From positions 389 to 64,388 of the forward strand of contig JAZKGW010000034.1 in NCBI GenBank assembly GCA_040385685.1: 64,000 bases of DNA. The letters are read 5' to 3'. Made by a program: the position numbers and the translations under genes. This stretch comes from Verrucomicrobiota bacterium. GTDB taxonomy: Bacteria; Verrucomicrobiota; Verrucomicrobiia; Verrucomicrobiales; Akkermansiaceae. The notes beneath the pieces are model-generated. The model saw only the letters and a program-made list of their open reading frames with translations. It was not told where the DNA came from and ran no database searches. Each line of letters starts with the position of its first letter. Within the stretch, counting starts at the first letter, position 1. This document shows positions 1 through 64,000 of this stretch, piece after piece.

Positions 1-1771
1 TAGACACGGCCACGGTTTTGGTTGCACCGATGTCGGGCGTTCCATACGCGACGAGGTGGATCATCTGTGCCGCGCCAAGGTCCACGGTCACGGTCTTGGG
101 AAATGTCGTGGACTCGTCGGTCGCATAACAACTCTGTGCCGAGTTGCCCCAGTTTCCGTCGGTTAGTCCACCGTCCCAGCCGTGGGTGTTCGGGTTGCTG
201 GATTGAAACGGCTTGTCGCCGGAGACCTTCCTGCCAAGCGTCGGATCAACCGGCCAGTGGGTGTTGAACGCGGCGGCCGGCAAGCCTTCGCGGTTCATCA
301 GATTCGGCTCGGCAAGCTGCGACCAGGCGAACCTCGCGCGGTCCGGCTTGGGGACCGCGGCGCTGGTTAGCAGGATCGACTTGCCATCGGCGGAGATCTT
401 CGCGTCGGCTGGCTGATAGTCCGCGTCTATACCCGCAATTTCGAACCAGTTTGGAGCTTTACCATCGCGGGTTGTTAGGCCGCCGCCGGTGTGATCGAAG
501 CCGATGGCGATGCCGGCGTCGGTGACCTTGTATTTTGAAAACAGCGGACCGGATTTCACGAGGTTGGACTTGCCAAAGGTATCGGCGAGTGCCCACAGCG
601 CCAGCCGCCGCCCGACTTCGCTTTTGTTCGTGGGGTGGATGTCCTTCACGTCGCCGATGTCGTTGGTCACAGCCATGCCGGTGTGGGGAATTTTCAAGAC
701 TTCCTGCTGGGCCCACCAGATGCCCGGGATGTTGTAGGTGGCACTTGCCCCGTAGTTGTAGGGGGCGAGCTGGACGAACAGAAAGGGCGCGTCGGCCGCG
801 CGGAATTGTTTGCGCCAGCCTGCGATCAGGGCTTTCATCTTTGCGGCGTAAAGCATGCCCTCGCCATTGTTAGACTCGCCCTGATACCACAGGAAGCCGC
901 GCAACGCGTAGGGGACCAGCGGGTGAATCATCGCCTGATAGGTGCCGGTCTCGGCACCGGATCCGAGCTTCAATAGCTCCGGCGCTTTCGGCATTTCCGG
1001 CGTGGGGAGTCCGGCATCGAAGGCCTTGGCCGCCGCGTCCGACCATTCGCGGACGCTGGAAACATACTTGCGGAAGTTCCGGTCATACTCGGGGAATCCC
1101 GGGCTTCTCGCCAACCGCTGGGTTCGCGTCGTGGCCAACTCGTCGATTCCGTCGAAACCTTCCTCCGCCCACCATGGCTCGATCCGCGACCCTCCCCACG
1201 AACTGTGGATGATGCCTACGGGCACTTTCAATTCTTCCGCCAGTTGTTTGCCGAAAAAATAACCGACCGCGGAAAAGTTCCTGGCGTTTTCCGGCGTTGC
1301 CGGCATCCACTTCGCGTTGACTGTTTCTTGCCGGACGTTGTTCAAGACGTGCGGCACGTCGAACGAGCGCATCAACGGCACCGGACCCGCTGCCGCGATT
1401 TCCAGGTCTTCCTTCCGCGTTTGGCCGACTCTCCACTCCATGTTCGATTGCCCGCTGCCGAGCCAGACCTCGCCCACCAGCAGGTCCTTCACTTCCAGCG
1501 GACTGCCACCTGCTTCAGTCACGATCATCGATCGGCTTTCGGCACTGGCGGGCATGGGAGGCAGCGAAACCTGCCAGCGGCCCGCGGCATCCGCAGTGGT
1601 GGTTTTCGTTTGTCCGCCGAAGGTGACGGTGACGGCTTTGCCGGCAGCGGCGCGGCCCCAGACGGGGACCGCTTTGTCTCGCTGGAGCACTCCGCCGTCC
1701 TGAAACGGGGGTGCCAATGTTACGTCCGCCACCACCGGTTGTGCTAAAAAGAGCAATGCCAACCACCGCAT
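1..1771 (-). CDS. Sialate O-acetylesterase (SASA/SGNH) family protein with C-terminal discoidin/F5-8-like extension; runs off the left edge and is absent from the ORF track
   Basis: Manual translation of the minus strand: signal peptide MRWLALLFLAQPVVA, then LVGEVWLGSGQSNME, SSWGGSRIEPW, LWYQGESN, DIHPTNKSEVGRRLA; no stop seen down to position 1. Alternative start at 1786. Confidence 0.88.
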   Translation of the reverse strand, partial: MRWLALLFLAQPVVADVTLAPPFQDGGVLQRDKAVPVWGRAAAGKAVTVTFGGQTKTTTADAAGRWQVSLPPMPASAESRSMIVTEAGGSPLEVKDLLVGEVWLGSGQSNMEWRVGQTRKEDLEIAAAGPVPLMRSFDVPHVLNNVRQETVNAKWMPATPENARNFSAVGYFFGKQLAEELKVPVGIIHSSWGGSRIEPWWAEEGFDGIDELATTRTQRLARSPGFPEYDRNFRKYVSSVREWSDAAAKAFDAGLPTPEMPKAPELLKLGSGAETGTYQAMIHPLVPYALRGFLWYQGESNNGEGMLYAAKMKALIAGWRKQFRAADAPFLFVQLAPYNYGASATYNIPGIWWAQQEVLKIPHTGMAVTNDIGDVKDIHPTNKSEVGRRLALWALADTFGKSNLVKSGPLFSKYKVTDAGIAIGFDHTGGGLTTRDGKAPNWFEIAGIDADYQPADAKISADGKSILLTSAAVPKPDRARFAWSQLAEPNLMNREGLPAAAFNTHWPVDPTLGRKVSGDKPFQSSNPNTHGWDGGLTDGNWGNSAQSCYATDESTTFPKTVTVDLGAAQMIHLVAYGTPDIGATKTVAVS

Positions 1772-1922
1772 TTTGAGTCTAATCATGGCCCGTTCCTACG
1801 CATTTGGCTGCCTGCGTCTAGCGATTCATTGCCAGAATCGCGAAAAAAATGGTTGCGTTTCGAGGTTGCAACAGGCACTTTTTCGCGGAAACCTCATAAA
1901 ACAAGGTAATTAACTAAGGATT

Positions 1923-3689
1923 ATGCTTCCAGAGCACGCCCCATTCACTTCCGACCAGCGCCAGGCGTTGGAATCGCTTCTCGCCGGCCTCGATCCCGTC
2001 CAACGCGGCTGGCTCAGCGGATTTCTTGCTGCTTCGGGAGTGCCCGCCGCTGTTGCCGCTCCGGCTCCGGCGGCTGCTGGAAAGCTGACCGTTCTCTACG
2101 GGACAGAGTCGGGAAATTCGGAAACGCTGGCGGACCGCACCGTGAAGGCTGCGAAAAAGCGCGGCTTCCAGGCGGTCATGAAAAATATGTCCGAGATTTC
2201 CCCGGCGGATCTGGCGAAGGCCACGAACCTGCTCGTGATCGTCTCGACATGGGGTGATGGAGATGCGCCCGAAACGGCTGTCCCCTTTTACAAGGAGTTC
2301 ATGAGTTCGGAAATCTCACTGTCGGGCGTCCGTTATTCGGTCTGCGCGCTGGGTGACACGGCTTACGAGCGATTCTGCCAGATTGGCAAGGACTTCGATG
2401 CTCGGTTGGAGGGTTTCGGTGCTTCCCGTGTTTTCGCCCGCCAGGATTGCGATGTGGACTATGAGGAATCCTATGCAGCTTGGTTAGAGAGTTCGCTTTC
2501 CGCGCTCGCTCCGGCTTCGGCTGCCCCGGTTGCGGTTGCTGGTCCAACAGCGGTCCCTGCCACCGAGTACGGGAAGAAGAATCCATTTCCCGCTGAAACG
2601 ATCGATACTGTCGTTCTGAATGGTGAAGGCTCGTCGAAGGAAACGCTGCACTTGGAATTCTCGCTCGCGGGATCCGGACTTTCCTACGAACCTGGCGACG
2701 CGCTCGCGGTGCTTCCGGTAAACGCGCCGGATGTCGTGAAGGCGATCATTCAAGCGGCCAAGCTCACCGGCAACGAGGAAGTCGAAGTCAAGAACGTCGG
2801 CCGCAAGTTGCTCGCCGACGCCCTGCGCGAGGACTACGACATCACCGCGCTTTCCCGTGCGGTTCTCACGAAACTTGCCGAAGCCCTCAACTCCGCCGTC
2901 TTGCGCGGGTTGCTGGCCGAAGGCGCGAAGGAGCAACTGAAGGAATACAGTGCCGGCCGCGAGATCATCGACGCGATTCTTGATTACGCTCCTAACGGAC
3001 TCTCCGCCGAGGCTCTGACGAGCATCTTCCGCAAGCTGCCGCCGCGGCTTTATTCGATCGCTTCCAGTCCGCTGGTGCACACCGATGAAGTTCATCTAAC
3101 CGTGGCCGCCGTCCGCTATGAAACCCACAATCGCGAACGCAAGGGCGTTTGCTCCACCTATCTCGCGGACCTGGTGAAATCGGGCGATCCCGTGCAGGTC
3201 TTCGTCCAGCCGAACAAGAACTTCCGCCTTCCCGCCGACAATTCCACACCGGTCATCATGGTGGGGCCCGGCACCGGCGTCGCGCCGTTCCGCGCTTTTG
3301 TCGAGCACCGCGCCGCCCTCGGTGGCAGTGGGAAAAACTGGCTGTTCTTCGGCGACCAGCATTACACCTACGACTTCCTCTATCAGCTCGAGTGGCAGGA
3401 CTTCCTCAAGGACGGCGCGCTCACCCGCCTCGACGTGGCATTCTCACGCGACCAACCGGAAAAAGTCTATGTTCAGGACCGGATGATCGCCCATGCCAAG
3501 GATCTCTATCAGTGGCTGGAGGAGGGCGCCCATTTCTACGTCTGTGGCGATGCCAACCGCATGGCCCACGATGTCCACGAAGCCCTGATCTCCGTCGTGG
3601 AAAACCAGGCGGCCATCTCCCGCGAAGCCGCCGAGGCCTACGTCGAGGATCTCAAGAAAGCCAAGCGCTATCAACGAGACGTTTACTAA
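1923..3689 (+). CDS. cysJ: Sulfite reductase (NADPH) flavoprotein alpha subunit
   Basis: Flavodoxin motif [14 protein letters not shown]-binding [21 protein letters not shown]-terminal RYQRDVY. Confidence 0.96.
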
Positions 3690-3715
3690 ATCTCTACTTT
3701 CAAATTTCCACCACC

Positions 3716-5437
3716 ATGAGTGACAAGAAACTCTCCGCCAACGAATACATCAAGACTCGCAGCAACTACCTGCGCGGCACCATCTCCGAGGGACTTTCCG
3801 ATCTTTCGACCGGCGGGATGGTTGAAGACGACCAGCAGCTCCTCAAGTTCCACGGCACCTATCAGCAGGACGACCGCGACATCCGTGCGAACCGCCGCAA
3901 GCACAAGCTGGAAAAGGCGTATTCCTTCATGATCCGCATTCGCGTGCCCGGCGGCGTCGCGACTCCCCAGCAGTGGTTGGAAACGGACCGTCTCGCCACC
4001 CAGTTTGCGAACGGCACCATCAAGCTCACCACCCGCCAGGCGTTCCAGTTCCACGGCATCATCAAGACCAACCTCAAGCGGACGATCAAGGAGATCAACC
4101 AGGTCGCGATGGACACGATCGCCGCGTGCGGTGACGTGAACCGGAATGTGATGTGCAATCCGAATCCATATCTCTCAGAAATTCACGCCCAGGCACTCAA
4201 GGCGGCGCAAGACATTTCCGCGCACCTCACGCCGCAAACCCGCGCCTATCACGAGATCTGGCTGGACGGCGAGAAAATCGAATCGAGCGAAGAGGAGATC
4301 GAGCCGATCTACGGCAAGACCTATCTGCCGCGCAAATTCAAGATCACCATCGCGGTGCCGCCATCGAACGATGTCGATATCTACGCGAACTGCCTTTCCT
4401 TCATCGCCATCGTCGAGGGCGGCAAGCTCGTCGGCTACAACGTCGCCGTCGGTGGCGGCATGGGCTCGACCCACGGCAACGAAGCCACCTATCCGCGGAT
4501 CGCGGACGTGATCGGTTTCTGCACGCCGGAGCAGGTCGTCGACGTCGCGGAAAAGGTCGTGCTCGTACAGCGCGATTTCGGCGACCGCACGGATCGGAAG
4601 CACTCACGTTTCAAATACACGGTGGACGACCACGGCCCGGAGTGGATCCTGGCCAAGTTGAACGAGTATCTCGGCTATCAGCTCGGTCCCGTGCGCGACT
4701 TCAAGTTCGAGGACAACGGCGACCGCTACGGCTGGACTGAGGACACCAACGGCAACTCCCACCTTACACTCTTCATCGCCGGCGGCCGCGTGCTCGATAC
4801 GCCATCCTATCCGATGCGCACCGGCCTCCGCGAGATCGCCAAGATTCATGATGGCGACTTCCGCCTCACCGCGAACCAGAACCTGATCATTGCGAACGTC
4901 TCCCAGGCCAAGCGTCTGGAGATCGAGGCCCTGTTGGAAAAATACGGCATCCAGGACAGCCACTTGAAAAGCGCGCTGCGTCTCAACTCGCTGGCCTGTG
5001 TCGCCCTGCCGACCTGCGCCCTCGCCCTGGCTGAAGCCGAGCGTTTCCTGCCCGACCTTCTCACCGGCCTCGAGGAATCGTTGGAGGAAAACGGCCTGCG
5101 CCATGACGCCATCACGATCCGCATGACCGGTTGCCCCAACGGCTGCGCCCGTCCGTTCATTTCCGAGATCGGCTTCGTCGGCCGGGGACCGGATCGCTAC
5201 AACGTTTACCTCGGCGGTGGCTTCGCCGGCCAGCGCCTGTCGAAACTCTATCGGGAGGATGTCGCTGCCGCTGACATTCAGCCGCTGCTCGCTCCGATAT
5301 TCCGCCACTATGCCAAGGCGCGGATTGATGGCGAACGCTTCGGGGATTTTTGTATACGCACCGGATACGTCGCCAAAACCATCCAAGGCCCGGATTTCCA
5401 CAAGAATCTGAAGCCTGAAGCGCTTGCTCCTGTCTAA
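3716..5437 (+). CDS. cysI: Sulfite reductase hemoprotein beta subunit
   Basis: [38 protein letters not shown] and TGCPNGC siroheme/4Fe-4S ligands; start re-called at MSDKKLS. Confidence 0.96.
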
Positions 5438-5461
5438 CGAAACTTTTCCCCACGCTCCACC

Positions 5462-6208
5462 ATGGAAGCACTCAAATTTGAAATACCCGCGGTGATTTCC
5501 CCTGACATCCATCCGGCAGAACTCTCCGCCGCTCTCGCGCCCCTGCGTGCCGGAGAGCGGCTGCGTTTCCTCTACGATCAACTCGGCGACCGACTCGTCG
5601 CATCCACCAGCTTCGGACTCCAGGCGGCGGTCATGCTGCACCTGATCCAGCAGCACGCGCCCAGGATCCCGGTAGTCTTCATCGACACCGGCTTCCTCTT
5701 TCCGGAGACCTATCAGTATGCGGAGGAACTTGCATCCATGCTGAACATCGATCTGCGGATCTATCAACCCGCCGTCTCCGCCGCCCGCATGCAGGCGCTG
5801 TGGGGAAACCTCTGGGAAAATGGCAAGGACGGCGCGGACCGCTACGGCCTGCTGACGAAAGTCGAGCCGATGAACCGCGCGCTGCGCGAAACCGGTGCCG
5901 ACGTCTGGCTCAGCGGCCTCCGCCGCTCCCAGTCTAACTCCCGCGTGGACCGGCCGTTCGTCGAGCAGCAGAAGAAGACCGTCAAAGCCTATCCGATCCT
6001 CGATTGGGCGGACGCGCAGGTGGACATCTATTTTCATCAGAACGGCCTGCCGCGCCATCCGTTGGCGGAAAAAGGCTACGTCACCATGGGCGACTGGCAC
6101 AGCACCCGTCCGGTCGTGAACGGCGACGTCGAATCCACCCGCTTCAATGGGGAAAAGTTCGAATGCGGCTTGCATCTTGACTCCGGCTCGCCGGATTTCC
6201 AGATTTGA
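5462..6208 (+). CDS. cysH: Phosphoadenylyl-sulfate (PAPS) reductase
   Basis: STSFG, FIDTGFLFPETY, GLRRSQS, ECGLH; no CC or CxxC Fe-S ligands. Confidence 0.93.
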   Translation: MEALKFEIPAVISPDIHPAELSAALAPLRAGERLRFLYDQLGDRLVASTSFGLQAAVMLHLIQQHAPRIPVVFIDTGFLFPETYQYAEELASMLNIDLRIYQPAVSAARMQALWGNLWENGKDGADRYGLLTKVEPMNRALRETGADVWLSGLRRSQSNSRVDRPFVEQQKKTVKAYPILDWADAQVDIYFHQNGLPRHPLAEKGYVTMGDWHSTRPVVNGDVESTRFNGEKFECGLHLDSGSPDFQI

Positions 6209-6293
6209 AAGTGTTCCGCCTGTCTCAGCCGGAAGCAGAGCGTTAGAACCCCGCTAAGTTAGCCGGGTCACATTTCCCAAAACTCCCCACATT

Positions 6294-7256
6294 ATGAACA
6301 TCGCCGAAAACATGGTTGCCACTGTTGGCAATACTCCGCTGATCCGTCTTAACCACCTCACCAAAGGACTCGATGCCGAAGTCTGCGTGAAGGCCGAATT
6401 CTTCAACCCGCTCTTCAGCGTCAAGGACCGCATCGGCAAGTCGATGATCGAAGCCGCCGAAAAGGACGGCTCGCTCAAGCCCGGCGGCCTGATCATCGAG
6501 CCGACGTCGGGCAACACCGGCATCGCGCTGGCCTTCATCGCCCGGTCGAAGGGCTACCGCTGCATTCTCACCATGCCCGAGAGCATGTCGATCGAGCGCC
6601 GCGTGCTGCTTCGCTTGTTAGGCGCGGAGATCGTGCTGACGCCCCGTGCCCGCGGCATGAACGGCGCCATCGCCATGGCGAAGAAACTCATCGAGGAAAA
6701 CCCCGGTTCATTCGGCCCCGGCCAGTTTGACAATCCGGCCAATCCGCAGGTCCACCGTGAAACGACCGCCGAGGAAATCTGGCGCGATACGGATGGCAAG
6801 GTCGATGCCTTCGTCGCCGGTGTCGGCACGGGTGGCACGATTACCGGTGTCGGTGAAGTTTTGAAATCGCGTCTCGACGGTGTGAAAATCATCGCCGTGG
6901 AACCCGTTGCCAGCCCGGTGATTTCCGGCGGCGCTCCAGGCCCGCACATGATCCAGGGCATCGGTGCCGGCTTCATCCCGAAGAACCTCAACGTCGCCGT
7001 CATCGACGAAGTCATCCAAGTCTCTAACGAAGACGCCATTGCCACCGCCCAGGCCCTGGCCCAGGAAGAAGGCCTGCCAGCCGGAATCTCCACCGGCGCG
7101 AACGTCTGGGCCGCGCTGCAAGTCGCGAAACGTCCCGAATACAAGGGCAAGCGCATCGTCACCGTCGGCTGCTCGTCCACCGAACGCTACCTCTCGACCG
7201 CCCTGGCCGAGAAGGTGCGTGAGGAAGTATCCAACCTGCCGGTTCAGGAAATCTGA
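6294..7256 (+). CDS. cysK: Cysteine synthase A
   Basis: SVKDRI PLP-lysine motif, [15 protein letters not shown]. Confidence 0.95.
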
Positions 7257-7263
7257 GGTGATA

Positions 7264-7338
7264 GAGGCGTTCCCGCCTGTTTAAGGAGGGTCGGACTTCG
7301 GCCGACCCGGCCGGCATCGCAACCGTTGCGATGCCGGC
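7264..7338. terminator. Three tandem hairpins downstream of cysK (terminator or REP-like)
   Basis: AGGCG..CGCCT; GGGTCGGAC-TTCG-GCCGACCC (7288-7308); perfect 13-bp stem GCCGGCATCGCAA-CCG-TTGCGATGCCGGC (7310-7338); no clear U-tract. Confidence 0.5.
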
Positions 7339-7415
7339 GGAGGGTTTGGGGAGCCCCCATTGAGACAATTTCCGAATGATGGACAGATCTTCCACCCGCT
7401 GTTATGGAGTGCGGT

Positions 7416-8624
7416 ATGAACGTGATCCGGGTTGTGGTTTGCCTGATGCTTTGCGGTTCCTCCGCGCTGGCTGCGGCGGAAATGGAGGCGGTGCCTCCGG
7501 CGGCGAAGGCTGAGTATGTGCCGGGGGTGGCCTTGAGCCAGGGGATCACGGAGATCACGGGCGTTGCGATTTCACCACTCCTGGGAGTGAGTTCGGTGGG
7601 GGCATGGCGGTATTGGAAAGCTTCCGCCTTGGAGCGGACAGCGCTACCGTGGTATGCGCAACCGTGGGCCTGGGGGACAGGCTTCGGATTGCTGGCGCTG
7701 TGTTTTCTCAAGGACTCGCTGGGGACGACGGTGCCGGGTTTGTTGAAGAAGCCTTTCGACATGGTGGAGTTGTTCGAGAACAAGGCGAGCGCCCTGGTGG
7801 CGAGCGGGGCCTTCGTGCCGCTGGTGGCGCAGGAAATGGCGAGGCACTTGCAGGCAGAGCGGGCCATCCAGATTCCGACGGCGTCGATCGCGAGTCCGGG
7901 CTTCGCGATGATCGATATGTCCTGGCTGATGGTGCCGGCGGCGGTGGTGGCTTTCCTGTTGGTGTGGGTGTGCAGCCACGCGATCAACGTGCTGATCATC
8001 CTGTCACCCTTCTCGACGCTCGATGCCTTGCTGAAACTCGCGCGGACCGCGGTGTTGTTAGTGGTGGGGTTGGTGTATGCCATCGCACCGTGGTTGGCGG
8101 CGGTGCTGTGCCTGGGCATCATCGCGGTGGCCGCGTGGATGGCACCGGCGGCGATGCGATTGGCGATTTTCGGCGCGCGTTACGCGGCGGATATCCTGCT
8201 GCCGTGGCGGGGCCGAAAACGGGCGACTCCGCATCAACCGCACGCGTTCACACTGGGTCGGGTCGCCGGGCTGCCACCGCGGACGGGCGGGCGGATCATT
8301 CTGTTGGAGAATGGGACCGCGGTTTTCCGTTATCGGCGGTGGTGCGTGCTGGACGAGCGGAGCATCCCGCTGCCGGAAGGCCCGCGGCATGTGGAGAAAG
8401 GATTGTTATCACCCTCACTGGTGCAGCGGACGAGCGGGGGAAATGAGACGAAGGTGTTGTTATTCCTGCCGCGCTACCGGGGACACGAGGAGACCATGGT
8501 GGGCCATCTCAAACTCCACGGGGTGCGGGAGCATGCCATGGCGCGCGGGCTTGCGGCGGTGAAGGCTTGGATCGGAGGGATGGTGGGAAAGAGGCGGATC
8601 AGTGGTGAAGAGGGAAGAGTGTGA
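7416..8624 (+). CDS. Hypothetical multi-pass membrane protein with signal peptide
   Basis: Long ORF with several hydrophobic segments; no recognised family; alternative start at 7404. Confidence 0.7.
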   Translation: MNVIRVVVCLMLCGSSALAAAEMEAVPPAAKAEYVPGVALSQGITEITGVAISPLLGVSSVGAWRYWKASALERTALPWYAQPWAWGTGFGLLALCFLKDSLGTTVPGLLKKPFDMVELFENKASALVASGAFVPLVAQEMARHLQAERAIQIPTASIASPGFAMIDMSWLMVPAAVVAFLLVWVCSHAINVLIILSPFSTLDALLKLARTAVLLVVGLVYAIAPWLAAVLCLGIIAVAAWMAPAAMRLAIFGARYAADILLPWRGRKRATPHQPHAFTLGRVAGLPPRTGGRIILLENGTAVFRYRRWCVLDERSIPLPEGPRHVEKGLLSPSLVQRTSGGNETKVLLFLPRYRGHEETMVGHLKLHGVREHAMARGLAAVKAWIGGMVGKRRISGEEGRV

Positions 8625-8632
8625 ACCCTGAA

Positions 8633-9550
8633 TCACGCTAACGGCGGCGGTGCCTTCGTCCCCGTTTCCGAATGCCCGGCGAGCAACTGCGCTAACAACT
8701 CCCCGCCGCGCGGCAGGACCGTTAGTCGGGCGCCGCTGCCGATGACCTTCTGCGTCTCCAGAATCTCAAACATCGCTTCAGCCACCTGCTTGTCTTCGGA
8801 AATCTGTTGGAGCGCCTCGCCGACGATCTGCGGTCGGATCGCAGCCGCTTTGGCGAACTCGATGGCCGCCTCGCGCTCGGCAGTGCTGGTGATGATGCTC
8901 ACTTGGTTCGCGCCGTCCTGACGGATGGCCGAGGTCACCTGCCGCAGCCGGTTGACCACCTTGCTCTCAATCTGGGAGATCATCCCGACGTCGCGGAAAT
9001 GCACCTTGCGGATGTAGATCGAGCCGAGCTTGTAGCCCCATTCGTGCGATTTGGGGGAAACCTCGTTGCGGACATTGTCGCTCATCGCGTGGCGGTTCAC
9101 CATCATGAGGGAAAGCGGCATATTGCTCAGGCAGCGGACGGTCGAGTTGCTGACGTTCGCGGACAGGGAGCCGCGCGGGTCGCTGTTTTTGAACAGATAG
9201 GCGACCGGATCGCTGATGAACATTTCATGCCAGATGCCGATGCCCATCGGTGCGCCTTCCTCGGAATTGACCGGCTGGCTGCGCAGGTATTCCTGGTCGA
9301 GCCGCATGTCGAGGACGTGGCATTTGCCCAGCCAGTTCACGATGAACGACGCCGGTCCAAGCTTGAACGGCAGGATGTGCAGCCCGGGTTCGTCGATGGT
9401 GGCCAGCACTTTTCCAAACAACACATACACATTGCACTGGCGTTCATGGACGATCGCATACAACCCTAACAGTCTCGCGATCCCGAACAGGATGGGAAAC
9501 GCGATGAAGCACGCGACAAAGGTGATACCGACGGTTACGAGAAAGTTCAT
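8633..9550 (-). CDS. SPFH/band-7 domain protein
   Basis: N-terminal TM, EPGLHILP, LDMR, WGYKLGSIYIRKV, coiled-coil tail; ATGA overlap with upstream SPFH gene. Confidence 0.85.
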   Translation of the reverse strand: MNFLVTVGITFVACFIAFPILFGIARLLGLYAIVHERQCNVYVLFGKVLATIDEPGLHILPFKLGPASFIVNWLGKCHVLDMRLDQEYLRSQPVNSEEGAPMGIGIWHEMFISDPVAYLFKNSDPRGSLSANVSNSTVRCLSNMPLSLMMVNRHAMSDNVRNEVSPKSHEWGYKLGSIYIRKVHFRDVGMISQIESKVVNRLRQVTSAIRQDGANQVSIITSTAEREAAIEFAKAAAIRPQIVGEALQQISEDKQVAEAMFEILETQKVIGSGARLTVLPRGGELLAQLLAGHSETGTKAPPPLA

Positions 9551-10530
9551 TTGTTGGATTCCACGAAAACTTGTTGGGCCTTTTCAAACAAGGCGAGACG
9601 GACGTTGCGGACGTAGGCGCGGAGAGCCTCGCTGCCGCGGCTTTGCAATGCCATCAACTGCGCGGCCAGGCGGACCAGCGGCTCGACTTCGGCCTGTGCG
9701 CGCAGAGTTTCAATTTCCACCGCTCGTCTTGACTGGACGATCTTCTGGTCGGCGGATGCCTGGGCGAGACTGATGTCGGAGGAAACCTGGTTGTAGGCGG
9801 TGTTGATCGCGGCCAAAGCGGACTCGACCTCCGGCGGCGGGTCGATGCTGGTGATGAGCGTGGCATCCAGCACGATGCCATATCTGGCGGCCGATGAAGT
9901 GCACTCGCTGTCCATGTGCTCGTTGAGGTCGCGCAGGTTCTTGCGCAGATCGTTGATGGAAATGCCGATGACCGCCGCATTGTCGGGCATGCCCGCTTCC
10001 GGCGGTGCCGCCGGCGCTTCGAAGTTGGCAATCCGCTCGCGCAGGACCGAAACGAAGTAGCCCATGACGTGGGCGTAGGGATTCTTGATGCCGAAGATGA
10101 AGGCGTAGAGGTTGCGTTCCGCCACGCGGAAACGAATCTGGCCGGTTAGGCCGGTGTTGAGCTGGTCCTTGGTCACCGCCTCCAGCATCGTGCCGTTGTA
10201 ATTGGCAGTGGCGTCCTCCGGATCCCACGCCATGTTCACCGTCTCGGTGGCGATCGAGATCTTGTGGATTTTTTCCCATGGCCATTTGAAATACGGCCCG
10301 CCTGGCGGGATTACCCGGACCTGCGGGTAGGTGTAGCGTTTTTTCTGATCCTCGCTGAGCGAGTCCGCGATCGGATCTTCCCGTGTCGTTAGATTGCCGA
10401 CCCGCTCCGCGCGGCCGAAGCTTGTTTTCACCGCGCGTTGGTTTTGATCGACGGTGTAGATTCCCGCGACGAGGTAGCGCATGAGGAACCAGAAGATGAA
10501 GCCGAAGATGCAGCCGAGGAAGATGGACAT
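9547..10530 (-). CDS. SPFH/band-7 domain protein
   Basis: N-terminal TM, GGPYFKWPWEKIHK, YGIVLDATLITSIDPPPEV; start re-called at MSIFLG. Confidence 0.85.
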   Translation of the reverse strand: MSIFLGCIFGFIFWFLMRYLVAGIYTVDQNQRAVKTSFGRAERVGNLTTREDPIADSLSEDQKKRYTYPQVRVIPPGGPYFKWPWEKIHKISIATETVNMAWDPEDATANYNGTMLEAVTKDQLNTGLTGQIRFRVAERNLYAFIFGIKNPYAHVMGYFVSVLRERIANFEAPAAPPEAGMPDNAAVIGISINDLRKNLRDLNEHMDSECTSSAARYGIVLDATLITSIDPPPEVESALAAINTAYNQVSSDISLAQASADQKIVQSRRAVEIETLRAQAEVEPLVRLAAQLMALQSRGSEALRAYVRNVRLALFEKAQQVFVESNK

Positions 10531-10770
10531 GGCAATGAGGATGAACTGTCCGCAGATTTGGGGGAATCGCCTGTCGTGCCAAGCACAATCGGGGTGGACC
10601 ATGGACGGCGCATTTCTGGTGCCACCGCGAGCCGGACGAGTTCTTCAGGGCCGCAAGGACCAGTGCGCCGCTAGCAGTTAGCAGGATGGGCCTCCCCATT
10701 TCGGGGTGCTTGACCTCCGCGGGAATAACAGCTAACGCTTTTGAAGACTCAAGGGATTGCAGTCGAAGAC

Positions 10771-10806
10771 GGAGCCGGTCTTCCCACGGTGGGAAGACCG
10801 GTCTCC
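10771..10806. repeat. Intergenic perfect palindrome
   Basis: CCGGTCTTCCCA-CGG-TGGGAAGACCGG, 12-bp stem, between divergent SPFH and A2M genes. Confidence 0.6.
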
Positions 10807-10898
10807 TGATCCCGGCGGGCTGTGAGCGAGCCGGAGCCAGGGGAGAAACGAAATATTTCTTCTAAGAATCCGCGGTTTCGCGTGTCATAGGGATTGTT

Positions 10899-13800
10899 AT
10901 GAAAACTTTGGCCTGGATTTGCCTCGTCGCCGCGTTCGCGCATCTCAACCTCATGGCTCAAGACCCGGAAGCCCTCCGCGCGGAACGCGACCAGCTCACC
11001 GAGCGCGGCCTGTGGCGCGATGCGGTGAATTTCTACGAGGAAAGATTGTCGCCGATCTCGGATGCTGCATCCGGTTCCGATCTCTCCAAGGCCACTGAGG
11101 CTCTCGGCCGGCTGAACGCGTGGAAGGAATTTGACGGGCTCGTGGAGCGGGCGATTGCCGCGCATCCGGACAACGCGTCGCTGCTCACTTCGGCGGCGGA
11201 GGTCTATCGGCGCGCGCCGCATTCTGGCAGGATCATCGCCGGTGAGTTCGAGCGGGGCGGGGGAAATCGGTATGGCCGGGGACGCGTCGATGCCACCGAC
11301 GATTCGACCGCTTCCGCTGGCCAGGCGGTTGCCACCGGCTATCGGGATCACGTCCGTTCGCTCCAACTGTTGCGGGCTGCCGTGGTCAAGCAGGCGTCAG
11401 CCGCGGAGGGCATCCTCGCGTGGCGAGAAATGGCGGCGGTCTTCATGCAAAACGAAGCGTGGAAATTGCAAACGCTCACCCCGTTAGATGCACTGCCCGA
11501 ATGGGGCGAACCGGGTCCGGAAGGCGGCACGGAGGGTGCGCCGTGGAATGCTGATAGACCGGTGTTGTATGAGGTTCCCGCCTCGTGGGAAGCCGCTGCC
11601 AACGACGGCCAGCGCTGGCGTTTCGCTCTTGCAGAGCAGGCCCGCCTGAGCTCCGAAGCCGACATGGCTGCGGTGATGATTTCCGAGCGGGCAAATTTTT
11701 CCCGTTCTCAATTCGGCACGGAAACCCTCTCGGCTTACGGCTGGTGGCGGCAGCAGGATCCGGATAGCGCGAAGGGGATTCTCGAAATGGACACACTCAC
11801 CGAGGACGAGTGTCTGGCGAAAACATCCGATGGCGTGCGCCGTTTCACACTTCCCGCGGAGCATCATTTCATCGCGCTGTATCGTTCGATCCTTGACAAC
11901 AAGCTCGTGGGTGCCACCGCCGGCGACGCACTTGTCGATATCTTCCTCAACCGCCGCCAATACGACAAGGCCCGCGAGGTGCTCGAATCAACCATCGCGA
12001 AACACGGACCGGGAACCAACGACTCACGAAAAAAACTCCTCAGGCAAATCACGGGTAACTGGGGCCGCTTCGAGACTGCGGAAACGGTGCCCGCCGGCGT
12101 GAAGCCCAAGCTCCCGCTGGTGTTCCGCAACGCGCCGAAGATTGCTCTAACCGCCTCACCGGTGGACATGGACGCCGTCTTGAACGACACTCTAGCCTAT
12201 CTGAAGAGCAACCCGCGCGAACTCGATTGGCGCCGTCTCAATCCCTCGCAGATCGCGAGCCGCCTGATCGCGGGCGACGCCGCGAAATACATCGGCAAAC
12301 CCACGGCTAATTGGAACGTGGATCTCACCCCTCGCGACAAGCATCGCGACACCCGCGCCGATCTTGAAGTGCCGCTCGACCAAGCCGGTGCGTGGTGGAT
12401 CAGCGGCGACGTCGAAGGTGGCTATTCCTTCCACACGCTGATCTGGATTGTCGATTCCGTGCTCGTCCAAAACGACGTGGGCGGCAGGAAGCAATGGTGG
12501 GTCGCCGATGCCGCCAGCGGGGCACCGGTCGCTGGCTCCGCGATCCAATTTTTCGGCTACCGCGCGGTGAGTCTTGAGCGGAAAAATCCGCTGGAACGAA
12601 ACATCGAAATTCGCACTCAGGAGTTCGGCCGCACCACCGATGCCGATGGCAAGACCTTGCTGAAGCCCGGTGATTGGGATGAAAACTATCAGTGGCTGGC
12701 GATCGCCCGCAAGGAGGGCCGTGCGGCCGCGTTCTTCGGGTTCCGGCCCTATGGCATCGAAATGCCGCAACTCGAAAACGGCAACCGCGACCTCACCTAC
12801 GGCATCTCGGACCGCCCGCTTTATAAACCCGGCGACACGGCGCATCTGAAATTCTATCTGCGCAATGTCGGCTACTTCGCACCGGACGAGAACAAGTGGG
12901 CTAACAAATCCGGCACGCTCGTCCTCACCAATGGCCGCGGCGAGGAAGTCATGAAAATCGAAAAGCTCCGGACCGACGCGCTCGGCGCTGTCGAAAGCGA
13001 AGTTGTCATTCCCAAGGACGCGGTGCTTGGAATGTGGAACGCGACATTTCGAATCGGCGACCAGATCGCCGCGACAGTTAGCCTGAGCGTCGAAGAATAC
13101 CGCAAGCCGGAGTATGAGGTGAAGGTCGAGGCTCCCGACGCGCCGGTGAAGCTCGGCCACAAATTCACAGCCACTGTCAAAGCCACCTATTTTCATGGCT
13201 CGCCGGTTAGAAATGCCAGCGTCGAGATCATCGTCAAGCGCGGCTCGATCGGCGAGCGGTGGTTTCCTGTCTGGCGCTGGGACTGGCTTTATGGACCGGG
13301 CGCGTGGTGGAACGGCAGCGAGGCGAGTTGGCATCCCGGATGGAAAGACTGGGGCTGCATCCCGCCCCATCCGCCATGGTGGCAGGGCAACCGCTGGACA
13401 CCCGATGAACTCGTGATGAAGCGCAATGTCCCGATCGGTCCCGACGGCACCGCGAAGATCGAGATCGACACCGCGTCCGCGAAGGCAGTCCACGGCGACA
13501 TGGATGCGAAATACACCATCGAGGCCCGCGTCGTCGATGCCTCGCGCCGTGAAGAACGTGGCACCGGATCCGTCATCGCCGCCCGCAAGCCGTTCGAGGT
13601 CATCGTTTGGACGAATCGCGGCTTTGCCCGCGCCGGCGAGCAAGTGGAGGCGACCGTTTCCGCCGCGACGCTTGCCGGGAAACCGGTGGTGGGAGCGAAA
13701 GGCAAGCTCACGATTTTCAAACTAACTGGCGGTGAGGGCGGGCGCATCGAGGAGAAGGAAGTTCAATCATTTGCGGTCGAGACGGATCCCCAAGGCGAGA

Positions 13801-16800
13801 TCCGCCAGCGCTTTGCCGCGCCCGCCACCGGCCAGTACCGGCTGGCCGCGAGCCTCTCGTTCAAGGACGGCGAACCGGCGGAAGGGGCGACTATTCTCAA
13901 TGTCCAGGGTCCCGGCCGGGCCGAGCCTGCTGACTGGCATTTCGGCCCGCTCGAACTGGTCGCCGACAAGCCTTCACACGCGCCCGGCGATGTTTTGAAA
14001 CTCCGCGTCAACAGTGACAAGGAAAACGCCAACGTCTGGCTATTCCTCCACGTTGCCGGCAGTGCCGGAACCGAGGCCCGCCGCATCCAGCTCGATGGCA
14101 AGAGCCTCGAAGTCGAAGTCCCGCTCGATTTGCGGGACATGCCTAACATGTTTATCGAAGGCATCACCGTCCACGGCGCAAAGATTCATTCCGCGGTCCG
14201 CCAGATCCTGTTGCCCCCCGTTAGCAAGCTCGTCGAGGTCACACTCGAACCCGCGAAAAACCGGGTGAAACCACGGGAGACATCCGTCTTGCGGGTAACC
14301 CTGCGCGATGCCGAGGGTAAGCCTGTCACCGGCACGGCTGTTCTAGCTGTCTATGACAAGTCGCTCGAAGCGATTACCGGTGGCTCGAACGTCGGCTTGA
14401 TCCATGAAAACTTCTGGACTTGGAAGAACAACTATTACCCGGGAAACATTGCAGGTTCCGTCCCGGGTTCGCCGGGGAATCTGCTTCGCCCGAAAGTCAC
14501 GGGCATGCAATCGCTCGGCCGCTTCGGCGATGAAGGACGCTACCCGGCCCGGGCCAGTGGCATGGGTGGGGTGGGAAACAGGATGATGGAAAGCATGGCG
14601 GATGCCGCCGCGCCGATGTCCATGGCCGCCATGCCAATGGAGAGGAATGAAATGTCGAAGGACAAGGCGGGTGCTGCTGCGGGCGAGGAAGGGCCGGCTG
14701 CGAATCCCATCCTCGTGCGCAAGGATTTCGCGGATCTGCTAAAATGGTCCGGCGCGATCCAAACCGACGCCGAGGGCCGGGCCGAAATTTCGCTGGAATA
14801 CCCGGACAACCTCACCACTTGGAAAGCCCGCGTCTGGGTGTTAGGCAAGGGCACGCAGGTCGGCGAGGGCAGTGCGGAGATCATCACGTCGAAGGAATTG
14901 TTAGTCCGGCTGCAAGCCCCCCGTTTTCTCGTGGAGCGTGACGAATCGGTCTTCAGTGCGGTGGTCCAGAACGACCATGACTCGCCCAAGACAGTCAAGG
15001 TTTCGCTCGAACTCGATGGCAAGGAACTCGAAGCGATCGAAGGCGCACCGCAGACAGTGGAAATTGCGGCGAAGTCGGAAGCCCGTGTCGATTGGCGGGT
15101 CAAGGCGCTGAAGGAAGGTGAGGCGAAATTCCGCATGCGCGCGGATTCCGGCGACGATGGCGACGCGGTGGAACGCAAGCTGCCGGTTCTCGTTCACGGC
15201 ATGCTTCGTCAGGATGCTTGGAGCCGTACAGTCGAGCCGGGGGCGGATTCCACGAAGATCCAGATCGACGTGCCGGAGCAACGGCGGCCGGATCAATCGA
15301 AACTAACCGTCCGGTTTTCCCCAACGATCGCCGGTGCGGTGGTTGATGCGATTCCTCATCTCGCCAGTTATCCGTATGGCTGCACCGAGCAGACGTTGAA
15401 CCGGTTTGTGCCCGCCGTGATCGCGCAAAAGTTGCTCAAGGATCTCAAGATCAACCTCGGTGAAGTGAAAGCGAAGCGCGCCAACCTCAACCCGCAGGAA
15501 CTCGGCGACTCCGCCGAACGCGCGGCGCAATGGAAGCAGTGGCAGACGAACCCGGTGTTCGATGAAGTGGAGATGGAGAAAATGGTCGAGAAGGGCATCG
15601 AGAAACTGATGTCGATGCAGAACGCCGACGGTGGGTGGGGATGGTTTTCCGGTTACGGCGAGACTTCCTGGCCGCACACCACGGCGGTTGTCGTTCATGG
15701 CTTGTTAGTTGCCAGAAACAATGGGGCGAAAGTTCCGGAAGCGATGATCGATGCGGGCATCGCCTGGCTAACTGCCTACGAGCGCAAGCAAACCGCGGCC
15801 CTTCAGCTCCACGTCGAGCGCGAGGCGTTGCGCAAGGGAGGCAAGAAGATCAAGGACGACAACAAGTATGAGAAATGGAAGTGCGATGCGTTGGATGCGT
15901 TCGTCCGGATGGTGCTGGGCGAGGCGAAGCGCGACTCGGAGCCCATGCTCGCGTTTCTCTATCGAGACCGGGTCGATCTGCCGGTTTATGCCAAATGCCT
16001 GTTAGGTCTCGAACATCATCGCAAGGGCGACGAGGCTCGCCGCGACGAGGTCATGAGGATGATTTCCCAATTCCTCAAGCGCGACCCGGAAAACCAAACC
16101 GCCTATCTCGACCTCCAGAACACGAACTATTGGTGGAATTGGTATGGCAGCGAGGTGGAGGCCCACGCTTGGTATCTCAAGCTGCTCGCCGCCGTGAAGC
16201 CGAACGATGCCGACACCCGCGGGTTGGTGAAATACCTGGTGAACAATCGCAAGCACGCGACTTACTGGGAGTCCACCCGCGACACCGCGTTCGCGATTGA
16301 GGCCATCGCCAGCTATTTCAAGGCCAGTGGCGAGGACGCGCCTGAGATGGAGGTGGATGTCCTGCTCGACGGGAAATCGCTGCGCAAGGTTTCCATCAGC
16401 CGTGAAAACCTGTTCACCTTCGATGGCACGGTTACTCTATCAGGCGACGCGGTGACCACCGGCAAGCATGACATCGAATTGAGGAAATCCGGCAAAGGCT
16501 CGCTCTATGCCAATGCCTATCTGGAAGTTTTCACGCTGGAGGACAAACTCCGCGCCGCCGGTCTGGAGGTGAAAGTCACCCGCCGCATTTCGAAACTCAT
16601 CGCCTTGGAAAAGGAGACGGAGGTGCCCGATTCCACCGGACTTGTCACCAAGCAGCAGGTGGAGCGCTTCCGCCGCGAGCCGCTAACCGACGGTGCCAAG
16701 CTCGCGTCCGGCGACCGCGTGGAAGTGGAACTCGTCCTCGAAAGCAAGAACGACTATGAGTATCTGATTTTCTCCGATGCCAAGGCGGCCGGCTTCGAAG

Positions 16801-17039
16801 CGCTCGACGCCCTCAGCGGCTACGTCGGTGGCAGGGGCCTGAGTGCCTACATGGAGCCGCGCGACAAGACGGTGGATTTCTTCATCCGCGCCCTGCCGCG
16901 CGGGACGAACACCCTGCGCTATCAGCTCCGGGCCGAGGCCCCGGGGATTTATAAGGCGCTCCCCGCCACCGCGGAAGCGATGTATGCGCCGGAGCTGAGA
17001 GGGAATTCGGAGGATATCCGGTTGGAAATTTTAAAGTAG
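10899..17039 (+). CDS. Bacterial alpha-2-macroglobulin family protein (2046 aa)
   Basis: DRPLYKPGD, VEEYRKPEYEV, YPDNLTTW, thioester YPYGCTEQ, MQNADGGWGWF, AEAMYAPE. Confidence 0.94.
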   Translation: MKTLAWICLVAAFAHLNLMAQDPEALRAERDQLTERGLWRDAVNFYEERLSPISDAASGSDLSKATEALGRLNAWKEFDGLVERAIAAHPDNASLLTSAAEVYRRAPHSGRIIAGEFERGGGNRYGRGRVDATDDSTASAGQAVATGYRDHVRSLQLLRAAVVKQASAAEGILAWREMAAVFMQNEAWKLQTLTPLDALPEWGEPGPEGGTEGAPWNADRPVLYEVPASWEAAANDGQRWRFALAEQARLSSEADMAAVMISERANFSRSQFGTETLSAYGWWRQQDPDSAKGILEMDTLTEDECLAKTSDGVRRFTLPAEHHFIALYRSILDNKLVGATAGDALVDIFLNRRQYDKAREVLESTIAKHGPGTNDSRKKLLRQITGNWGRFETAETVPAGVKPKLPLVFRNAPKIALTASPVDMDAVLNDTLAYLKSNPRELDWRRLNPSQIASRLIAGDAAKYIGKPTANWNVDLTPRDKHRDTRADLEVPLDQAGAWWISGDVEGGYSFHTLIWIVDSVLVQNDVGGRKQWWVADAASGAPVAGSAIQFFGYRAVSLERKNPLERNIEIRTQEFGRTTDADGKTLLKPGDWDENYQWLAIARKEGRAAAFFGFRPYGIEMPQLENGNRDLTYGISDRPLYKPGDTAHLKFYLRNVGYFAPDENKWANKSGTLVLTNGRGEEVMKIEKLRTDALGAVESEVVIPKDAVLGMWNATFRIGDQIAATVSLSVEEYRKPEYEVKVEAPDAPVKLGHKFTATVKATYFHGSPVRNASVEIIVKRGSIGERWFPVWRWDWLYGPGAWWNGSEASWHPGWKDWGCIPPHPPWWQGNRWTPDELVMKRNVPIGPDGTAKIEIDTASAKAVHGDMDAKYTIEARVVDASRREERGTGSVIAARKPFEVIVWTNRGFARAGEQVEATVSAATLAGKPVVGAKGKLTIFKLTGGEGGRIEEKEVQSFAVETDPQGEIRQRFAAPATGQYRLAASLSFKDGEPAEGATILNVQGPGRAEPADWHFGPLELVADKPSHAPGDVLKLRVNSDKENANVWLFLHVAGSAGTEARRIQLDGKSLEVEVPLDLRDMPNMFIEGITVHGAKIHSAVRQILLPPVSKLVEVTLEPAKNRVKPRETSVLRVTLRDAEGKPVTGTAVLAVYDKSLEAITGGSNVGLIHENFWTWKNNYYPGNIAGSVPGSPGNLLRPKVTGMQSLGRFGDEGRYPARASGMGGVGNRMMESMADAAAPMSMAAMPMERNEMSKDKAGAAAGEEGPAANPILVRKDFADLLKWSGAIQTDAEGRAEISLEYPDNLTTWKARVWVLGKGTQVGEGSAEIITSKELLVRLQAPRFLVERDESVFSAVVQNDHDSPKTVKVSLELDGKELEAIEGAPQTVEIAAKSEARVDWRVKALKEGEAKFRMRADSGDDGDAVERKLPVLVHGMLRQDAWSRTVEPGADSTKIQIDVPEQRRPDQSKLTVRFSPTIAGAVVDAIPHLASYPYGCTEQTLNRFVPAVIAQKLLKDLKINLGEVKAKRANLNPQELGDSAERAAQWKQWQTNPVFDEVEMEKMVEKGIEKLMSMQNADGGWGWFSGYGETSWPHTTAVVVHGLLVARNNGAKVPEAMIDAGIAWLTAYERKQTAALQLHVEREALRKGGKKIKDDNKYEKWKCDALDAFVRMVLGEAKRDSEPMLAFLYRDRVDLPVYAKCLLGLEHHRKGDEARRDEVMRMISQFLKRDPENQTAYLDLQNTNYWWNWYGSEVEAHAWYLKLLAAVKPNDADTRGLVKYLVNNRKHATYWESTRDTAFAIEAIASYFKASGEDAPEMEVDVLLDGKSLRKVSISRENLFTFDGTVTLSGDAVTTGKHDIELRKSGKGSLYANAYLEVFTLEDKLRAAGLEVKVTRRISKLIALEKETEVPDSTGLVTKQQVERFRREPLTDGAKLASGDRVEVELVLESKNDYEYLIFSDAKAAGFEALDALSGYVGGRGLSAYMEPRDKTVDFFIRALPRGTNTLRYQLRAEAPGIYKALPATAEAMYAPELRGNSEDIRLEILK

Positions 17040-17191
17040 TGGCCTATTGACGGCTCCCCACCGTATCCATACCGGCACTTGTCAACTGCCTAACGCGATT
17101 TCTCCGAACGCACTGAATAAAAACTTTGGGTTGCACTCTTGGCCGGAGGGGGTCTGATAAACGGATGGAAAAAGGTGGCGCTGAGGGACAG

Positions 17192-19465
17192 ATGGGCATC
17201 AACGGGGTTGCCATGCCAAGGCGGATCGCCTTTGTCGGCGGCTATGAGCCGCGGCGTTGCGGCATCGCCACTTTCACGCACGACGTATGCGAGGCGGTGG
17301 CCGCGGCGATTCCGACGGCGGAATGCATCGCCGGGGCGGTGAATGATCGGGTGCAAGGCTACAAGTATCCGCCGCGGGTGCGCTTCGAGATTCTGGAAAA
17401 GGACTTGGATTCCTACCGCCGTGCGGCCGATTTTTTGAATTTCAACAACACCGAGGTGCTCTGCGTGCAGCACGAGTTCGGGATCTACGGCGGATCGGCG
17501 GGCAGTCATTTGTTAGCCCTGCTCAAGGAGGTGCGGATGCCGGTGGTGACGACCTTGCACACGGTCTTGCAGGAGCCGAATCCCGCGCAGCGGAAGGTGA
17601 TGGAGGAGTTGATCTTGCGCAGTGACCGGCTGGTGGTGATGGCCCGCAAGGGCGCGGAAATCCTGCGGGAAACCTACGATGTGCCGGATGCGAAGATCGA
17701 TGTGATCCCGCATGGGATTCCGGATGTTCCGTTCGCCGGTTCGGAGGAATCCAAGGCGCAGTTCGGGCTGGAGGGGCGCAAGGTGTTGCTGACGTTCGGC
17801 CTGCTAGGGCCGGGGAAGGGGATCGAGCATGTCATCGAGGCGCTGCCGGAAATCGTCCGGCGGCATCCGGATGCGGTCTATCTGATATTGGGGGCGACCC
17901 ATCCGCATCTGGTGGCGCGCGAGGGCGAGAGCTACCGGTTGGGCCTGGAGCGGCTGGTCGGTGACCGCGGGGTGCAAGAGCATGTGATTTTTTACAACCG
18001 CTTCGTTTCACCCGACGAGCTCACCGAGTTTATCGGCGCGACGGATATTTATCTAACTCCCTATCTGAACGAGGCGCAGATCACCTCGGGAACCCTGGCG
18101 TATGTGTTCGGTGCCGGCAAAGCGGTGGTTTCCACACCGTATTGGCATGCACAGGAGCTGCTTGCCGAAGGGCGGGGGCGGCTGGTGCCCTTCCGCGATC
18201 CGCAGGGCATTGCGGAAGGGGTGTGCGCGTTCCTGGATGACCCGGAGCTGCTGGAGCGGACGCGGGTGGATGCCTATCAGCTCGGTCGGGAAATGATCTG
18301 GTCCGCCGTGGCACAAAACTACCTGAAGTCCTTCCAGCAGGCGCGGGCGGATCGCAAGGCGCTGTCGCTGGTGACCACCACCGGCCGCGCGCTGGTCAGT
18401 CGTCCGGACAATCTCCCGCCGCTGCGACTCGACCACATCGTAAGGATGAGCGACGGCACCGGGATTTTCCAACACGCCACCTTCAACGTGCCAAATTTCC
18501 ACGAAGGTTATTGCACGGATGACAATGCGCGCGCGTTCATTCTCTGCAATCTTGTGGAGGAAACCGGCGACCTTGATCGCCACTCCACCAGCTACCTCGC
18601 GTTTCTGGCGGCCGCATTGGACTATCAGACGGGGCGCTTCCGGAATTTCATGAGCCATGGCCGGCAATGGCTGGAAGCTGCGGGCAGCGAGGACAGCCAT
18701 GCGCGCGCGTTGTGGGCGCTGGGCGTCGGCGCGGGACGTTCGCGCAATGAAGGTCACCGGCAGTTATGCGTGCACCTTTTCGAGCGCGGACTGCCGGTGG
18801 TGGAGTCGTTCACCTCGCCGCGGGCGTGGGCGTTCACGCTGTTAGGTATTCATGAATTGCTCCGAAGCCGCGCGTCCACCACGGCCGCCAAGGCCTGCCG
18901 CAAGGTTCTAACCGCGAAGCTGGTGGACCTTTGGCATGGTTTCGCCACGGAAGATTGGCCGTGGTTCGAGCCCGCCGCGACCTATGACAACGCCCGCCTG
19001 TGCCAGGCCCTGATCATGAGCGGCCGCTGGATGCCGGATCCCGAGGCGTTGGAGATCGGCCTCAAATCGCTGCGCTGGCTGGCCTCCATCCAGCGCACCC
19101 AGGCCGGCTATTTCCGGCCCATCGGCAGCAATGGTTTTTATTCGAAGGACGGAGCCCGCGCCGATTTCGACCAGCAGCCGGTGGAAGCGCAGGCGATGGT
19201 TTCCGGCTGTCTCGAAGCTTTCCTGAACACTCGCGATCCATTCTGGACGGTAGAGGCCAAGCGTGCTTTTGAATGGTTTCTCGGCCGCAACGATCTCGGG
19301 CTGCCACTTTATGACTCCACCACCGGGGGGTGCGGCGACGGGCTTCATTCCGACCGCGTCAACGCCAACCAAGGTGCCGAGTCGTCCCTCGCCTTTCAAT
19401 TGTCCCTCGCTGAAATGAGCAACGCCGACCAGTTGATCATCCCACCACCTCATTTTTCGTTATGA
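17192..19465 (+). CDS. GT4 glycosyltransferase fused to a C-terminal helical (glycosidase-like) domain
   Basis: PRRCGIATFT, QHEFGIYGG, LLGPGKGIE, TSGTLAY, STPYWHA; C-terminal YCTDDNARA and NQGAES; start could be 17165 or 17213. Confidence 0.88.
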   Translation: MGINGVAMPRRIAFVGGYEPRRCGIATFTHDVCEAVAAAIPTAECIAGAVNDRVQGYKYPPRVRFEILEKDLDSYRRAADFLNFNNTEVLCVQHEFGIYGGSAGSHLLALLKEVRMPVVTTLHTVLQEPNPAQRKVMEELILRSDRLVVMARKGAEILRETYDVPDAKIDVIPHGIPDVPFAGSEESKAQFGLEGRKVLLTFGLLGPGKGIEHVIEALPEIVRRHPDAVYLILGATHPHLVAREGESYRLGLERLVGDRGVQEHVIFYNRFVSPDELTEFIGATDIYLTPYLNEAQITSGTLAYVFGAGKAVVSTPYWHAQELLAEGRGRLVPFRDPQGIAEGVCAFLDDPELLERTRVDAYQLGREMIWSAVAQNYLKSFQQARADRKALSLVTTTGRALVSRPDNLPPLRLDHIVRMSDGTGIFQHATFNVPNFHEGYCTDDNARAFILCNLVEETGDLDRHSTSYLAFLAAALDYQTGRFRNFMSHGRQWLEAAGSEDSHARALWALGVGAGRSRNEGHRQLCVHLFERGLPVVESFTSPRAWAFTLLGIHELLRSRASTTAAKACRKVLTAKLVDLWHGFATEDWPWFEPAATYDNARLCQALIMSGRWMPDPEALEIGLKSLRWLASIQRTQAGYFRPIGSNGFYSKDGARADFDQQPVEAQAMVSGCLEAFLNTRDPFWTVEAKRAFEWFLGRNDLGLPLYDSTTGGCGDGLHSDRVNANQGAESSLAFQLSLAEMSNADQLIIPPPHFSL

Positions 19466-20919
19466 ACACCATCAATCTCAATCGTCACGACATCATGCTT
19501 CTACCGGAAAGCTCCCGCGTGCTCATCCGGCCATTCATTCCCGCGGAGGAGCATCGAGTCACCGCGATCATCGGTCGGGCGCTGGCGTTTACCGAGGAAG
19601 AGGTCCTTGATAAACTGCAGGGCGTGCATCGGGAGTTCGACTCCCGGCACTACGACATCGAGGATATCCTGTGGCAGTATTACCTCAAGGTGAGGCCCTG
19701 CATCACCTCCACCCAGCCACTGTCCCGCGCCCGGGAAATGTTGATTGGTGCGTTGTTTTCCGGTGAATACTCGCTGGAGTCGGCCGCCTTGTTTAATCCC
19801 TCGATCGTCCCGCATCCCGACCAAAGCAAGGTACCCAAGGGGGGGCTGCGGTTCGTGATGAGCCTGCGGGCGACCGGCGAAGGACATATCTCATCCATCG
19901 AGTTCCGCGCCGGCGTGATTTCCGCGAAAGGCGCGATCTCCCTTGATGCGGTTTCCCGCTATGTGACCCTGCCGGAAGTGGTGCCCAATCCCACCTATCG
20001 GAAAAAAAGCTTCATCCTCAAGTTTCACGAAATGGGCTTCGACAACGACTATGCCGCCGCCGTCATGGCACCCTTGGAAAACAAATTCACCCGCGACGAA
20101 CTGAACCAAAGCGTCGGCACCGTGCGGCACGAGAACCAACCCGGCAACCTCGACCTCCAGCGCACACTCGACTGCATCCAATGGCTCGCCGATTCGAACT
20201 ACGAACTCCGCTTCTCACCCAAGCTCGGGATGAGCGAGCGGATCATTTTTCCCGTTTCCGCCAATGAGAGCAACGGCATCGAGGACGCCCGCTTCGTCCG
20301 CTTCACCGAGGACGACGGCACGGTGATGTACTACGCCACCTACACCGCTTACAACGGTCGCGCCATTCTGCCCCAGTTTCTCGAAACCGAGGATTTCCTG
20401 CACTTCCGGGTGCTCACGCTCAACGGCGCCGCCGTCCAGAACAAGGGCATGGCGCTCTTTCCCCGGCGCATCGACGGCCGCTACGCCATGCTTTCCCGGC
20501 AGGACGATGAAAACCTCTTCATCATGTTTTCCGACAATCCCCACTACTGGAGCGACCCGCAAATCCTCATGCGTCCCGTCGAAGCGTGGGAGGCCTGTAA
20601 GGTCGGCAACTGCGGCTCGCCCATCGAAACCAAGGCCGGCTGGCTGGTCATTACCCATGGCGTCGGGCCGATGCGCAAATACTGTATCGGTGCGATCCTG
20701 CTGGATCTCGAGGACCCCACCAAACTGATAGGCCGCCTCAAGGATCCGTTACTGTCCGCCGAAGGCAATGAACGCGAAGGCTATGTTCCCAACGTCGTCT
20801 ATAGCTGCGGCTCGCTGATCCACGACAACAAACTGATCCTGCCCTACGCCATGAGCGACAAGGCCACCGCGATTGTTAGCGTGAACTTGGATGAGCTGCT
20901 AGCAGCACTGGTGGCGTAA
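19462..20919 (+). CDS. GH130-family glycoside phosphorylase/hydrolase with N-terminal extension
   Basis: GIEDARFVRF, YYATYTAYNG, NKGMALFPR, GNCGSP, GYVPNVVYSCG; ATGA overlap with GT4. Confidence 0.88.
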   Translation: MNTINLNRHDIMLLPESSRVLIRPFIPAEEHRVTAIIGRALAFTEEEVLDKLQGVHREFDSRHYDIEDILWQYYLKVRPCITSTQPLSRAREMLIGALFSGEYSLESAALFNPSIVPHPDQSKVPKGGLRFVMSLRATGEGHISSIEFRAGVISAKGAISLDAVSRYVTLPEVVPNPTYRKKSFILKFHEMGFDNDYAAAVMAPLENKFTRDELNQSVGTVRHENQPGNLDLQRTLDCIQWLADSNYELRFSPKLGMSERIIFPVSANESNGIEDARFVRFTEDDGTVMYYATYTAYNGRAILPQFLETEDFLHFRVLTLNGAAVQNKGMALFPRRIDGRYAMLSRQDDENLFIMFSDNPHYWSDPQILMRPVEAWEACKVGNCGSPIETKAGWLVITHGVGPMRKYCIGAILLDLEDPTKLIGRLKDPLLSAEGNEREGYVPNVVYSCGSLIHDNKLILPYAMSDKATAIVSVNLDELLAALVA

Positions 20920-20930
20920 GCGAATAGGGG

Positions 20931-20951
20931 GCATGGACGTCTCGTCCTTGC
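20931..20951. terminator. Short hairpin between convergent genes
   Basis: GCATGGACG-TCT-CGTCCTTGC. Confidence 0.4.
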
Positions 20952-20958
20952 GAATCGT

Positions 20959-22362
20959 CTAAATCTTGCAGCCGAAGAACCGGCGCTTGACGACGAGATC
21001 CGAGACGCCCGCCGGGACCATTTCCTTCCATGCCTCGTCACCGGCGGCGATCTTCTTCAGCACGTCGCGCGAGAAGATGCTGAGGTATTCGGGCTTGAAA
21101 TTGTCCAGCGCCACGAAACTTCCGCGGTCTGCGAGGTAGCCATAGAGTTTCCGCAGTTCGGGCGCGACCTCGAGGTTGTCGATGGTGGTCAGCTCGCCGG
21201 TTGCGCCGTTCTTGAGCGGATAGACGTAGAGCTTGAGATCGTTTTTGAAGAGCCGCCCGAACGACTCGAGGATCCCGCCGGGGAGCTGGGTGTAGTATTT
21301 TTCCTCGAACAACTCGATCAAGCTCGGTGCTCCCAGCACGATTCCTATCCGTTCCTTCGTCCGCCACGAGATGTAGGCGGCGAGGCGGTAATACTCGAAG
21401 TAGTCGGAGATGAGCACCGTCATCCCGCAGGCGGCTAACAGGTCAGCGCGGGCGAGGAAGTCCCGGCGGTCCACCTCATCGCCGCCGTTGAGCAGATTGC
21501 GCATGGTGAGTTCGAACAACGGCAGGACTTCTTTCCCTTGCACCGCAGGGTCCGCGCGGAATTTCTCCAACGCACATTGCAGCATGTCGAAATTCACATG
21601 AGTCGGCGGACGGAAACTGCCGCGCTCGACGAGCACGGCCTTCTTGTAAAGCACCTCGGATGGCTGCAAGACGTCGCCATCCGCGCCGAACATCGCCGCG
21701 CCGCTCAACCCTAACTGCACGAGCTTCAGGCTGACCAACCGGTTGTCCACCGCCCGGAACTCGATGCCCTTGAACTCGATCACGTCGATCTCGACGCGCC
21801 CGGTGGTCAACTTGTCCAGCAGGCTCTCGACTAACAAGTCCGGTTCGTGATGGAGGAAGAACGCGCCGTAGAGCAGGTTCACGCCGACCACGCCGAGCGC
21901 TTCCTGTTGGAGCGACGCCTCGGTATCGAGCATCCGGACATGGATGAGGATCTGGCTCGGCTCGTCGCGCGGGCGGGATTGGAATTTTACGCCCATCCAG
22001 CCGTGGCACTCGTTGCCGCCCTTGAAACTGCGGGCCACCACCGTGTCGGCGAAGGCGAAGAACGCGGTGCTGTCGCCGCGCTTGTCGCTGAGTCGCTCGA
22101 CGTTGAGCAGGAACTCGCGGTCGAGCATCGCCTGCAACCGCGAGCGCGAAACGTAGCGGTTTCCGCCGCCGTAGATCGCGTCGCTGACGATCATATCGTA
22201 GGCGGAAATGCTTTTCGCCACCGTCCCAGCCGCCGCGCCGACGCGGAAAAACCAGCGCACCACCTCCTGGCCGGCGCCGATTTCCGCCAGCGTCCCGTAC
22301 CACCGCGGGTCGAGGTTGATCTTGAGAGCCTTGTGGTGGGTATCCAGTTCCGCTTCCTTCAT
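20959..22362 (-). CDS. Conserved protein of unknown function, nucleotidyltransferase-like C-terminal domain
   Basis: YGTLAEIGAGQEVVRWFF, AKSISAYDM, VERGSFRPPTHVN (degenerate HxGH-type motif). Confidence 0.7.
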   Translation of the reverse strand: MKEAELDTHHKALKINLDPRWYGTLAEIGAGQEVVRWFFRVGAAAGTVAKSISAYDMIVSDAIYGGGNRYVSRSRLQAMLDREFLLNVERLSDKRGDSTAFFAFADTVVARSFKGGNECHGWMGVKFQSRPRDEPSQILIHVRMLDTEASLQQEALGVVGVNLLYGAFFLHHEPDLLVESLLDKLTTGRVEIDVIEFKGIEFRAVDNRLVSLKLVQLGLSGAAMFGADGDVLQPSEVLYKKAVLVERGSFRPPTHVNFDMLQCALEKFRADPAVQGKEVLPLFELTMRNLLNGGDEVDRRDFLARADLLAACGMTVLISDYFEYYRLAAYISWRTKERIGIVLGAPSLIELFEEKYYTQLPGGILESFGRLFKNDLKLYVYPLKNGATGELTTIDNLEVAPELRKLYGYLADRGSFVALDNFKPEYLSIFSRDVLKKIAAGDEAWKEMVPAGVSDLVVKRRFFGCKI

Positions 22363-22412
22363 GCCGCCGGTTCCAGCATGAATCGAGCCAGATCACCCGG
22401 CGGGCTGCCGGC

Positions 22413-23048
22413 TCACGGCGAGAGCCGGTCTATCTTCCAATCGCCACCCTCGCGCTGATAGAGGAAACGGTCGTGAAGTCGCGCGGGGCCACCTTGCCAG
22501 AACTCGATCATCTGCGGGACGACCCGGTAGCCGCCCCAGAACGAGGGCAGGGGGATTTCGCCGTGGGAGAATTTGTCCTTAATCTCGGCGAGCTTCTGCA
22601 TCAGGAATTTCCGCGAGGTGATCACTTCGCTCTGGTTGGAAACCCACGCGCCGATCTGCGATTCGCGCGGCCGGGAGGCAAAGTATTTCAACGACTCGGC
22701 AGTGCTGATCTTCTCGACGGTGCCTTGGATGATGACTTGGCGCTCGAGGGTGATCCACGGGAACAGCAGGCAGACCCGCGGGTTGTGCTCCATCTGTTTT
22801 GCCTTGCGGCTGCCGTAGTTGGTGAAGAACACGAAGCCGGCGATGTCATAGTATTTCAAGAGCACGGTGCGCTGATAGGGCATGCCGGTCTCATCCACGG
22901 TGGCGAGCGTCATGGCGTTCGGCTCGTGGAGGCCGAGTTCGGTGGCTTGCGAAAACCACTGGGAAAACTGGGCGACCGGATCGGCGTCCATTTCCTCGCG
23001 CTTCAAGCCACGGTCGGAATACTCTTTGCGGAATTCGGCAAGATCCAT
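22413..23048 (-). CDS. pdxH: Pyridoxamine 5'-phosphate oxidase
   Basis: [45 protein letters not shown]. Confidence 0.95.
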
Positions 23049-23106
23049 GGCCAATCCGTAGTCCCCGGGCGGCGGATGCGCAAGGCTATCAACCGCTGGT
23101 GAAAAA

Positions 23107-23976
23107 CTAACCGGCCCCTTGCCGCAGCCGGTAATTCCGCGGGGAAAGACCGGTGACTTTCGTGAACTGCCGGGTGAAGTAGTTGCTGTCGTTGAAGCCG
23201 ACGTCGAAGGCAATTTCGGTCACCCGGCGGTCGCTGTGACGCAGCAGGCTGCATGCGCGGTTGATTCGCTGGCCGATCACCCAAGCGAGCGGGGAGGTGC
23301 CGGTCGCCGATTGGAAAACCCGCAGGAAGCTGCGCTGGGACATGTGGGCGATGCTGGCCAATTCCTCCAGATTCACCTCGCGGTGGATGTTGCGCTCCAG
23401 ATGCGACAGTGCCTCGCCAACCCTCAGCAACGCCTTGCCATCCGGCGACGGACTGCCGCTGTAGCAGCGTGATAGTTGCCCGATGATCTGCATGAACGCC
23501 GCCATCGCCATGAAGCCGAAGCCGGGTTCCCGGGCTTTCAACTCGAACTCCAGTCGGTCTGTTAGCTCGATGATTTGGGCCATTTCCTTGCCATTCAAAT
23601 GGAGCCTCCCCTTGGTCGGTTGGCGATTCCGCCGCGACGGTTCGAGCGTGAACAACGCATGGTAGCCGGCCACTGAGGGCAAATCGAGCAGTCCCATCTT
23701 GAGCCGACTCGGCTGATAGAGGATGTTCACCAGTCGCAGGTTTTCAAGGTCGCGGTATTCGTGTTCCCGGGGGCCGGCGATGACGAACACGTCGCCGGCC
23801 GTCAGTTCCCAGGAGTCCTGCCCGGTCACGTGCAGGCATTTTCCGCCGGTCACGATCACCAGTTCCTCGAATTCGTGGGCGTGGGGTTCGAAGAGTTCCT
23901 GCGGTTCCCGCCGTTCCACGCTGATGGGGAAGCCGTCGGGGTGGAACCATTCGTCGATTTTGAGGATGCGCTTCAC
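23107..23976 (-). CDS. AraC-family regulator (RhaS/RhaR-like), divergent from rhaA
   Basis: Cupin [13 protein letters not shown]-terminal [13 protein letters not shown]; GTG start re-called. Confidence 0.9.
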
Positions 23977-24070
23977 TGGCTGGATCGTGCTTGTTTTTGG
24001 CCAAACAGTGGAGGTTTTTCTGCGGGTTTCCATGCAGACTGGCCGCGCTTCTTTGGAAAAACCCTCTGCC

Positions 24071-25339
24071 ATGGCCAAATCCTCAAAATCCATCTCCCAG
24101 TCCTACAAGCTCGCCCAAGCCCAATACGCCGAGCTCGGTGTCGATACCGATGCCGCGATGGCCAAGCTCGCGACCATCCCGATTTCCCTGCACTGCTGGC
24201 AGGGTGACGACGTCGGCGGCTTTGAGAATACCGGCGAAGGCCTCAGCGGCGGGATCGCGGTGACCGGTAACTATCCAGGGAAGGCCCGCACGCCGGATGA
24301 GCTCCGTGCGGATTTGGAAAAAGCGCTGTCACTCATTCCCGGCAAGCACCGGCTGAATCTCCACGCGTTCTACGGCGAGTTCGGCGGCAAAAAGGTCGAC
24401 CGCAACGAAATCAAGCCGGAGCATTTCGCCAACTGGATCGCATGGGCGGGAACTAACGGTTTGGGGATGGATTTCAATCCCACCTGTTTCGCCCACCCGA
24501 AGGCGGCGGACGGCTTCACCTTGTCCCACCCGAAAAAAGCAATCCGCGATTTCTGGATCGACCACTGCATTGCCTCCCGCGAGATCGGTGCGGCGATGGG
24601 CAAAGCGCTCGGCTCGCCGACGGTGACCAACGTTTGGGTTCCCGATGGCTACAAGGACACGCCGGTGGACCGGCTCGCTCCGCGGCAACGTCTATCCGAT
24701 TCTTTGGACAAGGTTTTCGCGAAAAAGCTCAACCCGAAGCACCATCTTGACGCGGTCGAGTGCAAGCTGTTCGGGATCGGCAGCGAGAGTTATGTGGTCG
24801 GCTCGCATGAGTTTTACATGGGCTATGCGATCAAGAACCAGAAGCTGCTCTGTCTCGACGCCGGCCATTTCCACCCGACGGAAGGCATCGCCGACAAGTT
24901 GAGCTCCGTCCTGATGTATGTTCCGGAAATTCTTCTGCACGTCAGCCGCGGCGTCCGTTGGGACAGCGACCATGTCGTCATCCTCGACGACGCGCTGCAA
25001 TCGATCGCCGCCGAACTGGTGCGCAACAAACTGCTAGGCCGCACCCACATCGGCCTGGATTTCTTCGATGCCAGCATCAACCGGATCGCCGCGTGGACGA
25101 TCGGCACCCGCAACACGCTCAAGGCGCTGTTGATGGCGCTGCTGGAGCCGTCCGCCCTTCGCGAGGCCGAAAAATCCGGCGACTACACGTCCCGCCTGGC
25201 GCTGATGGAGGAGTCCAAGAGCCTGCCGTGGGCCGCCGTTTGGGACGCCTACTGCGAGCAGCAAAACGTGCCGGCAGGCACGGCTTGGCTCGATGAAGTG
25301 AAGAGTTACGAAAATGCTGTTTTGAGCAAGAGAGCCTGA
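24071..25339 (+). CDS. rhaA: L-rhamnose isomerase
   Basis: [61 protein letters not shown]. Confidence 0.96.
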
Positions 25340-25358
25340 TAAAACCAAGCCCAGCGGT

Positions 25359-26864
25359 TTGAAAACTCTCTTACAACTCACCGATATCCGGAAATCCTTC
25401 GGTGCCGTCCGAGCGCTCAAGGGCGTCTCGTTCGAACTCCTGCCCGGAGAAGTCCACGCCTTGTTAGGCGAGAATGGCGCGGGGAAATCCACGCTCATCA
25501 AGGTCATCACGGGAGCTCACCAACCGGACGGCGGCACGCTCGTCGTCGCCGGTGAGGAAGTTTCCCACCTGACTCCCTCCAAGGCTCGCGAGCTCGGGAT
25601 CGCTTGTATTTACCAGCAGCCGGCACTGTTCCCCGATCTAACTGTGGCGGAGAACATCGGCCTGCGTTTGAAAAAGACCGGATTGTTCAGCCGCGTCCGT
25701 TGGGCGAACCAGCGCACGCTAGCCGTTGAGCTGCTTCATCGAATGGGCGCGGAAATTTCACCGGACGCCGAAGTTCGCTCGCTGTCGATGCCCGAGCAAC
25801 AACTCGTGGAAATCGCCTGCGCCCTGGGATCCGGCGCGCGCATCGTTGTCATGGACGAACCGACCGCTTCGTTGACCCAGAAAGAACAACACCTGCTTTT
25901 CAAAGTCGTCCGCGACCTGCGCGCCAGCGGGGTGGGGGTGGTTTACATTTCCCACCGGTTGGAGGAAATCTTCGCCCTCGCCGACCGCGTGACGGTTCTG
26001 CGCGATGGAGAGAGCGTTGGGACCAACGCCGTGGACATTCTAACTGAGGCGGCGATGATCAAGCTGATGGTCGGCCGCGAGGTTTCCTCGATCTATCCGC
26101 CGTCGGAGGGCGAGCCCGGCAAGGTGGTGCTGTCGCTGAACAACCTCGGCTGTGCCGGCAGCGGCGTGAACGGAGTGACGCTCGACGTCAGGGCCGGTGA
26201 AATCGTCGGGATGGCCGGCTTGGTCGGCGCGGGGCGCACGGAGTTGGCCCGAATTCTCTTCGGCATCACCCCGGCGGACTCCGGCGGGATTTCCCTCAAT
26301 GGCGAAAAGATTTCAATCAACAGCCCGCGCGAGGCGATCGCACGAGGCATCGCCTACGTCCCGGAAGACCGCCGTCGCCACGGGGTGATCCTGGAAATGC
26401 CGATCGCCCACAACATGACCATGGCGATCCATCCGAAATTTTTCCCGGGCTCGATTCTGCGGTTCAATGCGGAGAGCCTGTTAGCCAAGGATTTCATCCG
26501 CGATCTCGGCATCAAGGCCTATGGTCCGGATGCCCCCGGCGGCAGCCTGAGTGGCGGCAACCAGCAGAAGGTCAGCGTCGCCCGCTGGCTGGCCACGAAG
26601 CCGAAATTGCTGATCCTCGACGAACCGACGCAAGGTGTCGATGTCGGGGCGAAGAGCGAAATTCACAAAATCATCCGAGGGCTGGCCAAGGACGGTCTAG
26701 CCGTGCTGATGATTTCCAGCGACCTCCCCGAAGTGCTTGGCATGAGCGACCGCGTCGCCGTCATGCGCGGCGGCAAGCTGGTGGAGCTGATTGACAAGGA
26801 ACACGCCGACGCGCACACGGTCATGGCCGCCGCGCTCGGAACCCACGGAAAGGACCCCGCCTGA
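25359..26864 (+). CDS. rhaT: Sugar (rhamnose) ABC transporter ATP-binding protein
   Basis: GENGAGKST, MDEPT, LSGGNQQKV, two NBD halves; TTG start; symbol from context. Confidence 0.88.
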   Translation: MKTLLQLTDIRKSFGAVRALKGVSFELLPGEVHALLGENGAGKSTLIKVITGAHQPDGGTLVVAGEEVSHLTPSKARELGIACIYQQPALFPDLTVAENIGLRLKKTGLFSRVRWANQRTLAVELLHRMGAEISPDAEVRSLSMPEQQLVEIACALGSGARIVVMDEPTASLTQKEQHLLFKVVRDLRASGVGVVYISHRLEEIFALADRVTVLRDGESVGTNAVDILTEAAMIKLMVGREVSSIYPPSEGEPGKVVLSLNNLGCAGSGVNGVTLDVRAGEIVGMAGLVGAGRTELARILFGITPADSGGISLNGEKISINSPREAIARGIAYVPEDRRRHGVILEMPIAHNMTMAIHPKFFPGSILRFNAESLLAKDFIRDLGIKAYGPDAPGGSLSGGNQQKVSVARWLATKPKLLILDEPTQGVDVGAKSEIHKIIRGLAKDGLAVLMISSDLPEVLGMSDRVAVMRGGKLVELIDKEHADAHTVMAAALGTHGKDPA

Positions 26865-27793
26865 TGAACAAGTATTTCCGCGAACTCACGGTCGCCGCAG
26901 CGCTCCTTCTGCTGATGTTAGGACTTGCCGTCATCGCACCACACTTCTTCCAAATCCAGCCGCTCATTTCGCGGCTCACCTCGCAGATGCCCGCGCTGAT
27001 CCTGGCGATCGGCGTAGCGCTCGTCATCATTTCGCGGCAGATCGACATTTCGATCGGCGCGCAGTTCAGCATGTGTGCGATCATTGCCGGTGTCACCGCG
27101 GCGTCGGGTCTGCCGCTGGGCGTAGCGATTTTCGCAGCGCTCGGCGCCGGTGCCCTGATGGGCGCGCTCAACGGCGTGCTCGTCGCCTGGCTCGGGCTGC
27201 CCAGCATCGTGGTCACGCTGGCGACCATGGTCACCTGGCAGGAAGCCTTGCGCCTCTGGCAGCAAGGTCGTTTGTTGCCGCTTCCCTCGGGCATCCAATG
27301 GTTCGGCCTCAGCCAGCCGGCCGGTCAAGCGGTGGTGATCTCACTGACTTTCATACTCCTGATAGGCGCGGCGTGGGCGATGAAGAATCTATCCGCCGGG
27401 CGTTACGTTTACGCGACCGGCACCGATGCCGAGGCCGCGCGTCTCGCCGGCATCGATCCCAAGCGCACGACCTTCGGTGTGTTCGTCCTGATGGGAATCC
27501 TCGCGGGACTTGCCGCTGTATTCAATATGGTCCAGTCGCCGCAGGTCCAGCCGAATGCCGGTGACGGCCTGGACCTCAAGGCGATCGCCGCCGCCGTCGT
27601 CGGCGGCGTGGCGATCAGCGGCGGCCGCGGCACGCTGTGGGGTGTGTTGTTAGGAATGCTGCTGCTCGCCAACGTGAACCCGGCCCTCACTCATTTCCAC
27701 CAACCGCCCTATTGGGAGAAAGCCATCCAAGGCCTCGTGATCCTGCTCGCGGTCGTGGCCGACGGACTTCGCAGCCGGAAAAACAAACCCTAA
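26864..27793 (+). CDS. rhaP: Rhamnose ABC transporter permease
   Basis: IDISIG, GLPSIVVTL, AVVGGVAISGGRG; symbol from context. Confidence 0.82.
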   Translation: MNKYFRELTVAAALLLLMLGLAVIAPHFFQIQPLISRLTSQMPALILAIGVALVIISRQIDISIGAQFSMCAIIAGVTAASGLPLGVAIFAALGAGALMGALNGVLVAWLGLPSIVVTLATMVTWQEALRLWQQGRLLPLPSGIQWFGLSQPAGQAVVISLTFILLIGAAWAMKNLSAGRYVYATGTDAEAARLAGIDPKRTTFGVFVLMGILAGLAAVFNMVQSPQVQPNAGDGLDLKAIAAAVVGGVAISGGRGTLWGVLLGMLLLANVNPALTHFHQPPYWEKAIQGLVILLAVVADGLRSRKNKP

Positions 27794-27798
27794 CCGCC

Positions 27799-28851
27799 AT
27801 GTCCAGCCCACGGTCATTTTCCATCAAATCCCTGCTCGCCCGCCATGAGGCGGTGCTGGTGCTGGTGATCCTCGTCGAGGTGGTTCTCTTCCAAGTGCTG
27901 GGAAGAAATTTCCTGGTTGGCAGAAACATTTCCAACGTCTTCCGCCACTCGGTGGAAATCGGCCTTCTCGCAGTCGCGATGACGCCGGTGATTCTGACGG
28001 GCGGGATTGATCTATCAGTGGGCTCGATGATGGGACTGTGCGCCGTTTTGTTCGGCATGATGGTCAACAACCTAGGGCTCGATCCGTGGGTCGCCGGACT
28101 CGCGGCCGTTGCCTTTGGAGCGCTGGGTGGCGGCGTCAATGCCGTGCTGATCACCCGCCTGAACCTCCCGCCGCTGATCGTCACCCTCGGTACCTTTTCG
28201 CTTTTCCGGGGACTCGCCGAAGCCCTCACCAAGGGTGCGGAATCCTATTCCAATTTTTCCCCGTCGTTCCTGGCCCTGGGAAATGCCAACATCGCCGGAC
28301 TGCCCGCGCAAATCTGGGTGTTCTTCGCGGTCGCCGCCGGAATCTGGGTGATGGTCCATCACACGACGTTCGGCCGCTCGTTCCGTGCGATCGGGTTTTC
28401 GCCGGAAGGCGCGCGTTATGCGGGCATCCCCGTTGCCCGCAACACCAGCCTCGCCTACGTCATCGCCGGTGCCGTCGCCGGTCTCGCCGCAGTGATCCTC
28501 ATTTCCCGGTTAGGCGAAGCTCGCGCGAACGCGGGGATCGGCTACGAGCTTCTCGCGATCACCGCGGTCGTGCTCGGCGGCGTCAGCATTTTCGGGGGTT
28601 CCGGCACCGTGGCCGGCACTTTGTTAGGCTGGGTCGCGCTCGCCATCCTCAACAATGGCCTCACCCGCATCTCCGACTACCGGATCATGGAGCAGCCCGT
28701 GGCCAGCGTCGCCCGGGAATTGTCCGGCCTGCTGACCGGCCTGCTGCTGCTCGCCGCCCTCGCCATCGGTGCCACGACAAAAACGCTCGCCGTCCGCCGC
28801 GCGCGCAAGCAATCTCTTTCTAAATCCACCTCAAATCCAGCCACCTCATGA
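27799..28851 (+). CDS. rhaQ: Rhamnose ABC transporter permease
   Basis: GGIDLSVGS, LPPLIVTLGT, GYELLAITAVVLGG; symbol from context. Confidence 0.82.
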   Translation: MSSPRSFSIKSLLARHEAVLVLVILVEVVLFQVLGRNFLVGRNISNVFRHSVEIGLLAVAMTPVILTGGIDLSVGSMMGLCAVLFGMMVNNLGLDPWVAGLAAVAFGALGGGVNAVLITRLNLPPLIVTLGTFSLFRGLAEALTKGAESYSNFSPSFLALGNANIAGLPAQIWVFFAVAAGIWVMVHHTTFGRSFRAIGFSPEGARYAGIPVARNTSLAYVIAGAVAGLAAVILISRLGEARANAGIGYELLAITAVVLGGVSIFGGSGTVAGTLLGWVALAILNNGLTRISDYRIMEQPVASVARELSGLLTGLLLLAALAIGATTKTLAVRRARKQSLSKSTSNPATS

Positions 28852-29837
28852 AACGCAAAACCTTCGTCGCCGCCCTGGCCCTGCTCGCCACGCTTCCGTT
28901 CATTTCCTGCAGCAAGTCGGAATCGAAAAACAAGCTCACCATCGCCCTGCTGCCCAAGAGCAAGGGAAACCAATATTTCGTCACTTGTGAGAAAGGCGCC
29001 CGCATCGCCGCTGCAGAACTCAATGCCGACCTCAAGTTCGATGGCCCGATCAACTCCGATCCCGCCAAGCAAAATGAGATCGTCGAGAATTGGATCACCG
29101 ATGGTGTGGACGTGATTGTCGCCTCCTGCGAAAACAAGGATTCGATTTCCACCGCATTGAAGAAGGCTCAATCCGCCGGCATCAAGGTCGTGACATTCGA
29201 TGCCGACGCCCAGACCGACGCCCGCTCGTTCTTCGTAAACCAAGCGACTCCGCAAGGCATCGGCGAGCAACTCATCGACACCGCCGCCTCTCTAACTGGA
29301 GGCGAAGGTGAGTTCGCCATCATCACCGGGACGCTTACCGCCGCCAACCTCAACGAGTGGATCAAATACATCAAGGCCCGCCAGGCGAGCGCCTATCCGA
29401 AAATGAAGCTGGTGGACATCAAACCCTGCGACGACCAGAAGGACAAGGCCCAGCAGGAAGCCACCAATCTCCTCAGCGCCTATCCGAATTTGAAAGCGAT
29501 CATCGGCGTCTGCTCGCCCTCCGTTCCCGGAGCTGCCGAGGCAGTAAAACAAGCCGGCAAGACCGGCGCGGTGAAGGTCGTCGGCCTCGGCTTGCCGAGT
29601 GAAAACAAAGCCTACGTCAAGGAAGGCGTCACCCAGGCCGTGATCCTTTGGAACGTCGAGGAGTTAGGCTATCTCTCCGTCATGGCCGGTGCTGCTGTCG
29701 CGAAAGGCGAGTTGGTCGCGGGTGCCAAGGAGTTCAAAGCTGGTAAACTCGGTGCCAAGGGCATCGAAGGCGACAACATCATCCTCGGCAAACCCTTCGT
29801 CTTCACCAAGGAGAATATCGACAAGTTCGATTTCTAA
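28848..29837 (+). CDS. Rhamnose ABC transporter substrate-binding lipoprotein
   Basis: Lipobox FISC, PKSKGNQYF, VGLGLPSE, ILWNVEELG. Confidence 0.88.
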   Translation: MKRKTFVAALALLATLPFISCSKSESKNKLTIALLPKSKGNQYFVTCEKGARIAAAELNADLKFDGPINSDPAKQNEIVENWITDGVDVIVASCENKDSISTALKKAQSAGIKVVTFDADAQTDARSFFVNQATPQGIGEQLIDTAASLTGGEGEFAIITGTLTAANLNEWIKYIKARQASAYPKMKLVDIKPCDDQKDKAQQEATNLLSAYPNLKAIIGVCSPSVPGAAEAVKQAGKTGAVKVVGLGLPSENKAYVKEGVTQAVILWNVEELGYLSVMAGAAVAKGELVAGAKEFKAGKLGAKGIEGDNIILGKPFVFTKENIDKFDF

Positions 29838-29855
29838 CTCCCTGGTTCCTGAAGT

Positions 29856-31568
29856 CTAGCGGATCGTTTCCTTGTGGATCACCTCATCCCAAGACTTGAT
29901 CCCGATGGTCTTCAAATACGGCGCGGCGATGGCATCTTCCGTCGGCGTGCCGAGCGCTTGATAGAGTGACCAGATCGGTTTCTTGCCGAGCGGATCACCG
30001 GGTTCATCGGGGAATTTACGCAGGCCGATCTTGAGTCCGCCTTCGCCACGGTTGTCGATCCAGTTGTGGTATTGCCACGATTCGATGGATGAGAGTTTGG
30101 CTATTTTCTTCCATGCCAGCGCCATGCCGGCGGCTTGGTCATCCAGTTCCATGCGGGAATAGTTTTTCGAATTGAAGCCGTTTTCTGATAGATGAACGGG
30201 CCGGCCTTTTCCCTGATAGAGCAGCGCGGGCTGTTTCATGTAGGCATCGAGCACTTCGAGGTTTTTCGGCGTGATCATTTTGCTTTCAAAGCTGAAGGTG
30301 GCTTCCTTGTCCTCCCAAGTCTGCGGGTTGAACAGGTCCTGCGGGTACGGGTGATAGGCGAGAGCCCACGGGAAATCTCCTTCCGCTCGCGTGAATTGTA
30401 CCAGTAGATCGATCAGCCGTTTTGATCCGTACCAGCGCTGGTCGCCGGGGCCCGCCCAGAAATGGGTGAGGGAGATGAAGGTGCGGCTGTTAGGATCGTA
30501 TTGGCGCGCGATCAGGTCCATGAGGCGCATCGAACGTTGGTAGAGGTCGAGGTAAGTGAGGGCCTCTTTTTCCCCCGCGTTGGTCCACACCCAGCCGGCA
30601 TCGACCTCGTTGTGCATGATCCAGTGGTGGACGCGGCCGTATTTGCCATCCGGGCGCGACCAGCGTTCAGCCATCAGATTGAGAACGGCTCCGTAGAGTG
30701 AAATGCCATCCGCCGAGGTGACATTCGGCATCGCGAAGATGCCTTCGCGAGTGGCATCCGGATGGCCTAGCAGTTTTACCACGGGATTCTCGTACTTGGC
30801 CGGATTGGCGACGAGCAGAATGGCGGACACCATCGCGTGGTGCTTCTGCGCCTCGATGAATGTCGAGTCCAGGGCAGCCAGGGCCTTCTCATTGGAGTAA
30901 TAGGTCCGGCCCTGCCATTGGAACGGCACGGTGTTAGGCCCGGGGGTAAGCGAGATCAGCGTGTGGATCATCACATTCACCGTGACGGCGGAAATGCCGA
31001 GTTCCTCCAGTTCGTTCGGCAGCAGTCCTATGTGCCATCCGCCGAGACCTTTCTTGTTGGCGGGTTTGGCTGCGGGAAGCTGGGGCGAACGGCATGTCAC
31101 CCATTCGGGATAGCGGGCTTTTGATAGAGGCTCGTAACCCGTGCCGGTCTTGCTGACAAGCTGCCAGCGGGATGTGAGCCGGTCATAGTCCAGTCCATCC
31201 CGCAGGCGGTGGCGCGGGACGTCGACCTTGAAACGTCCATCCTGGCCCGCCGTCACCGGGACGAGCGTCTGCAAGATTTGAGGATCACCCACTAGCAGAT
31301 CCATCGGAATATCCGCCAGGAAAAGCTCGCTGAGAATGATGCCCATTTGGCCTTCGATACGGACCCGATCGTTGCTGACGGAAACCTTCGTGATACTGCC
31401 AGAAAACATGCGGTCCATATAAGCCTGCAGCGCTGCCTTCGAAGCGGCAGGGGGCGTCTGGACTTTTGCAGTGTCAGCGGCGGCGATGGAGATCAAGAGC
31501 GGCAGCAGCAGCCATTGTAGCGGCGGTCTGCGACCGTCGTTGTTTTTAAGATGTGGGGTGCGAAACAT
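29856..31568 (-). CDS. DUF5722-like secreted putative glycoside hydrolase
   Basis: Signal peptide, WIMHNEVDAGW, WALAYHPYP, LSENGFNS, HNWIDNRGEGGLKIGLR. Confidence 0.75.
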   Translation of the reverse strand: MFRTPHLKNNDGRRPPLQWLLLPLLISIAAADTAKVQTPPAASKAALQAYMDRMFSGSITKVSVSNDRVRIEGQMGIILSELFLADIPMDLLVGDPQILQTLVPVTAGQDGRFKVDVPRHRLRDGLDYDRLTSRWQLVSKTGTGYEPLSKARYPEWVTCRSPQLPAAKPANKKGLGGWHIGLLPNELEELGISAVTVNVMIHTLISLTPGPNTVPFQWQGRTYYSNEKALAALDSTFIEAQKHHAMVSAILLVANPAKYENPVVKLLGHPDATREGIFAMPNVTSADGISLYGAVLNLMAERWSRPDGKYGRVHHWIMHNEVDAGWVWTNAGEKEALTYLDLYQRSMRLMDLIARQYDPNSRTFISLTHFWAGPGDQRWYGSKRLIDLLVQFTRAEGDFPWALAYHPYPQDLFNPQTWEDKEATFSFESKMITPKNLEVLDAYMKQPALLYQGKGRPVHLSENGFNSKNYSRMELDDQAAGMALAWKKIAKLSSIESWQYHNWIDNRGEGGLKIGLRKFPDEPGDPLGKKPIWSLYQALGTPTEDAIAAPYLKTIGIKSWDEVIHKETIR

Positions 31569-31788
31569 GATGGGTGAAAGAGAAGCGGGATGTGCCGGAG
31601 CCTAACGCAAGGCGGTTTGCCATAACAGGCGAGCGGGGATGAGATTCGTTCCGTTGATTTGCCGAATTCCATGCGGACTCAAAAAACGACGGCCGGGAGG
31701 CAGTTCTTGCATCGGGTGGGGCCGACATCCTCAAACGAACTTTCACGGGGCGCTTGTCGAGTTGGCAGGGTTGGCCTATTTACACCTC

Positions 31789-32667
31789 ATGAATTTGGAA
31801 CCAGCCAACGAGCCTGCGATCGGAGTGATCGGCGGCAGCGGACTCTATCAAATGGAAGGCTTCGAGGACATCGTCGAATTGGCGGTTTCCACGCCCTTTG
31901 GTGACCCATCTGACAAAGTGATGACGGGCCGCCTCAGCGGTCGGCGCGTCTGTTTCCTGCCGCGGCATGGCGTCGGCCACCGCATCCTTCCGCATGAAAT
32001 CAACCACCGGGCTAACATCTGGGCGCTGCGTTCGCTCGGCGTTCGCTGGCTGATTTCCGTGACGGCGGTCGGCAGCCTGCGGGAGGAACTCGCGCCGCGC
32101 GACATCGTCGTGCCGGACCAGTTGATCGACCGCACGGGGACCGGCGCGAAGCACACGTTTTTCGGCAACGGCATCGCCGGACACGTCGGATTTGCCGATC
32201 CGTATTGCGGGGAACTCCGCGAAAAACTCGTGTCCGCGGGCCGTTCACTCGGAGCGACAATCCATGACGGCGGGGCCTACCTTTGCATGAACGGCCCGGC
32301 GTTTTCGACGCGGGCTGAAGCGAATTTCCACCGCATGATAGGCGCGCACATCATCGGCATGACCAATGGCCCCGAAGCCCGACTCGCCCGCGAAGCGGAA
32401 ATCGCCGCCGCGGCCCTCGCCCTGGTGACTGATTACGATTGTTGGAAAGAAGACGAGGCGGATGTCGAGGTCGATTCCGTGATCGCAAATGTGCACGCCA
32501 ACAGCGCGCTGGCGAAGCGCATCATCCGCAGCGCCGTCGGCATGATTACCGAAAAGCCGGATAGCCCGAGCCATCGGGCGCTCGACACCGCGATCATGAC
32601 CCCGCGCGACCTGTGGCCGCAGAAGACGATCAAGGATCTCGCACCGATTCTCGGGCGGTTTGGCTGA
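31789..32667 (+). CDS. mtnP: S-methyl-5'-thioadenosine phosphorylase
   Basis: IGVIGGSGLY, FLPRHG, NHRANIWAL, GPAFSTRAE, GMT, LVTDYDCW. Confidence 0.92.
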   Translation: MNLEPANEPAIGVIGGSGLYQMEGFEDIVELAVSTPFGDPSDKVMTGRLSGRRVCFLPRHGVGHRILPHEINHRANIWALRSLGVRWLISVTAVGSLREELAPRDIVVPDQLIDRTGTGAKHTFFGNGIAGHVGFADPYCGELREKLVSAGRSLGATIHDGGAYLCMNGPAFSTRAEANFHRMIGAHIIGMTNGPEARLAREAEIAAAALALVTDYDCWKEDEADVEVDSVIANVHANSALAKRIIRSAVGMITEKPDSPSHRALDTAIMTPRDLWPQKTIKDLAPILGRFG

Positions 32668-32781
32668 TATCGTCGTGGCCGTCGGGATTGGTGACGAGCA
32701 AATCGGAAATGACGCGCATTGCTTGGTGTTGACCCTCAGGCGTCGCGGGCTTACGCAGTGGCGCAACCAATTTTACCCACC

Positions 32782-33900
32782 ATGGAACCCACAACGACTG
32801 CATACGGAACCTGGAGCGGCGGACGCTTCATGCATTTTGGCGAAACCCTTTCGGAGGCGCGGTTCATCGGCTGCATCGAGACCGCCTATCAGGCCGGAAT
32901 CCGGACCTTTGTCACCTCCGACGTCTATGGCAACGGCAAGGCCGATGAATTGTTAGGAGTGGCGCTCAAGGGCATCGACCGCGGTACCTACAGCCTCGTG
33001 GGAATGATCGGCCACGACTTTTACGAAGGCCAGCGCGAGGGCAGTCGCGGCTACCCGCGCTTCACCGATCCCGCGCTGCGCGGGCCGGAAGGCTATGCGG
33101 ATTTCATCAACATGGCCTGCGCCAAGGAACTCGAGCGCTGCGGCACCGACAAGTTCGACCTGCTCATGCTCCACAACCCGGACGAACACGGCTACACCAG
33201 CGAGGCTCTCTGGGAGGCGCTCGAAGGTGCGAAGACCGCGGGTCTGACCGACCGCCTCGGCATCGCGCCCGGCCCGGCCAACGGATTTTCCCTCGACCTC
33301 GTCGGCTGTCTCGAAAAATTCGGTGCGCTGATCGATTGGTCGATGCTGATCTTGAATCCGCTGGAGCCGTGGCCCGTCGGACTGACCTTGCCGATCTGTG
33401 AGAAATTCGGGGTGAAAGTGATGACCCGCGTCGTCGATTACGGCGGCGTTTTCCACGACGACATCGGCGGACCGGAACACAGCTTCAAGCCCGGCGACCA
33501 TCGCACCTACCGGCCGGAAGGCTGGGTAAAGCACGGCATGGAAAAGGCCGACCGCATGCGCCCGCTCGCCGAGAAATACAATCTAACGCTCCTCCAGTTC
33601 GCCTGCATCTGGAACCTCAGCCATCCCGCGGTCGAGAGTGTGGTGCCGACCTTCATCCAGGAAGCCGGCGAAGGCGCGCGCTTGATCGAGGATAAGATCC
33701 GCGAATTCGCGAAACTGCCCGATGTTAGGTTCACCGAAGAGGAAGTGGAGATGATCCGCCAGATCGGCGACAACACCGGTTGCATGACTCTCAAGGGAGC
33801 CAGCAAACGCCACGAAACCAGCGAACGCCCCGACGAGTGGCCGATGCGGGAAGACCTGTTGGAACTGGCCGGGCGAAATGGACTCGGCAGCGAGTGGTGA
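32782..33900 (+). CDS. Aldo/keto reductase family oxidoreductase
   Basis: TSDVYGNGKADE, DLLMLHNPD, LLQFAC..LSHPAV. Confidence 0.85.
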   Translation: MEPTTTAYGTWSGGRFMHFGETLSEARFIGCIETAYQAGIRTFVTSDVYGNGKADELLGVALKGIDRGTYSLVGMIGHDFYEGQREGSRGYPRFTDPALRGPEGYADFINMACAKELERCGTDKFDLLMLHNPDEHGYTSEALWEALEGAKTAGLTDRLGIAPGPANGFSLDLVGCLEKFGALIDWSMLILNPLEPWPVGLTLPICEKFGVKVMTRVVDYGGVFHDDIGGPEHSFKPGDHRTYRPEGWVKHGMEKADRMRPLAEKYNLTLLQFACIWNLSHPAVESVVPTFIQEAGEGARLIEDKIREFAKLPDVRFTEEEVEMIRQIGDNTGCMTLKGASKRHETSERPDEWPMREDLLELAGRNGLGSEW

Positions 33901-33905
33901 GGAGC

Positions 33906-33957
33906 GCGGAATTCATTCCGCACGGAAATCCAAAGTTAGAGGCGAAATTTATTCCGC
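33906..33957. repeat. Two copies of a 16-bp palindrome (REP-like)
   Basis: GCGGAATTCATTCCGC (33906-33921) and GCGAAATTTATTCCGC (33942-33957) between convergent genes. Confidence 0.6.
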
Positions 33958-34036
33958 AGTCCGGCTAAAATGTTAGCCGCCGCCGCATCGTGATCGCGGT
34001 GGAAGTGGCGTGGAGAATATGGAAAATCCTTTTCTA

Positions 34037-34402
34037 TCACCATTCCCTCAAAGGAATCTTCTGCCAGAAAAAGGGATGGAACGTCGTCCACGCGAGGAAC
34101 CCGATAAGGGCGGCAAGCAGCACCGCTCCGGAGATCACCGTCCAACTCCTGCTCCAACGCTCCGGTGCGCGGCGTTCCAATGCCATACACACAAACGTCC
34201 ACGCGGCCGGGACGATCAGTAACAAGAATCCATAACTCCTGACCACGACCGCCGCCGGGTTCCAACGCATCCACGGCTCGGGGTGGGCCGCCGTCTCCGG
34301 ACCATATTGATGGAGCTTGAGCATCGCGCACGTCGTCATCACCCCGATGACTGTCACGAGGAATTGCACCAGCGCCAACCGGGACATCGCGGAGGTGTTC
34401 AT
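34037..34402 (-). CDS. Small hypothetical membrane protein
   Basis: Three hydrophobic helices; start at MNTSAMSR, co-directional with upstream gene. Confidence 0.6.
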   Translation of the reverse strand: MNTSAMSRLALVQFLVTVIGVMTTCAMLKLHQYGPETAAHPEPWMRWNPAAVVVRSYGFLLLIVPAAWTFVCMALERRAPERWSRSWTVISGAVLLAALIGFLAWTTFHPFFWQKIPLREW

Positions 34403-34406
34403 GATT

Positions 34407-34721
34407 TCACGACACCTCCATCGAATTTCCGCAATTCCAACAGACTGCGAACGTGGCGGGGCTCTTCTCTCCGCACTTGGGGCAGGGGAGTTCCGGGAGA
34501 GATTCATCTGGCGGAGCTTCGATATAACTTCGAATCAGCTCCACGCTTCGATCGAGGTCAGCCTCGTTCAGAATGCAGAGTGCCGGAGTCACCTCCGGAA
34601 TTGCGATCGTGGTGGCGGAGACATACTCGTTGCGCAAGTAGGTCCTGATGCCCTCCGATTCCAAAAGGCTTTGGAACTGGCCCACGGTCGCACTGTCACG
34701 GTTACGGAAGATTTCAATCAT
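34407..34721 (-). CDS. DUF2007-like protein with C-terminal zinc ribbon
   Basis: LLESEGIRTYLRNE; CPKCGE..FAVCWNCG. Confidence 0.8.
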   Translation of the reverse strand: MIEIFRNRDSATVGQFQSLLESEGIRTYLRNEYVSATTIAIPEVTPALCILNEADLDRSVELIRSYIEAPPDESLPELPCPKCGEKSPATFAVCWNCGNSMEVS

Positions 34722-34784
34722 GACTTGATAGGGTGAACATTGCCGTTCGTTTCACAAGGATGGTTTTCCAGCGCGACTCTGACA

Positions 34785-35816
34785 CTAGCAGGACGAGGTG
34801 AGCAGCCTCTCCGTCGTCTCCCAATCGATGCATGCATCCGTGATGCTCTGCCCGTGGACGAGCTGGTCGAGCGGTTGAGGAAATTTCTGCGCGCCTCCGA
34901 CGAGGTTGCTCTCTAACATGGCCCCGATGATGGAGGTGTCGCCGGCAGCACGCTGGCGGGCGATTTCCTCGAAAACAGCGGGCATCAGGTTGTGATCCTT
35001 CCTACAATTCCCATGACTCGCATCGATCATGATGGCGGGTTTTAAGCCACTTTTTTCCAGCAGCTCGCGGGTGTCCCTGACGCTTTGCTCGTCGTAATTA
35101 GGTCCACCCTCGCCGCCGCGAAGGATGATGTGGCAATCCGGATTTCCGGTGGTGGTGACGGCCGAGGCGCGGCCGTCCATGCCGACACCGAGGAATGTTT
35201 GAGGATGGGTGGCAGCTTTGATTGCGTTGATTGCGGGTTCGAGATTTCCGAGCGTCCCATTCTTGAAACCTAGCGGCATGGAGAGACCGCTGGCCATCTG
35301 GCGGTGGGTTTGCGATTCGGTGGTGCGCGCGCCGATGGCCGACCAGCAGATCAGGTCGGCGATGTACTGCGGGGTGATCGGATCCAGCAACTCGGTGGCG
35401 GTGGGGATCCCGAGGCGGATCATATCCAACAGAAACTGGCGGGCGACCTGGAGGCCTTCTTCGATCCGGTTGCTGCCATCGAGATGGGGATCCATGATCA
35501 GGCCCTTCCAGCCGACGGTGGTGCGCGGTTTCTCGAAATAGACCCGCATCACCAGCAGCATGCGGTCCTTCACTTGTTCCGCTAGAATTTTGAAACGTTC
35601 GGCATACTCGCGGCCGGCGTCGACATCGTGGATGGAACACGGCCCCGCGATGACGAGCAGCCGGGGATCGTTGCCGAAGATGATTTCCCGGATCTCACGG
35701 CGGCTTTGGAAGATGAAATCGGCGTCGCTTTCGGTTCGCGGCAGGCGTTGCAACAGTTCGAGCGGCGAGGGAAGAGGCAGATTCGAACTGACGTGGATAT
35801 CGCTAACAGGTTTCAT
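34785..35816 (-). CDS. aroG: 3-deoxy-7-phosphoheptulonate (DAHP) synthase, class I
   Basis: GPCSIHD, RVYFEKPRTTVGWKG, IGARTTESQTHR, GFKNGT, DASHGN, SITDACI. Confidence 0.95.
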   Translation of the reverse strand: MKPVSDIHVSSNLPLPSPLELLQRLPRTESDADFIFQSRREIREIIFGNDPRLLVIAGPCSIHDVDAGREYAERFKILAEQVKDRMLLVMRVYFEKPRTTVGWKGLIMDPHLDGSNRIEEGLQVARQFLLDMIRLGIPTATELLDPITPQYIADLICWSAIGARTTESQTHRQMASGLSMPLGFKNGTLGNLEPAINAIKAATHPQTFLGVGMDGRASAVTTTGNPDCHIILRGGEGGPNYDEQSVRDTRELLEKSGLKPAIMIDASHGNCRKDHNLMPAVFEEIARQRAAGDTSIIGAMLESNLVGGAQKFPQPLDQLVHGQSITDACIDWETTERLLTSSC

Positions 35817-35827
35817 GGCTTCAAAAA

Positions 35828-36733
35828 TCAGATGTCTTCGGAGGTGATGGAGTCTGGCAGGGCTTCCGGATCCTCATGCCAGGGGATTCCGGCGTCCGCG
35901 TTGCGCTGGAGATCGGCGATGACCTGGGCGCCCAGCAGCAGGATCAGCGCGACGGCCTCCATGATCAGCAGGACAATGATGATCGTGGCCATCGAGCCGT
36001 AGAGCACGTTCACAATGGAAACCTTCGCGTAGTAGGAAACCAGAAGATGGCGGACCAGTTCCCACAGGATGGTGGCCGTTAGACCTCCGGCGAGCGCCCG
36101 CCTGAACTTGATTTTCGCGACCGGCATGATCTTGTAAAAGAGCGTGAACAGCAGAACGAGTCCCAGCAGGCACGTCCCGTAGATGAGCTTGTTGAGATGG
36201 TTGTGGAGCAAGGTGTCGAAGCCGTCGAAGGCGAAATTGCGTTGACCCTGAGCGTCGATGAAGGCGTTGACCACGGTGATTCCCCCCAAGCCGGCGGTCA
36301 CGATGACGATGAACAGATAGGGCATCAGGGCGGACACCCAGAACTTGCGCTTCAAGGGTTGCAGCGGGCGGTGGAAGATGATGGCGATGGAATCCTCCAG
36401 CACGCGGAAGGCCAGCGAGCTGAACAACAGCAGGGAACCCAAGCCGAGCCAGCCGATCAATTTCCGGGAGACCAGGAAGCCCACCAGGACTTCCGTTAGG
36501 GTGGGCGCGAATCCGGGTGCGATCAGGGACACCTCCTTGGTGATCGTTGCCAGCAACACCGTTTCATCGACATAATTTGAAAACACCACCAGCAGCACGG
36601 CCGAAAGCGGGATCAGCGAGAGCATCATGTTGTGGGCGACCGCGGCGGTGAGCAGCAGGCCATGGTTACGCAGGAAAAAATCGCGCAGCACCCGGCCGGC
36701 GAACCGAACAATTTTCGGCATTCGTTTTTCCAT
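35828..36733 (-). CDS. YihY/virulence factor BrkB family membrane protein
   Basis: AAVAHNMMLSLIP, LYKIMP-like segment, YGSMATIII. Confidence 0.85.
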   Translation of the reverse strand: MEKRMPKIVRFAGRVLRDFFLRNHGLLLTAAVAHNMMLSLIPLSAVLLVVFSNYVDETVLLATITKEVSLIAPGFAPTLTEVLVGFLVSRKLIGWLGLGSLLLFSSLAFRVLEDSIAIIFHRPLQPLKRKFWVSALMPYLFIVIVTAGLGGITVVNAFIDAQGQRNFAFDGFDTLLHNHLNKLIYGTCLLGLVLLFTLFYKIMPVAKIKFRRALAGGLTATILWELVRHLLVSYYAKVSIVNVLYGSMATIIIVLLIMEAVALILLLGAQVIADLQRNADAGIPWHEDPEALPDSITSEDI

Positions 36734-36811
36734 CGGGCTCCAGTTTGGACAGAGCCACTGGCGCTTGCAAACGCAAATCTGACAGGGCGTGTGGACCTCC
36801 GGTCCCCGCCC

Positions 36812-38050
36812 TTACTGGCGCTGCAAATGCAACGACCCGTCGATCAGCTTGAGGAAGTCCGCCCGATCGGCGGGCAAGATCGGGGAGGCGATCTCCCGGG
36901 CGAGCGCGGAGACGATGTCGGCATCGATGGTCCCGGCCTGTTCCCCGGCCAGCCATTGCGCGTAGGTGCAGACCAAGGCACCGAAGCGGGCGTCGTCGGA
37001 AGGTTCGGCGTCGCTCTTGTGCACGAGGGAAATCGAGGGGGCGGCCTGTTCATCGGTGGTCCATGCCAGCGAACCGAGGTCGCCGCCGGGTTTGGCGGGC
37101 TCGATCTCAATAGCGAGGTTGGTCATGGAATTCGCCACCAGCTTGACGGGCAGTTTTCCGGTCGCCTGTCCCTCGACTGGATTGAATCCAAGCAACCGGT
37201 AGCGGGTGACGTTCCCGGGATTCGCCTGATAGGAAATTCTAACGTCGCAGGTGTCCCGCGGGTTTCCGCGCAGTGAAACCAGGAGCAAGGTGGCGGAGGG
37301 ATTCCACGGGCAGGGGATCATCTCGGTGGACAGCGTGGCGACGTGGGCGCTCATTCCGCTGTCGCGGATGTCGGGGTGCCAGTTGTTAGCCGTGCCACGC
37401 GCGATGGCGGTGACGCCGTTGAGACGCAGTGGGAAACCGTTAAGAATCTCCTCCAGCCGGACGGTTGAAGCGGGGGGGAGTTGATGGTCGATGCGGATAG
37501 CTTTCGAAATCCATTCCAAGCTCGCTTTGCCCGAAAGAATGGGAAGCTCGAGGGTTGGAAAATCAGCGGCGGCCACAGGGCCGAGCGGCACGGGATGTGA
37601 CAGGACGGGAGCAGCAGGCGGGTTGTTAGCAGGGGTGGCCAGGATCGGCGCGGCCACCGACGGAGCAGGGGTTTGGGCGGCCACCGGAGCCGGCTGGCCC
37701 TCCGGGGTGCGAAAGAAAAGCAAGGTGGCCAGTGCCAGCACTGCGGCCGTTGCCGCGGGGATCAGCCACGGTTTCAGGGCATTGCCGAACGCCGCGAATG
37801 AAAGGGGTATTCCGGCGTGGTCGGCGTCGCGGGCGGAACGGCGGACGTTCTCGCGCTGGTGGGGAAGCAGCTTGTCCGCGGGCAGGGCGAGCCGGTCGGT
37901 TAGGAACTGTTGGAGGGCCCGCATTTCCACGATCTCCGCTTGGAGCGCGGGATTTTCCGCGGCGTCGCGTTCGACGGCGGCAGCGTCCTCTGGACCGAGC
38001 TCGCCAAGGACGAAGTTGGTTAGGCGGGGATCCTCGGGTTGAAGTTTCAT
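36812..38050 (-). CDS. Putative anti-sigma factor with YfbK-type N- and C-terminal domains
   Basis: N-terminal FVLGEL..E (zinc-finger anti-sigma position, without CxxC), one TM, LPPASTVRLEEILNGF, SDDARFGALV; directly follows ECF sigma. Confidence 0.65.
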   Translation of the reverse strand: MKLQPEDPRLTNFVLGELGPEDAAAVERDAAENPALQAEIVEMRALQQFLTDRLALPADKLLPHQRENVRRSARDADHAGIPLSFAAFGNALKPWLIPAATAAVLALATLLFFRTPEGQPAPVAAQTPAPSVAAPILATPANNPPAAPVLSHPVPLGPVAAADFPTLELPILSGKASLEWISKAIRIDHQLPPASTVRLEEILNGFPLRLNGVTAIARGTANNWHPDIRDSGMSAHVATLSTEMIPCPWNPSATLLLVSLRGNPRDTCDVRISYQANPGNVTRYRLLGFNPVEGQATGKLPVKLVANSMTNLAIEIEPAKPGGDLGSLAWTTDEQAAPSISLVHKSDAEPSDDARFGALVCTYAQWLAGEQAGTIDADIVSALAREIASPILPADRADFLKLIDGSLHLQRQ

Positions 38051-38054
38051 GGTT

Positions 38055-38636
38055 TCAGAAGCGGAGGTCGGACGGGAGGATTTCGCGCAGGCGTTTGAGG
38101 CCGGTGTGAATGAGAAACCCGATGTTGCCGGTGGCAAGTCCGGTGATTTCGTGGATATCCTGATAGCTGAGTCCTTGTTGGAATTTGAGGATGATGACTT
38201 CGCGCTGATTGACGGTCAGGCGATTCAGATAGACGGCCAGTTGGGAGAGGCGTTCCTGTTGGTCGGCCTGCTCGTCCGGTGGGAGTTCCGCGCCGGCGAT
38301 TTTTTTCCAGCGGATCTCTTCGAGCGGTTGGCTGCGCTTTTCCTTGCGGAGGAGATCAAGCGCGCGGTTCCGGCAAACGGTGAACAGCCACGCCTTGAGA
38401 TTGGTGCGGACTTTGTTGGGATCCTGCTGGCAGAGTCGGACGAAGGTGTCCTGCACCACATCGCGGGCGAGATCGGGATCGTTGAGAATGGTGGCGGCAT
38501 ATCCGATGAGCGGCGATTCGTAATCCAACATCGCCTGCCCGACGAATTTCTCACGGGTGAGCGGGCGCGCTGGATTCCCGGTATCAACGGCCGAAGCGAT
38601 CGCAACTTTAGGGAAATTCTCAGAAGTTTCCAACAT
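38055..38636 (-). CDS. ECF RNA polymerase sigma factor
   Basis: ARDVVQDTFVRL, KAWLFTVCRNRALD, REVIILKFQQGLSYQDI. Confidence 0.92.
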   Translation of the reverse strand: MLETSENFPKVAIASAVDTGNPARPLTREKFVGQAMLDYESPLIGYAATILNDPDLARDVVQDTFVRLCQQDPNKVRTNLKAWLFTVCRNRALDLLRKEKRSQPLEEIRWKKIAGAELPPDEQADQQERLSQLAVYLNRLTVNQREVIILKFQQGLSYQDIHEITGLATGNIGFLIHTGLKRLREILPSDLRF

Positions 38637-38637
38637 G

Positions 38638-39276
38638 TCAGCGGATGAAATAACTGAGATGCTCGAGTTCCAGCGCGAGATCGACGTTGTTGACGGTGAC
38701 GTCCGGAGTGACCTCAAGCACGATCGGCGAAAAGTTCAGCACGCCCTGGATGCCGGCGGCGACGAGGCGGTTGACGACGGCTTGGGCGAACTCGCCTGGC
38801 ACGCACAGGATCGCAAGTTTGACGGAGTTTTCGGCAATGAAGGTTTCGAGATCCGAGTCGGGGAAAACGGGAATCGTGACTCCGCGGGCACGGGTTGCTT
38901 CCGGGTTGGCATCGAACGCGGCGACCACCTCGAAGCCTTCCTTTTCGAAGCCATGATAGCGGAGCAAGGCGGAACCGAGATTGCCCGCGCCGACGAGGAT
39001 GACCGGCTGGAGATGCTCGCGGCCGAGGGTTTCGCGGATGATGGTTGATAGAATTTCCACCGGATAGCCCAGCCCGCGGGTGCCGAATTGCCCGAAGTAG
39101 GCGAGGTCCTTGCGAAGCTGTGAGGACTTCACCCCGGCGGCGCGGGCGAGGGTGCTGGAGCTCACGGTGTCCACGCCGTTGGCGTTCAATTTCTGAAGGC
39201 AGCGGTTATAAATCGAGAGCCGGTAGATCGCTTTCTTTGGGATGTCGATCTTGCCGAGTTTGTCGGGGAGTTCCAC
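38638..39276 (-). CDS. rex: Redox-sensing transcriptional repressor Rex
   Basis: RLSIYNRCL, QLRKDLAYFGQFGTRGLGY, VGAGNLG, GVLNFSP. Confidence 0.95.
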   Translation of the reverse strand: MELPDKLGKIDIPKKAIYRLSIYNRCLQKLNANGVDTVSSSTLARAAGVKSSQLRKDLAYFGQFGTRGLGYPVEILSTIIRETLGREHLQPVILVGAGNLGSALLRYHGFEKEGFEVVAAFDANPEATRARGVTIPVFPDSDLETFIAENSVKLAILCVPGEFAQAVVNRLVAAGIQGVLNFSPIVLEVTPDVTVNNVDLALELEHLSYFIR

Positions 39277-39293
39277 GGCGGGAAAAGGAGAAG

Positions 39294-40532
39294 TTAGAGA
39301 GCCTCGGGTTTTTGAAGGAGCTCGGAAACCCGGTTGAGCAGGAATCCAGCGCCCCCACCATCGACGACGCGGTGGTCGAATGTCAATAGCAGGTCCGCCT
39401 CGGTGGCGGGCAGGAAGGCCTCGACCTGGGTGCTCCAGACCGGCTTTTTCACCCCGGCGCCGATGCCGAGAATGAGGGTTTCGTTAGGCAGCGGGATCGG
39501 TGTGCCGGTGGTGAGGCCGAAGGTTCCGAAGTTGGTCACCGTGGCGATGCCGCCGCTGCAATCCTGTTCGGTGAGGCGGCGGCGGCGGGCGCGGTCCACC
39601 AGGTCGTCGTATTCCGAGACCAGGTCGCGCAGGGATTTTTGATCGACCGTTCTAACAACCGGAACGACCACGCCGTCCTCGACCTGCACCGCCACGCCAA
39701 TGTCGAATGCGCGCGGGTGGACGACCTTGTCACCGATCAGATAGCCGGCGGTGGTGGGACTTTCCGCCAGCGCCAGGGCGAAGGCGCGCAACAGATAGAG
39801 CGTGAGTCCCGGCTTCGGCGATTGGGCGCGGCGATGATCGAGCACGCGGTCCAACAGAATCGGCCGCCCCACGGTCGCCAGCGGGCGGGTCCAACTGCGG
39901 CGCATCGCGTCGGCCACCGCGAGCCGCATCGGCGAGGCGGTGGAGCTGGGCCACGCGTCGAGATAGTCGAGGAAGCGCTCGAGATCCTCTACCGTCACGC
40001 GTCCGCCGGCTCCGGTGCCGACGATCGCGGAAATGTCCGCCTCGCGGATGCCGAGGTCGTTCATCCGCGCGCGCATTCTGGGAGAAATGTAGTGGGCGCC
40101 CATCGTGCCGGTCGGCACGGGCAGGCCTTTCACGCTGGGGACGACGGCGGGAGCTTCCTCGTAGGCGTCGTCGTCGAGCGCGAAATGCAGGTTCGCTTCC
40201 GCTTGGGCCGGGCTGTTCGCCTGGCTGCTGGCGGCGCGTTTCGCTTCGATGGATTCCAGCGACTCCACACCGGTGCGGGCGATTTCCGCTTCGGTCACAT
40301 CCAGCAGTCCTAACAGCGTGCCGACCGAATAGGAAATTCCCTCCTGCGCCCGCAGTTCCGAAACGACTCCATCGCACAGCGTGGTCACGCCCATGACCGC
40401 CTTGTTGGTTTCCACCTCGATGATTTCCTGGTCGGTGCGGACATGGTCGCCCACCGAGATGCCGAGGCGGATAACGGTGGCCTCGGCGATCGACTCGCCG
40501 AGTTGGGGCATGAGAATGGGAACGGTGGGCAT
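39294..40532 (-). CDS. 2-oxoacid dehydrogenase E2 (dihydrolipoamide acyltransferase)
   Basis: Lipoyl VETNKA, GTGAGGRVT, TVTNFG, DHRVVDG. Confidence 0.92.
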   Translation of the reverse strand: MPTVPILMPQLGESIAEATVIRLGISVGDHVRTDQEIIEVETNKAVMGVTTLCDGVVSELRAQEGISYSVGTLLGLLDVTEAEIARTGVESLESIEAKRAASSQANSPAQAEANLHFALDDDAYEEAPAVVPSVKGLPVPTGTMGAHYISPRMRARMNDLGIREADISAIVGTGAGGRVTVEDLERFLDYLDAWPSSTASPMRLAVADAMRRSWTRPLATVGRPILLDRVLDHRRAQSPKPGLTLYLLRAFALALAESPTTAGYLIGDKVVHPRAFDIGVAVQVEDGVVVPVVRTVDQKSLRDLVSEYDDLVDRARRRRLTEQDCSGGIATVTNFGTFGLTTGTPIPLPNETLILGIGAGVKKPVWSTQVEAFLPATEADLLLTFDHRVVDGGGAGFLLNRVSELLQKPEAL

Positions 40533-40573
40533 TTTGGTAAAAGCTGAGAACTTGAAATACTGAAATGCGGAAA

Positions 40574-41539
40574 CTAGAAGGAAAGCAATTTGCGGAGCGC
40601 CTCGCAGATGGATTCAGGCGTCGGACGATGGGCGGCCCAGAGTTTCGGGTGATAGGGAACCGGGGTGTCGCGGGCGTTCAAGCGTTGCGGCGGGGCATCC
40701 AGCAGGTGGAATCCTTCCTCGGTCACGCGTGAAACGACTTCCGCCGTGACGCCACCCCAGGGGAACGCCTCACCGACCGCTAACAGCCGACCCGTGCGGG
40801 CGACGGAGGCCAGGATCGTGTCCAGGTCCAGCGGCTTGACCGAGCGCAAATCGACCACCTCGATTTCCCAGCCGTCCTGTTGGAGTCGCTCGGCGGCGCG
40901 GACGGCTTCGTGGACCATCGCGCTGTAGGCGACAACCGTGGCGTGCTTGCCGGGCCGGGTGATCCGCGCCTGGCCGATCGGCAGGTGGTCGCCGTTGATC
41001 GACTTCGCCTTGAGCCAGCGGTAGAGGAACTTGTGCTCGCAGTAGATGACCGGATCGTCCAGCGCGACTCCGTCCAGCAACATGTGATAGGCGTCCGAAA
41101 CGGTTGCGGGTGTTAGCACCACCAGCCCGGGATATTGGGCGTAGATCCCTTCCATGCTTTGGCTGTGGAATGGCCCGGAGCCGGGAGTGCCGCCCGAGGG
41201 AAGGCGCACCGTGATCGGGATCGGCACGCCGGTCCGATAGAAGTGCGTCGCCGCCTGATTGACGATTTGGTTGAATGCCAGCGACGAGAAATCCGCGAAC
41301 TGCATTTCCACGATCGGCCGCATGCCCTCTATGGCCGCGCCCACCGCCATGCCGATCATCGCATCCTCCGAGATCGGCGCGTCGAAGACCCGGCCGGGAA
41401 ACTGTTCGGCGAGCCCTTTGGTTGCCTTGAACGCCCCGCCGAAGGTGGCGATGTCCTGGCCGTAGAGGAACACGCGGAGGTCCTCGCGCAGGAGTTTTTC
41501 CTGCGCTTCGCGAATCGCGTCGATGTAGGTCACACTCAC
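40574..41539 (-). CDS. 2-oxoacid dehydrogenase E1 beta subunit
   Basis: FDAPISE, VEMQFADF, FHSQSME, CEHKFLY, EVVDLRSVKPLD. Confidence 0.93.
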   Translation of the reverse strand: MSVTYIDAIREAQEKLLREDLRVFLYGQDIATFGGAFKATKGLAEQFPGRVFDAPISEDAMIGMAVGAAIEGMRPIVEMQFADFSSLAFNQIVNQAATHFYRTGVPIPITVRLPSGGTPGSGPFHSQSMEGIYAQYPGLVVLTPATVSDAYHMLLDGVALDDPVIYCEHKFLYRWLKAKSINGDHLPIGQARITRPGKHATVVAYSAMVHEAVRAAERLQQDGWEIEVVDLRSVKPLDLDTILASVARTGRLLAVGEAFPWGGVTAEVVSRVTEEGFHLLDAPPQRLNARDTPVPYHPKLWAAHRPTPESICEALRKLLSF

Positions 41540-50800: not shown

Positions 50801-53800
50801 GCCACGGCGCTGAACGCCGGCACGACCGTCGTTAATGGTTCGCTCGCCGCCGGCAGCGCTGTCACCGTCGCCAACGGCGCGGCGATTTCCGGGATGGGAA
50901 CCGTCAACGGCGCCCTCGGCTTCACCAATGGTTCGCGTCTGCTTTGGACTTTGCCTGCTAACAGCGAGGCGGTCGGAGTGGGGAGCAAACTCAACACCGG
51001 CACCGTCACCGTGGCCAACGGCGCATTGGTTGACTTCACCTTCAATGGTCCCGGCAGCACCACCGATTTTTCCCAGCCGTTCTGGTCGCAGCCGCACTCG
51101 TGGACCGTTCTAACCAGCAGTGGAATGGCGGGAACATTCGCGCTCGGTGCCATCAGCGTCGATCCGGGCGGCCGTCCCCTCGGCAACTATGGCAAGTTCA
51201 CGATCCAGCAAGGCGCGGGCGGCGTCACCTTGTTGTATTCGCCGCTCGGCGCGGAGCTTCCTCCGATTCCAACGGGCTTCGCGGCATCGGCCTCGCCGGG
51301 CAAAGTGGTGCTCACCTGGTCCACAGCCTCCGGAGCCGCGACCTACAATGTGAAACGCGCCACCAGCCCCGGCGGCCCGTATGTGACCATCGCCACGGGT
51401 GTCACCAGCACTTCCTTCATCGACAACTCGATGGTCAACGGCACGGTCTATTACTACGTGGTCTCCTCAGTGAATCCGAACGGCGAGAGCTCTGCATCGT
51501 CGGAAAGCGTGGCGACGCCGCACCTGCCGTCCATCTTTAACAAGGCGGACAACACGATCGCTCTCAATCTATCCGGCAGTTGGACCGGTGGGATCATTCC
51601 TAACGCCCTCGATACGGCGCGGTGGACGGGATTGTCCGGGGCCAACTCCGTTTCACTCGGTACGGACATGAGCGTGACCGGCATCATCATCGCTTCCACC
51701 GGCGGCGCTGTTAGCATCGGCGCGGGCAACACGCTCACGCTTGGAACTGGAGGCTTGGATTTGAGCGCGGCCACGGAGAACCTGACGATTTCCTCCAGCC
51801 TGATCCTCGGTGCGGGAAATCAGCCGTGGAATGTTGCTTCAGGTCGGACCCTGACCTTGGACACCGGCACATTTACCCGCAGCACAGGCGCGACCGTCAC
51901 GCGTCCTAACACAGGAACCGTGACGACGAACATGGTGGGCATCGTCAATGACAGCACCGGAATTCTTGGAGGTTGGGCGACGATCCCCGGTGTGGGCACC
52001 GGCGATTGGGTGACCCTCACAGGCGGAAACATGACGACCTACGCGGGTTACACGCCGATTGCCGCGGCGACCGCCGCGGATGCCAACCAGAACTGGCTGA
52101 GCACTGTCAACGCCGCCGGCATCACCGCCTCGGGAACCTTGAACTCCCTGAAGATGACCGCCGATTTCAACATTCCCAACGGAGCGACTCTCACCCTCGC
52201 CAGCGGCGGACTGCTGATGTCCGGCCCGCAAAAATGGTTGCTGAACAATGGCGTGGGGACCACGGCGGGAACAGGCATGCTGACGTCCGGGTTGACCACC
52301 GGCGAACTGTTCGTGCACGTCGCCAAGTCCGATGCCACGAACTGGTCGATCTGGTCCACCATCGTCAACAATGGTGCCACGGCGGTGACACTCGTGAAGA
52401 ACGGCCCCGGCCTCGTCTATGTGAGAAACGCAAACACCTTCACCGGCGGGACGCATCTTAACGGCGGAACGATCCTGGCGGCGAATGCGACCGCGCTGGG
52501 CACCGGCACGCTCAACATGAACGGTGGCAACTTCGGCACCACCGCCGCGCTCACCATCGCCAACGCGATCACTGTGGCGGGAACCAACACCATCGGCCAC
52601 GCGGCTCAGGCAGCTAACAGCATCACGCTTTCCGGAGCCCTGACAGGCAACGGCACGCTGAAGAACTTTGTGGGTGCCGGCGGAGGATCGAGCAGCGTCT
52701 TCTTCACCGGCAGCCTGAGCGGCTTCACCGGCACCATCGACTACACGGATGATGGGGGTGCCAACGCCCAGTGGTGGCGTGCCGGAGCCAACGGCTCCAC
52801 CGTCGATCTATCCAACGCGTCCGTGATACTGCGGGTGGGCAATGTTTCCAATACCGTCGCCAGCAAGAACTTCGGATTTGCCGACAACATCAGCGGAGCC
52901 ACCTTGAAAATCGGCGCGCTTTCAGGCGACGGTGTCCTTCAGTCATCGTTCAACAACGCGGGTCCTAACACTCTCGAAGTCGGAGCCCTGGACACCAGCA
53001 CCACCTTTTCCGGCGTGTTGTCCGGAGCCGCTGCGGGAACCAACATGGCCTTCACCAAGGTCGGCGCCGGCACGTTGACGCTCAGCGGCACGAACACTTA
53101 CAGCGGTGCGACGGCTGTGAATGCGGGAACCCTTGTGGTCATCGGCAACCACGCGGGTGCCACGGGAGCCCTGACCGTAGCCGCCAACGCCACGCTGGGC
53201 GGAAATGGCAACCTGGGTGGCAATGTCACCATCAATGCCAGCGGCATCCATTCGCTCGCCGTGGCGGCCACGCCCGGTGCACAAGTAACGCGAGCCATCA
53301 CCGGCACGCTGACTAACATTTCTGGAAATATCCTGAATCTAGCCGCCTCCTCCGCTCCCGCGGTTGGTGTCTATACTTTGGTGACGGCCACCGGCGGCAT
53401 TTCCGCCCTTCCCACGACGATCACCGGATTTACTGGAGGCGTGGTGTCCATTTCCGGCAATAGCCTGATTCTAACTGTATCCGACTCCGCTTACAATTCG
53501 TGGGCATCCTCCAAGGGCCTGACAGGCGCTAACAATGGCATAATTCTGGATCCCGATTTCGATAACGTGTCCAATGTTCTTGAATTTGTTCTCAGCGGCA
53601 ACCCGCTTGCCAGCGACCCGCTGATCCTGCCCGATCCGGCGGTTACAGCCACCGATTTCACCTTCACTTTCAGCCGTGCGGATCAATCCAAAACCGAAGT
53701 CGGTCTGACCTTCCAATACGGTTCCGATCTCACCGGCTGGACCAACGTCGCTATCGGCACCGAAAGTGCCGGAGCGGTATCGATCACTCCAAATGGCACC

Positions 53801-53884
53801 GCGCCCGATACGGTGGTCGTCACGATTCCGAAGAACAGCGTCCCTGGCGGCAAGCTATTCGGCCGCCTCAGGGCGGTGAAGTGA
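47882..53884 (+). CDS. 2000-aa secreted metzincin (M12B/reprolysin-like) + LamG + autotransporter-associated beta-strand repeats + FN3 + C-terminal domain
   Basis: Signal peptide; IDVALSYS, AHELGHNQGCDH, TIMMH Met-turn; ARILEFN; KAGAGTLILAGTNTYTG repeats; YYYVVSSVN. Confidence 0.88.
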   Translation: MNLPTRSLWGAIAAFSLVLVSITPVCRAAEIDVALSYSPDAATRHGGEDNIQVNLANALAGTNATHDRSGTSARFRIAGYYQSIANPIDQDNTAVVIALSNDAAYQDVRNHADSVGADFISYYAHTTGAAGNAGQPGRYSTMGEQWIYYAVVAHELGHNQGCDHRDGNVNPKTIMMHNYCGGGAQGFFSNPNIWLNGTRLQGSTSCIGDAVANGDNAYVISSTSQGNADIANRPGNGPKLTNVTRRWRFDAPAGSAPNGTTVNDSVSGANPATVLGTGATYTGKALRLPGGTGASGAAYLELPSGLVSPYTDVTVEVWATPLSARNWARILEFNDNSANNYVMLTSSIGNDLNAQRFESKVGGATVTLGSGIPTVAGVPHLYTISFKNNGAGGGRWQWYRDGDAIAFLDVAYTLATAPNLKSWLGRSIFGGDDLAHCDYAEVRVSNVAMNQHEILANYKLGPNWTSSNVPLTADDALGQSSFATAGGWSDALAPSAGKSYETFNYRLRTPADGVSRTFGGNSLKLSGGSLTYKGTASSTTTINNLTTTGGCELVQAGSGTWTLAGSLAPASDLTAVRAANGPINLTANLSGSGPLLYLNNTVTLGGTNTSFTGRTLVGDGRLSSVFIDSEARLGANPATFTADQFTFNRGVLYTTSNQTIDDSNRGIRINESAGIFNVAGGTTLTIAVPLSSPSSGANLQTAPLFPNPAVGMLIKENTGTLNISHPNNSHSGEIVVNGGTLALTGAGRINNGDTAMSMVINATLLMDTTANQNFSGAFSGGGSFIKNNSGTTTLVGANNLFTGAVTINGGTLYANAANAANNRALSGTSGVIVNSGATLRTSANALFGWDGTQDRPITVNAGGTLVANGGGTGDVGVGTVTLAGGTLTSFAASTAYGTFRFDNATDRLLVTQDSTASATNVKFGNAAASIDVASGKTLNFTGTITNATSGGTSYLTKAGAGTLILAGTNTYTGATALNAGTTVVNGSLAAGSAVTVANGAAISGMGTVNGALGFTNGSRLLWTLPANSEAVGVGSKLNTGTVTVANGALVDFTFNGPGSTTDFSQPFWSQPHSWTVLTSSGMAGTFALGAISVDPGGRPLGNYGKFTIQQGAGGVTLLYSPLGAELPPIPTGFAASASPGKVVLTWSTASGAATYNVKRATSPGGPYVTIATGVTSTSFIDNSMVNGTVYYYVVSSVNPNGESSASSESVATPHLPSIFNKADNTIALNLSGSWTGGIIPNALDTARWTGLSGANSVSLGTDMSVTGIIIASTGGAVSIGAGNTLTLGTGGLDLSAATENLTISSSLILGAGNQPWNVASGRTLTLDTGTFTRSTGATVTRPNTGTVTTNMVGIVNDSTGILGGWATIPGVGTGDWVTLTGGNMTTYAGYTPIAAATAADANQNWLSTVNAAGITASGTLNSLKMTADFNIPNGATLTLASGGLLMSGPQKWLLNNGVGTTAGTGMLTSGLTTGELFVHVAKSDATNWSIWSTIVNNGATAVTLVKNGPGLVYVRNANTFTGGTHLNGGTILAANATALGTGTLNMNGGNFGTTAALTIANAITVAGTNTIGHAAQAANSITLSGALTGNGTLKNFVGAGGGSSSVFFTGSLSGFTGTIDYTDDGGANAQWWRAGANGSTVDLSNASVILRVGNVSNTVASKNFGFADNISGATLKIGALSGDGVLQSSFNNAGPNTLEVGALDTSTTFSGVLSGAAAGTNMAFTKVGAGTLTLSGTNTYSGATAVNAGTLVVIGNHAGATGALTVAANATLGGNGNLGGNVTINASGIHSLAVAATPGAQVTRAITGTLTNISGNILNLAASSAPAVGVYTLVTATGGISALPTTITGFTGGVVSISGNSLILTVSDSAYNSWASSKGLTGANNGIILDPDFDNVSNVLEFVLSGNPLASDPLILPDPAVTATDFTFTFSRADQSKTEVGLTFQYGSDLTGWTNVAIGTESAGAVSITPNGTAPDTVVVTIPKNSVPGGKLFGRLRAVK

Positions 53885-53961
53885 CCCGGCAACTGTCCGA
53901 ACTCAGGAAACTCTAACCCATTGCGGACAGGGATCATCTGGACGATCCTCACCGAAACCCC

Positions 53962-56900
53962 ATGAATCCCGCCCGACGCCATTCGGCATTCTCTCTAACG
54001 CTTGCATCCGTTGCTGCCGCGATGACCGCGCTCGCCGGCTTTGTTTCCGCCCAGACACTGGCCCTCAATGGCGACATCCAGCGGTCGGTTTCCCTGACGA
54101 ACACCACTGTCACCATGACGGGGCGGTCGGAACTTCACTTGTCCGCCACCGTCAATCCGATGCCGGGCTGCACGATTCATCTCAATTCCCCCGACGCGTG
54201 GTTTTTCATGACTTCCATCCGGCCGTCGGTCGTGAACTCGACCTACCTCGGGCAACTTCGCGTCAACGGTGTGGCCGCGGTGCAGGGGACCAATGTGCGG
54301 ATCGTGCAATATGGGCTGGGTGCCGTGGTCATCCCGCAGCCGCCATCGTTCCAGCCGTTCGAGGGGTTTGCCGGCCGGAACTTCTCCGGGACCTCGAAGT
54401 CGTTCGGCCTCTACACTTATTACGACAGCGCCGCCGACCTCGGTGCGATGCATCGGAATCTCAGTTCCTTCAGATTGAAGCGCGGCTACATGGCCACGGT
54501 TTCGATCCAAGCCAGCGGCAACGGTGTGGCCCAAAATTATGTCGCGCAGGACGGCGACCTCGAAGTCCCGGTGCTGCCGGCGAATCTCGATAACGCGATC
54601 CAGTACATCCGCGTTTTTCCTTGGCGCTGGACTTCGAAGAAGGGCACCTGCGACACCAATCCAAACGATTTCGCCGCGTCTTGGAATTACAATTGGAACA
54701 ACGATGGCGATGTCCAGCAATCGACGCTCGACGTCGAGTTTGTCCCAATCAAACAGCAACGCTGGTGGCCCGCATTTCCCACTAACAAGCCGGAATCCAT
54801 CCATCTTCTTGGCTACAACGAGCCCGACAATCCGGTCGAGGATGCCTACGAGTCACTCGACAATGGCAACGTCGATACCGCGATCGCCGTGTGGGATGGT
54901 CTCGAATGGTGCGGCCTGCGTCTCGGCTCTCCGGCCGTGACGGATGGCGGCAAGGCCTGGCTTTACGATTTCATGAACAAGACCGTCGCCGCCAACCGGC
55001 GCGTCGATTTCATCGCCATCCACAATTACCAATGCGGCAACTCGGCGACCTCGCTGCACAACTGGCTGAAGGACGTTTACGACCGTTACGGCAAGCCGAT
55101 CTGGCTCACCGAGTTTAACAACGGCGCGAACTGGACCGGTTGTGGGGATCCCACGTTTGAGCAAAACGCCACCGCCATCTCCAGCTTCATCGACCGGATG
55201 GACAATACGCCCTGGATCGAACGCTACTCCATTTACAGCAACGTCGAGGAAGTAAGGCAGTTGTGGTACAACGGCGGCGGCCGCACTCCGACCGGAGCCG
55301 TCTATCAGGCGAACGCTTCTCCGATTGGCTACGTCCAGGCGATGCCGGAGTCGGAGATGACATCACGGGCGATCTATCCGTTCGATGGCACGGCGGCGGA
55401 TAATTCGGGCAGCGGACAACCGCTGATGGTAGTCGGTACGCCGTCGTTCCCTACGGGAAAAAATGGGCAGGCGCTTTCCTTGGACGGTGCCAATGATTAC
55501 CTGCAGCTTTCATCGCGGATCGGCGACAGCACGGATTTCACCTTCGCCGGCTGGGTGAAGTGGAACGGTGGCGCCGACTGGCAGCGGATCTTCGACTTCG
55601 GCAACTACAACTTGCGATCGATGTTTATCACCCCGGCGGTCGCAGGGAAACTGAGGTTCAACATTTTCAACGAAACCACGGAGCAAATCCTTGAGGTTGC
55701 CGGCACCCTGCCCGTCGGGGTGTGGACCCATGTCGGCGTCACGATCGCCGGCAACACCGGCAAGCTGTTCGTCAACGGATTACCGGTGGCCACGAACGCT
55801 GCCATGACGCTCAATCCCGTGGACCTCGGGACAAAGCATAATTTCCTCGGAAAAAGCCAGTTCCCTGCGGACCCGACGTTCAACGGGCAGCTCGACGACA
55901 TCATGATCCTTCCCTACGCGCTCACCGACGCGCAGGTGGCCCTCGTGCCTAACAATCGTTTGCCGCAATTTTCCAGCAGTGAAATCGTCATTGCGGACGC
56001 GCTGAGGAACCAGCCGTTCGCCGCGTCGTTCGCAAGCACGGCGACCGACGCTGACGCGCAGGCCCTCATCTTTTCGAAGGTAAGTGGTCCCGCGTGGCTC
56101 GCCGTAGCCGCCAACGGCACGCTCACCGGCGTGCCGACCTCCCAGGCCGACCTCGGCGAAAATACCTGCTTCGTGACCGTGACCGACACCCTGGGTGGCT
56201 CAGCCAGCGCGATGTTGAAAATTCGCGTGGTGGATCCGCCGGGATTCACCTCCCGTTACACTTTCAACAGCACCACCAACGCCGCCGTCGGAACGAGTCA
56301 TGGAGTCGCCACGGGCGCGCCAACCTACGTAGGTTCGCCGGCACCCCGATCCGCCGCGATCGTCCTCGATGGCGTTGACGATTTCGTCACCCTGCCTGCC
56401 GGTGTTGCCAATCATGATGAAATCACCATCGCCACCTGGGTCTGGTGGAATGGCGGGAACATCTGGCAGCGCATCTTCGACTTCGGAAACAGCACGGCCG
56501 ACAATATGTTCCTCACGCCGCGATCAGGCGCCAATACCCTGAGGTTTGCGGTTGCGACCGGTGGGATCGAGCGAATCCTCGAGACAACGCAGCTTGGTGC
56601 GGGTGGCTGGCATCACGTCGCCGTCACGCTCGGCGGAGGCACAGGCAAGCTCTACCTCAACGGCCTGCTGAAGGATACCGAGGCGATCACTTTCAAACCC
56701 AGCGACATGCGCCCGGCGGTCAACTATCTTGGCAAAAGCCAATGGCCGGACCCGTTGTTCGCGGGCCAGCTCGATGAGTTTGTGATACTCAACAGGGCGT
56801 TGGACGCCAACGGGATCGCGGCGCTCTACACCGCCACCAATCTGCCCTTGTTCGTCACCGACCCTTTCAGCAAGCCGGCCACCACCGTCGGGGCCGACTA

Positions 56901-58125
56901 TGGGACAACGATCAGCGCGACCGGCAGCAATCTAACCTATTCGAAGGCTGGCGGGCCGCGCTGGCTCAGCGTCGCACCTAACGGTACGGCCTCGGGCATA
57001 CCCAGCCATGCCGATGCCGGAACCAACTATTTCACCGTTCGCGCCACAAACTCGAACGGCTATTCGGACGACGCGACGATGACCGTCACGGTGGCGCCGC
57101 CGTCGGACCTGCATGCCCACTATCAGTTTCACAACGCCGTCACCGATTCTGACAACGGCTTCAACGGGGCCGTCACTGGAGCTCCCGCATACACACCCGG
57201 CATCTTCGACCAAGCCGTTGACCTGGATGCGACCGATGACTTCGTGACATTGCCTGCTGCCGCCGTGAACTCGCTGGGCGATGTCACCATCGCGACCCGT
57301 TTCCGCTGGGACGGTGGCAATGCCTGGCAGAGGATTTTTGATTTTGGCAAAGACAACACCGCCTATCTGTTTTTCAGTCCGAGCTACGGGGCCAACCTCC
57401 GCTTCGGGATCAAGAACGGCGGTGCCGAGCAGGTGATCAACGCTCCTGCCGCTCCGATCGGCGAGTGGACCCACGCCGCGGTCACCTTGATTGGAAATAC
57501 CGGCACGATTTACATCAATGGCGCTGCCGTCGCCACCGGACCCATCACCATCGACCCCGTGAACATCGCGCCAACGCTGAACTATCTGGGTAAAAGCCAA
57601 TATGCCGCCGACCCGCTCTTCAACGGTGCCATCGACGATTTGCGGATCTTCAATCGCGGATTGACCGCCTCTGAAGTCGCCGCGCTCGTGGCTCCCCGAT
57701 CGGCCTACGACACATGGACGACCGTAAATCCCTTCCCGGCGGGGCAGGGTTTACCGGGACTTGATCCGGACCGCGACCAGCTCGCCAACATGTTCGAGTT
57801 TCTCCTTGGCTCCGATCCGCTGGTTCCTTCCCTCAACGTTCTGCCACAGGCGCAAACGCGGACCGCCGCCGAAATCGGCCTGCCCGGCAACAAGCTCTAT
57901 CTCACTCTAACCGCCCGCCTGCGGGTCAACCGCGAGGGCCACACGGTCACGGCCGAAGCCGCCGCCTCTCCCGCCGGCCTGGCACTCCCGGCCGCCGCAA
58001 CCCACGCAATTCTAGCAGGGCTCCCGGTGGACGACGGTGCCTTCGAGATTGTCACCTGGTACTACGACGTCGCGATCGAAGATGGCGGTGTCGGTTTCAT
58101 GCGCCTGCGAGGAAAGCAGGAGTAA
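53962..58125 (+). CDS. Secreted GH128-like glycoside hydrolase + three LamG domains + Ig/cadherin-like repeats + C-terminal domain
   Basis: HLLGYNEPD, LGSPA, DFIAIHNY, PIWLTEFN, IERYS; three WQRIFDFG; FSKVSGPAWLAV. Confidence 0.85.
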   Translation: MNPARRHSAFSLTLASVAAAMTALAGFVSAQTLALNGDIQRSVSLTNTTVTMTGRSELHLSATVNPMPGCTIHLNSPDAWFFMTSIRPSVVNSTYLGQLRVNGVAAVQGTNVRIVQYGLGAVVIPQPPSFQPFEGFAGRNFSGTSKSFGLYTYYDSAADLGAMHRNLSSFRLKRGYMATVSIQASGNGVAQNYVAQDGDLEVPVLPANLDNAIQYIRVFPWRWTSKKGTCDTNPNDFAASWNYNWNNDGDVQQSTLDVEFVPIKQQRWWPAFPTNKPESIHLLGYNEPDNPVEDAYESLDNGNVDTAIAVWDGLEWCGLRLGSPAVTDGGKAWLYDFMNKTVAANRRVDFIAIHNYQCGNSATSLHNWLKDVYDRYGKPIWLTEFNNGANWTGCGDPTFEQNATAISSFIDRMDNTPWIERYSIYSNVEEVRQLWYNGGGRTPTGAVYQANASPIGYVQAMPESEMTSRAIYPFDGTAADNSGSGQPLMVVGTPSFPTGKNGQALSLDGANDYLQLSSRIGDSTDFTFAGWVKWNGGADWQRIFDFGNYNLRSMFITPAVAGKLRFNIFNETTEQILEVAGTLPVGVWTHVGVTIAGNTGKLFVNGLPVATNAAMTLNPVDLGTKHNFLGKSQFPADPTFNGQLDDIMILPYALTDAQVALVPNNRLPQFSSSEIVIADALRNQPFAASFASTATDADAQALIFSKVSGPAWLAVAANGTLTGVPTSQADLGENTCFVTVTDTLGGSASAMLKIRVVDPPGFTSRYTFNSTTNAAVGTSHGVATGAPTYVGSPAPRSAAIVLDGVDDFVTLPAGVANHDEITIATWVWWNGGNIWQRIFDFGNSTADNMFLTPRSGANTLRFAVATGGIERILETTQLGAGGWHHVAVTLGGGTGKLYLNGLLKDTEAITFKPSDMRPAVNYLGKSQWPDPLFAGQLDEFVILNRALDANGIAALYTATNLPLFVTDPFSKPATTVGADYGTTISATGSNLTYSKAGGPRWLSVAPNGTASGIPSHADAGTNYFTVRATNSNGYSDDATMTVTVAPPSDLHAHYQFHNAVTDSDNGFNGAVTGAPAYTPGIFDQAVDLDATDDFVTLPAAAVNSLGDVTIATRFRWDGGNAWQRIFDFGKDNTAYLFFSPSYGANLRFGIKNGGAEQVINAPAAPIGEWTHAAVTLIGNTGTIYINGAAVATGPITIDPVNIAPTLNYLGKSQYAADPLFNGAIDDLRIFNRGLTASEVAALVAPRSAYDTWTTVNPFPAGQGLPGLDPDRDQLANMFEFLLGSDPLVPSLNVLPQAQTRTAAEIGLPGNKLYLTLTARLRVNREGHTVTAEAAASPAGLALPAAATHAILAGLPVDDGAFEIVTWYYDVAIEDGGVGFMRLRGKQE

Positions 58126-58162
58126 ATCGGTGAATGCTAACAACCTGCAACCGGGAGTAGGT

Positions 58163-59542
58163 TCAGCCTTCCAGACACGCCGTCCCAAACAATGTGAAGC
58201 CGGTGGACTGCTCGATCTGGATGTCGAGGAGTTGGCCTGTTAACCGGGCCGGGTCGCCGTCGAAGATGACGATCTTGTTGTGCGGCGTGCGGCCTGTTAG
58301 CCGGGCGGAGTTGTTTTTCGACGGGCCTTCGCAAAGGACCTGCTGGCGGGTGCCCACGACAGCGGCGTTGCTGGCGATGGCGAGGCGGTCGACCACGGCG
58401 AGCAGTCGCTGGTTGCGCTCTTCCTTCACGGATTCGTCGAGCTGGCCGTCCATTTCGGCGGCGGGCGTGTTGCGGCGTTTCGAGTAACGGAAGACGAAGG
58501 CGTTGTCGAATTTGAGGCGTTCAACGGTGTCGATGGTCGCCTGGAAATCCTCCTCAGTCTCACCGGGGAAGCCGACAATCATGTCGGTGGTGATTGCGAG
58601 TCCGGGCCGGGCGGCTTTCATTTTCTCGCAGATCTCGATGAACTTCTCGTTCTTATAAGGTCGGCGCATCACCTTGAGAATCCTATCAGAACCGCTCTGC
58701 ATCGGGAAATGGATGTGCGGGCAGAGTTTCGGCAGATAGGTGAACGCGGCGACGAGATCGTCGCGGTAGCCGATCGGATGCGGCGAGGTGAAACGGATGC
58801 GCTCGATGCCTTCGACTTTGTGCACGGCTTCGAGAAGCTGGACGAACGGCGACTTGCCATCGATTTTCGGAAACTCGGTGCGGCCGTAAAGATTGACGAT
58901 CTGCCCTAACAAGGTGATTTCCTTCACCCCGTGCGCGGCGAGGTGGCGGACTTCGCCAACAATTTCCGCAATCGGCCGTCCGCGTTCCTTGCCGCGGGTG
59001 TCGGGGACGATGCAGAACGAGCAGCGCATGTTGCAGCCCTGCATGATCGAAACGAAGGACGACGCCTCATGCGCCTTTGGAATATGGTCGCGGATGGTGT
59101 TTTGCGAACCCTCTTCCTCGGCGGTGTCGCAAACGCTGGTGCCGCGCAGCGAGTAGGCCGGATCATCCATCCGAGCTTCTAACCGCCGCTGGAGGATGCC
59201 GTCCACGTATTCGAAAACCTTGTGGTATTTCTGGGTGCCGACGACTACATCGAGCTTCGGCAGGGTCTGGAAAAGTTCCTCGCCGCGCGATTGGGCCATG
59301 CAGCCCATGAAGCCATAAACGACATGTTTGCGGTCGCGTCCCTTGTGGATCAGGTTGCCCATTTTTCCCAAGGCCTTCTGCTCCGCCTGGTCTCTAACGG
59401 AGCAGGTGTTGATGAGTACGGCGTCCGCCTCGTTTTCATCCGCCGTCACCGTGTAGCCGCCCTCGCTGAACATCCGCACGACTTGCTCGGAGTCGCGCTC
59501 ATTCATCTGGCAACCGTAGGTTTTGACGTAGACTTTTGGCAT
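58163..59542 (-). CDS. miaB: tRNA-2-methylthio-N6-dimethylallyladenosine synthase
   Basis: KTYGCQMNERDSE, NTCSVR, GCNMRCSFC, DMIVGFPGET, TRAM domain. Confidence 0.96.
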   Translation of the reverse strand: MPKVYVKTYGCQMNERDSEQVVRMFSEGGYTVTADENEADAVLINTCSVRDQAEQKALGKMGNLIHKGRDRKHVVYGFMGCMAQSRGEELFQTLPKLDVVVGTQKYHKVFEYVDGILQRRLEARMDDPAYSLRGTSVCDTAEEEGSQNTIRDHIPKAHEASSFVSIMQGCNMRCSFCIVPDTRGKERGRPIAEIVGEVRHLAAHGVKEITLLGQIVNLYGRTEFPKIDGKSPFVQLLEAVHKVEGIERIRFTSPHPIGYRDDLVAAFTYLPKLCPHIHFPMQSGSDRILKVMRRPYKNEKFIEICEKMKAARPGLAITTDMIVGFPGETEEDFQATIDTVERLKFDNAFVFRYSKRRNTPAAEMDGQLDESVKEERNQRLLAVVDRLAIASNAAVVGTRQQVLCEGPSKNNSARLTGRTPHNKIVIFDGDPARLTGQLLDIQIEQSTGFTLFGTACLEG

Positions 59543-59678
59543 GGAGTTTCCGGGTCGGGCGCGCAAGCTAGACAGGGAAGTTCACCGGTTCAAGGCCACA
59601 GGAGCAGTGTTTTGGCATGCCTCAGTCAAAACGGACCTTGGCAACGCGGATCGGGAAAGCAACGTTCTCGGTTGCGCA

Positions 59679-61253
59679 ATGACGAACGTTTTGAAGATCT
59701 TCCTGGGGTTGCAGTTCGTGGCATCGGCCTTCGCCGGGGAGCCCCTTCGGGTCGTCATTGACCCTGCGGTCACCCACCAGACCATCGACGGCTTCGGTGC
59801 CTCGGACGCTTGGCAATGCCAGTTTGTCGGCAAAAACTGGCCGCTGGAAAAGCGCCGGCGGATCGCGGATTTGCTCTTCAGCCGGGAGGTGGATGCCCAG
59901 GGGAAACCCAAGGGGATCGGGCTTTCCATCTGGCGATTTTACCTTGGTGCGGGCACCACGGAGCAGGGGGAGGCGTCGGGCATTCGGAATCCGTGGCGCC
60001 GCGCGGAGTGTTTCCAGAATCCAGATGGCAGCTACGATTGGTCGAAAATGGCGGGGCAGCAGTGGTTTTTGCAAGCGGCCCGGGACCGAGGGGTGGAGCG
60101 GTTTCTGGCCTTTCCCAACGCCGCGCCGGTGCAGTTGAGCGAGAACGGAAAGGGATACGCGACCAAAGGCGACATCCATCTGAACCTCAAGCCCGGCGCG
60201 ATGAAGAATTATGCGGATTACTTGGTGGACGTGATGGAGCACTTCACCCAAACCGGCCGCCCGTTCGACTATCTGAGTCCCGTCAATGAGCCCCAGTGGA
60301 ACTGGGATGGAGCCGACCAGGAGGGCACCCCGGCGTTGAACGAGGAGATCCACGGTTTGGTGCGACATCTGTCGCACGGACTTTCAGCCAGGAAGCTGAA
60401 GACCCAGATCGTCATCGGGGAAGCGGGAACCATCGGCCACGTGGCCATGCGCATGGGTCGGTTTGGCCTGCCCGAGGATGGCCGGGATGATCAGGCACGG
60501 TGTTTTTTCAACGAGGCGTCGCCATTTTACATCGGGAACCTGCCGAACGTCGCTCCCATCATTTCTGCTCACAGCTACCAATCGGTCTGGCCATTGGAAA
60601 AACAGGTGGAATACCGGCGCATCGTCCATGGCGCGCTTCAATCCGCCGCGACCCGACTCGGCTACTGGCAGAGCGAATACTGCATTATCGAGGAAAATGG
60701 CGAGATCGGCGGGGGAAACCGCCGCGACCTAGGCATGGACACCGCGCTTTATGTCGCCCGGATCATCCATCATGACATGACCCTCACTAACGCCCGCTCT
60801 TGGCAGTGGTGGACAGCGCTGTCGCAAGTGGATTACAAGGACGGGCTCATCCACCTCGACGATGGCTCGGCAGGAGAAACCGGCCGGATGGGTCCCGAAA
60901 CCACCAGCCTGATCCACGATGGAGCGGTGCGCGAAAGCAAACTTCTGTGGGTCTTTGGCAACTATTCACGATTCGTCCGGCCCGGCATGGTCCGCGTGGG
61001 CTGCCGGACGGAGCCGGAACAATCGTTCAAGGACGGTCTGCTGGCCTCGGCCTACCGGGGAGCCGGCGGCGAGACCGTTGCCGTCCTCGTCAATCTGTCC
61101 CGAGAGGAACTCCACTGTGACCTGGGTTCCCCGGCGACCGCCAAAGTGTACACAACCTCCACCGGGCTAAGCCTGGAATCGGGCACGCAATCTTGCTCGA
61201 ACATCACCATCCCGGCGCGCGCTGTCGTGACAGTCTGCGCGGTTCTACCGTGA
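59679..61253 (+). CDS. GH30-family glycoside hydrolase, secreted
   Basis: QTIDGFGASDAW, GLSIWRF, SPVNEPQW, YWQSEYC, WQWWTA. Confidence 0.85.
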   Translation: MTNVLKIFLGLQFVASAFAGEPLRVVIDPAVTHQTIDGFGASDAWQCQFVGKNWPLEKRRRIADLLFSREVDAQGKPKGIGLSIWRFYLGAGTTEQGEASGIRNPWRRAECFQNPDGSYDWSKMAGQQWFLQAARDRGVERFLAFPNAAPVQLSENGKGYATKGDIHLNLKPGAMKNYADYLVDVMEHFTQTGRPFDYLSPVNEPQWNWDGADQEGTPALNEEIHGLVRHLSHGLSARKLKTQIVIGEAGTIGHVAMRMGRFGLPEDGRDDQARCFFNEASPFYIGNLPNVAPIISAHSYQSVWPLEKQVEYRRIVHGALQSAATRLGYWQSEYCIIEENGEIGGGNRRDLGMDTALYVARIIHHDMTLTNARSWQWWTALSQVDYKDGLIHLDDGSAGETGRMGPETTSLIHDGAVRESKLLWVFGNYSRFVRPGMVRVGCRTEPEQSFKDGLLASAYRGAGGETVAVLVNLSREELHCDLGSPATAKVYTTSTGLSLESGTQSCSNITIPARAVVTVCAVLP

Positions 61254-61268
61254 GATGGCAACAAAGCC

Positions 61269-61769
61269 TTACGCGAGAACCAACCTCTCGTCGGACTCGA
61301 GCTTGGCGGTGAGCACTGGCCAGCCGCCGGGAACCTGCATGTTGAAGCAGTGCAGATAGAGAGTGAGCAGCTTCGGATCGAAGATGTCGACCAAGCGATC
61401 GATTGTCGAGTTGAGGCGCTCGGCATCGAGATTTTTCGGCAAGTCGCCGACGACCGAGCCTTTGCCATCGTGAGGGATGCCCATGCCGTCGCAGAACATC
61501 GCCAGCAACGACTGCTGGCCAGCCATCAGGTAGGCTTGCAGGAGGTGCTCGCCGATGGTTTCACAGGGCTTGAGCTTGAGGGTTTTGTGGATCCAAGCGT
61601 ATTGCTCGGCCATCGATTTCTTTTCAACGAACACCGGCCGGAGCTTGCGGTTTCCGGCTAGGGTGGCGACGGCGGACCGGTAAACGTTCCGGTCGTTGGC
61701 GCGGAACCAATCGAGGATTTGAGTGACAACGGCGGGATCGACTGCGGAGTAAAGTTCGTGGGCTTTCAC
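61269..61769 (-). CDS. Conserved hypothetical protein
   Basis: Intact 166-aa ORF with typical codon use, GTG start. Confidence 0.7.
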   Translation of the reverse strand: MKAHELYSAVDPAVVTQILDWFRANDRNVYRSAVATLAGNRKLRPVFVEKKSMAEQYAWIHKTLKLKPCETIGEHLLQAYLMAGQQSLLAMFCDGMGIPHDGKGSVVGDLPKNLDAERLNSTIDRLVDIFDPKLLTLYLHCFNMQVPGGWPVLTAKLESDERLVLA

Positions 61770-61958
61770 GGTGAGGAAATAAGAAGTGGCAGGGAGTCAA
61801 TGCGCTCATCCGCCCCGTGGCAAGGGCGGAGACGCGAAAAGGTGGAGCACGGCTTTTTCGAGAAGTAATGCGATTTCCATGGGTGACCTGCCGGAAAATC
61901 TGTGGGCATCAATCGCGGTCTTTCAGATGCCGGCGTGACCTCAATAGGACCACCCGAC

Positions 61959-62336
61959 TTACAGGAACGCCATGATCCCGAAAACGAGCATCACTCCCCC
62001 GGAAACCACCAACCCGGCCCCGAAGACCAGTAACCGGCCTTTGCCCAACGAATCTCCATTGCGAAAAAGCCCCCGCAGATACAACTCCGCCAACGGCCCG
62101 AGCATGAACGCGACGTTGGCCCCGATGCCGACCAGGATGCCACCGATGATCGCGGCGGGAATGGGAAGGTTCTGTCGGGTGATCCACAGCATCAGCACGC
62201 CGATGCCGGGCGGAAGCAGGATTCCGTTATAAATGAGGCGGAGCTTTTCCCAACCGCGGACCAGTTCGCCGAGCGTGGCGTGATCGCTGGCAACGGGCGG
62301 CGCGGACGGCGGCGCGTAGGGATTTGGTTCGATCAT
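61959..62336 (-). CDS. Hypothetical membrane protein (NPYAPP N-terminus)
   Basis: NPYAPPS, WEKLRLIYN, four hydrophobic segments; starts 5 nt after upstream stop. Confidence 0.7.
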   Translation of the reverse strand: MIEPNPYAPPSAPPVASDHATLGELVRGWEKLRLIYNGILLPPGIGVLMLWITRQNLPIPAAIIGGILVGIGANVAFMLGPLAELYLRGLFRNGDSLGKGRLLVFGAGLVVSGGVMLVFGIMAFL

Positions 62337-62341
62337 ACCCT

Positions 62342-63748
62342 TCAGCGAAGTCCGAGCACTTTCGGCGCGCTGGCATTTCCGAACCGATCGATCGCCGTGA
62401 CCGCGATCGCCTCGGCACGGGGGAAGGAAATCGTTTGCGTGCTGGTGGGCAGGATTTTCACCGTGCGCCAGGTGCCGCCCGTTTTGGCTTGGACGGCGAT
62501 TTTCGCGGCGCTGCCATCGGCTGACCAGCGGACCAACGTGTTGCCACCATCGGCCGTCGCGCTGGCTCCGGGCGAGGCGGGTGCGTTGCTGTTGAGCCAC
62601 GGCATCGGCGGGATCGCGGCGGGCTGGGTGTAAGTGCCGGCGAGCTTGGTGGCGATGCCGCCCTGGTTTCTAACAAGGCTCTTCGCGCTCCAATGGATGT
62701 GACCGTTCCAGTTGTTTCCAGTCTTGCGGGAAATGTCGATCTGGCTGGTGATTTCGCCCGCACCGCGGCCATCCGATCCGCCGATCCGCTCGGTGGCGAT
62801 TCCCGGCCACACTGGCCGCGATCCTTGCTGACGCCACCAGTTGAGCAGCGTGGTGTAGCTCTGCTTCTGTGGCGAAATCCGCCAGTAGAGCTGCGGTGCG
62901 AGGTAATCGACCCAACCGTTTTTCAGCCATTTGCGCGAATCGCCGGCGAGTTGCTCATAGCTGTCGATGCCAGCCTCGATGCCGCCGGGCACGCCCGGAC
63001 GCCAGATGCCGAACGGACTGATGCCGACCCGCACCCACGACTTCTGGCGCTTCACGGCGGCGTAGAGGTTGCTGACGAATCCATCGACATAAGCCCGTCG
63101 CTCGGCGGGGCTTTTTCCATCGGGGAAACGCAGGCTGCCGGACGGATAGGGATAGAAATAGTCGTCGAGGTGGACGCCATCGACGTCGTAGCGCTTCACC
63201 ACATCGAGGATGACATTGAGCGCGCGGGAGCGGGTGTTTTCGTTGGCGGGATCGCACCAGGTCATGGTGCCGAATTTTTTCGTGATCTGCGGCGCGCTGC
63301 GGGTGACATGGTTGGCGGCGACCTGCTGGGAGTTGCTGGAAAGAGCGCGGAACGGATTGAACCACGCGTGCACCTCGATCCCGCGTGCATGGGCCTGCTG
63401 GATGCAATAGGCGAGGGGATCGTAGCCCGGCGAGCGGCCCATCGTGCCGGTTAGGCTGGAGCTCCAGGGCTCGATGGCCGACGCATAGACCGCGTCGCAC
63501 TGCGGGCGGACCTGGAAGACCACTGCGTTCATTTTCAACGCGGCGAGCTTGTCGAGGATGCCGCGCATTTCGGCCTGCTGGGTGCTTGCGTCGAGGCCGG
63601 ATGAGCTGGGCCAGTCGAGGTTGTAGATACAGGCGATCCACGCCCCTCGAAATTCGCGGGCGAGCGCGGGCGGTGGATCGTTCACTGGCGCGTAATTCTG
63701 GGCGGCGGCGATACCGATGGAAAAGAGGAAGGCGATCAAGCGAAGCAT
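62342..63748 (-). CDS. GHL10 (YddW/DUF187-like) glycoside hydrolase
   Basis: REFRGAWI, VFQVRP, YDPL, EVHAWFNPFR, YDVDGVHLDDYFYPY, DYLAPQLYW. Confidence 0.9.
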   Translation of the reverse strand: MLRLIAFLFSIGIAAAQNYAPVNDPPPALAREFRGAWIACIYNLDWPSSSGLDASTQQAEMRGILDKLAALKMNAVVFQVRPQCDAVYASAIEPWSSSLTGTMGRSPGYDPLAYCIQQAHARGIEVHAWFNPFRALSSNSQQVAANHVTRSAPQITKKFGTMTWCDPANENTRSRALNVILDVVKRYDVDGVHLDDYFYPYPSGSLRFPDGKSPAERRAYVDGFVSNLYAAVKRQKSWVRVGISPFGIWRPGVPGGIEAGIDSYEQLAGDSRKWLKNGWVDYLAPQLYWRISPQKQSYTTLLNWWRQQGSRPVWPGIATERIGGSDGRGAGEITSQIDISRKTGNNWNGHIHWSAKSLVRNQGGIATKLAGTYTQPAAIPPMPWLNSNAPASPGASATADGGNTLVRWSADGSAAKIAVQAKTGGTWRTVKILPTSTQTISFPRAEAIAVTAIDRFGNASAPKVLGLR

Positions 63749-64000
63749 GGCCCGCAGGATGGGCGGAATTCAAACGGCGGGCAAGCCGTGATAGGAGCAT
63801 GGATGCACGGCGCTCCAATCAAGTCAGCGCAATGGCCCAGGATGTTGGGCGGATCTTGCCACAGCAGGGTTGAGATAGTGTGTGGCGCCGATTTCTTCCT
63901 CGAGGAGCTCCGGCACTCCAGAGATGATTATGAAGGAGAATGTCCGGAATGGTATTATTATAGCGAGGCGTCGATTTTTCCAAATTTCCTGTGGACAATC

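Follow-up and report, generated by a model that had tools for sequence, protein, structure and literature searches.

A graded CTAAC word dispersed through a Luteolibacter-like genome of Verrucomicrobiota and its comparison with uptake sequences

Few words saturate a bacterial genome, and those already known (DUS, USS, Chi and HIP1) have each revealed part of a machinery for handling DNA. The DUS is read by the minor pilin ComP. Chi sites have 5–8 nt; in Bacillus subtilis the site for AddAB is AGCGG. The attC sites of integrons have the universal core RYYYAAC ... GTTRRRY. Uptake sequences, either DUS in Neisseriaceae or USS in Pasteurellaceae, are clade-specific and form related dialects, as described in three papers (PMC2817400, PMC2397512, PMC3868556). 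The word CTAAC/GTTAG which we describe here has many features in common with them: thousands of copies at about one per kb, in both orientations, placed in spacers as well as within genes where the frame tolerates them, with a spacing more even than random, an absence from recently acquired DNA and clade-specific dialects. It differs from DUS and USS in being shorter and graded (about 11–12 bits), with an enrichment of 3–14 times. Unlike the USS it leaves proteins unchanged, and unlike the DUS of Neisseria it does not form terminator-type inverted pairs.

With HIP1 (GCGATCGC) and the alternate cyanobacterial iterated palindromes (Elhai 2015, PMC4390886) the word shares its dispersal in genes against codon preference, an abundance which differs among related lineages and the presence of orphan methyltransferases; however it is asymmetric, not palindromic, and no methyltransferase tracks the trait. 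It also differs from Vsr/Dcm very-short-patch repair: the corresponding genes do not match the trait, and several substitution classes are found, not only T:G to C:G. The inverse attC core is matched exactly by Y-CTAAC and by GCCTAAC, which also occur in genuine attC sites of the window and of the genome G457. Unlike attC, there are about 11,000 dispersed single copies in genes, with no attC hairpin and no conserved flanks; inverted repeats of the attC type are limited to a handful of copies at cassette junctions. It resembles Chi in being short and asymmetric and in its excess in resident DNA, with a density near that of a 5-nt Chi, but it has no replication-strand polarity. Of the RecBCD and AddAB enzymes, RecC is missing and the one candidate is a divergent AddA/RecB-like protein. 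In contrast with KOPS and architecture-imparting sequences, it has neither a high skew nor a strand switch at origin or terminus.

Abundance and spacing of the word

The window is the whole stretch analysed, 64,000 nucleotides in positions 389–64388 of contig C34 of the source genome (G000, Luteolibacter-like, 6.76 Mb). Its main features are:

162–63454, both strands: field of 124 CTAAC/GTTAG sites, 71 on the plus and 53 on the minus strand, about one per 516 bp, located within genes and between them
1923–3689, plus strand: cysJ-like flavoprotein gene, sites at 2483, 2992 and 3096
10899–17039, plus strand: gene of 2046 aa, with a balanced 7 sense and 8 antisense sites
43900–47000, plus strand: motif-poor island similar to integron cassettes, four small ORFs on the same strand
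44547–44556, no strand assigned: back-to-back CTAAC GTTAG, similar to an attC core, at a cassette junction
47882–58125, plus strand: two giant genes for secreted proteins, 23 sense sites and 1 antisense
58163–59566, minus strand: miaB (Radical_SAM/UPF0004/TRAM), a housekeeping example with sites at 58296, 58906, 59179 and 59394, which served as phylogenetic anchor

The first site is found at 162–166 and the last one at 63450–63454. The original prediction, based on the window alone, gave about 120 sites, very close to our count. Shuffles of the window which preserve dinucleotides have 32.7 ± 4.9 sites and none out of 100 reaches 124. The mononucleotide expectation is about 89, and the caution expressed in the prediction about such a naive null was fair. 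Sibling words are much scarcer: 11 CTAAG/CTTAG and 10 CTAAA/TTTAG, as predicted, and 4 CTAAT/ATTAG rather than 3. The other NTAAC classes (28 ATAAC, 30 GTAAC, 14 TTAAC) are also in the range of roughly 10–30 given there. The low sibling counts represent ordinary TA avoidance, since the density of CTAA[AGT] in the source genome, about 0.53 per kb, lies inside the 0.15–0.8 per kb span of non-enriched congeners. CTAAC alone is unusual.

The whole genome has 10,933 CTAAC/GTTAG sites, about 1.6 per kb or one per 600 bases, with a density of 1.3–2.3 per kb in nearly all large contigs. Against an order-3 Markov model CTAAC ranks first among all 5-mers (O/E 1.81, z about 70–99). When codons are shuffled while amino acids are preserved, we expect 1,434 CTAAC and observe 4,952 (3.45 times, z 88); for GTTAG the values are 927 and 2,901 (3.13 times, z 71). 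No other 5-mer attains these ratios. Short intergenic gaps are also enriched in CTAAC (Markov O/E 1.65). The window had thus been correctly interpreted as part of a chromosome-wide system, written in synonymous codons, in both orientations and in housekeeping genes. It is apparently undescribed: we have found no description of a CTAAC word system for this phylum in the literature.

The spacing had been considered random, and it nearly is. Still, distances up to 50 bp amount to 4.5% while 7.8% are expected, a slight short-range repulsion, and the dispersion index at 250–500 bp is 0.93–0.95, compared with 1.0–1.08 for control words. There are no arrays in the genome, where the densest region has 8 sites per kb, and no short-distance excess of plus/minus pairs of the inverted, terminator type. 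The two strands have nearly equal numbers. The local orientation bias in the giant genes (PATR/reprolysin-like, 2000 aa; Laminin_G_3/GH, 1387 aa) tracks the coding strand; the 2046-aa gene offers a contrast. When GC skew, residual GC3 skew and over-dispersion of blocks are used as measures of replication-strand polarity, only a regional bias of about ±5% is found beyond gene orientation, in an assembly which is fragmented and has a weak GC3 skew. The replichore polarity considered in the prediction is not apparent, and polarity of the Chi/KOPS type with a strand switch at origin or terminus was rejected.

Some regions are poor in the word. Long CTAAC-free gaps of the genome contain accessory genes. 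The island in the window is AT-richer (GC 0.54, flanks 0.61–0.65) and its four ORFs have no convincing Pfam match. It has five copies of CTAAC/GTTAG, four of them at junctions between ORFs; junction copies are found at 45188–45192 and 45263–45267, besides the back-to-back pair. The bias concerns the word in its entirety and both strands, and is present in resident DNA whether coding or not; the imported cassette island is free of it.

Shape of the word and codon usage

The signal had been described as a bare pentamer, which has to be corrected. The full word is graded and has about 8 bp, Y-CTAAC-(A-N or N-R), with Y-CTAAC-A-R as its best form. Whether the word is sense or antisense to a gene, its flanks have similar preferences, for Y at −1, A at +1 and R at +2. 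The best 8-mers are enriched 14 times, while CTAAC followed by [CGT][CT] is at or below expectation. The telomere-like context CCCTAACCC is depleted. The word may resemble the target of a Myb-type HTH (TAAC-N-G, TAACAR). We rejected the idea that a longer motif or a repeat element is hidden behind the word, as there is no information beyond positions −2 to +3 and there are no arrays.

Rare codons are used to write the word, as had been predicted, and synonymous choice is bent up to ten-fold towards it. The CTA codon for Leu rises from 2.9% elsewhere to 28.2% before ACN, and TTA from 1.2% to 6.8% in a G_G context. The Pro codon CCT increases from 8.9% to 36% before AAC, and AAC for Asn from 68.5% to 95.7% after NCT. 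Stop codons are also enriched, with C-TAA-C in 286 of the 906 TAA stops. Protein sequences are unaltered by the word, with no pressure at the amino acid level (408 vs 377, p=0.28). Causes at the level of translation, such as codon pairs or hidden stops, were discarded: the word is enriched in both coding orientations, in intergenic DNA and in stop contexts, and its CTAA[AGT] siblings are not.

When orthologous genes of relatives are compared, the sites of the word appear as CTCAC, CTGAC, CCAAC, CTAGC and other states. Since these states differ among relatives, several mutational paths lead to the word, and the substitutions which create it include transversions at several positions. A single path by deamination of CCAAC, CTGAC or CTAGC was rejected: the source words occur about as often as expected (CCAAC 1.06, CTCAC 0.99) and several paths are used. 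All synonymous positions are shifted towards the word, which indicates a fixation bias for the whole word on double-stranded DNA rather than one mutational path.

Relatives and a second word

As a measure among genomes we have used the count of CTAACA divided by that of its reversed control. Four genomes have ratios of 2.0–2.6 (G000, G014, G017 and G018), and the source genome has the highest value among 400 genomes of the phylum. Other congeners have 0.27–1.3, with G002, G007 and G008 low; the other families of the order have mostly 0.05–0.25, up to 0.70. G001 is also enriched in CTAAC. The word is thus lineage-restricted, graded and confined to one genus, with a variation of about 10-fold in strength among congeners. 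It occupies 39% of conserved Leu-Thr dipeptides in G000, 34% in G014 and 25% in G018, compared with 2–6% in G015 and G008; no alternative dialect word stands out in the last two, which are not enriched. At these dipeptides G000 and G014 share the word in 27 cases, compared with 15.5 under independence (OR 6.6). We make no claim of site-specific selection, because residual ancestry (identity at four-fold sites 0.44) and a common flank context can explain much of this sharing.

Deliberate synonymous recoding of a single sequence, or an artefact of assembly or sequencing, had been left as an alternative and has now a practically negligible probability. Several congeners which were assembled independently (MAGs included), among them G014, G017, G018 and G001, are enriched in the word with graded strength, at orthologous and non-orthologous positions, and the encoded amino acids agree with those of the orthologues.

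A neutral bias of mutation or repair dependent on context, with no reader and no function, would fit the gradation among congeners and the restriction to synonymous and non-coding positions. We find it very unlikely: a context of 8 bp in which several types of substitution converge on one word corresponds to no known mutational signature, and the short-range repulsion suggests diminishing returns, as expected from selection or drive.

A second word is found in another order. The 9-mer GCCTAACGA has 1,000–4,300 copies per genome in 25 genomes of Chthoniobacterales (G031, G032 and G431–G453, plus G331 as a further carrier), with a maximum in G443, and has 19 copies or less in the next 16 relatives (G454–G469). 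It exceeds its reversed control 12–56 times genome-wide, and about 90 times in a 221-kb sample of G031. Strands are equal and nothing is conserved outside its 9 bp. It is much nearer to the classical DUS/USS in sharpness than the word of the source genome. We read it as a sharp dialect with a CTAAC core, beside the soft Y-CTAAC-A-R. The common core is weak evidence for a common machinery, since the 9-mer was found by screening for CTAAC.

In G457, which does not carry the 9-mer as a dispersed word, every attC site in the cassette arrays has GCCTAACGA at its 5' end and ends in GGTTAGGC. An integrase of the integron type, a tyrosine recombinase, might then read both words as instances of the attC core. 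The cassette junctions in the window also carry CTAAC/GTTAG, and integron integrases are common in these lineages, with a copy at C44:670–1578 in the source genome. This explanation is nevertheless highly improbable. The integrase does not track the trait: it is present in the weakly enriched G002, G015, G010 and G016, and none is over the cut-off in G443. A recombinase makes no point substitutions and, as the screen was for CTAAC, the evidence gained from the match with the attC core is only about 1/16.

Possible readers of the word

We have compared the enrichment with profiles for C5 methylase, Vsr, RecC, ComEC, N6/N4 (orphan SPPY) methylase and integron integrase; none of them tracks it. 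A methyltransferase which marks the word or its core, with methyl-dependent mismatch repair converting near-cognate sites as in Elhai's model for HIP1, is quite unlikely. The source genome does have a conserved orphan beta-class SPPY methyltransferase (C6:93624–94457, 277 aa), which was missed by a regex scan that gave only two Type I HsdM-like genes. M.MboIIA and other relatives of the SPPY class have recognition sites which are short and asymmetric. An orphan Vsr is also present. However the SPPY enzyme, with an invariant central region, is also found in the non-enriched G002, G008 and G080 and in G031 and G331, which have the other word. The methyltransferase with biased repair which had been proposed is not supported in its m5C/Vsr form: the C5 methylase is only a 61-position fragment in G000 and is missing in G001. 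Vsr is found in weakly enriched genomes, but G001, G014, G017 and G018, which are strongly enriched, lack it. Transversions at several positions do not correspond to one mismatch class, all synonymous positions move, and graded flanks are unlike the sharp sites of methyltransferases. In cyanobacteria HIP words co-occur with cognate methyltransferases (PMC4390886), which is a point in favour of this model.

A binding site with a function in cis is also unlikely. It could be bound by a nucleoid or chromosome-structuring protein, or attenuate, like Chi, an AddAB-type helicase-nuclease and protect resident DNA. The graded flanks resemble the affinity of a protein for DNA, as in a PWM; resident DNA is enriched and the imported island is not; the density is comparable to that of the 5-nt Chi of Bacillus subtilis. 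A divergent helicase-nuclease of the RecB/AddA family is encoded at C12:112754–115816, although it falls below the NCBIfam cut-offs and no AddB adjoins it. The weak polarity argues against such a site, as a strong skew is typical of Chi and KOPS. The genus has no RecC but the clade of the 9-mer has it, so that the recombination machinery differs between the two words with a CTAAC core. A variation of about 10-fold among congeners would be unusual for a core chromosomal function.

Our preferred interpretation, which we hold tentatively, is that CTAAC is possibly the core of a 'self' word, specific to its lineage and belonging to double-stranded DNA, a tag similar to uptake sequences. Substitutions which complete the word would be preferentially retained throughout the genome, wherever protein coding permits, because a putative protein reads it. 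In the most likely form, as in DUS/USS, conspecific DNA bearing the word would be preferentially taken up and recombined; molecular drive would spread the alleles which have the word, a single copy in each fragment being enough. This interpretation is favoured by the density, the near-equal strands, the lack of arrays, the short-range repulsion and the weak orientation bias. It is also favoured by the clade-restricted, graded distribution, the scarcity of the word in the cassette island and in the gaps with accessory genes, the whole-word bias at the level of double-stranded DNA, the GCCTAACGA dialect and the presence of ComEC in the source genome.

Other observations count against an uptake tag. 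We found no paper on natural competence in Verrucomicrobia. With 11–12 bits the discrimination against relatives is only 4–16-fold, far below that of the 9–12-mer DUS/USS, and the enrichment is not hundreds-fold. Inverted terminator pairs are lacking and proteins are unaltered. ComEC is nearly universal: besides G000, 30 of 31 further genomes have it (the exception, G017, is 70% complete). Being present regardless of the trait, it leaves the distribution of the word unexplained.

In a wider scheme, which we consider doubtful, Verrucomicrobiota would have a family of lineage-specific words for self-DNA with a common reader machinery and CTAAC-core dialects in two orders, and, given the coincidence with the attC core, the exchange of cassettes might be connected with this recognition. 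The reader protein should be findable by comparison of gene content, since GCCTAACGA separates neighbouring clades sharply, into 25 carriers and 16 non-carriers, and the trait is graded in one genus. The word may be used as a marker to distinguish resident from imported DNA in these genomes. We know of no competence, uptake receptor, Chi or watermark system in this phylum; if the wider scheme is true, this would be, to our knowledge, the first sequence-specific system for DNA uptake or self-recognition outside Proteobacteria.

The word CTAAC/GTTAG and its excess

The window, positions 389–64388 of contig C34, has 71 copies of CTAAC and 53 of GTTAG, the first starting at 162 and the last ending at 63454. 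These 124 sites compare with 32.7 ± 4.9 in shuffles which preserve dinucleotides, none of which reaches 124 in 100 trials. The sibling words, with one end base changed, are scarce: CTAAG 11, CTAAA 10, CTAAT 4, and 14–30 for ATAAC, GTAAC and TTAAC. The original prediction of a window-wide enrichment is therefore sound, and it extends to the whole source genome (6.76 Mb in 65 contigs, 60% GC), where we have found 10,933 sites, 1.3–2.3 per kb on almost every large contig. CTAAC is its most over-represented 5-mer in an order-3 Markov model (O/E 1.81). Codons were also shuffled within each gene, preserving amino acids (rough gene calls, 3,932 ORFs, 5.07 Mb): sense CTAAC appears 4,952 times against 1,434 expected (3.45x, z 88) and GTTAG 2,901 against 927 (3.13x, z 71), the highest ratios of all 5-mers and alike for both coding orientations. 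Short intergenic gaps, which make up 192 kb, are enriched too, with 441 sites (Markov O/E 1.65). The density of CTAAA, CTAAG and CTAAT in the genome, about 0.53 per kb, is inside the range of non-enriched congeners, so that their seeming depletion is ordinary TA avoidance.

Codon usage is bent in every context able to write the word, which is indeed made with rare codons, as had been proposed:

Codon choice inside and outside the context of the word
Leu = CTA: 28.2% before ACN, 2.9% elsewhere
Leu = TTA: 6.8% between G and G, 1.2% elsewhere
Pro = CCT: 36% before AAC, 8.9% elsewhere (4.1% before AAT)
Asn = AAC: 95.7% after NCT, 68.5% elsewhere

The context C-TAA-C is also found at 286 of the 906 TAA stop codons. 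Enrichment at stops, in intergenic gaps and in both orientations indicates an effect on double-stranded DNA, not on translation. No protein change due to the word was detected: dipeptides able to contain it are found only in the source genome in 408 cases and only in the relative in 377 (p=0.28).

The word is more than a bare pentamer. Against the shuffles, position -1 prefers Y (sense T 9.9x, C 3.2x; antisense C 6.1x, T 3.9x), position +1 prefers A (6.7–7.9x against 1.6–2.9x for the remaining bases) and position +2 prefers R (4–5x against about 1.8x), similarly in both coding orientations. The top 8-mers, CCTAACAA, TCTAACCG and GCTAACAG, reach up to 14x; CTAAC followed by C, G or T and then by C or T is at or under expectation (GCTAACGC 0.2x). 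In the farther flanks no conservation was found.

There are no arrays of the word in this genome, with a maximum of 8 sites per kb. Close pairs are scarce (distances up to 50 bp 4.5% against 7.8%), the dispersion index is 0.93–0.95 against 1.0–1.08 for control words, and spacings have a tail of long motif-free gaps. Strand skew tracks gene orientation: sense sites outnumber antisense ones 1.7:1, an imbalance which the shuffle predicts too. The remaining regional bias is only about ±5%, in a fragmented assembly with weak GC3 skew, far from a polarity of Chi/KOPS type. On the sense strand of genes third positions are rich in C, with a mean GC3 skew of -0.17. Bulk GC skew therefore runs counter to gene orientation (r = -0.49) and would mislead if taken naively as a guide to replichores.

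Motif-poor DNA and candidate genes

Features of the window and of other contigs (C) of the source genome
Window 10899–17039: 2046-aa gene, 7 sense and 8 antisense copies of the word
Window 41.6–48.4 kb: stretch with only five sites
Window 43900–47000: its core, GC 0.54 (flanks 0.61–0.65), four small same-strand ORFs
Window 47882–58125: giant secreted-protein genes, PATR/reprolysin-like and Laminin_G_3 + glycosyl hydrolase, 23 sense and 1 antisense copies
C6:93624–94457 (L161:325–1158, - strand): orphan beta-class N6/N4 methyltransferase, 277 aa
C12:112754–115816: divergent RecB/AddA-like helicase-nuclease, below family cut-offs
C15:36121–36342: orphan Vsr
C21:55875–58946 (L170:4875–7946): Baseplate_J-like protein, 1023 aa, in a 9.8-kb motif-free stretch
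C22:193313–193498: C5 methylase fragment, 61 positions
C44:670–1578: integron integrase

The sense bias at 47882–58125 is likely due to Asn/Thr-rich composition. The four ORFs of the motif-poor core have no convincing Pfam match, and four of the five copies in the stretch lie at inter-ORF junctions (44547/44552, back to back over 44547–44556, 45188 and 45263). This arrangement fits an integron-cassette-like array; the window itself has no integrase. Elsewhere the longest motif-free gaps contain ORFans, giant PAS/GAF hybrid kinases, a PATR autotransporter and the Baseplate_J phage-tail-like protein, which may belong to a prophage or to a contractile injection system. Such contents are suggestive, not conclusive, of accessory DNA.

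A methyltransferase with biased repair had been suggested as one possible cause. Its m5C/Vsr version is not supported by the distribution of both genes: the C5 methylase, only a fragment here, was not found by profile search in G001, G009 and G012; Vsr coexists with that fragment and is present in many weakly enriched genomes, and is absent from the strongly enriched congeners G001, G014, G017 and G018. The 277-aa methyltransferase (SPPY motif IV, DPFLGIGTS motif I) is shared by genomes with and without the enrichment and by those with the 9-mer, being conserved both throughout the genus and in Chthoniobacterales. Its central region is invariant, with identities to the source genome of 84% (G014), 52% (G002) and 58% (G031); the nearest solved structures, CcrM-type and N4-cytosine enzymes, reach only E 1e-15. 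It cannot set the dialect. RecC is absent throughout the genus, and no AddB neighbours the RecB/AddA-like gene. ComEC is present in every genome tested but the 70%-complete G017. The integron integrase (TIGR02249) is common in these lineages, but its presence does not follow the trait: enrichment is weak in G002 and G015, both of which carry it, and G443, the richest in the 9-mer, has no match above cut-off.

Other words also deviate in the coding DNA under codon shuffling. The 5-mers with GTAC are about 5-fold depleted (GGTAC 0.23, GTACC 0.19, CGTAC 0.19, GTACG 0.20), the pattern to be expected if GTAC has been, or still is, a restriction target; CCTGG falls to 0.51, and TTTCC/GGAAA rise 2.5x/1.6x.

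Distribution in relatives and a second word

MiaB places the source genome in Verrucomicrobiales close to Luteolibacter. Of 80 loci from across the phylum, most lack the enrichment, with pooled Markov O/E of 1.01 in Akkermansia, 1.05 in Opitutales and 1.12 in other Verrucomicrobiales. In whole genomes we compared CTAACA with its reversed control:

Ratio of CTAACA to reversed control
Source genome (G000): 1.98
G014: 2.12
G017: 2.02
G018: 2.63
G001, G003, G004, G009: 1.0–1.3
Remaining congeners: 0.27–0.9
Other families of the order: mostly 0.05–0.25 (G029 0.41, G028 0.70)

In a 400-genome sample of the phylum the source genome is highest and no other is above 1.0. At conserved Leu-Thr dipeptides the word is used in 39% of cases in the source genome, 34% in G014, 25% in G018 and 2–6% in G015 and G008. 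The trait is real biology, graded inside one genus. Since independent assemblies share it, the artefact or deliberate recoding which had been considered is excluded. As to other properties, this genome is larger than those of 18 congeneric species (2.3–5.7 Mb), and L001, from a MAG with MiaB 92% identical, has 49% GC in the same neighbourhood, against 60%.

Where the source genome has the word, aligned relatives show several near-word states (CTCAC, CTGAC, CCAAC, CTAGC, CGAAC and others). Taken with the codon data, the alignments show every synonymous position drawn toward the word, transversions included. The sites arise by a fixation bias on the whole word, either selection or drive, and not by one path of mutation or mismatch repair. 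Sites shared with G014 exceed independence (27 against 15.5, OR 6.6). Much of this sharing can be put down to residual ancestry (4-fold identity 0.44) and to a flank context that both genomes have in common, so our claim is density maintenance, not positional conservation.

Two Chthoniobacterales loci were prominent in the initial CTAAC screen. About 80% of CTAAC in these outliers is found in one sharp context, GCCTAACGA. The G031 sample has 181 copies in 221 kb (92 forward, 89 reverse) against 2 of the reversed control, with short spacings depleted and nothing conserved beyond 9 bp. Copies fill all four stop-free frame/orientation combinations and non-coding DNA. A clade of 25 genomes has 1,000–4,300 copies each; the next 16 relatives have at most 19. 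Whole-genome counts against control are 2,700 and 89 in G031, 4,336 and 78 in G443, and 1,803 and 70 in G331, the sole carrier in the phylum sample; the source genome is not a carrier (83 against 123). This 9-mer is DUS/USS-like in every sequence-level respect. It came to light in a screen for CTAAC itself, so a core in common argues only weakly for a machinery in common.

In the non-carrier G457 the 9-mer is present in a few copies, which form the 5' ends of attC sites of textbook type in cassette arrays (GCCTAACGAG...GGTTAGGC, about 105 nt). One array, at C7:93500–97500 (L173; also L174), has seven cassettes with attC spacing of 410–690 bp. The universal attC inverse core is YYYAAC, and by coincidence the Y-CTAAC of the source genome is an instance of it as well.

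Comparison with known systems

No description of the word was found in the searchable literature. Among known systems the nearest are DNA-uptake sequences, HIP1 and Chi. It differs from Chi and KOPS in polarity, and from HIP1 in the palindrome and cognate-methylase tests. At the level of sequence it resembles DUS/USS in copy number, in both orientations, in dispersion, in its presence in genes and spacers, in clade restriction with dialects and in its absence from imported DNA; the word of the source genome is softer and has no terminator pairs. A whole-word fixation bias, restricted to a lineage and acting on double-stranded DNA, very probably exists; a mechanism of uptake type is our best guess, a tentative one.
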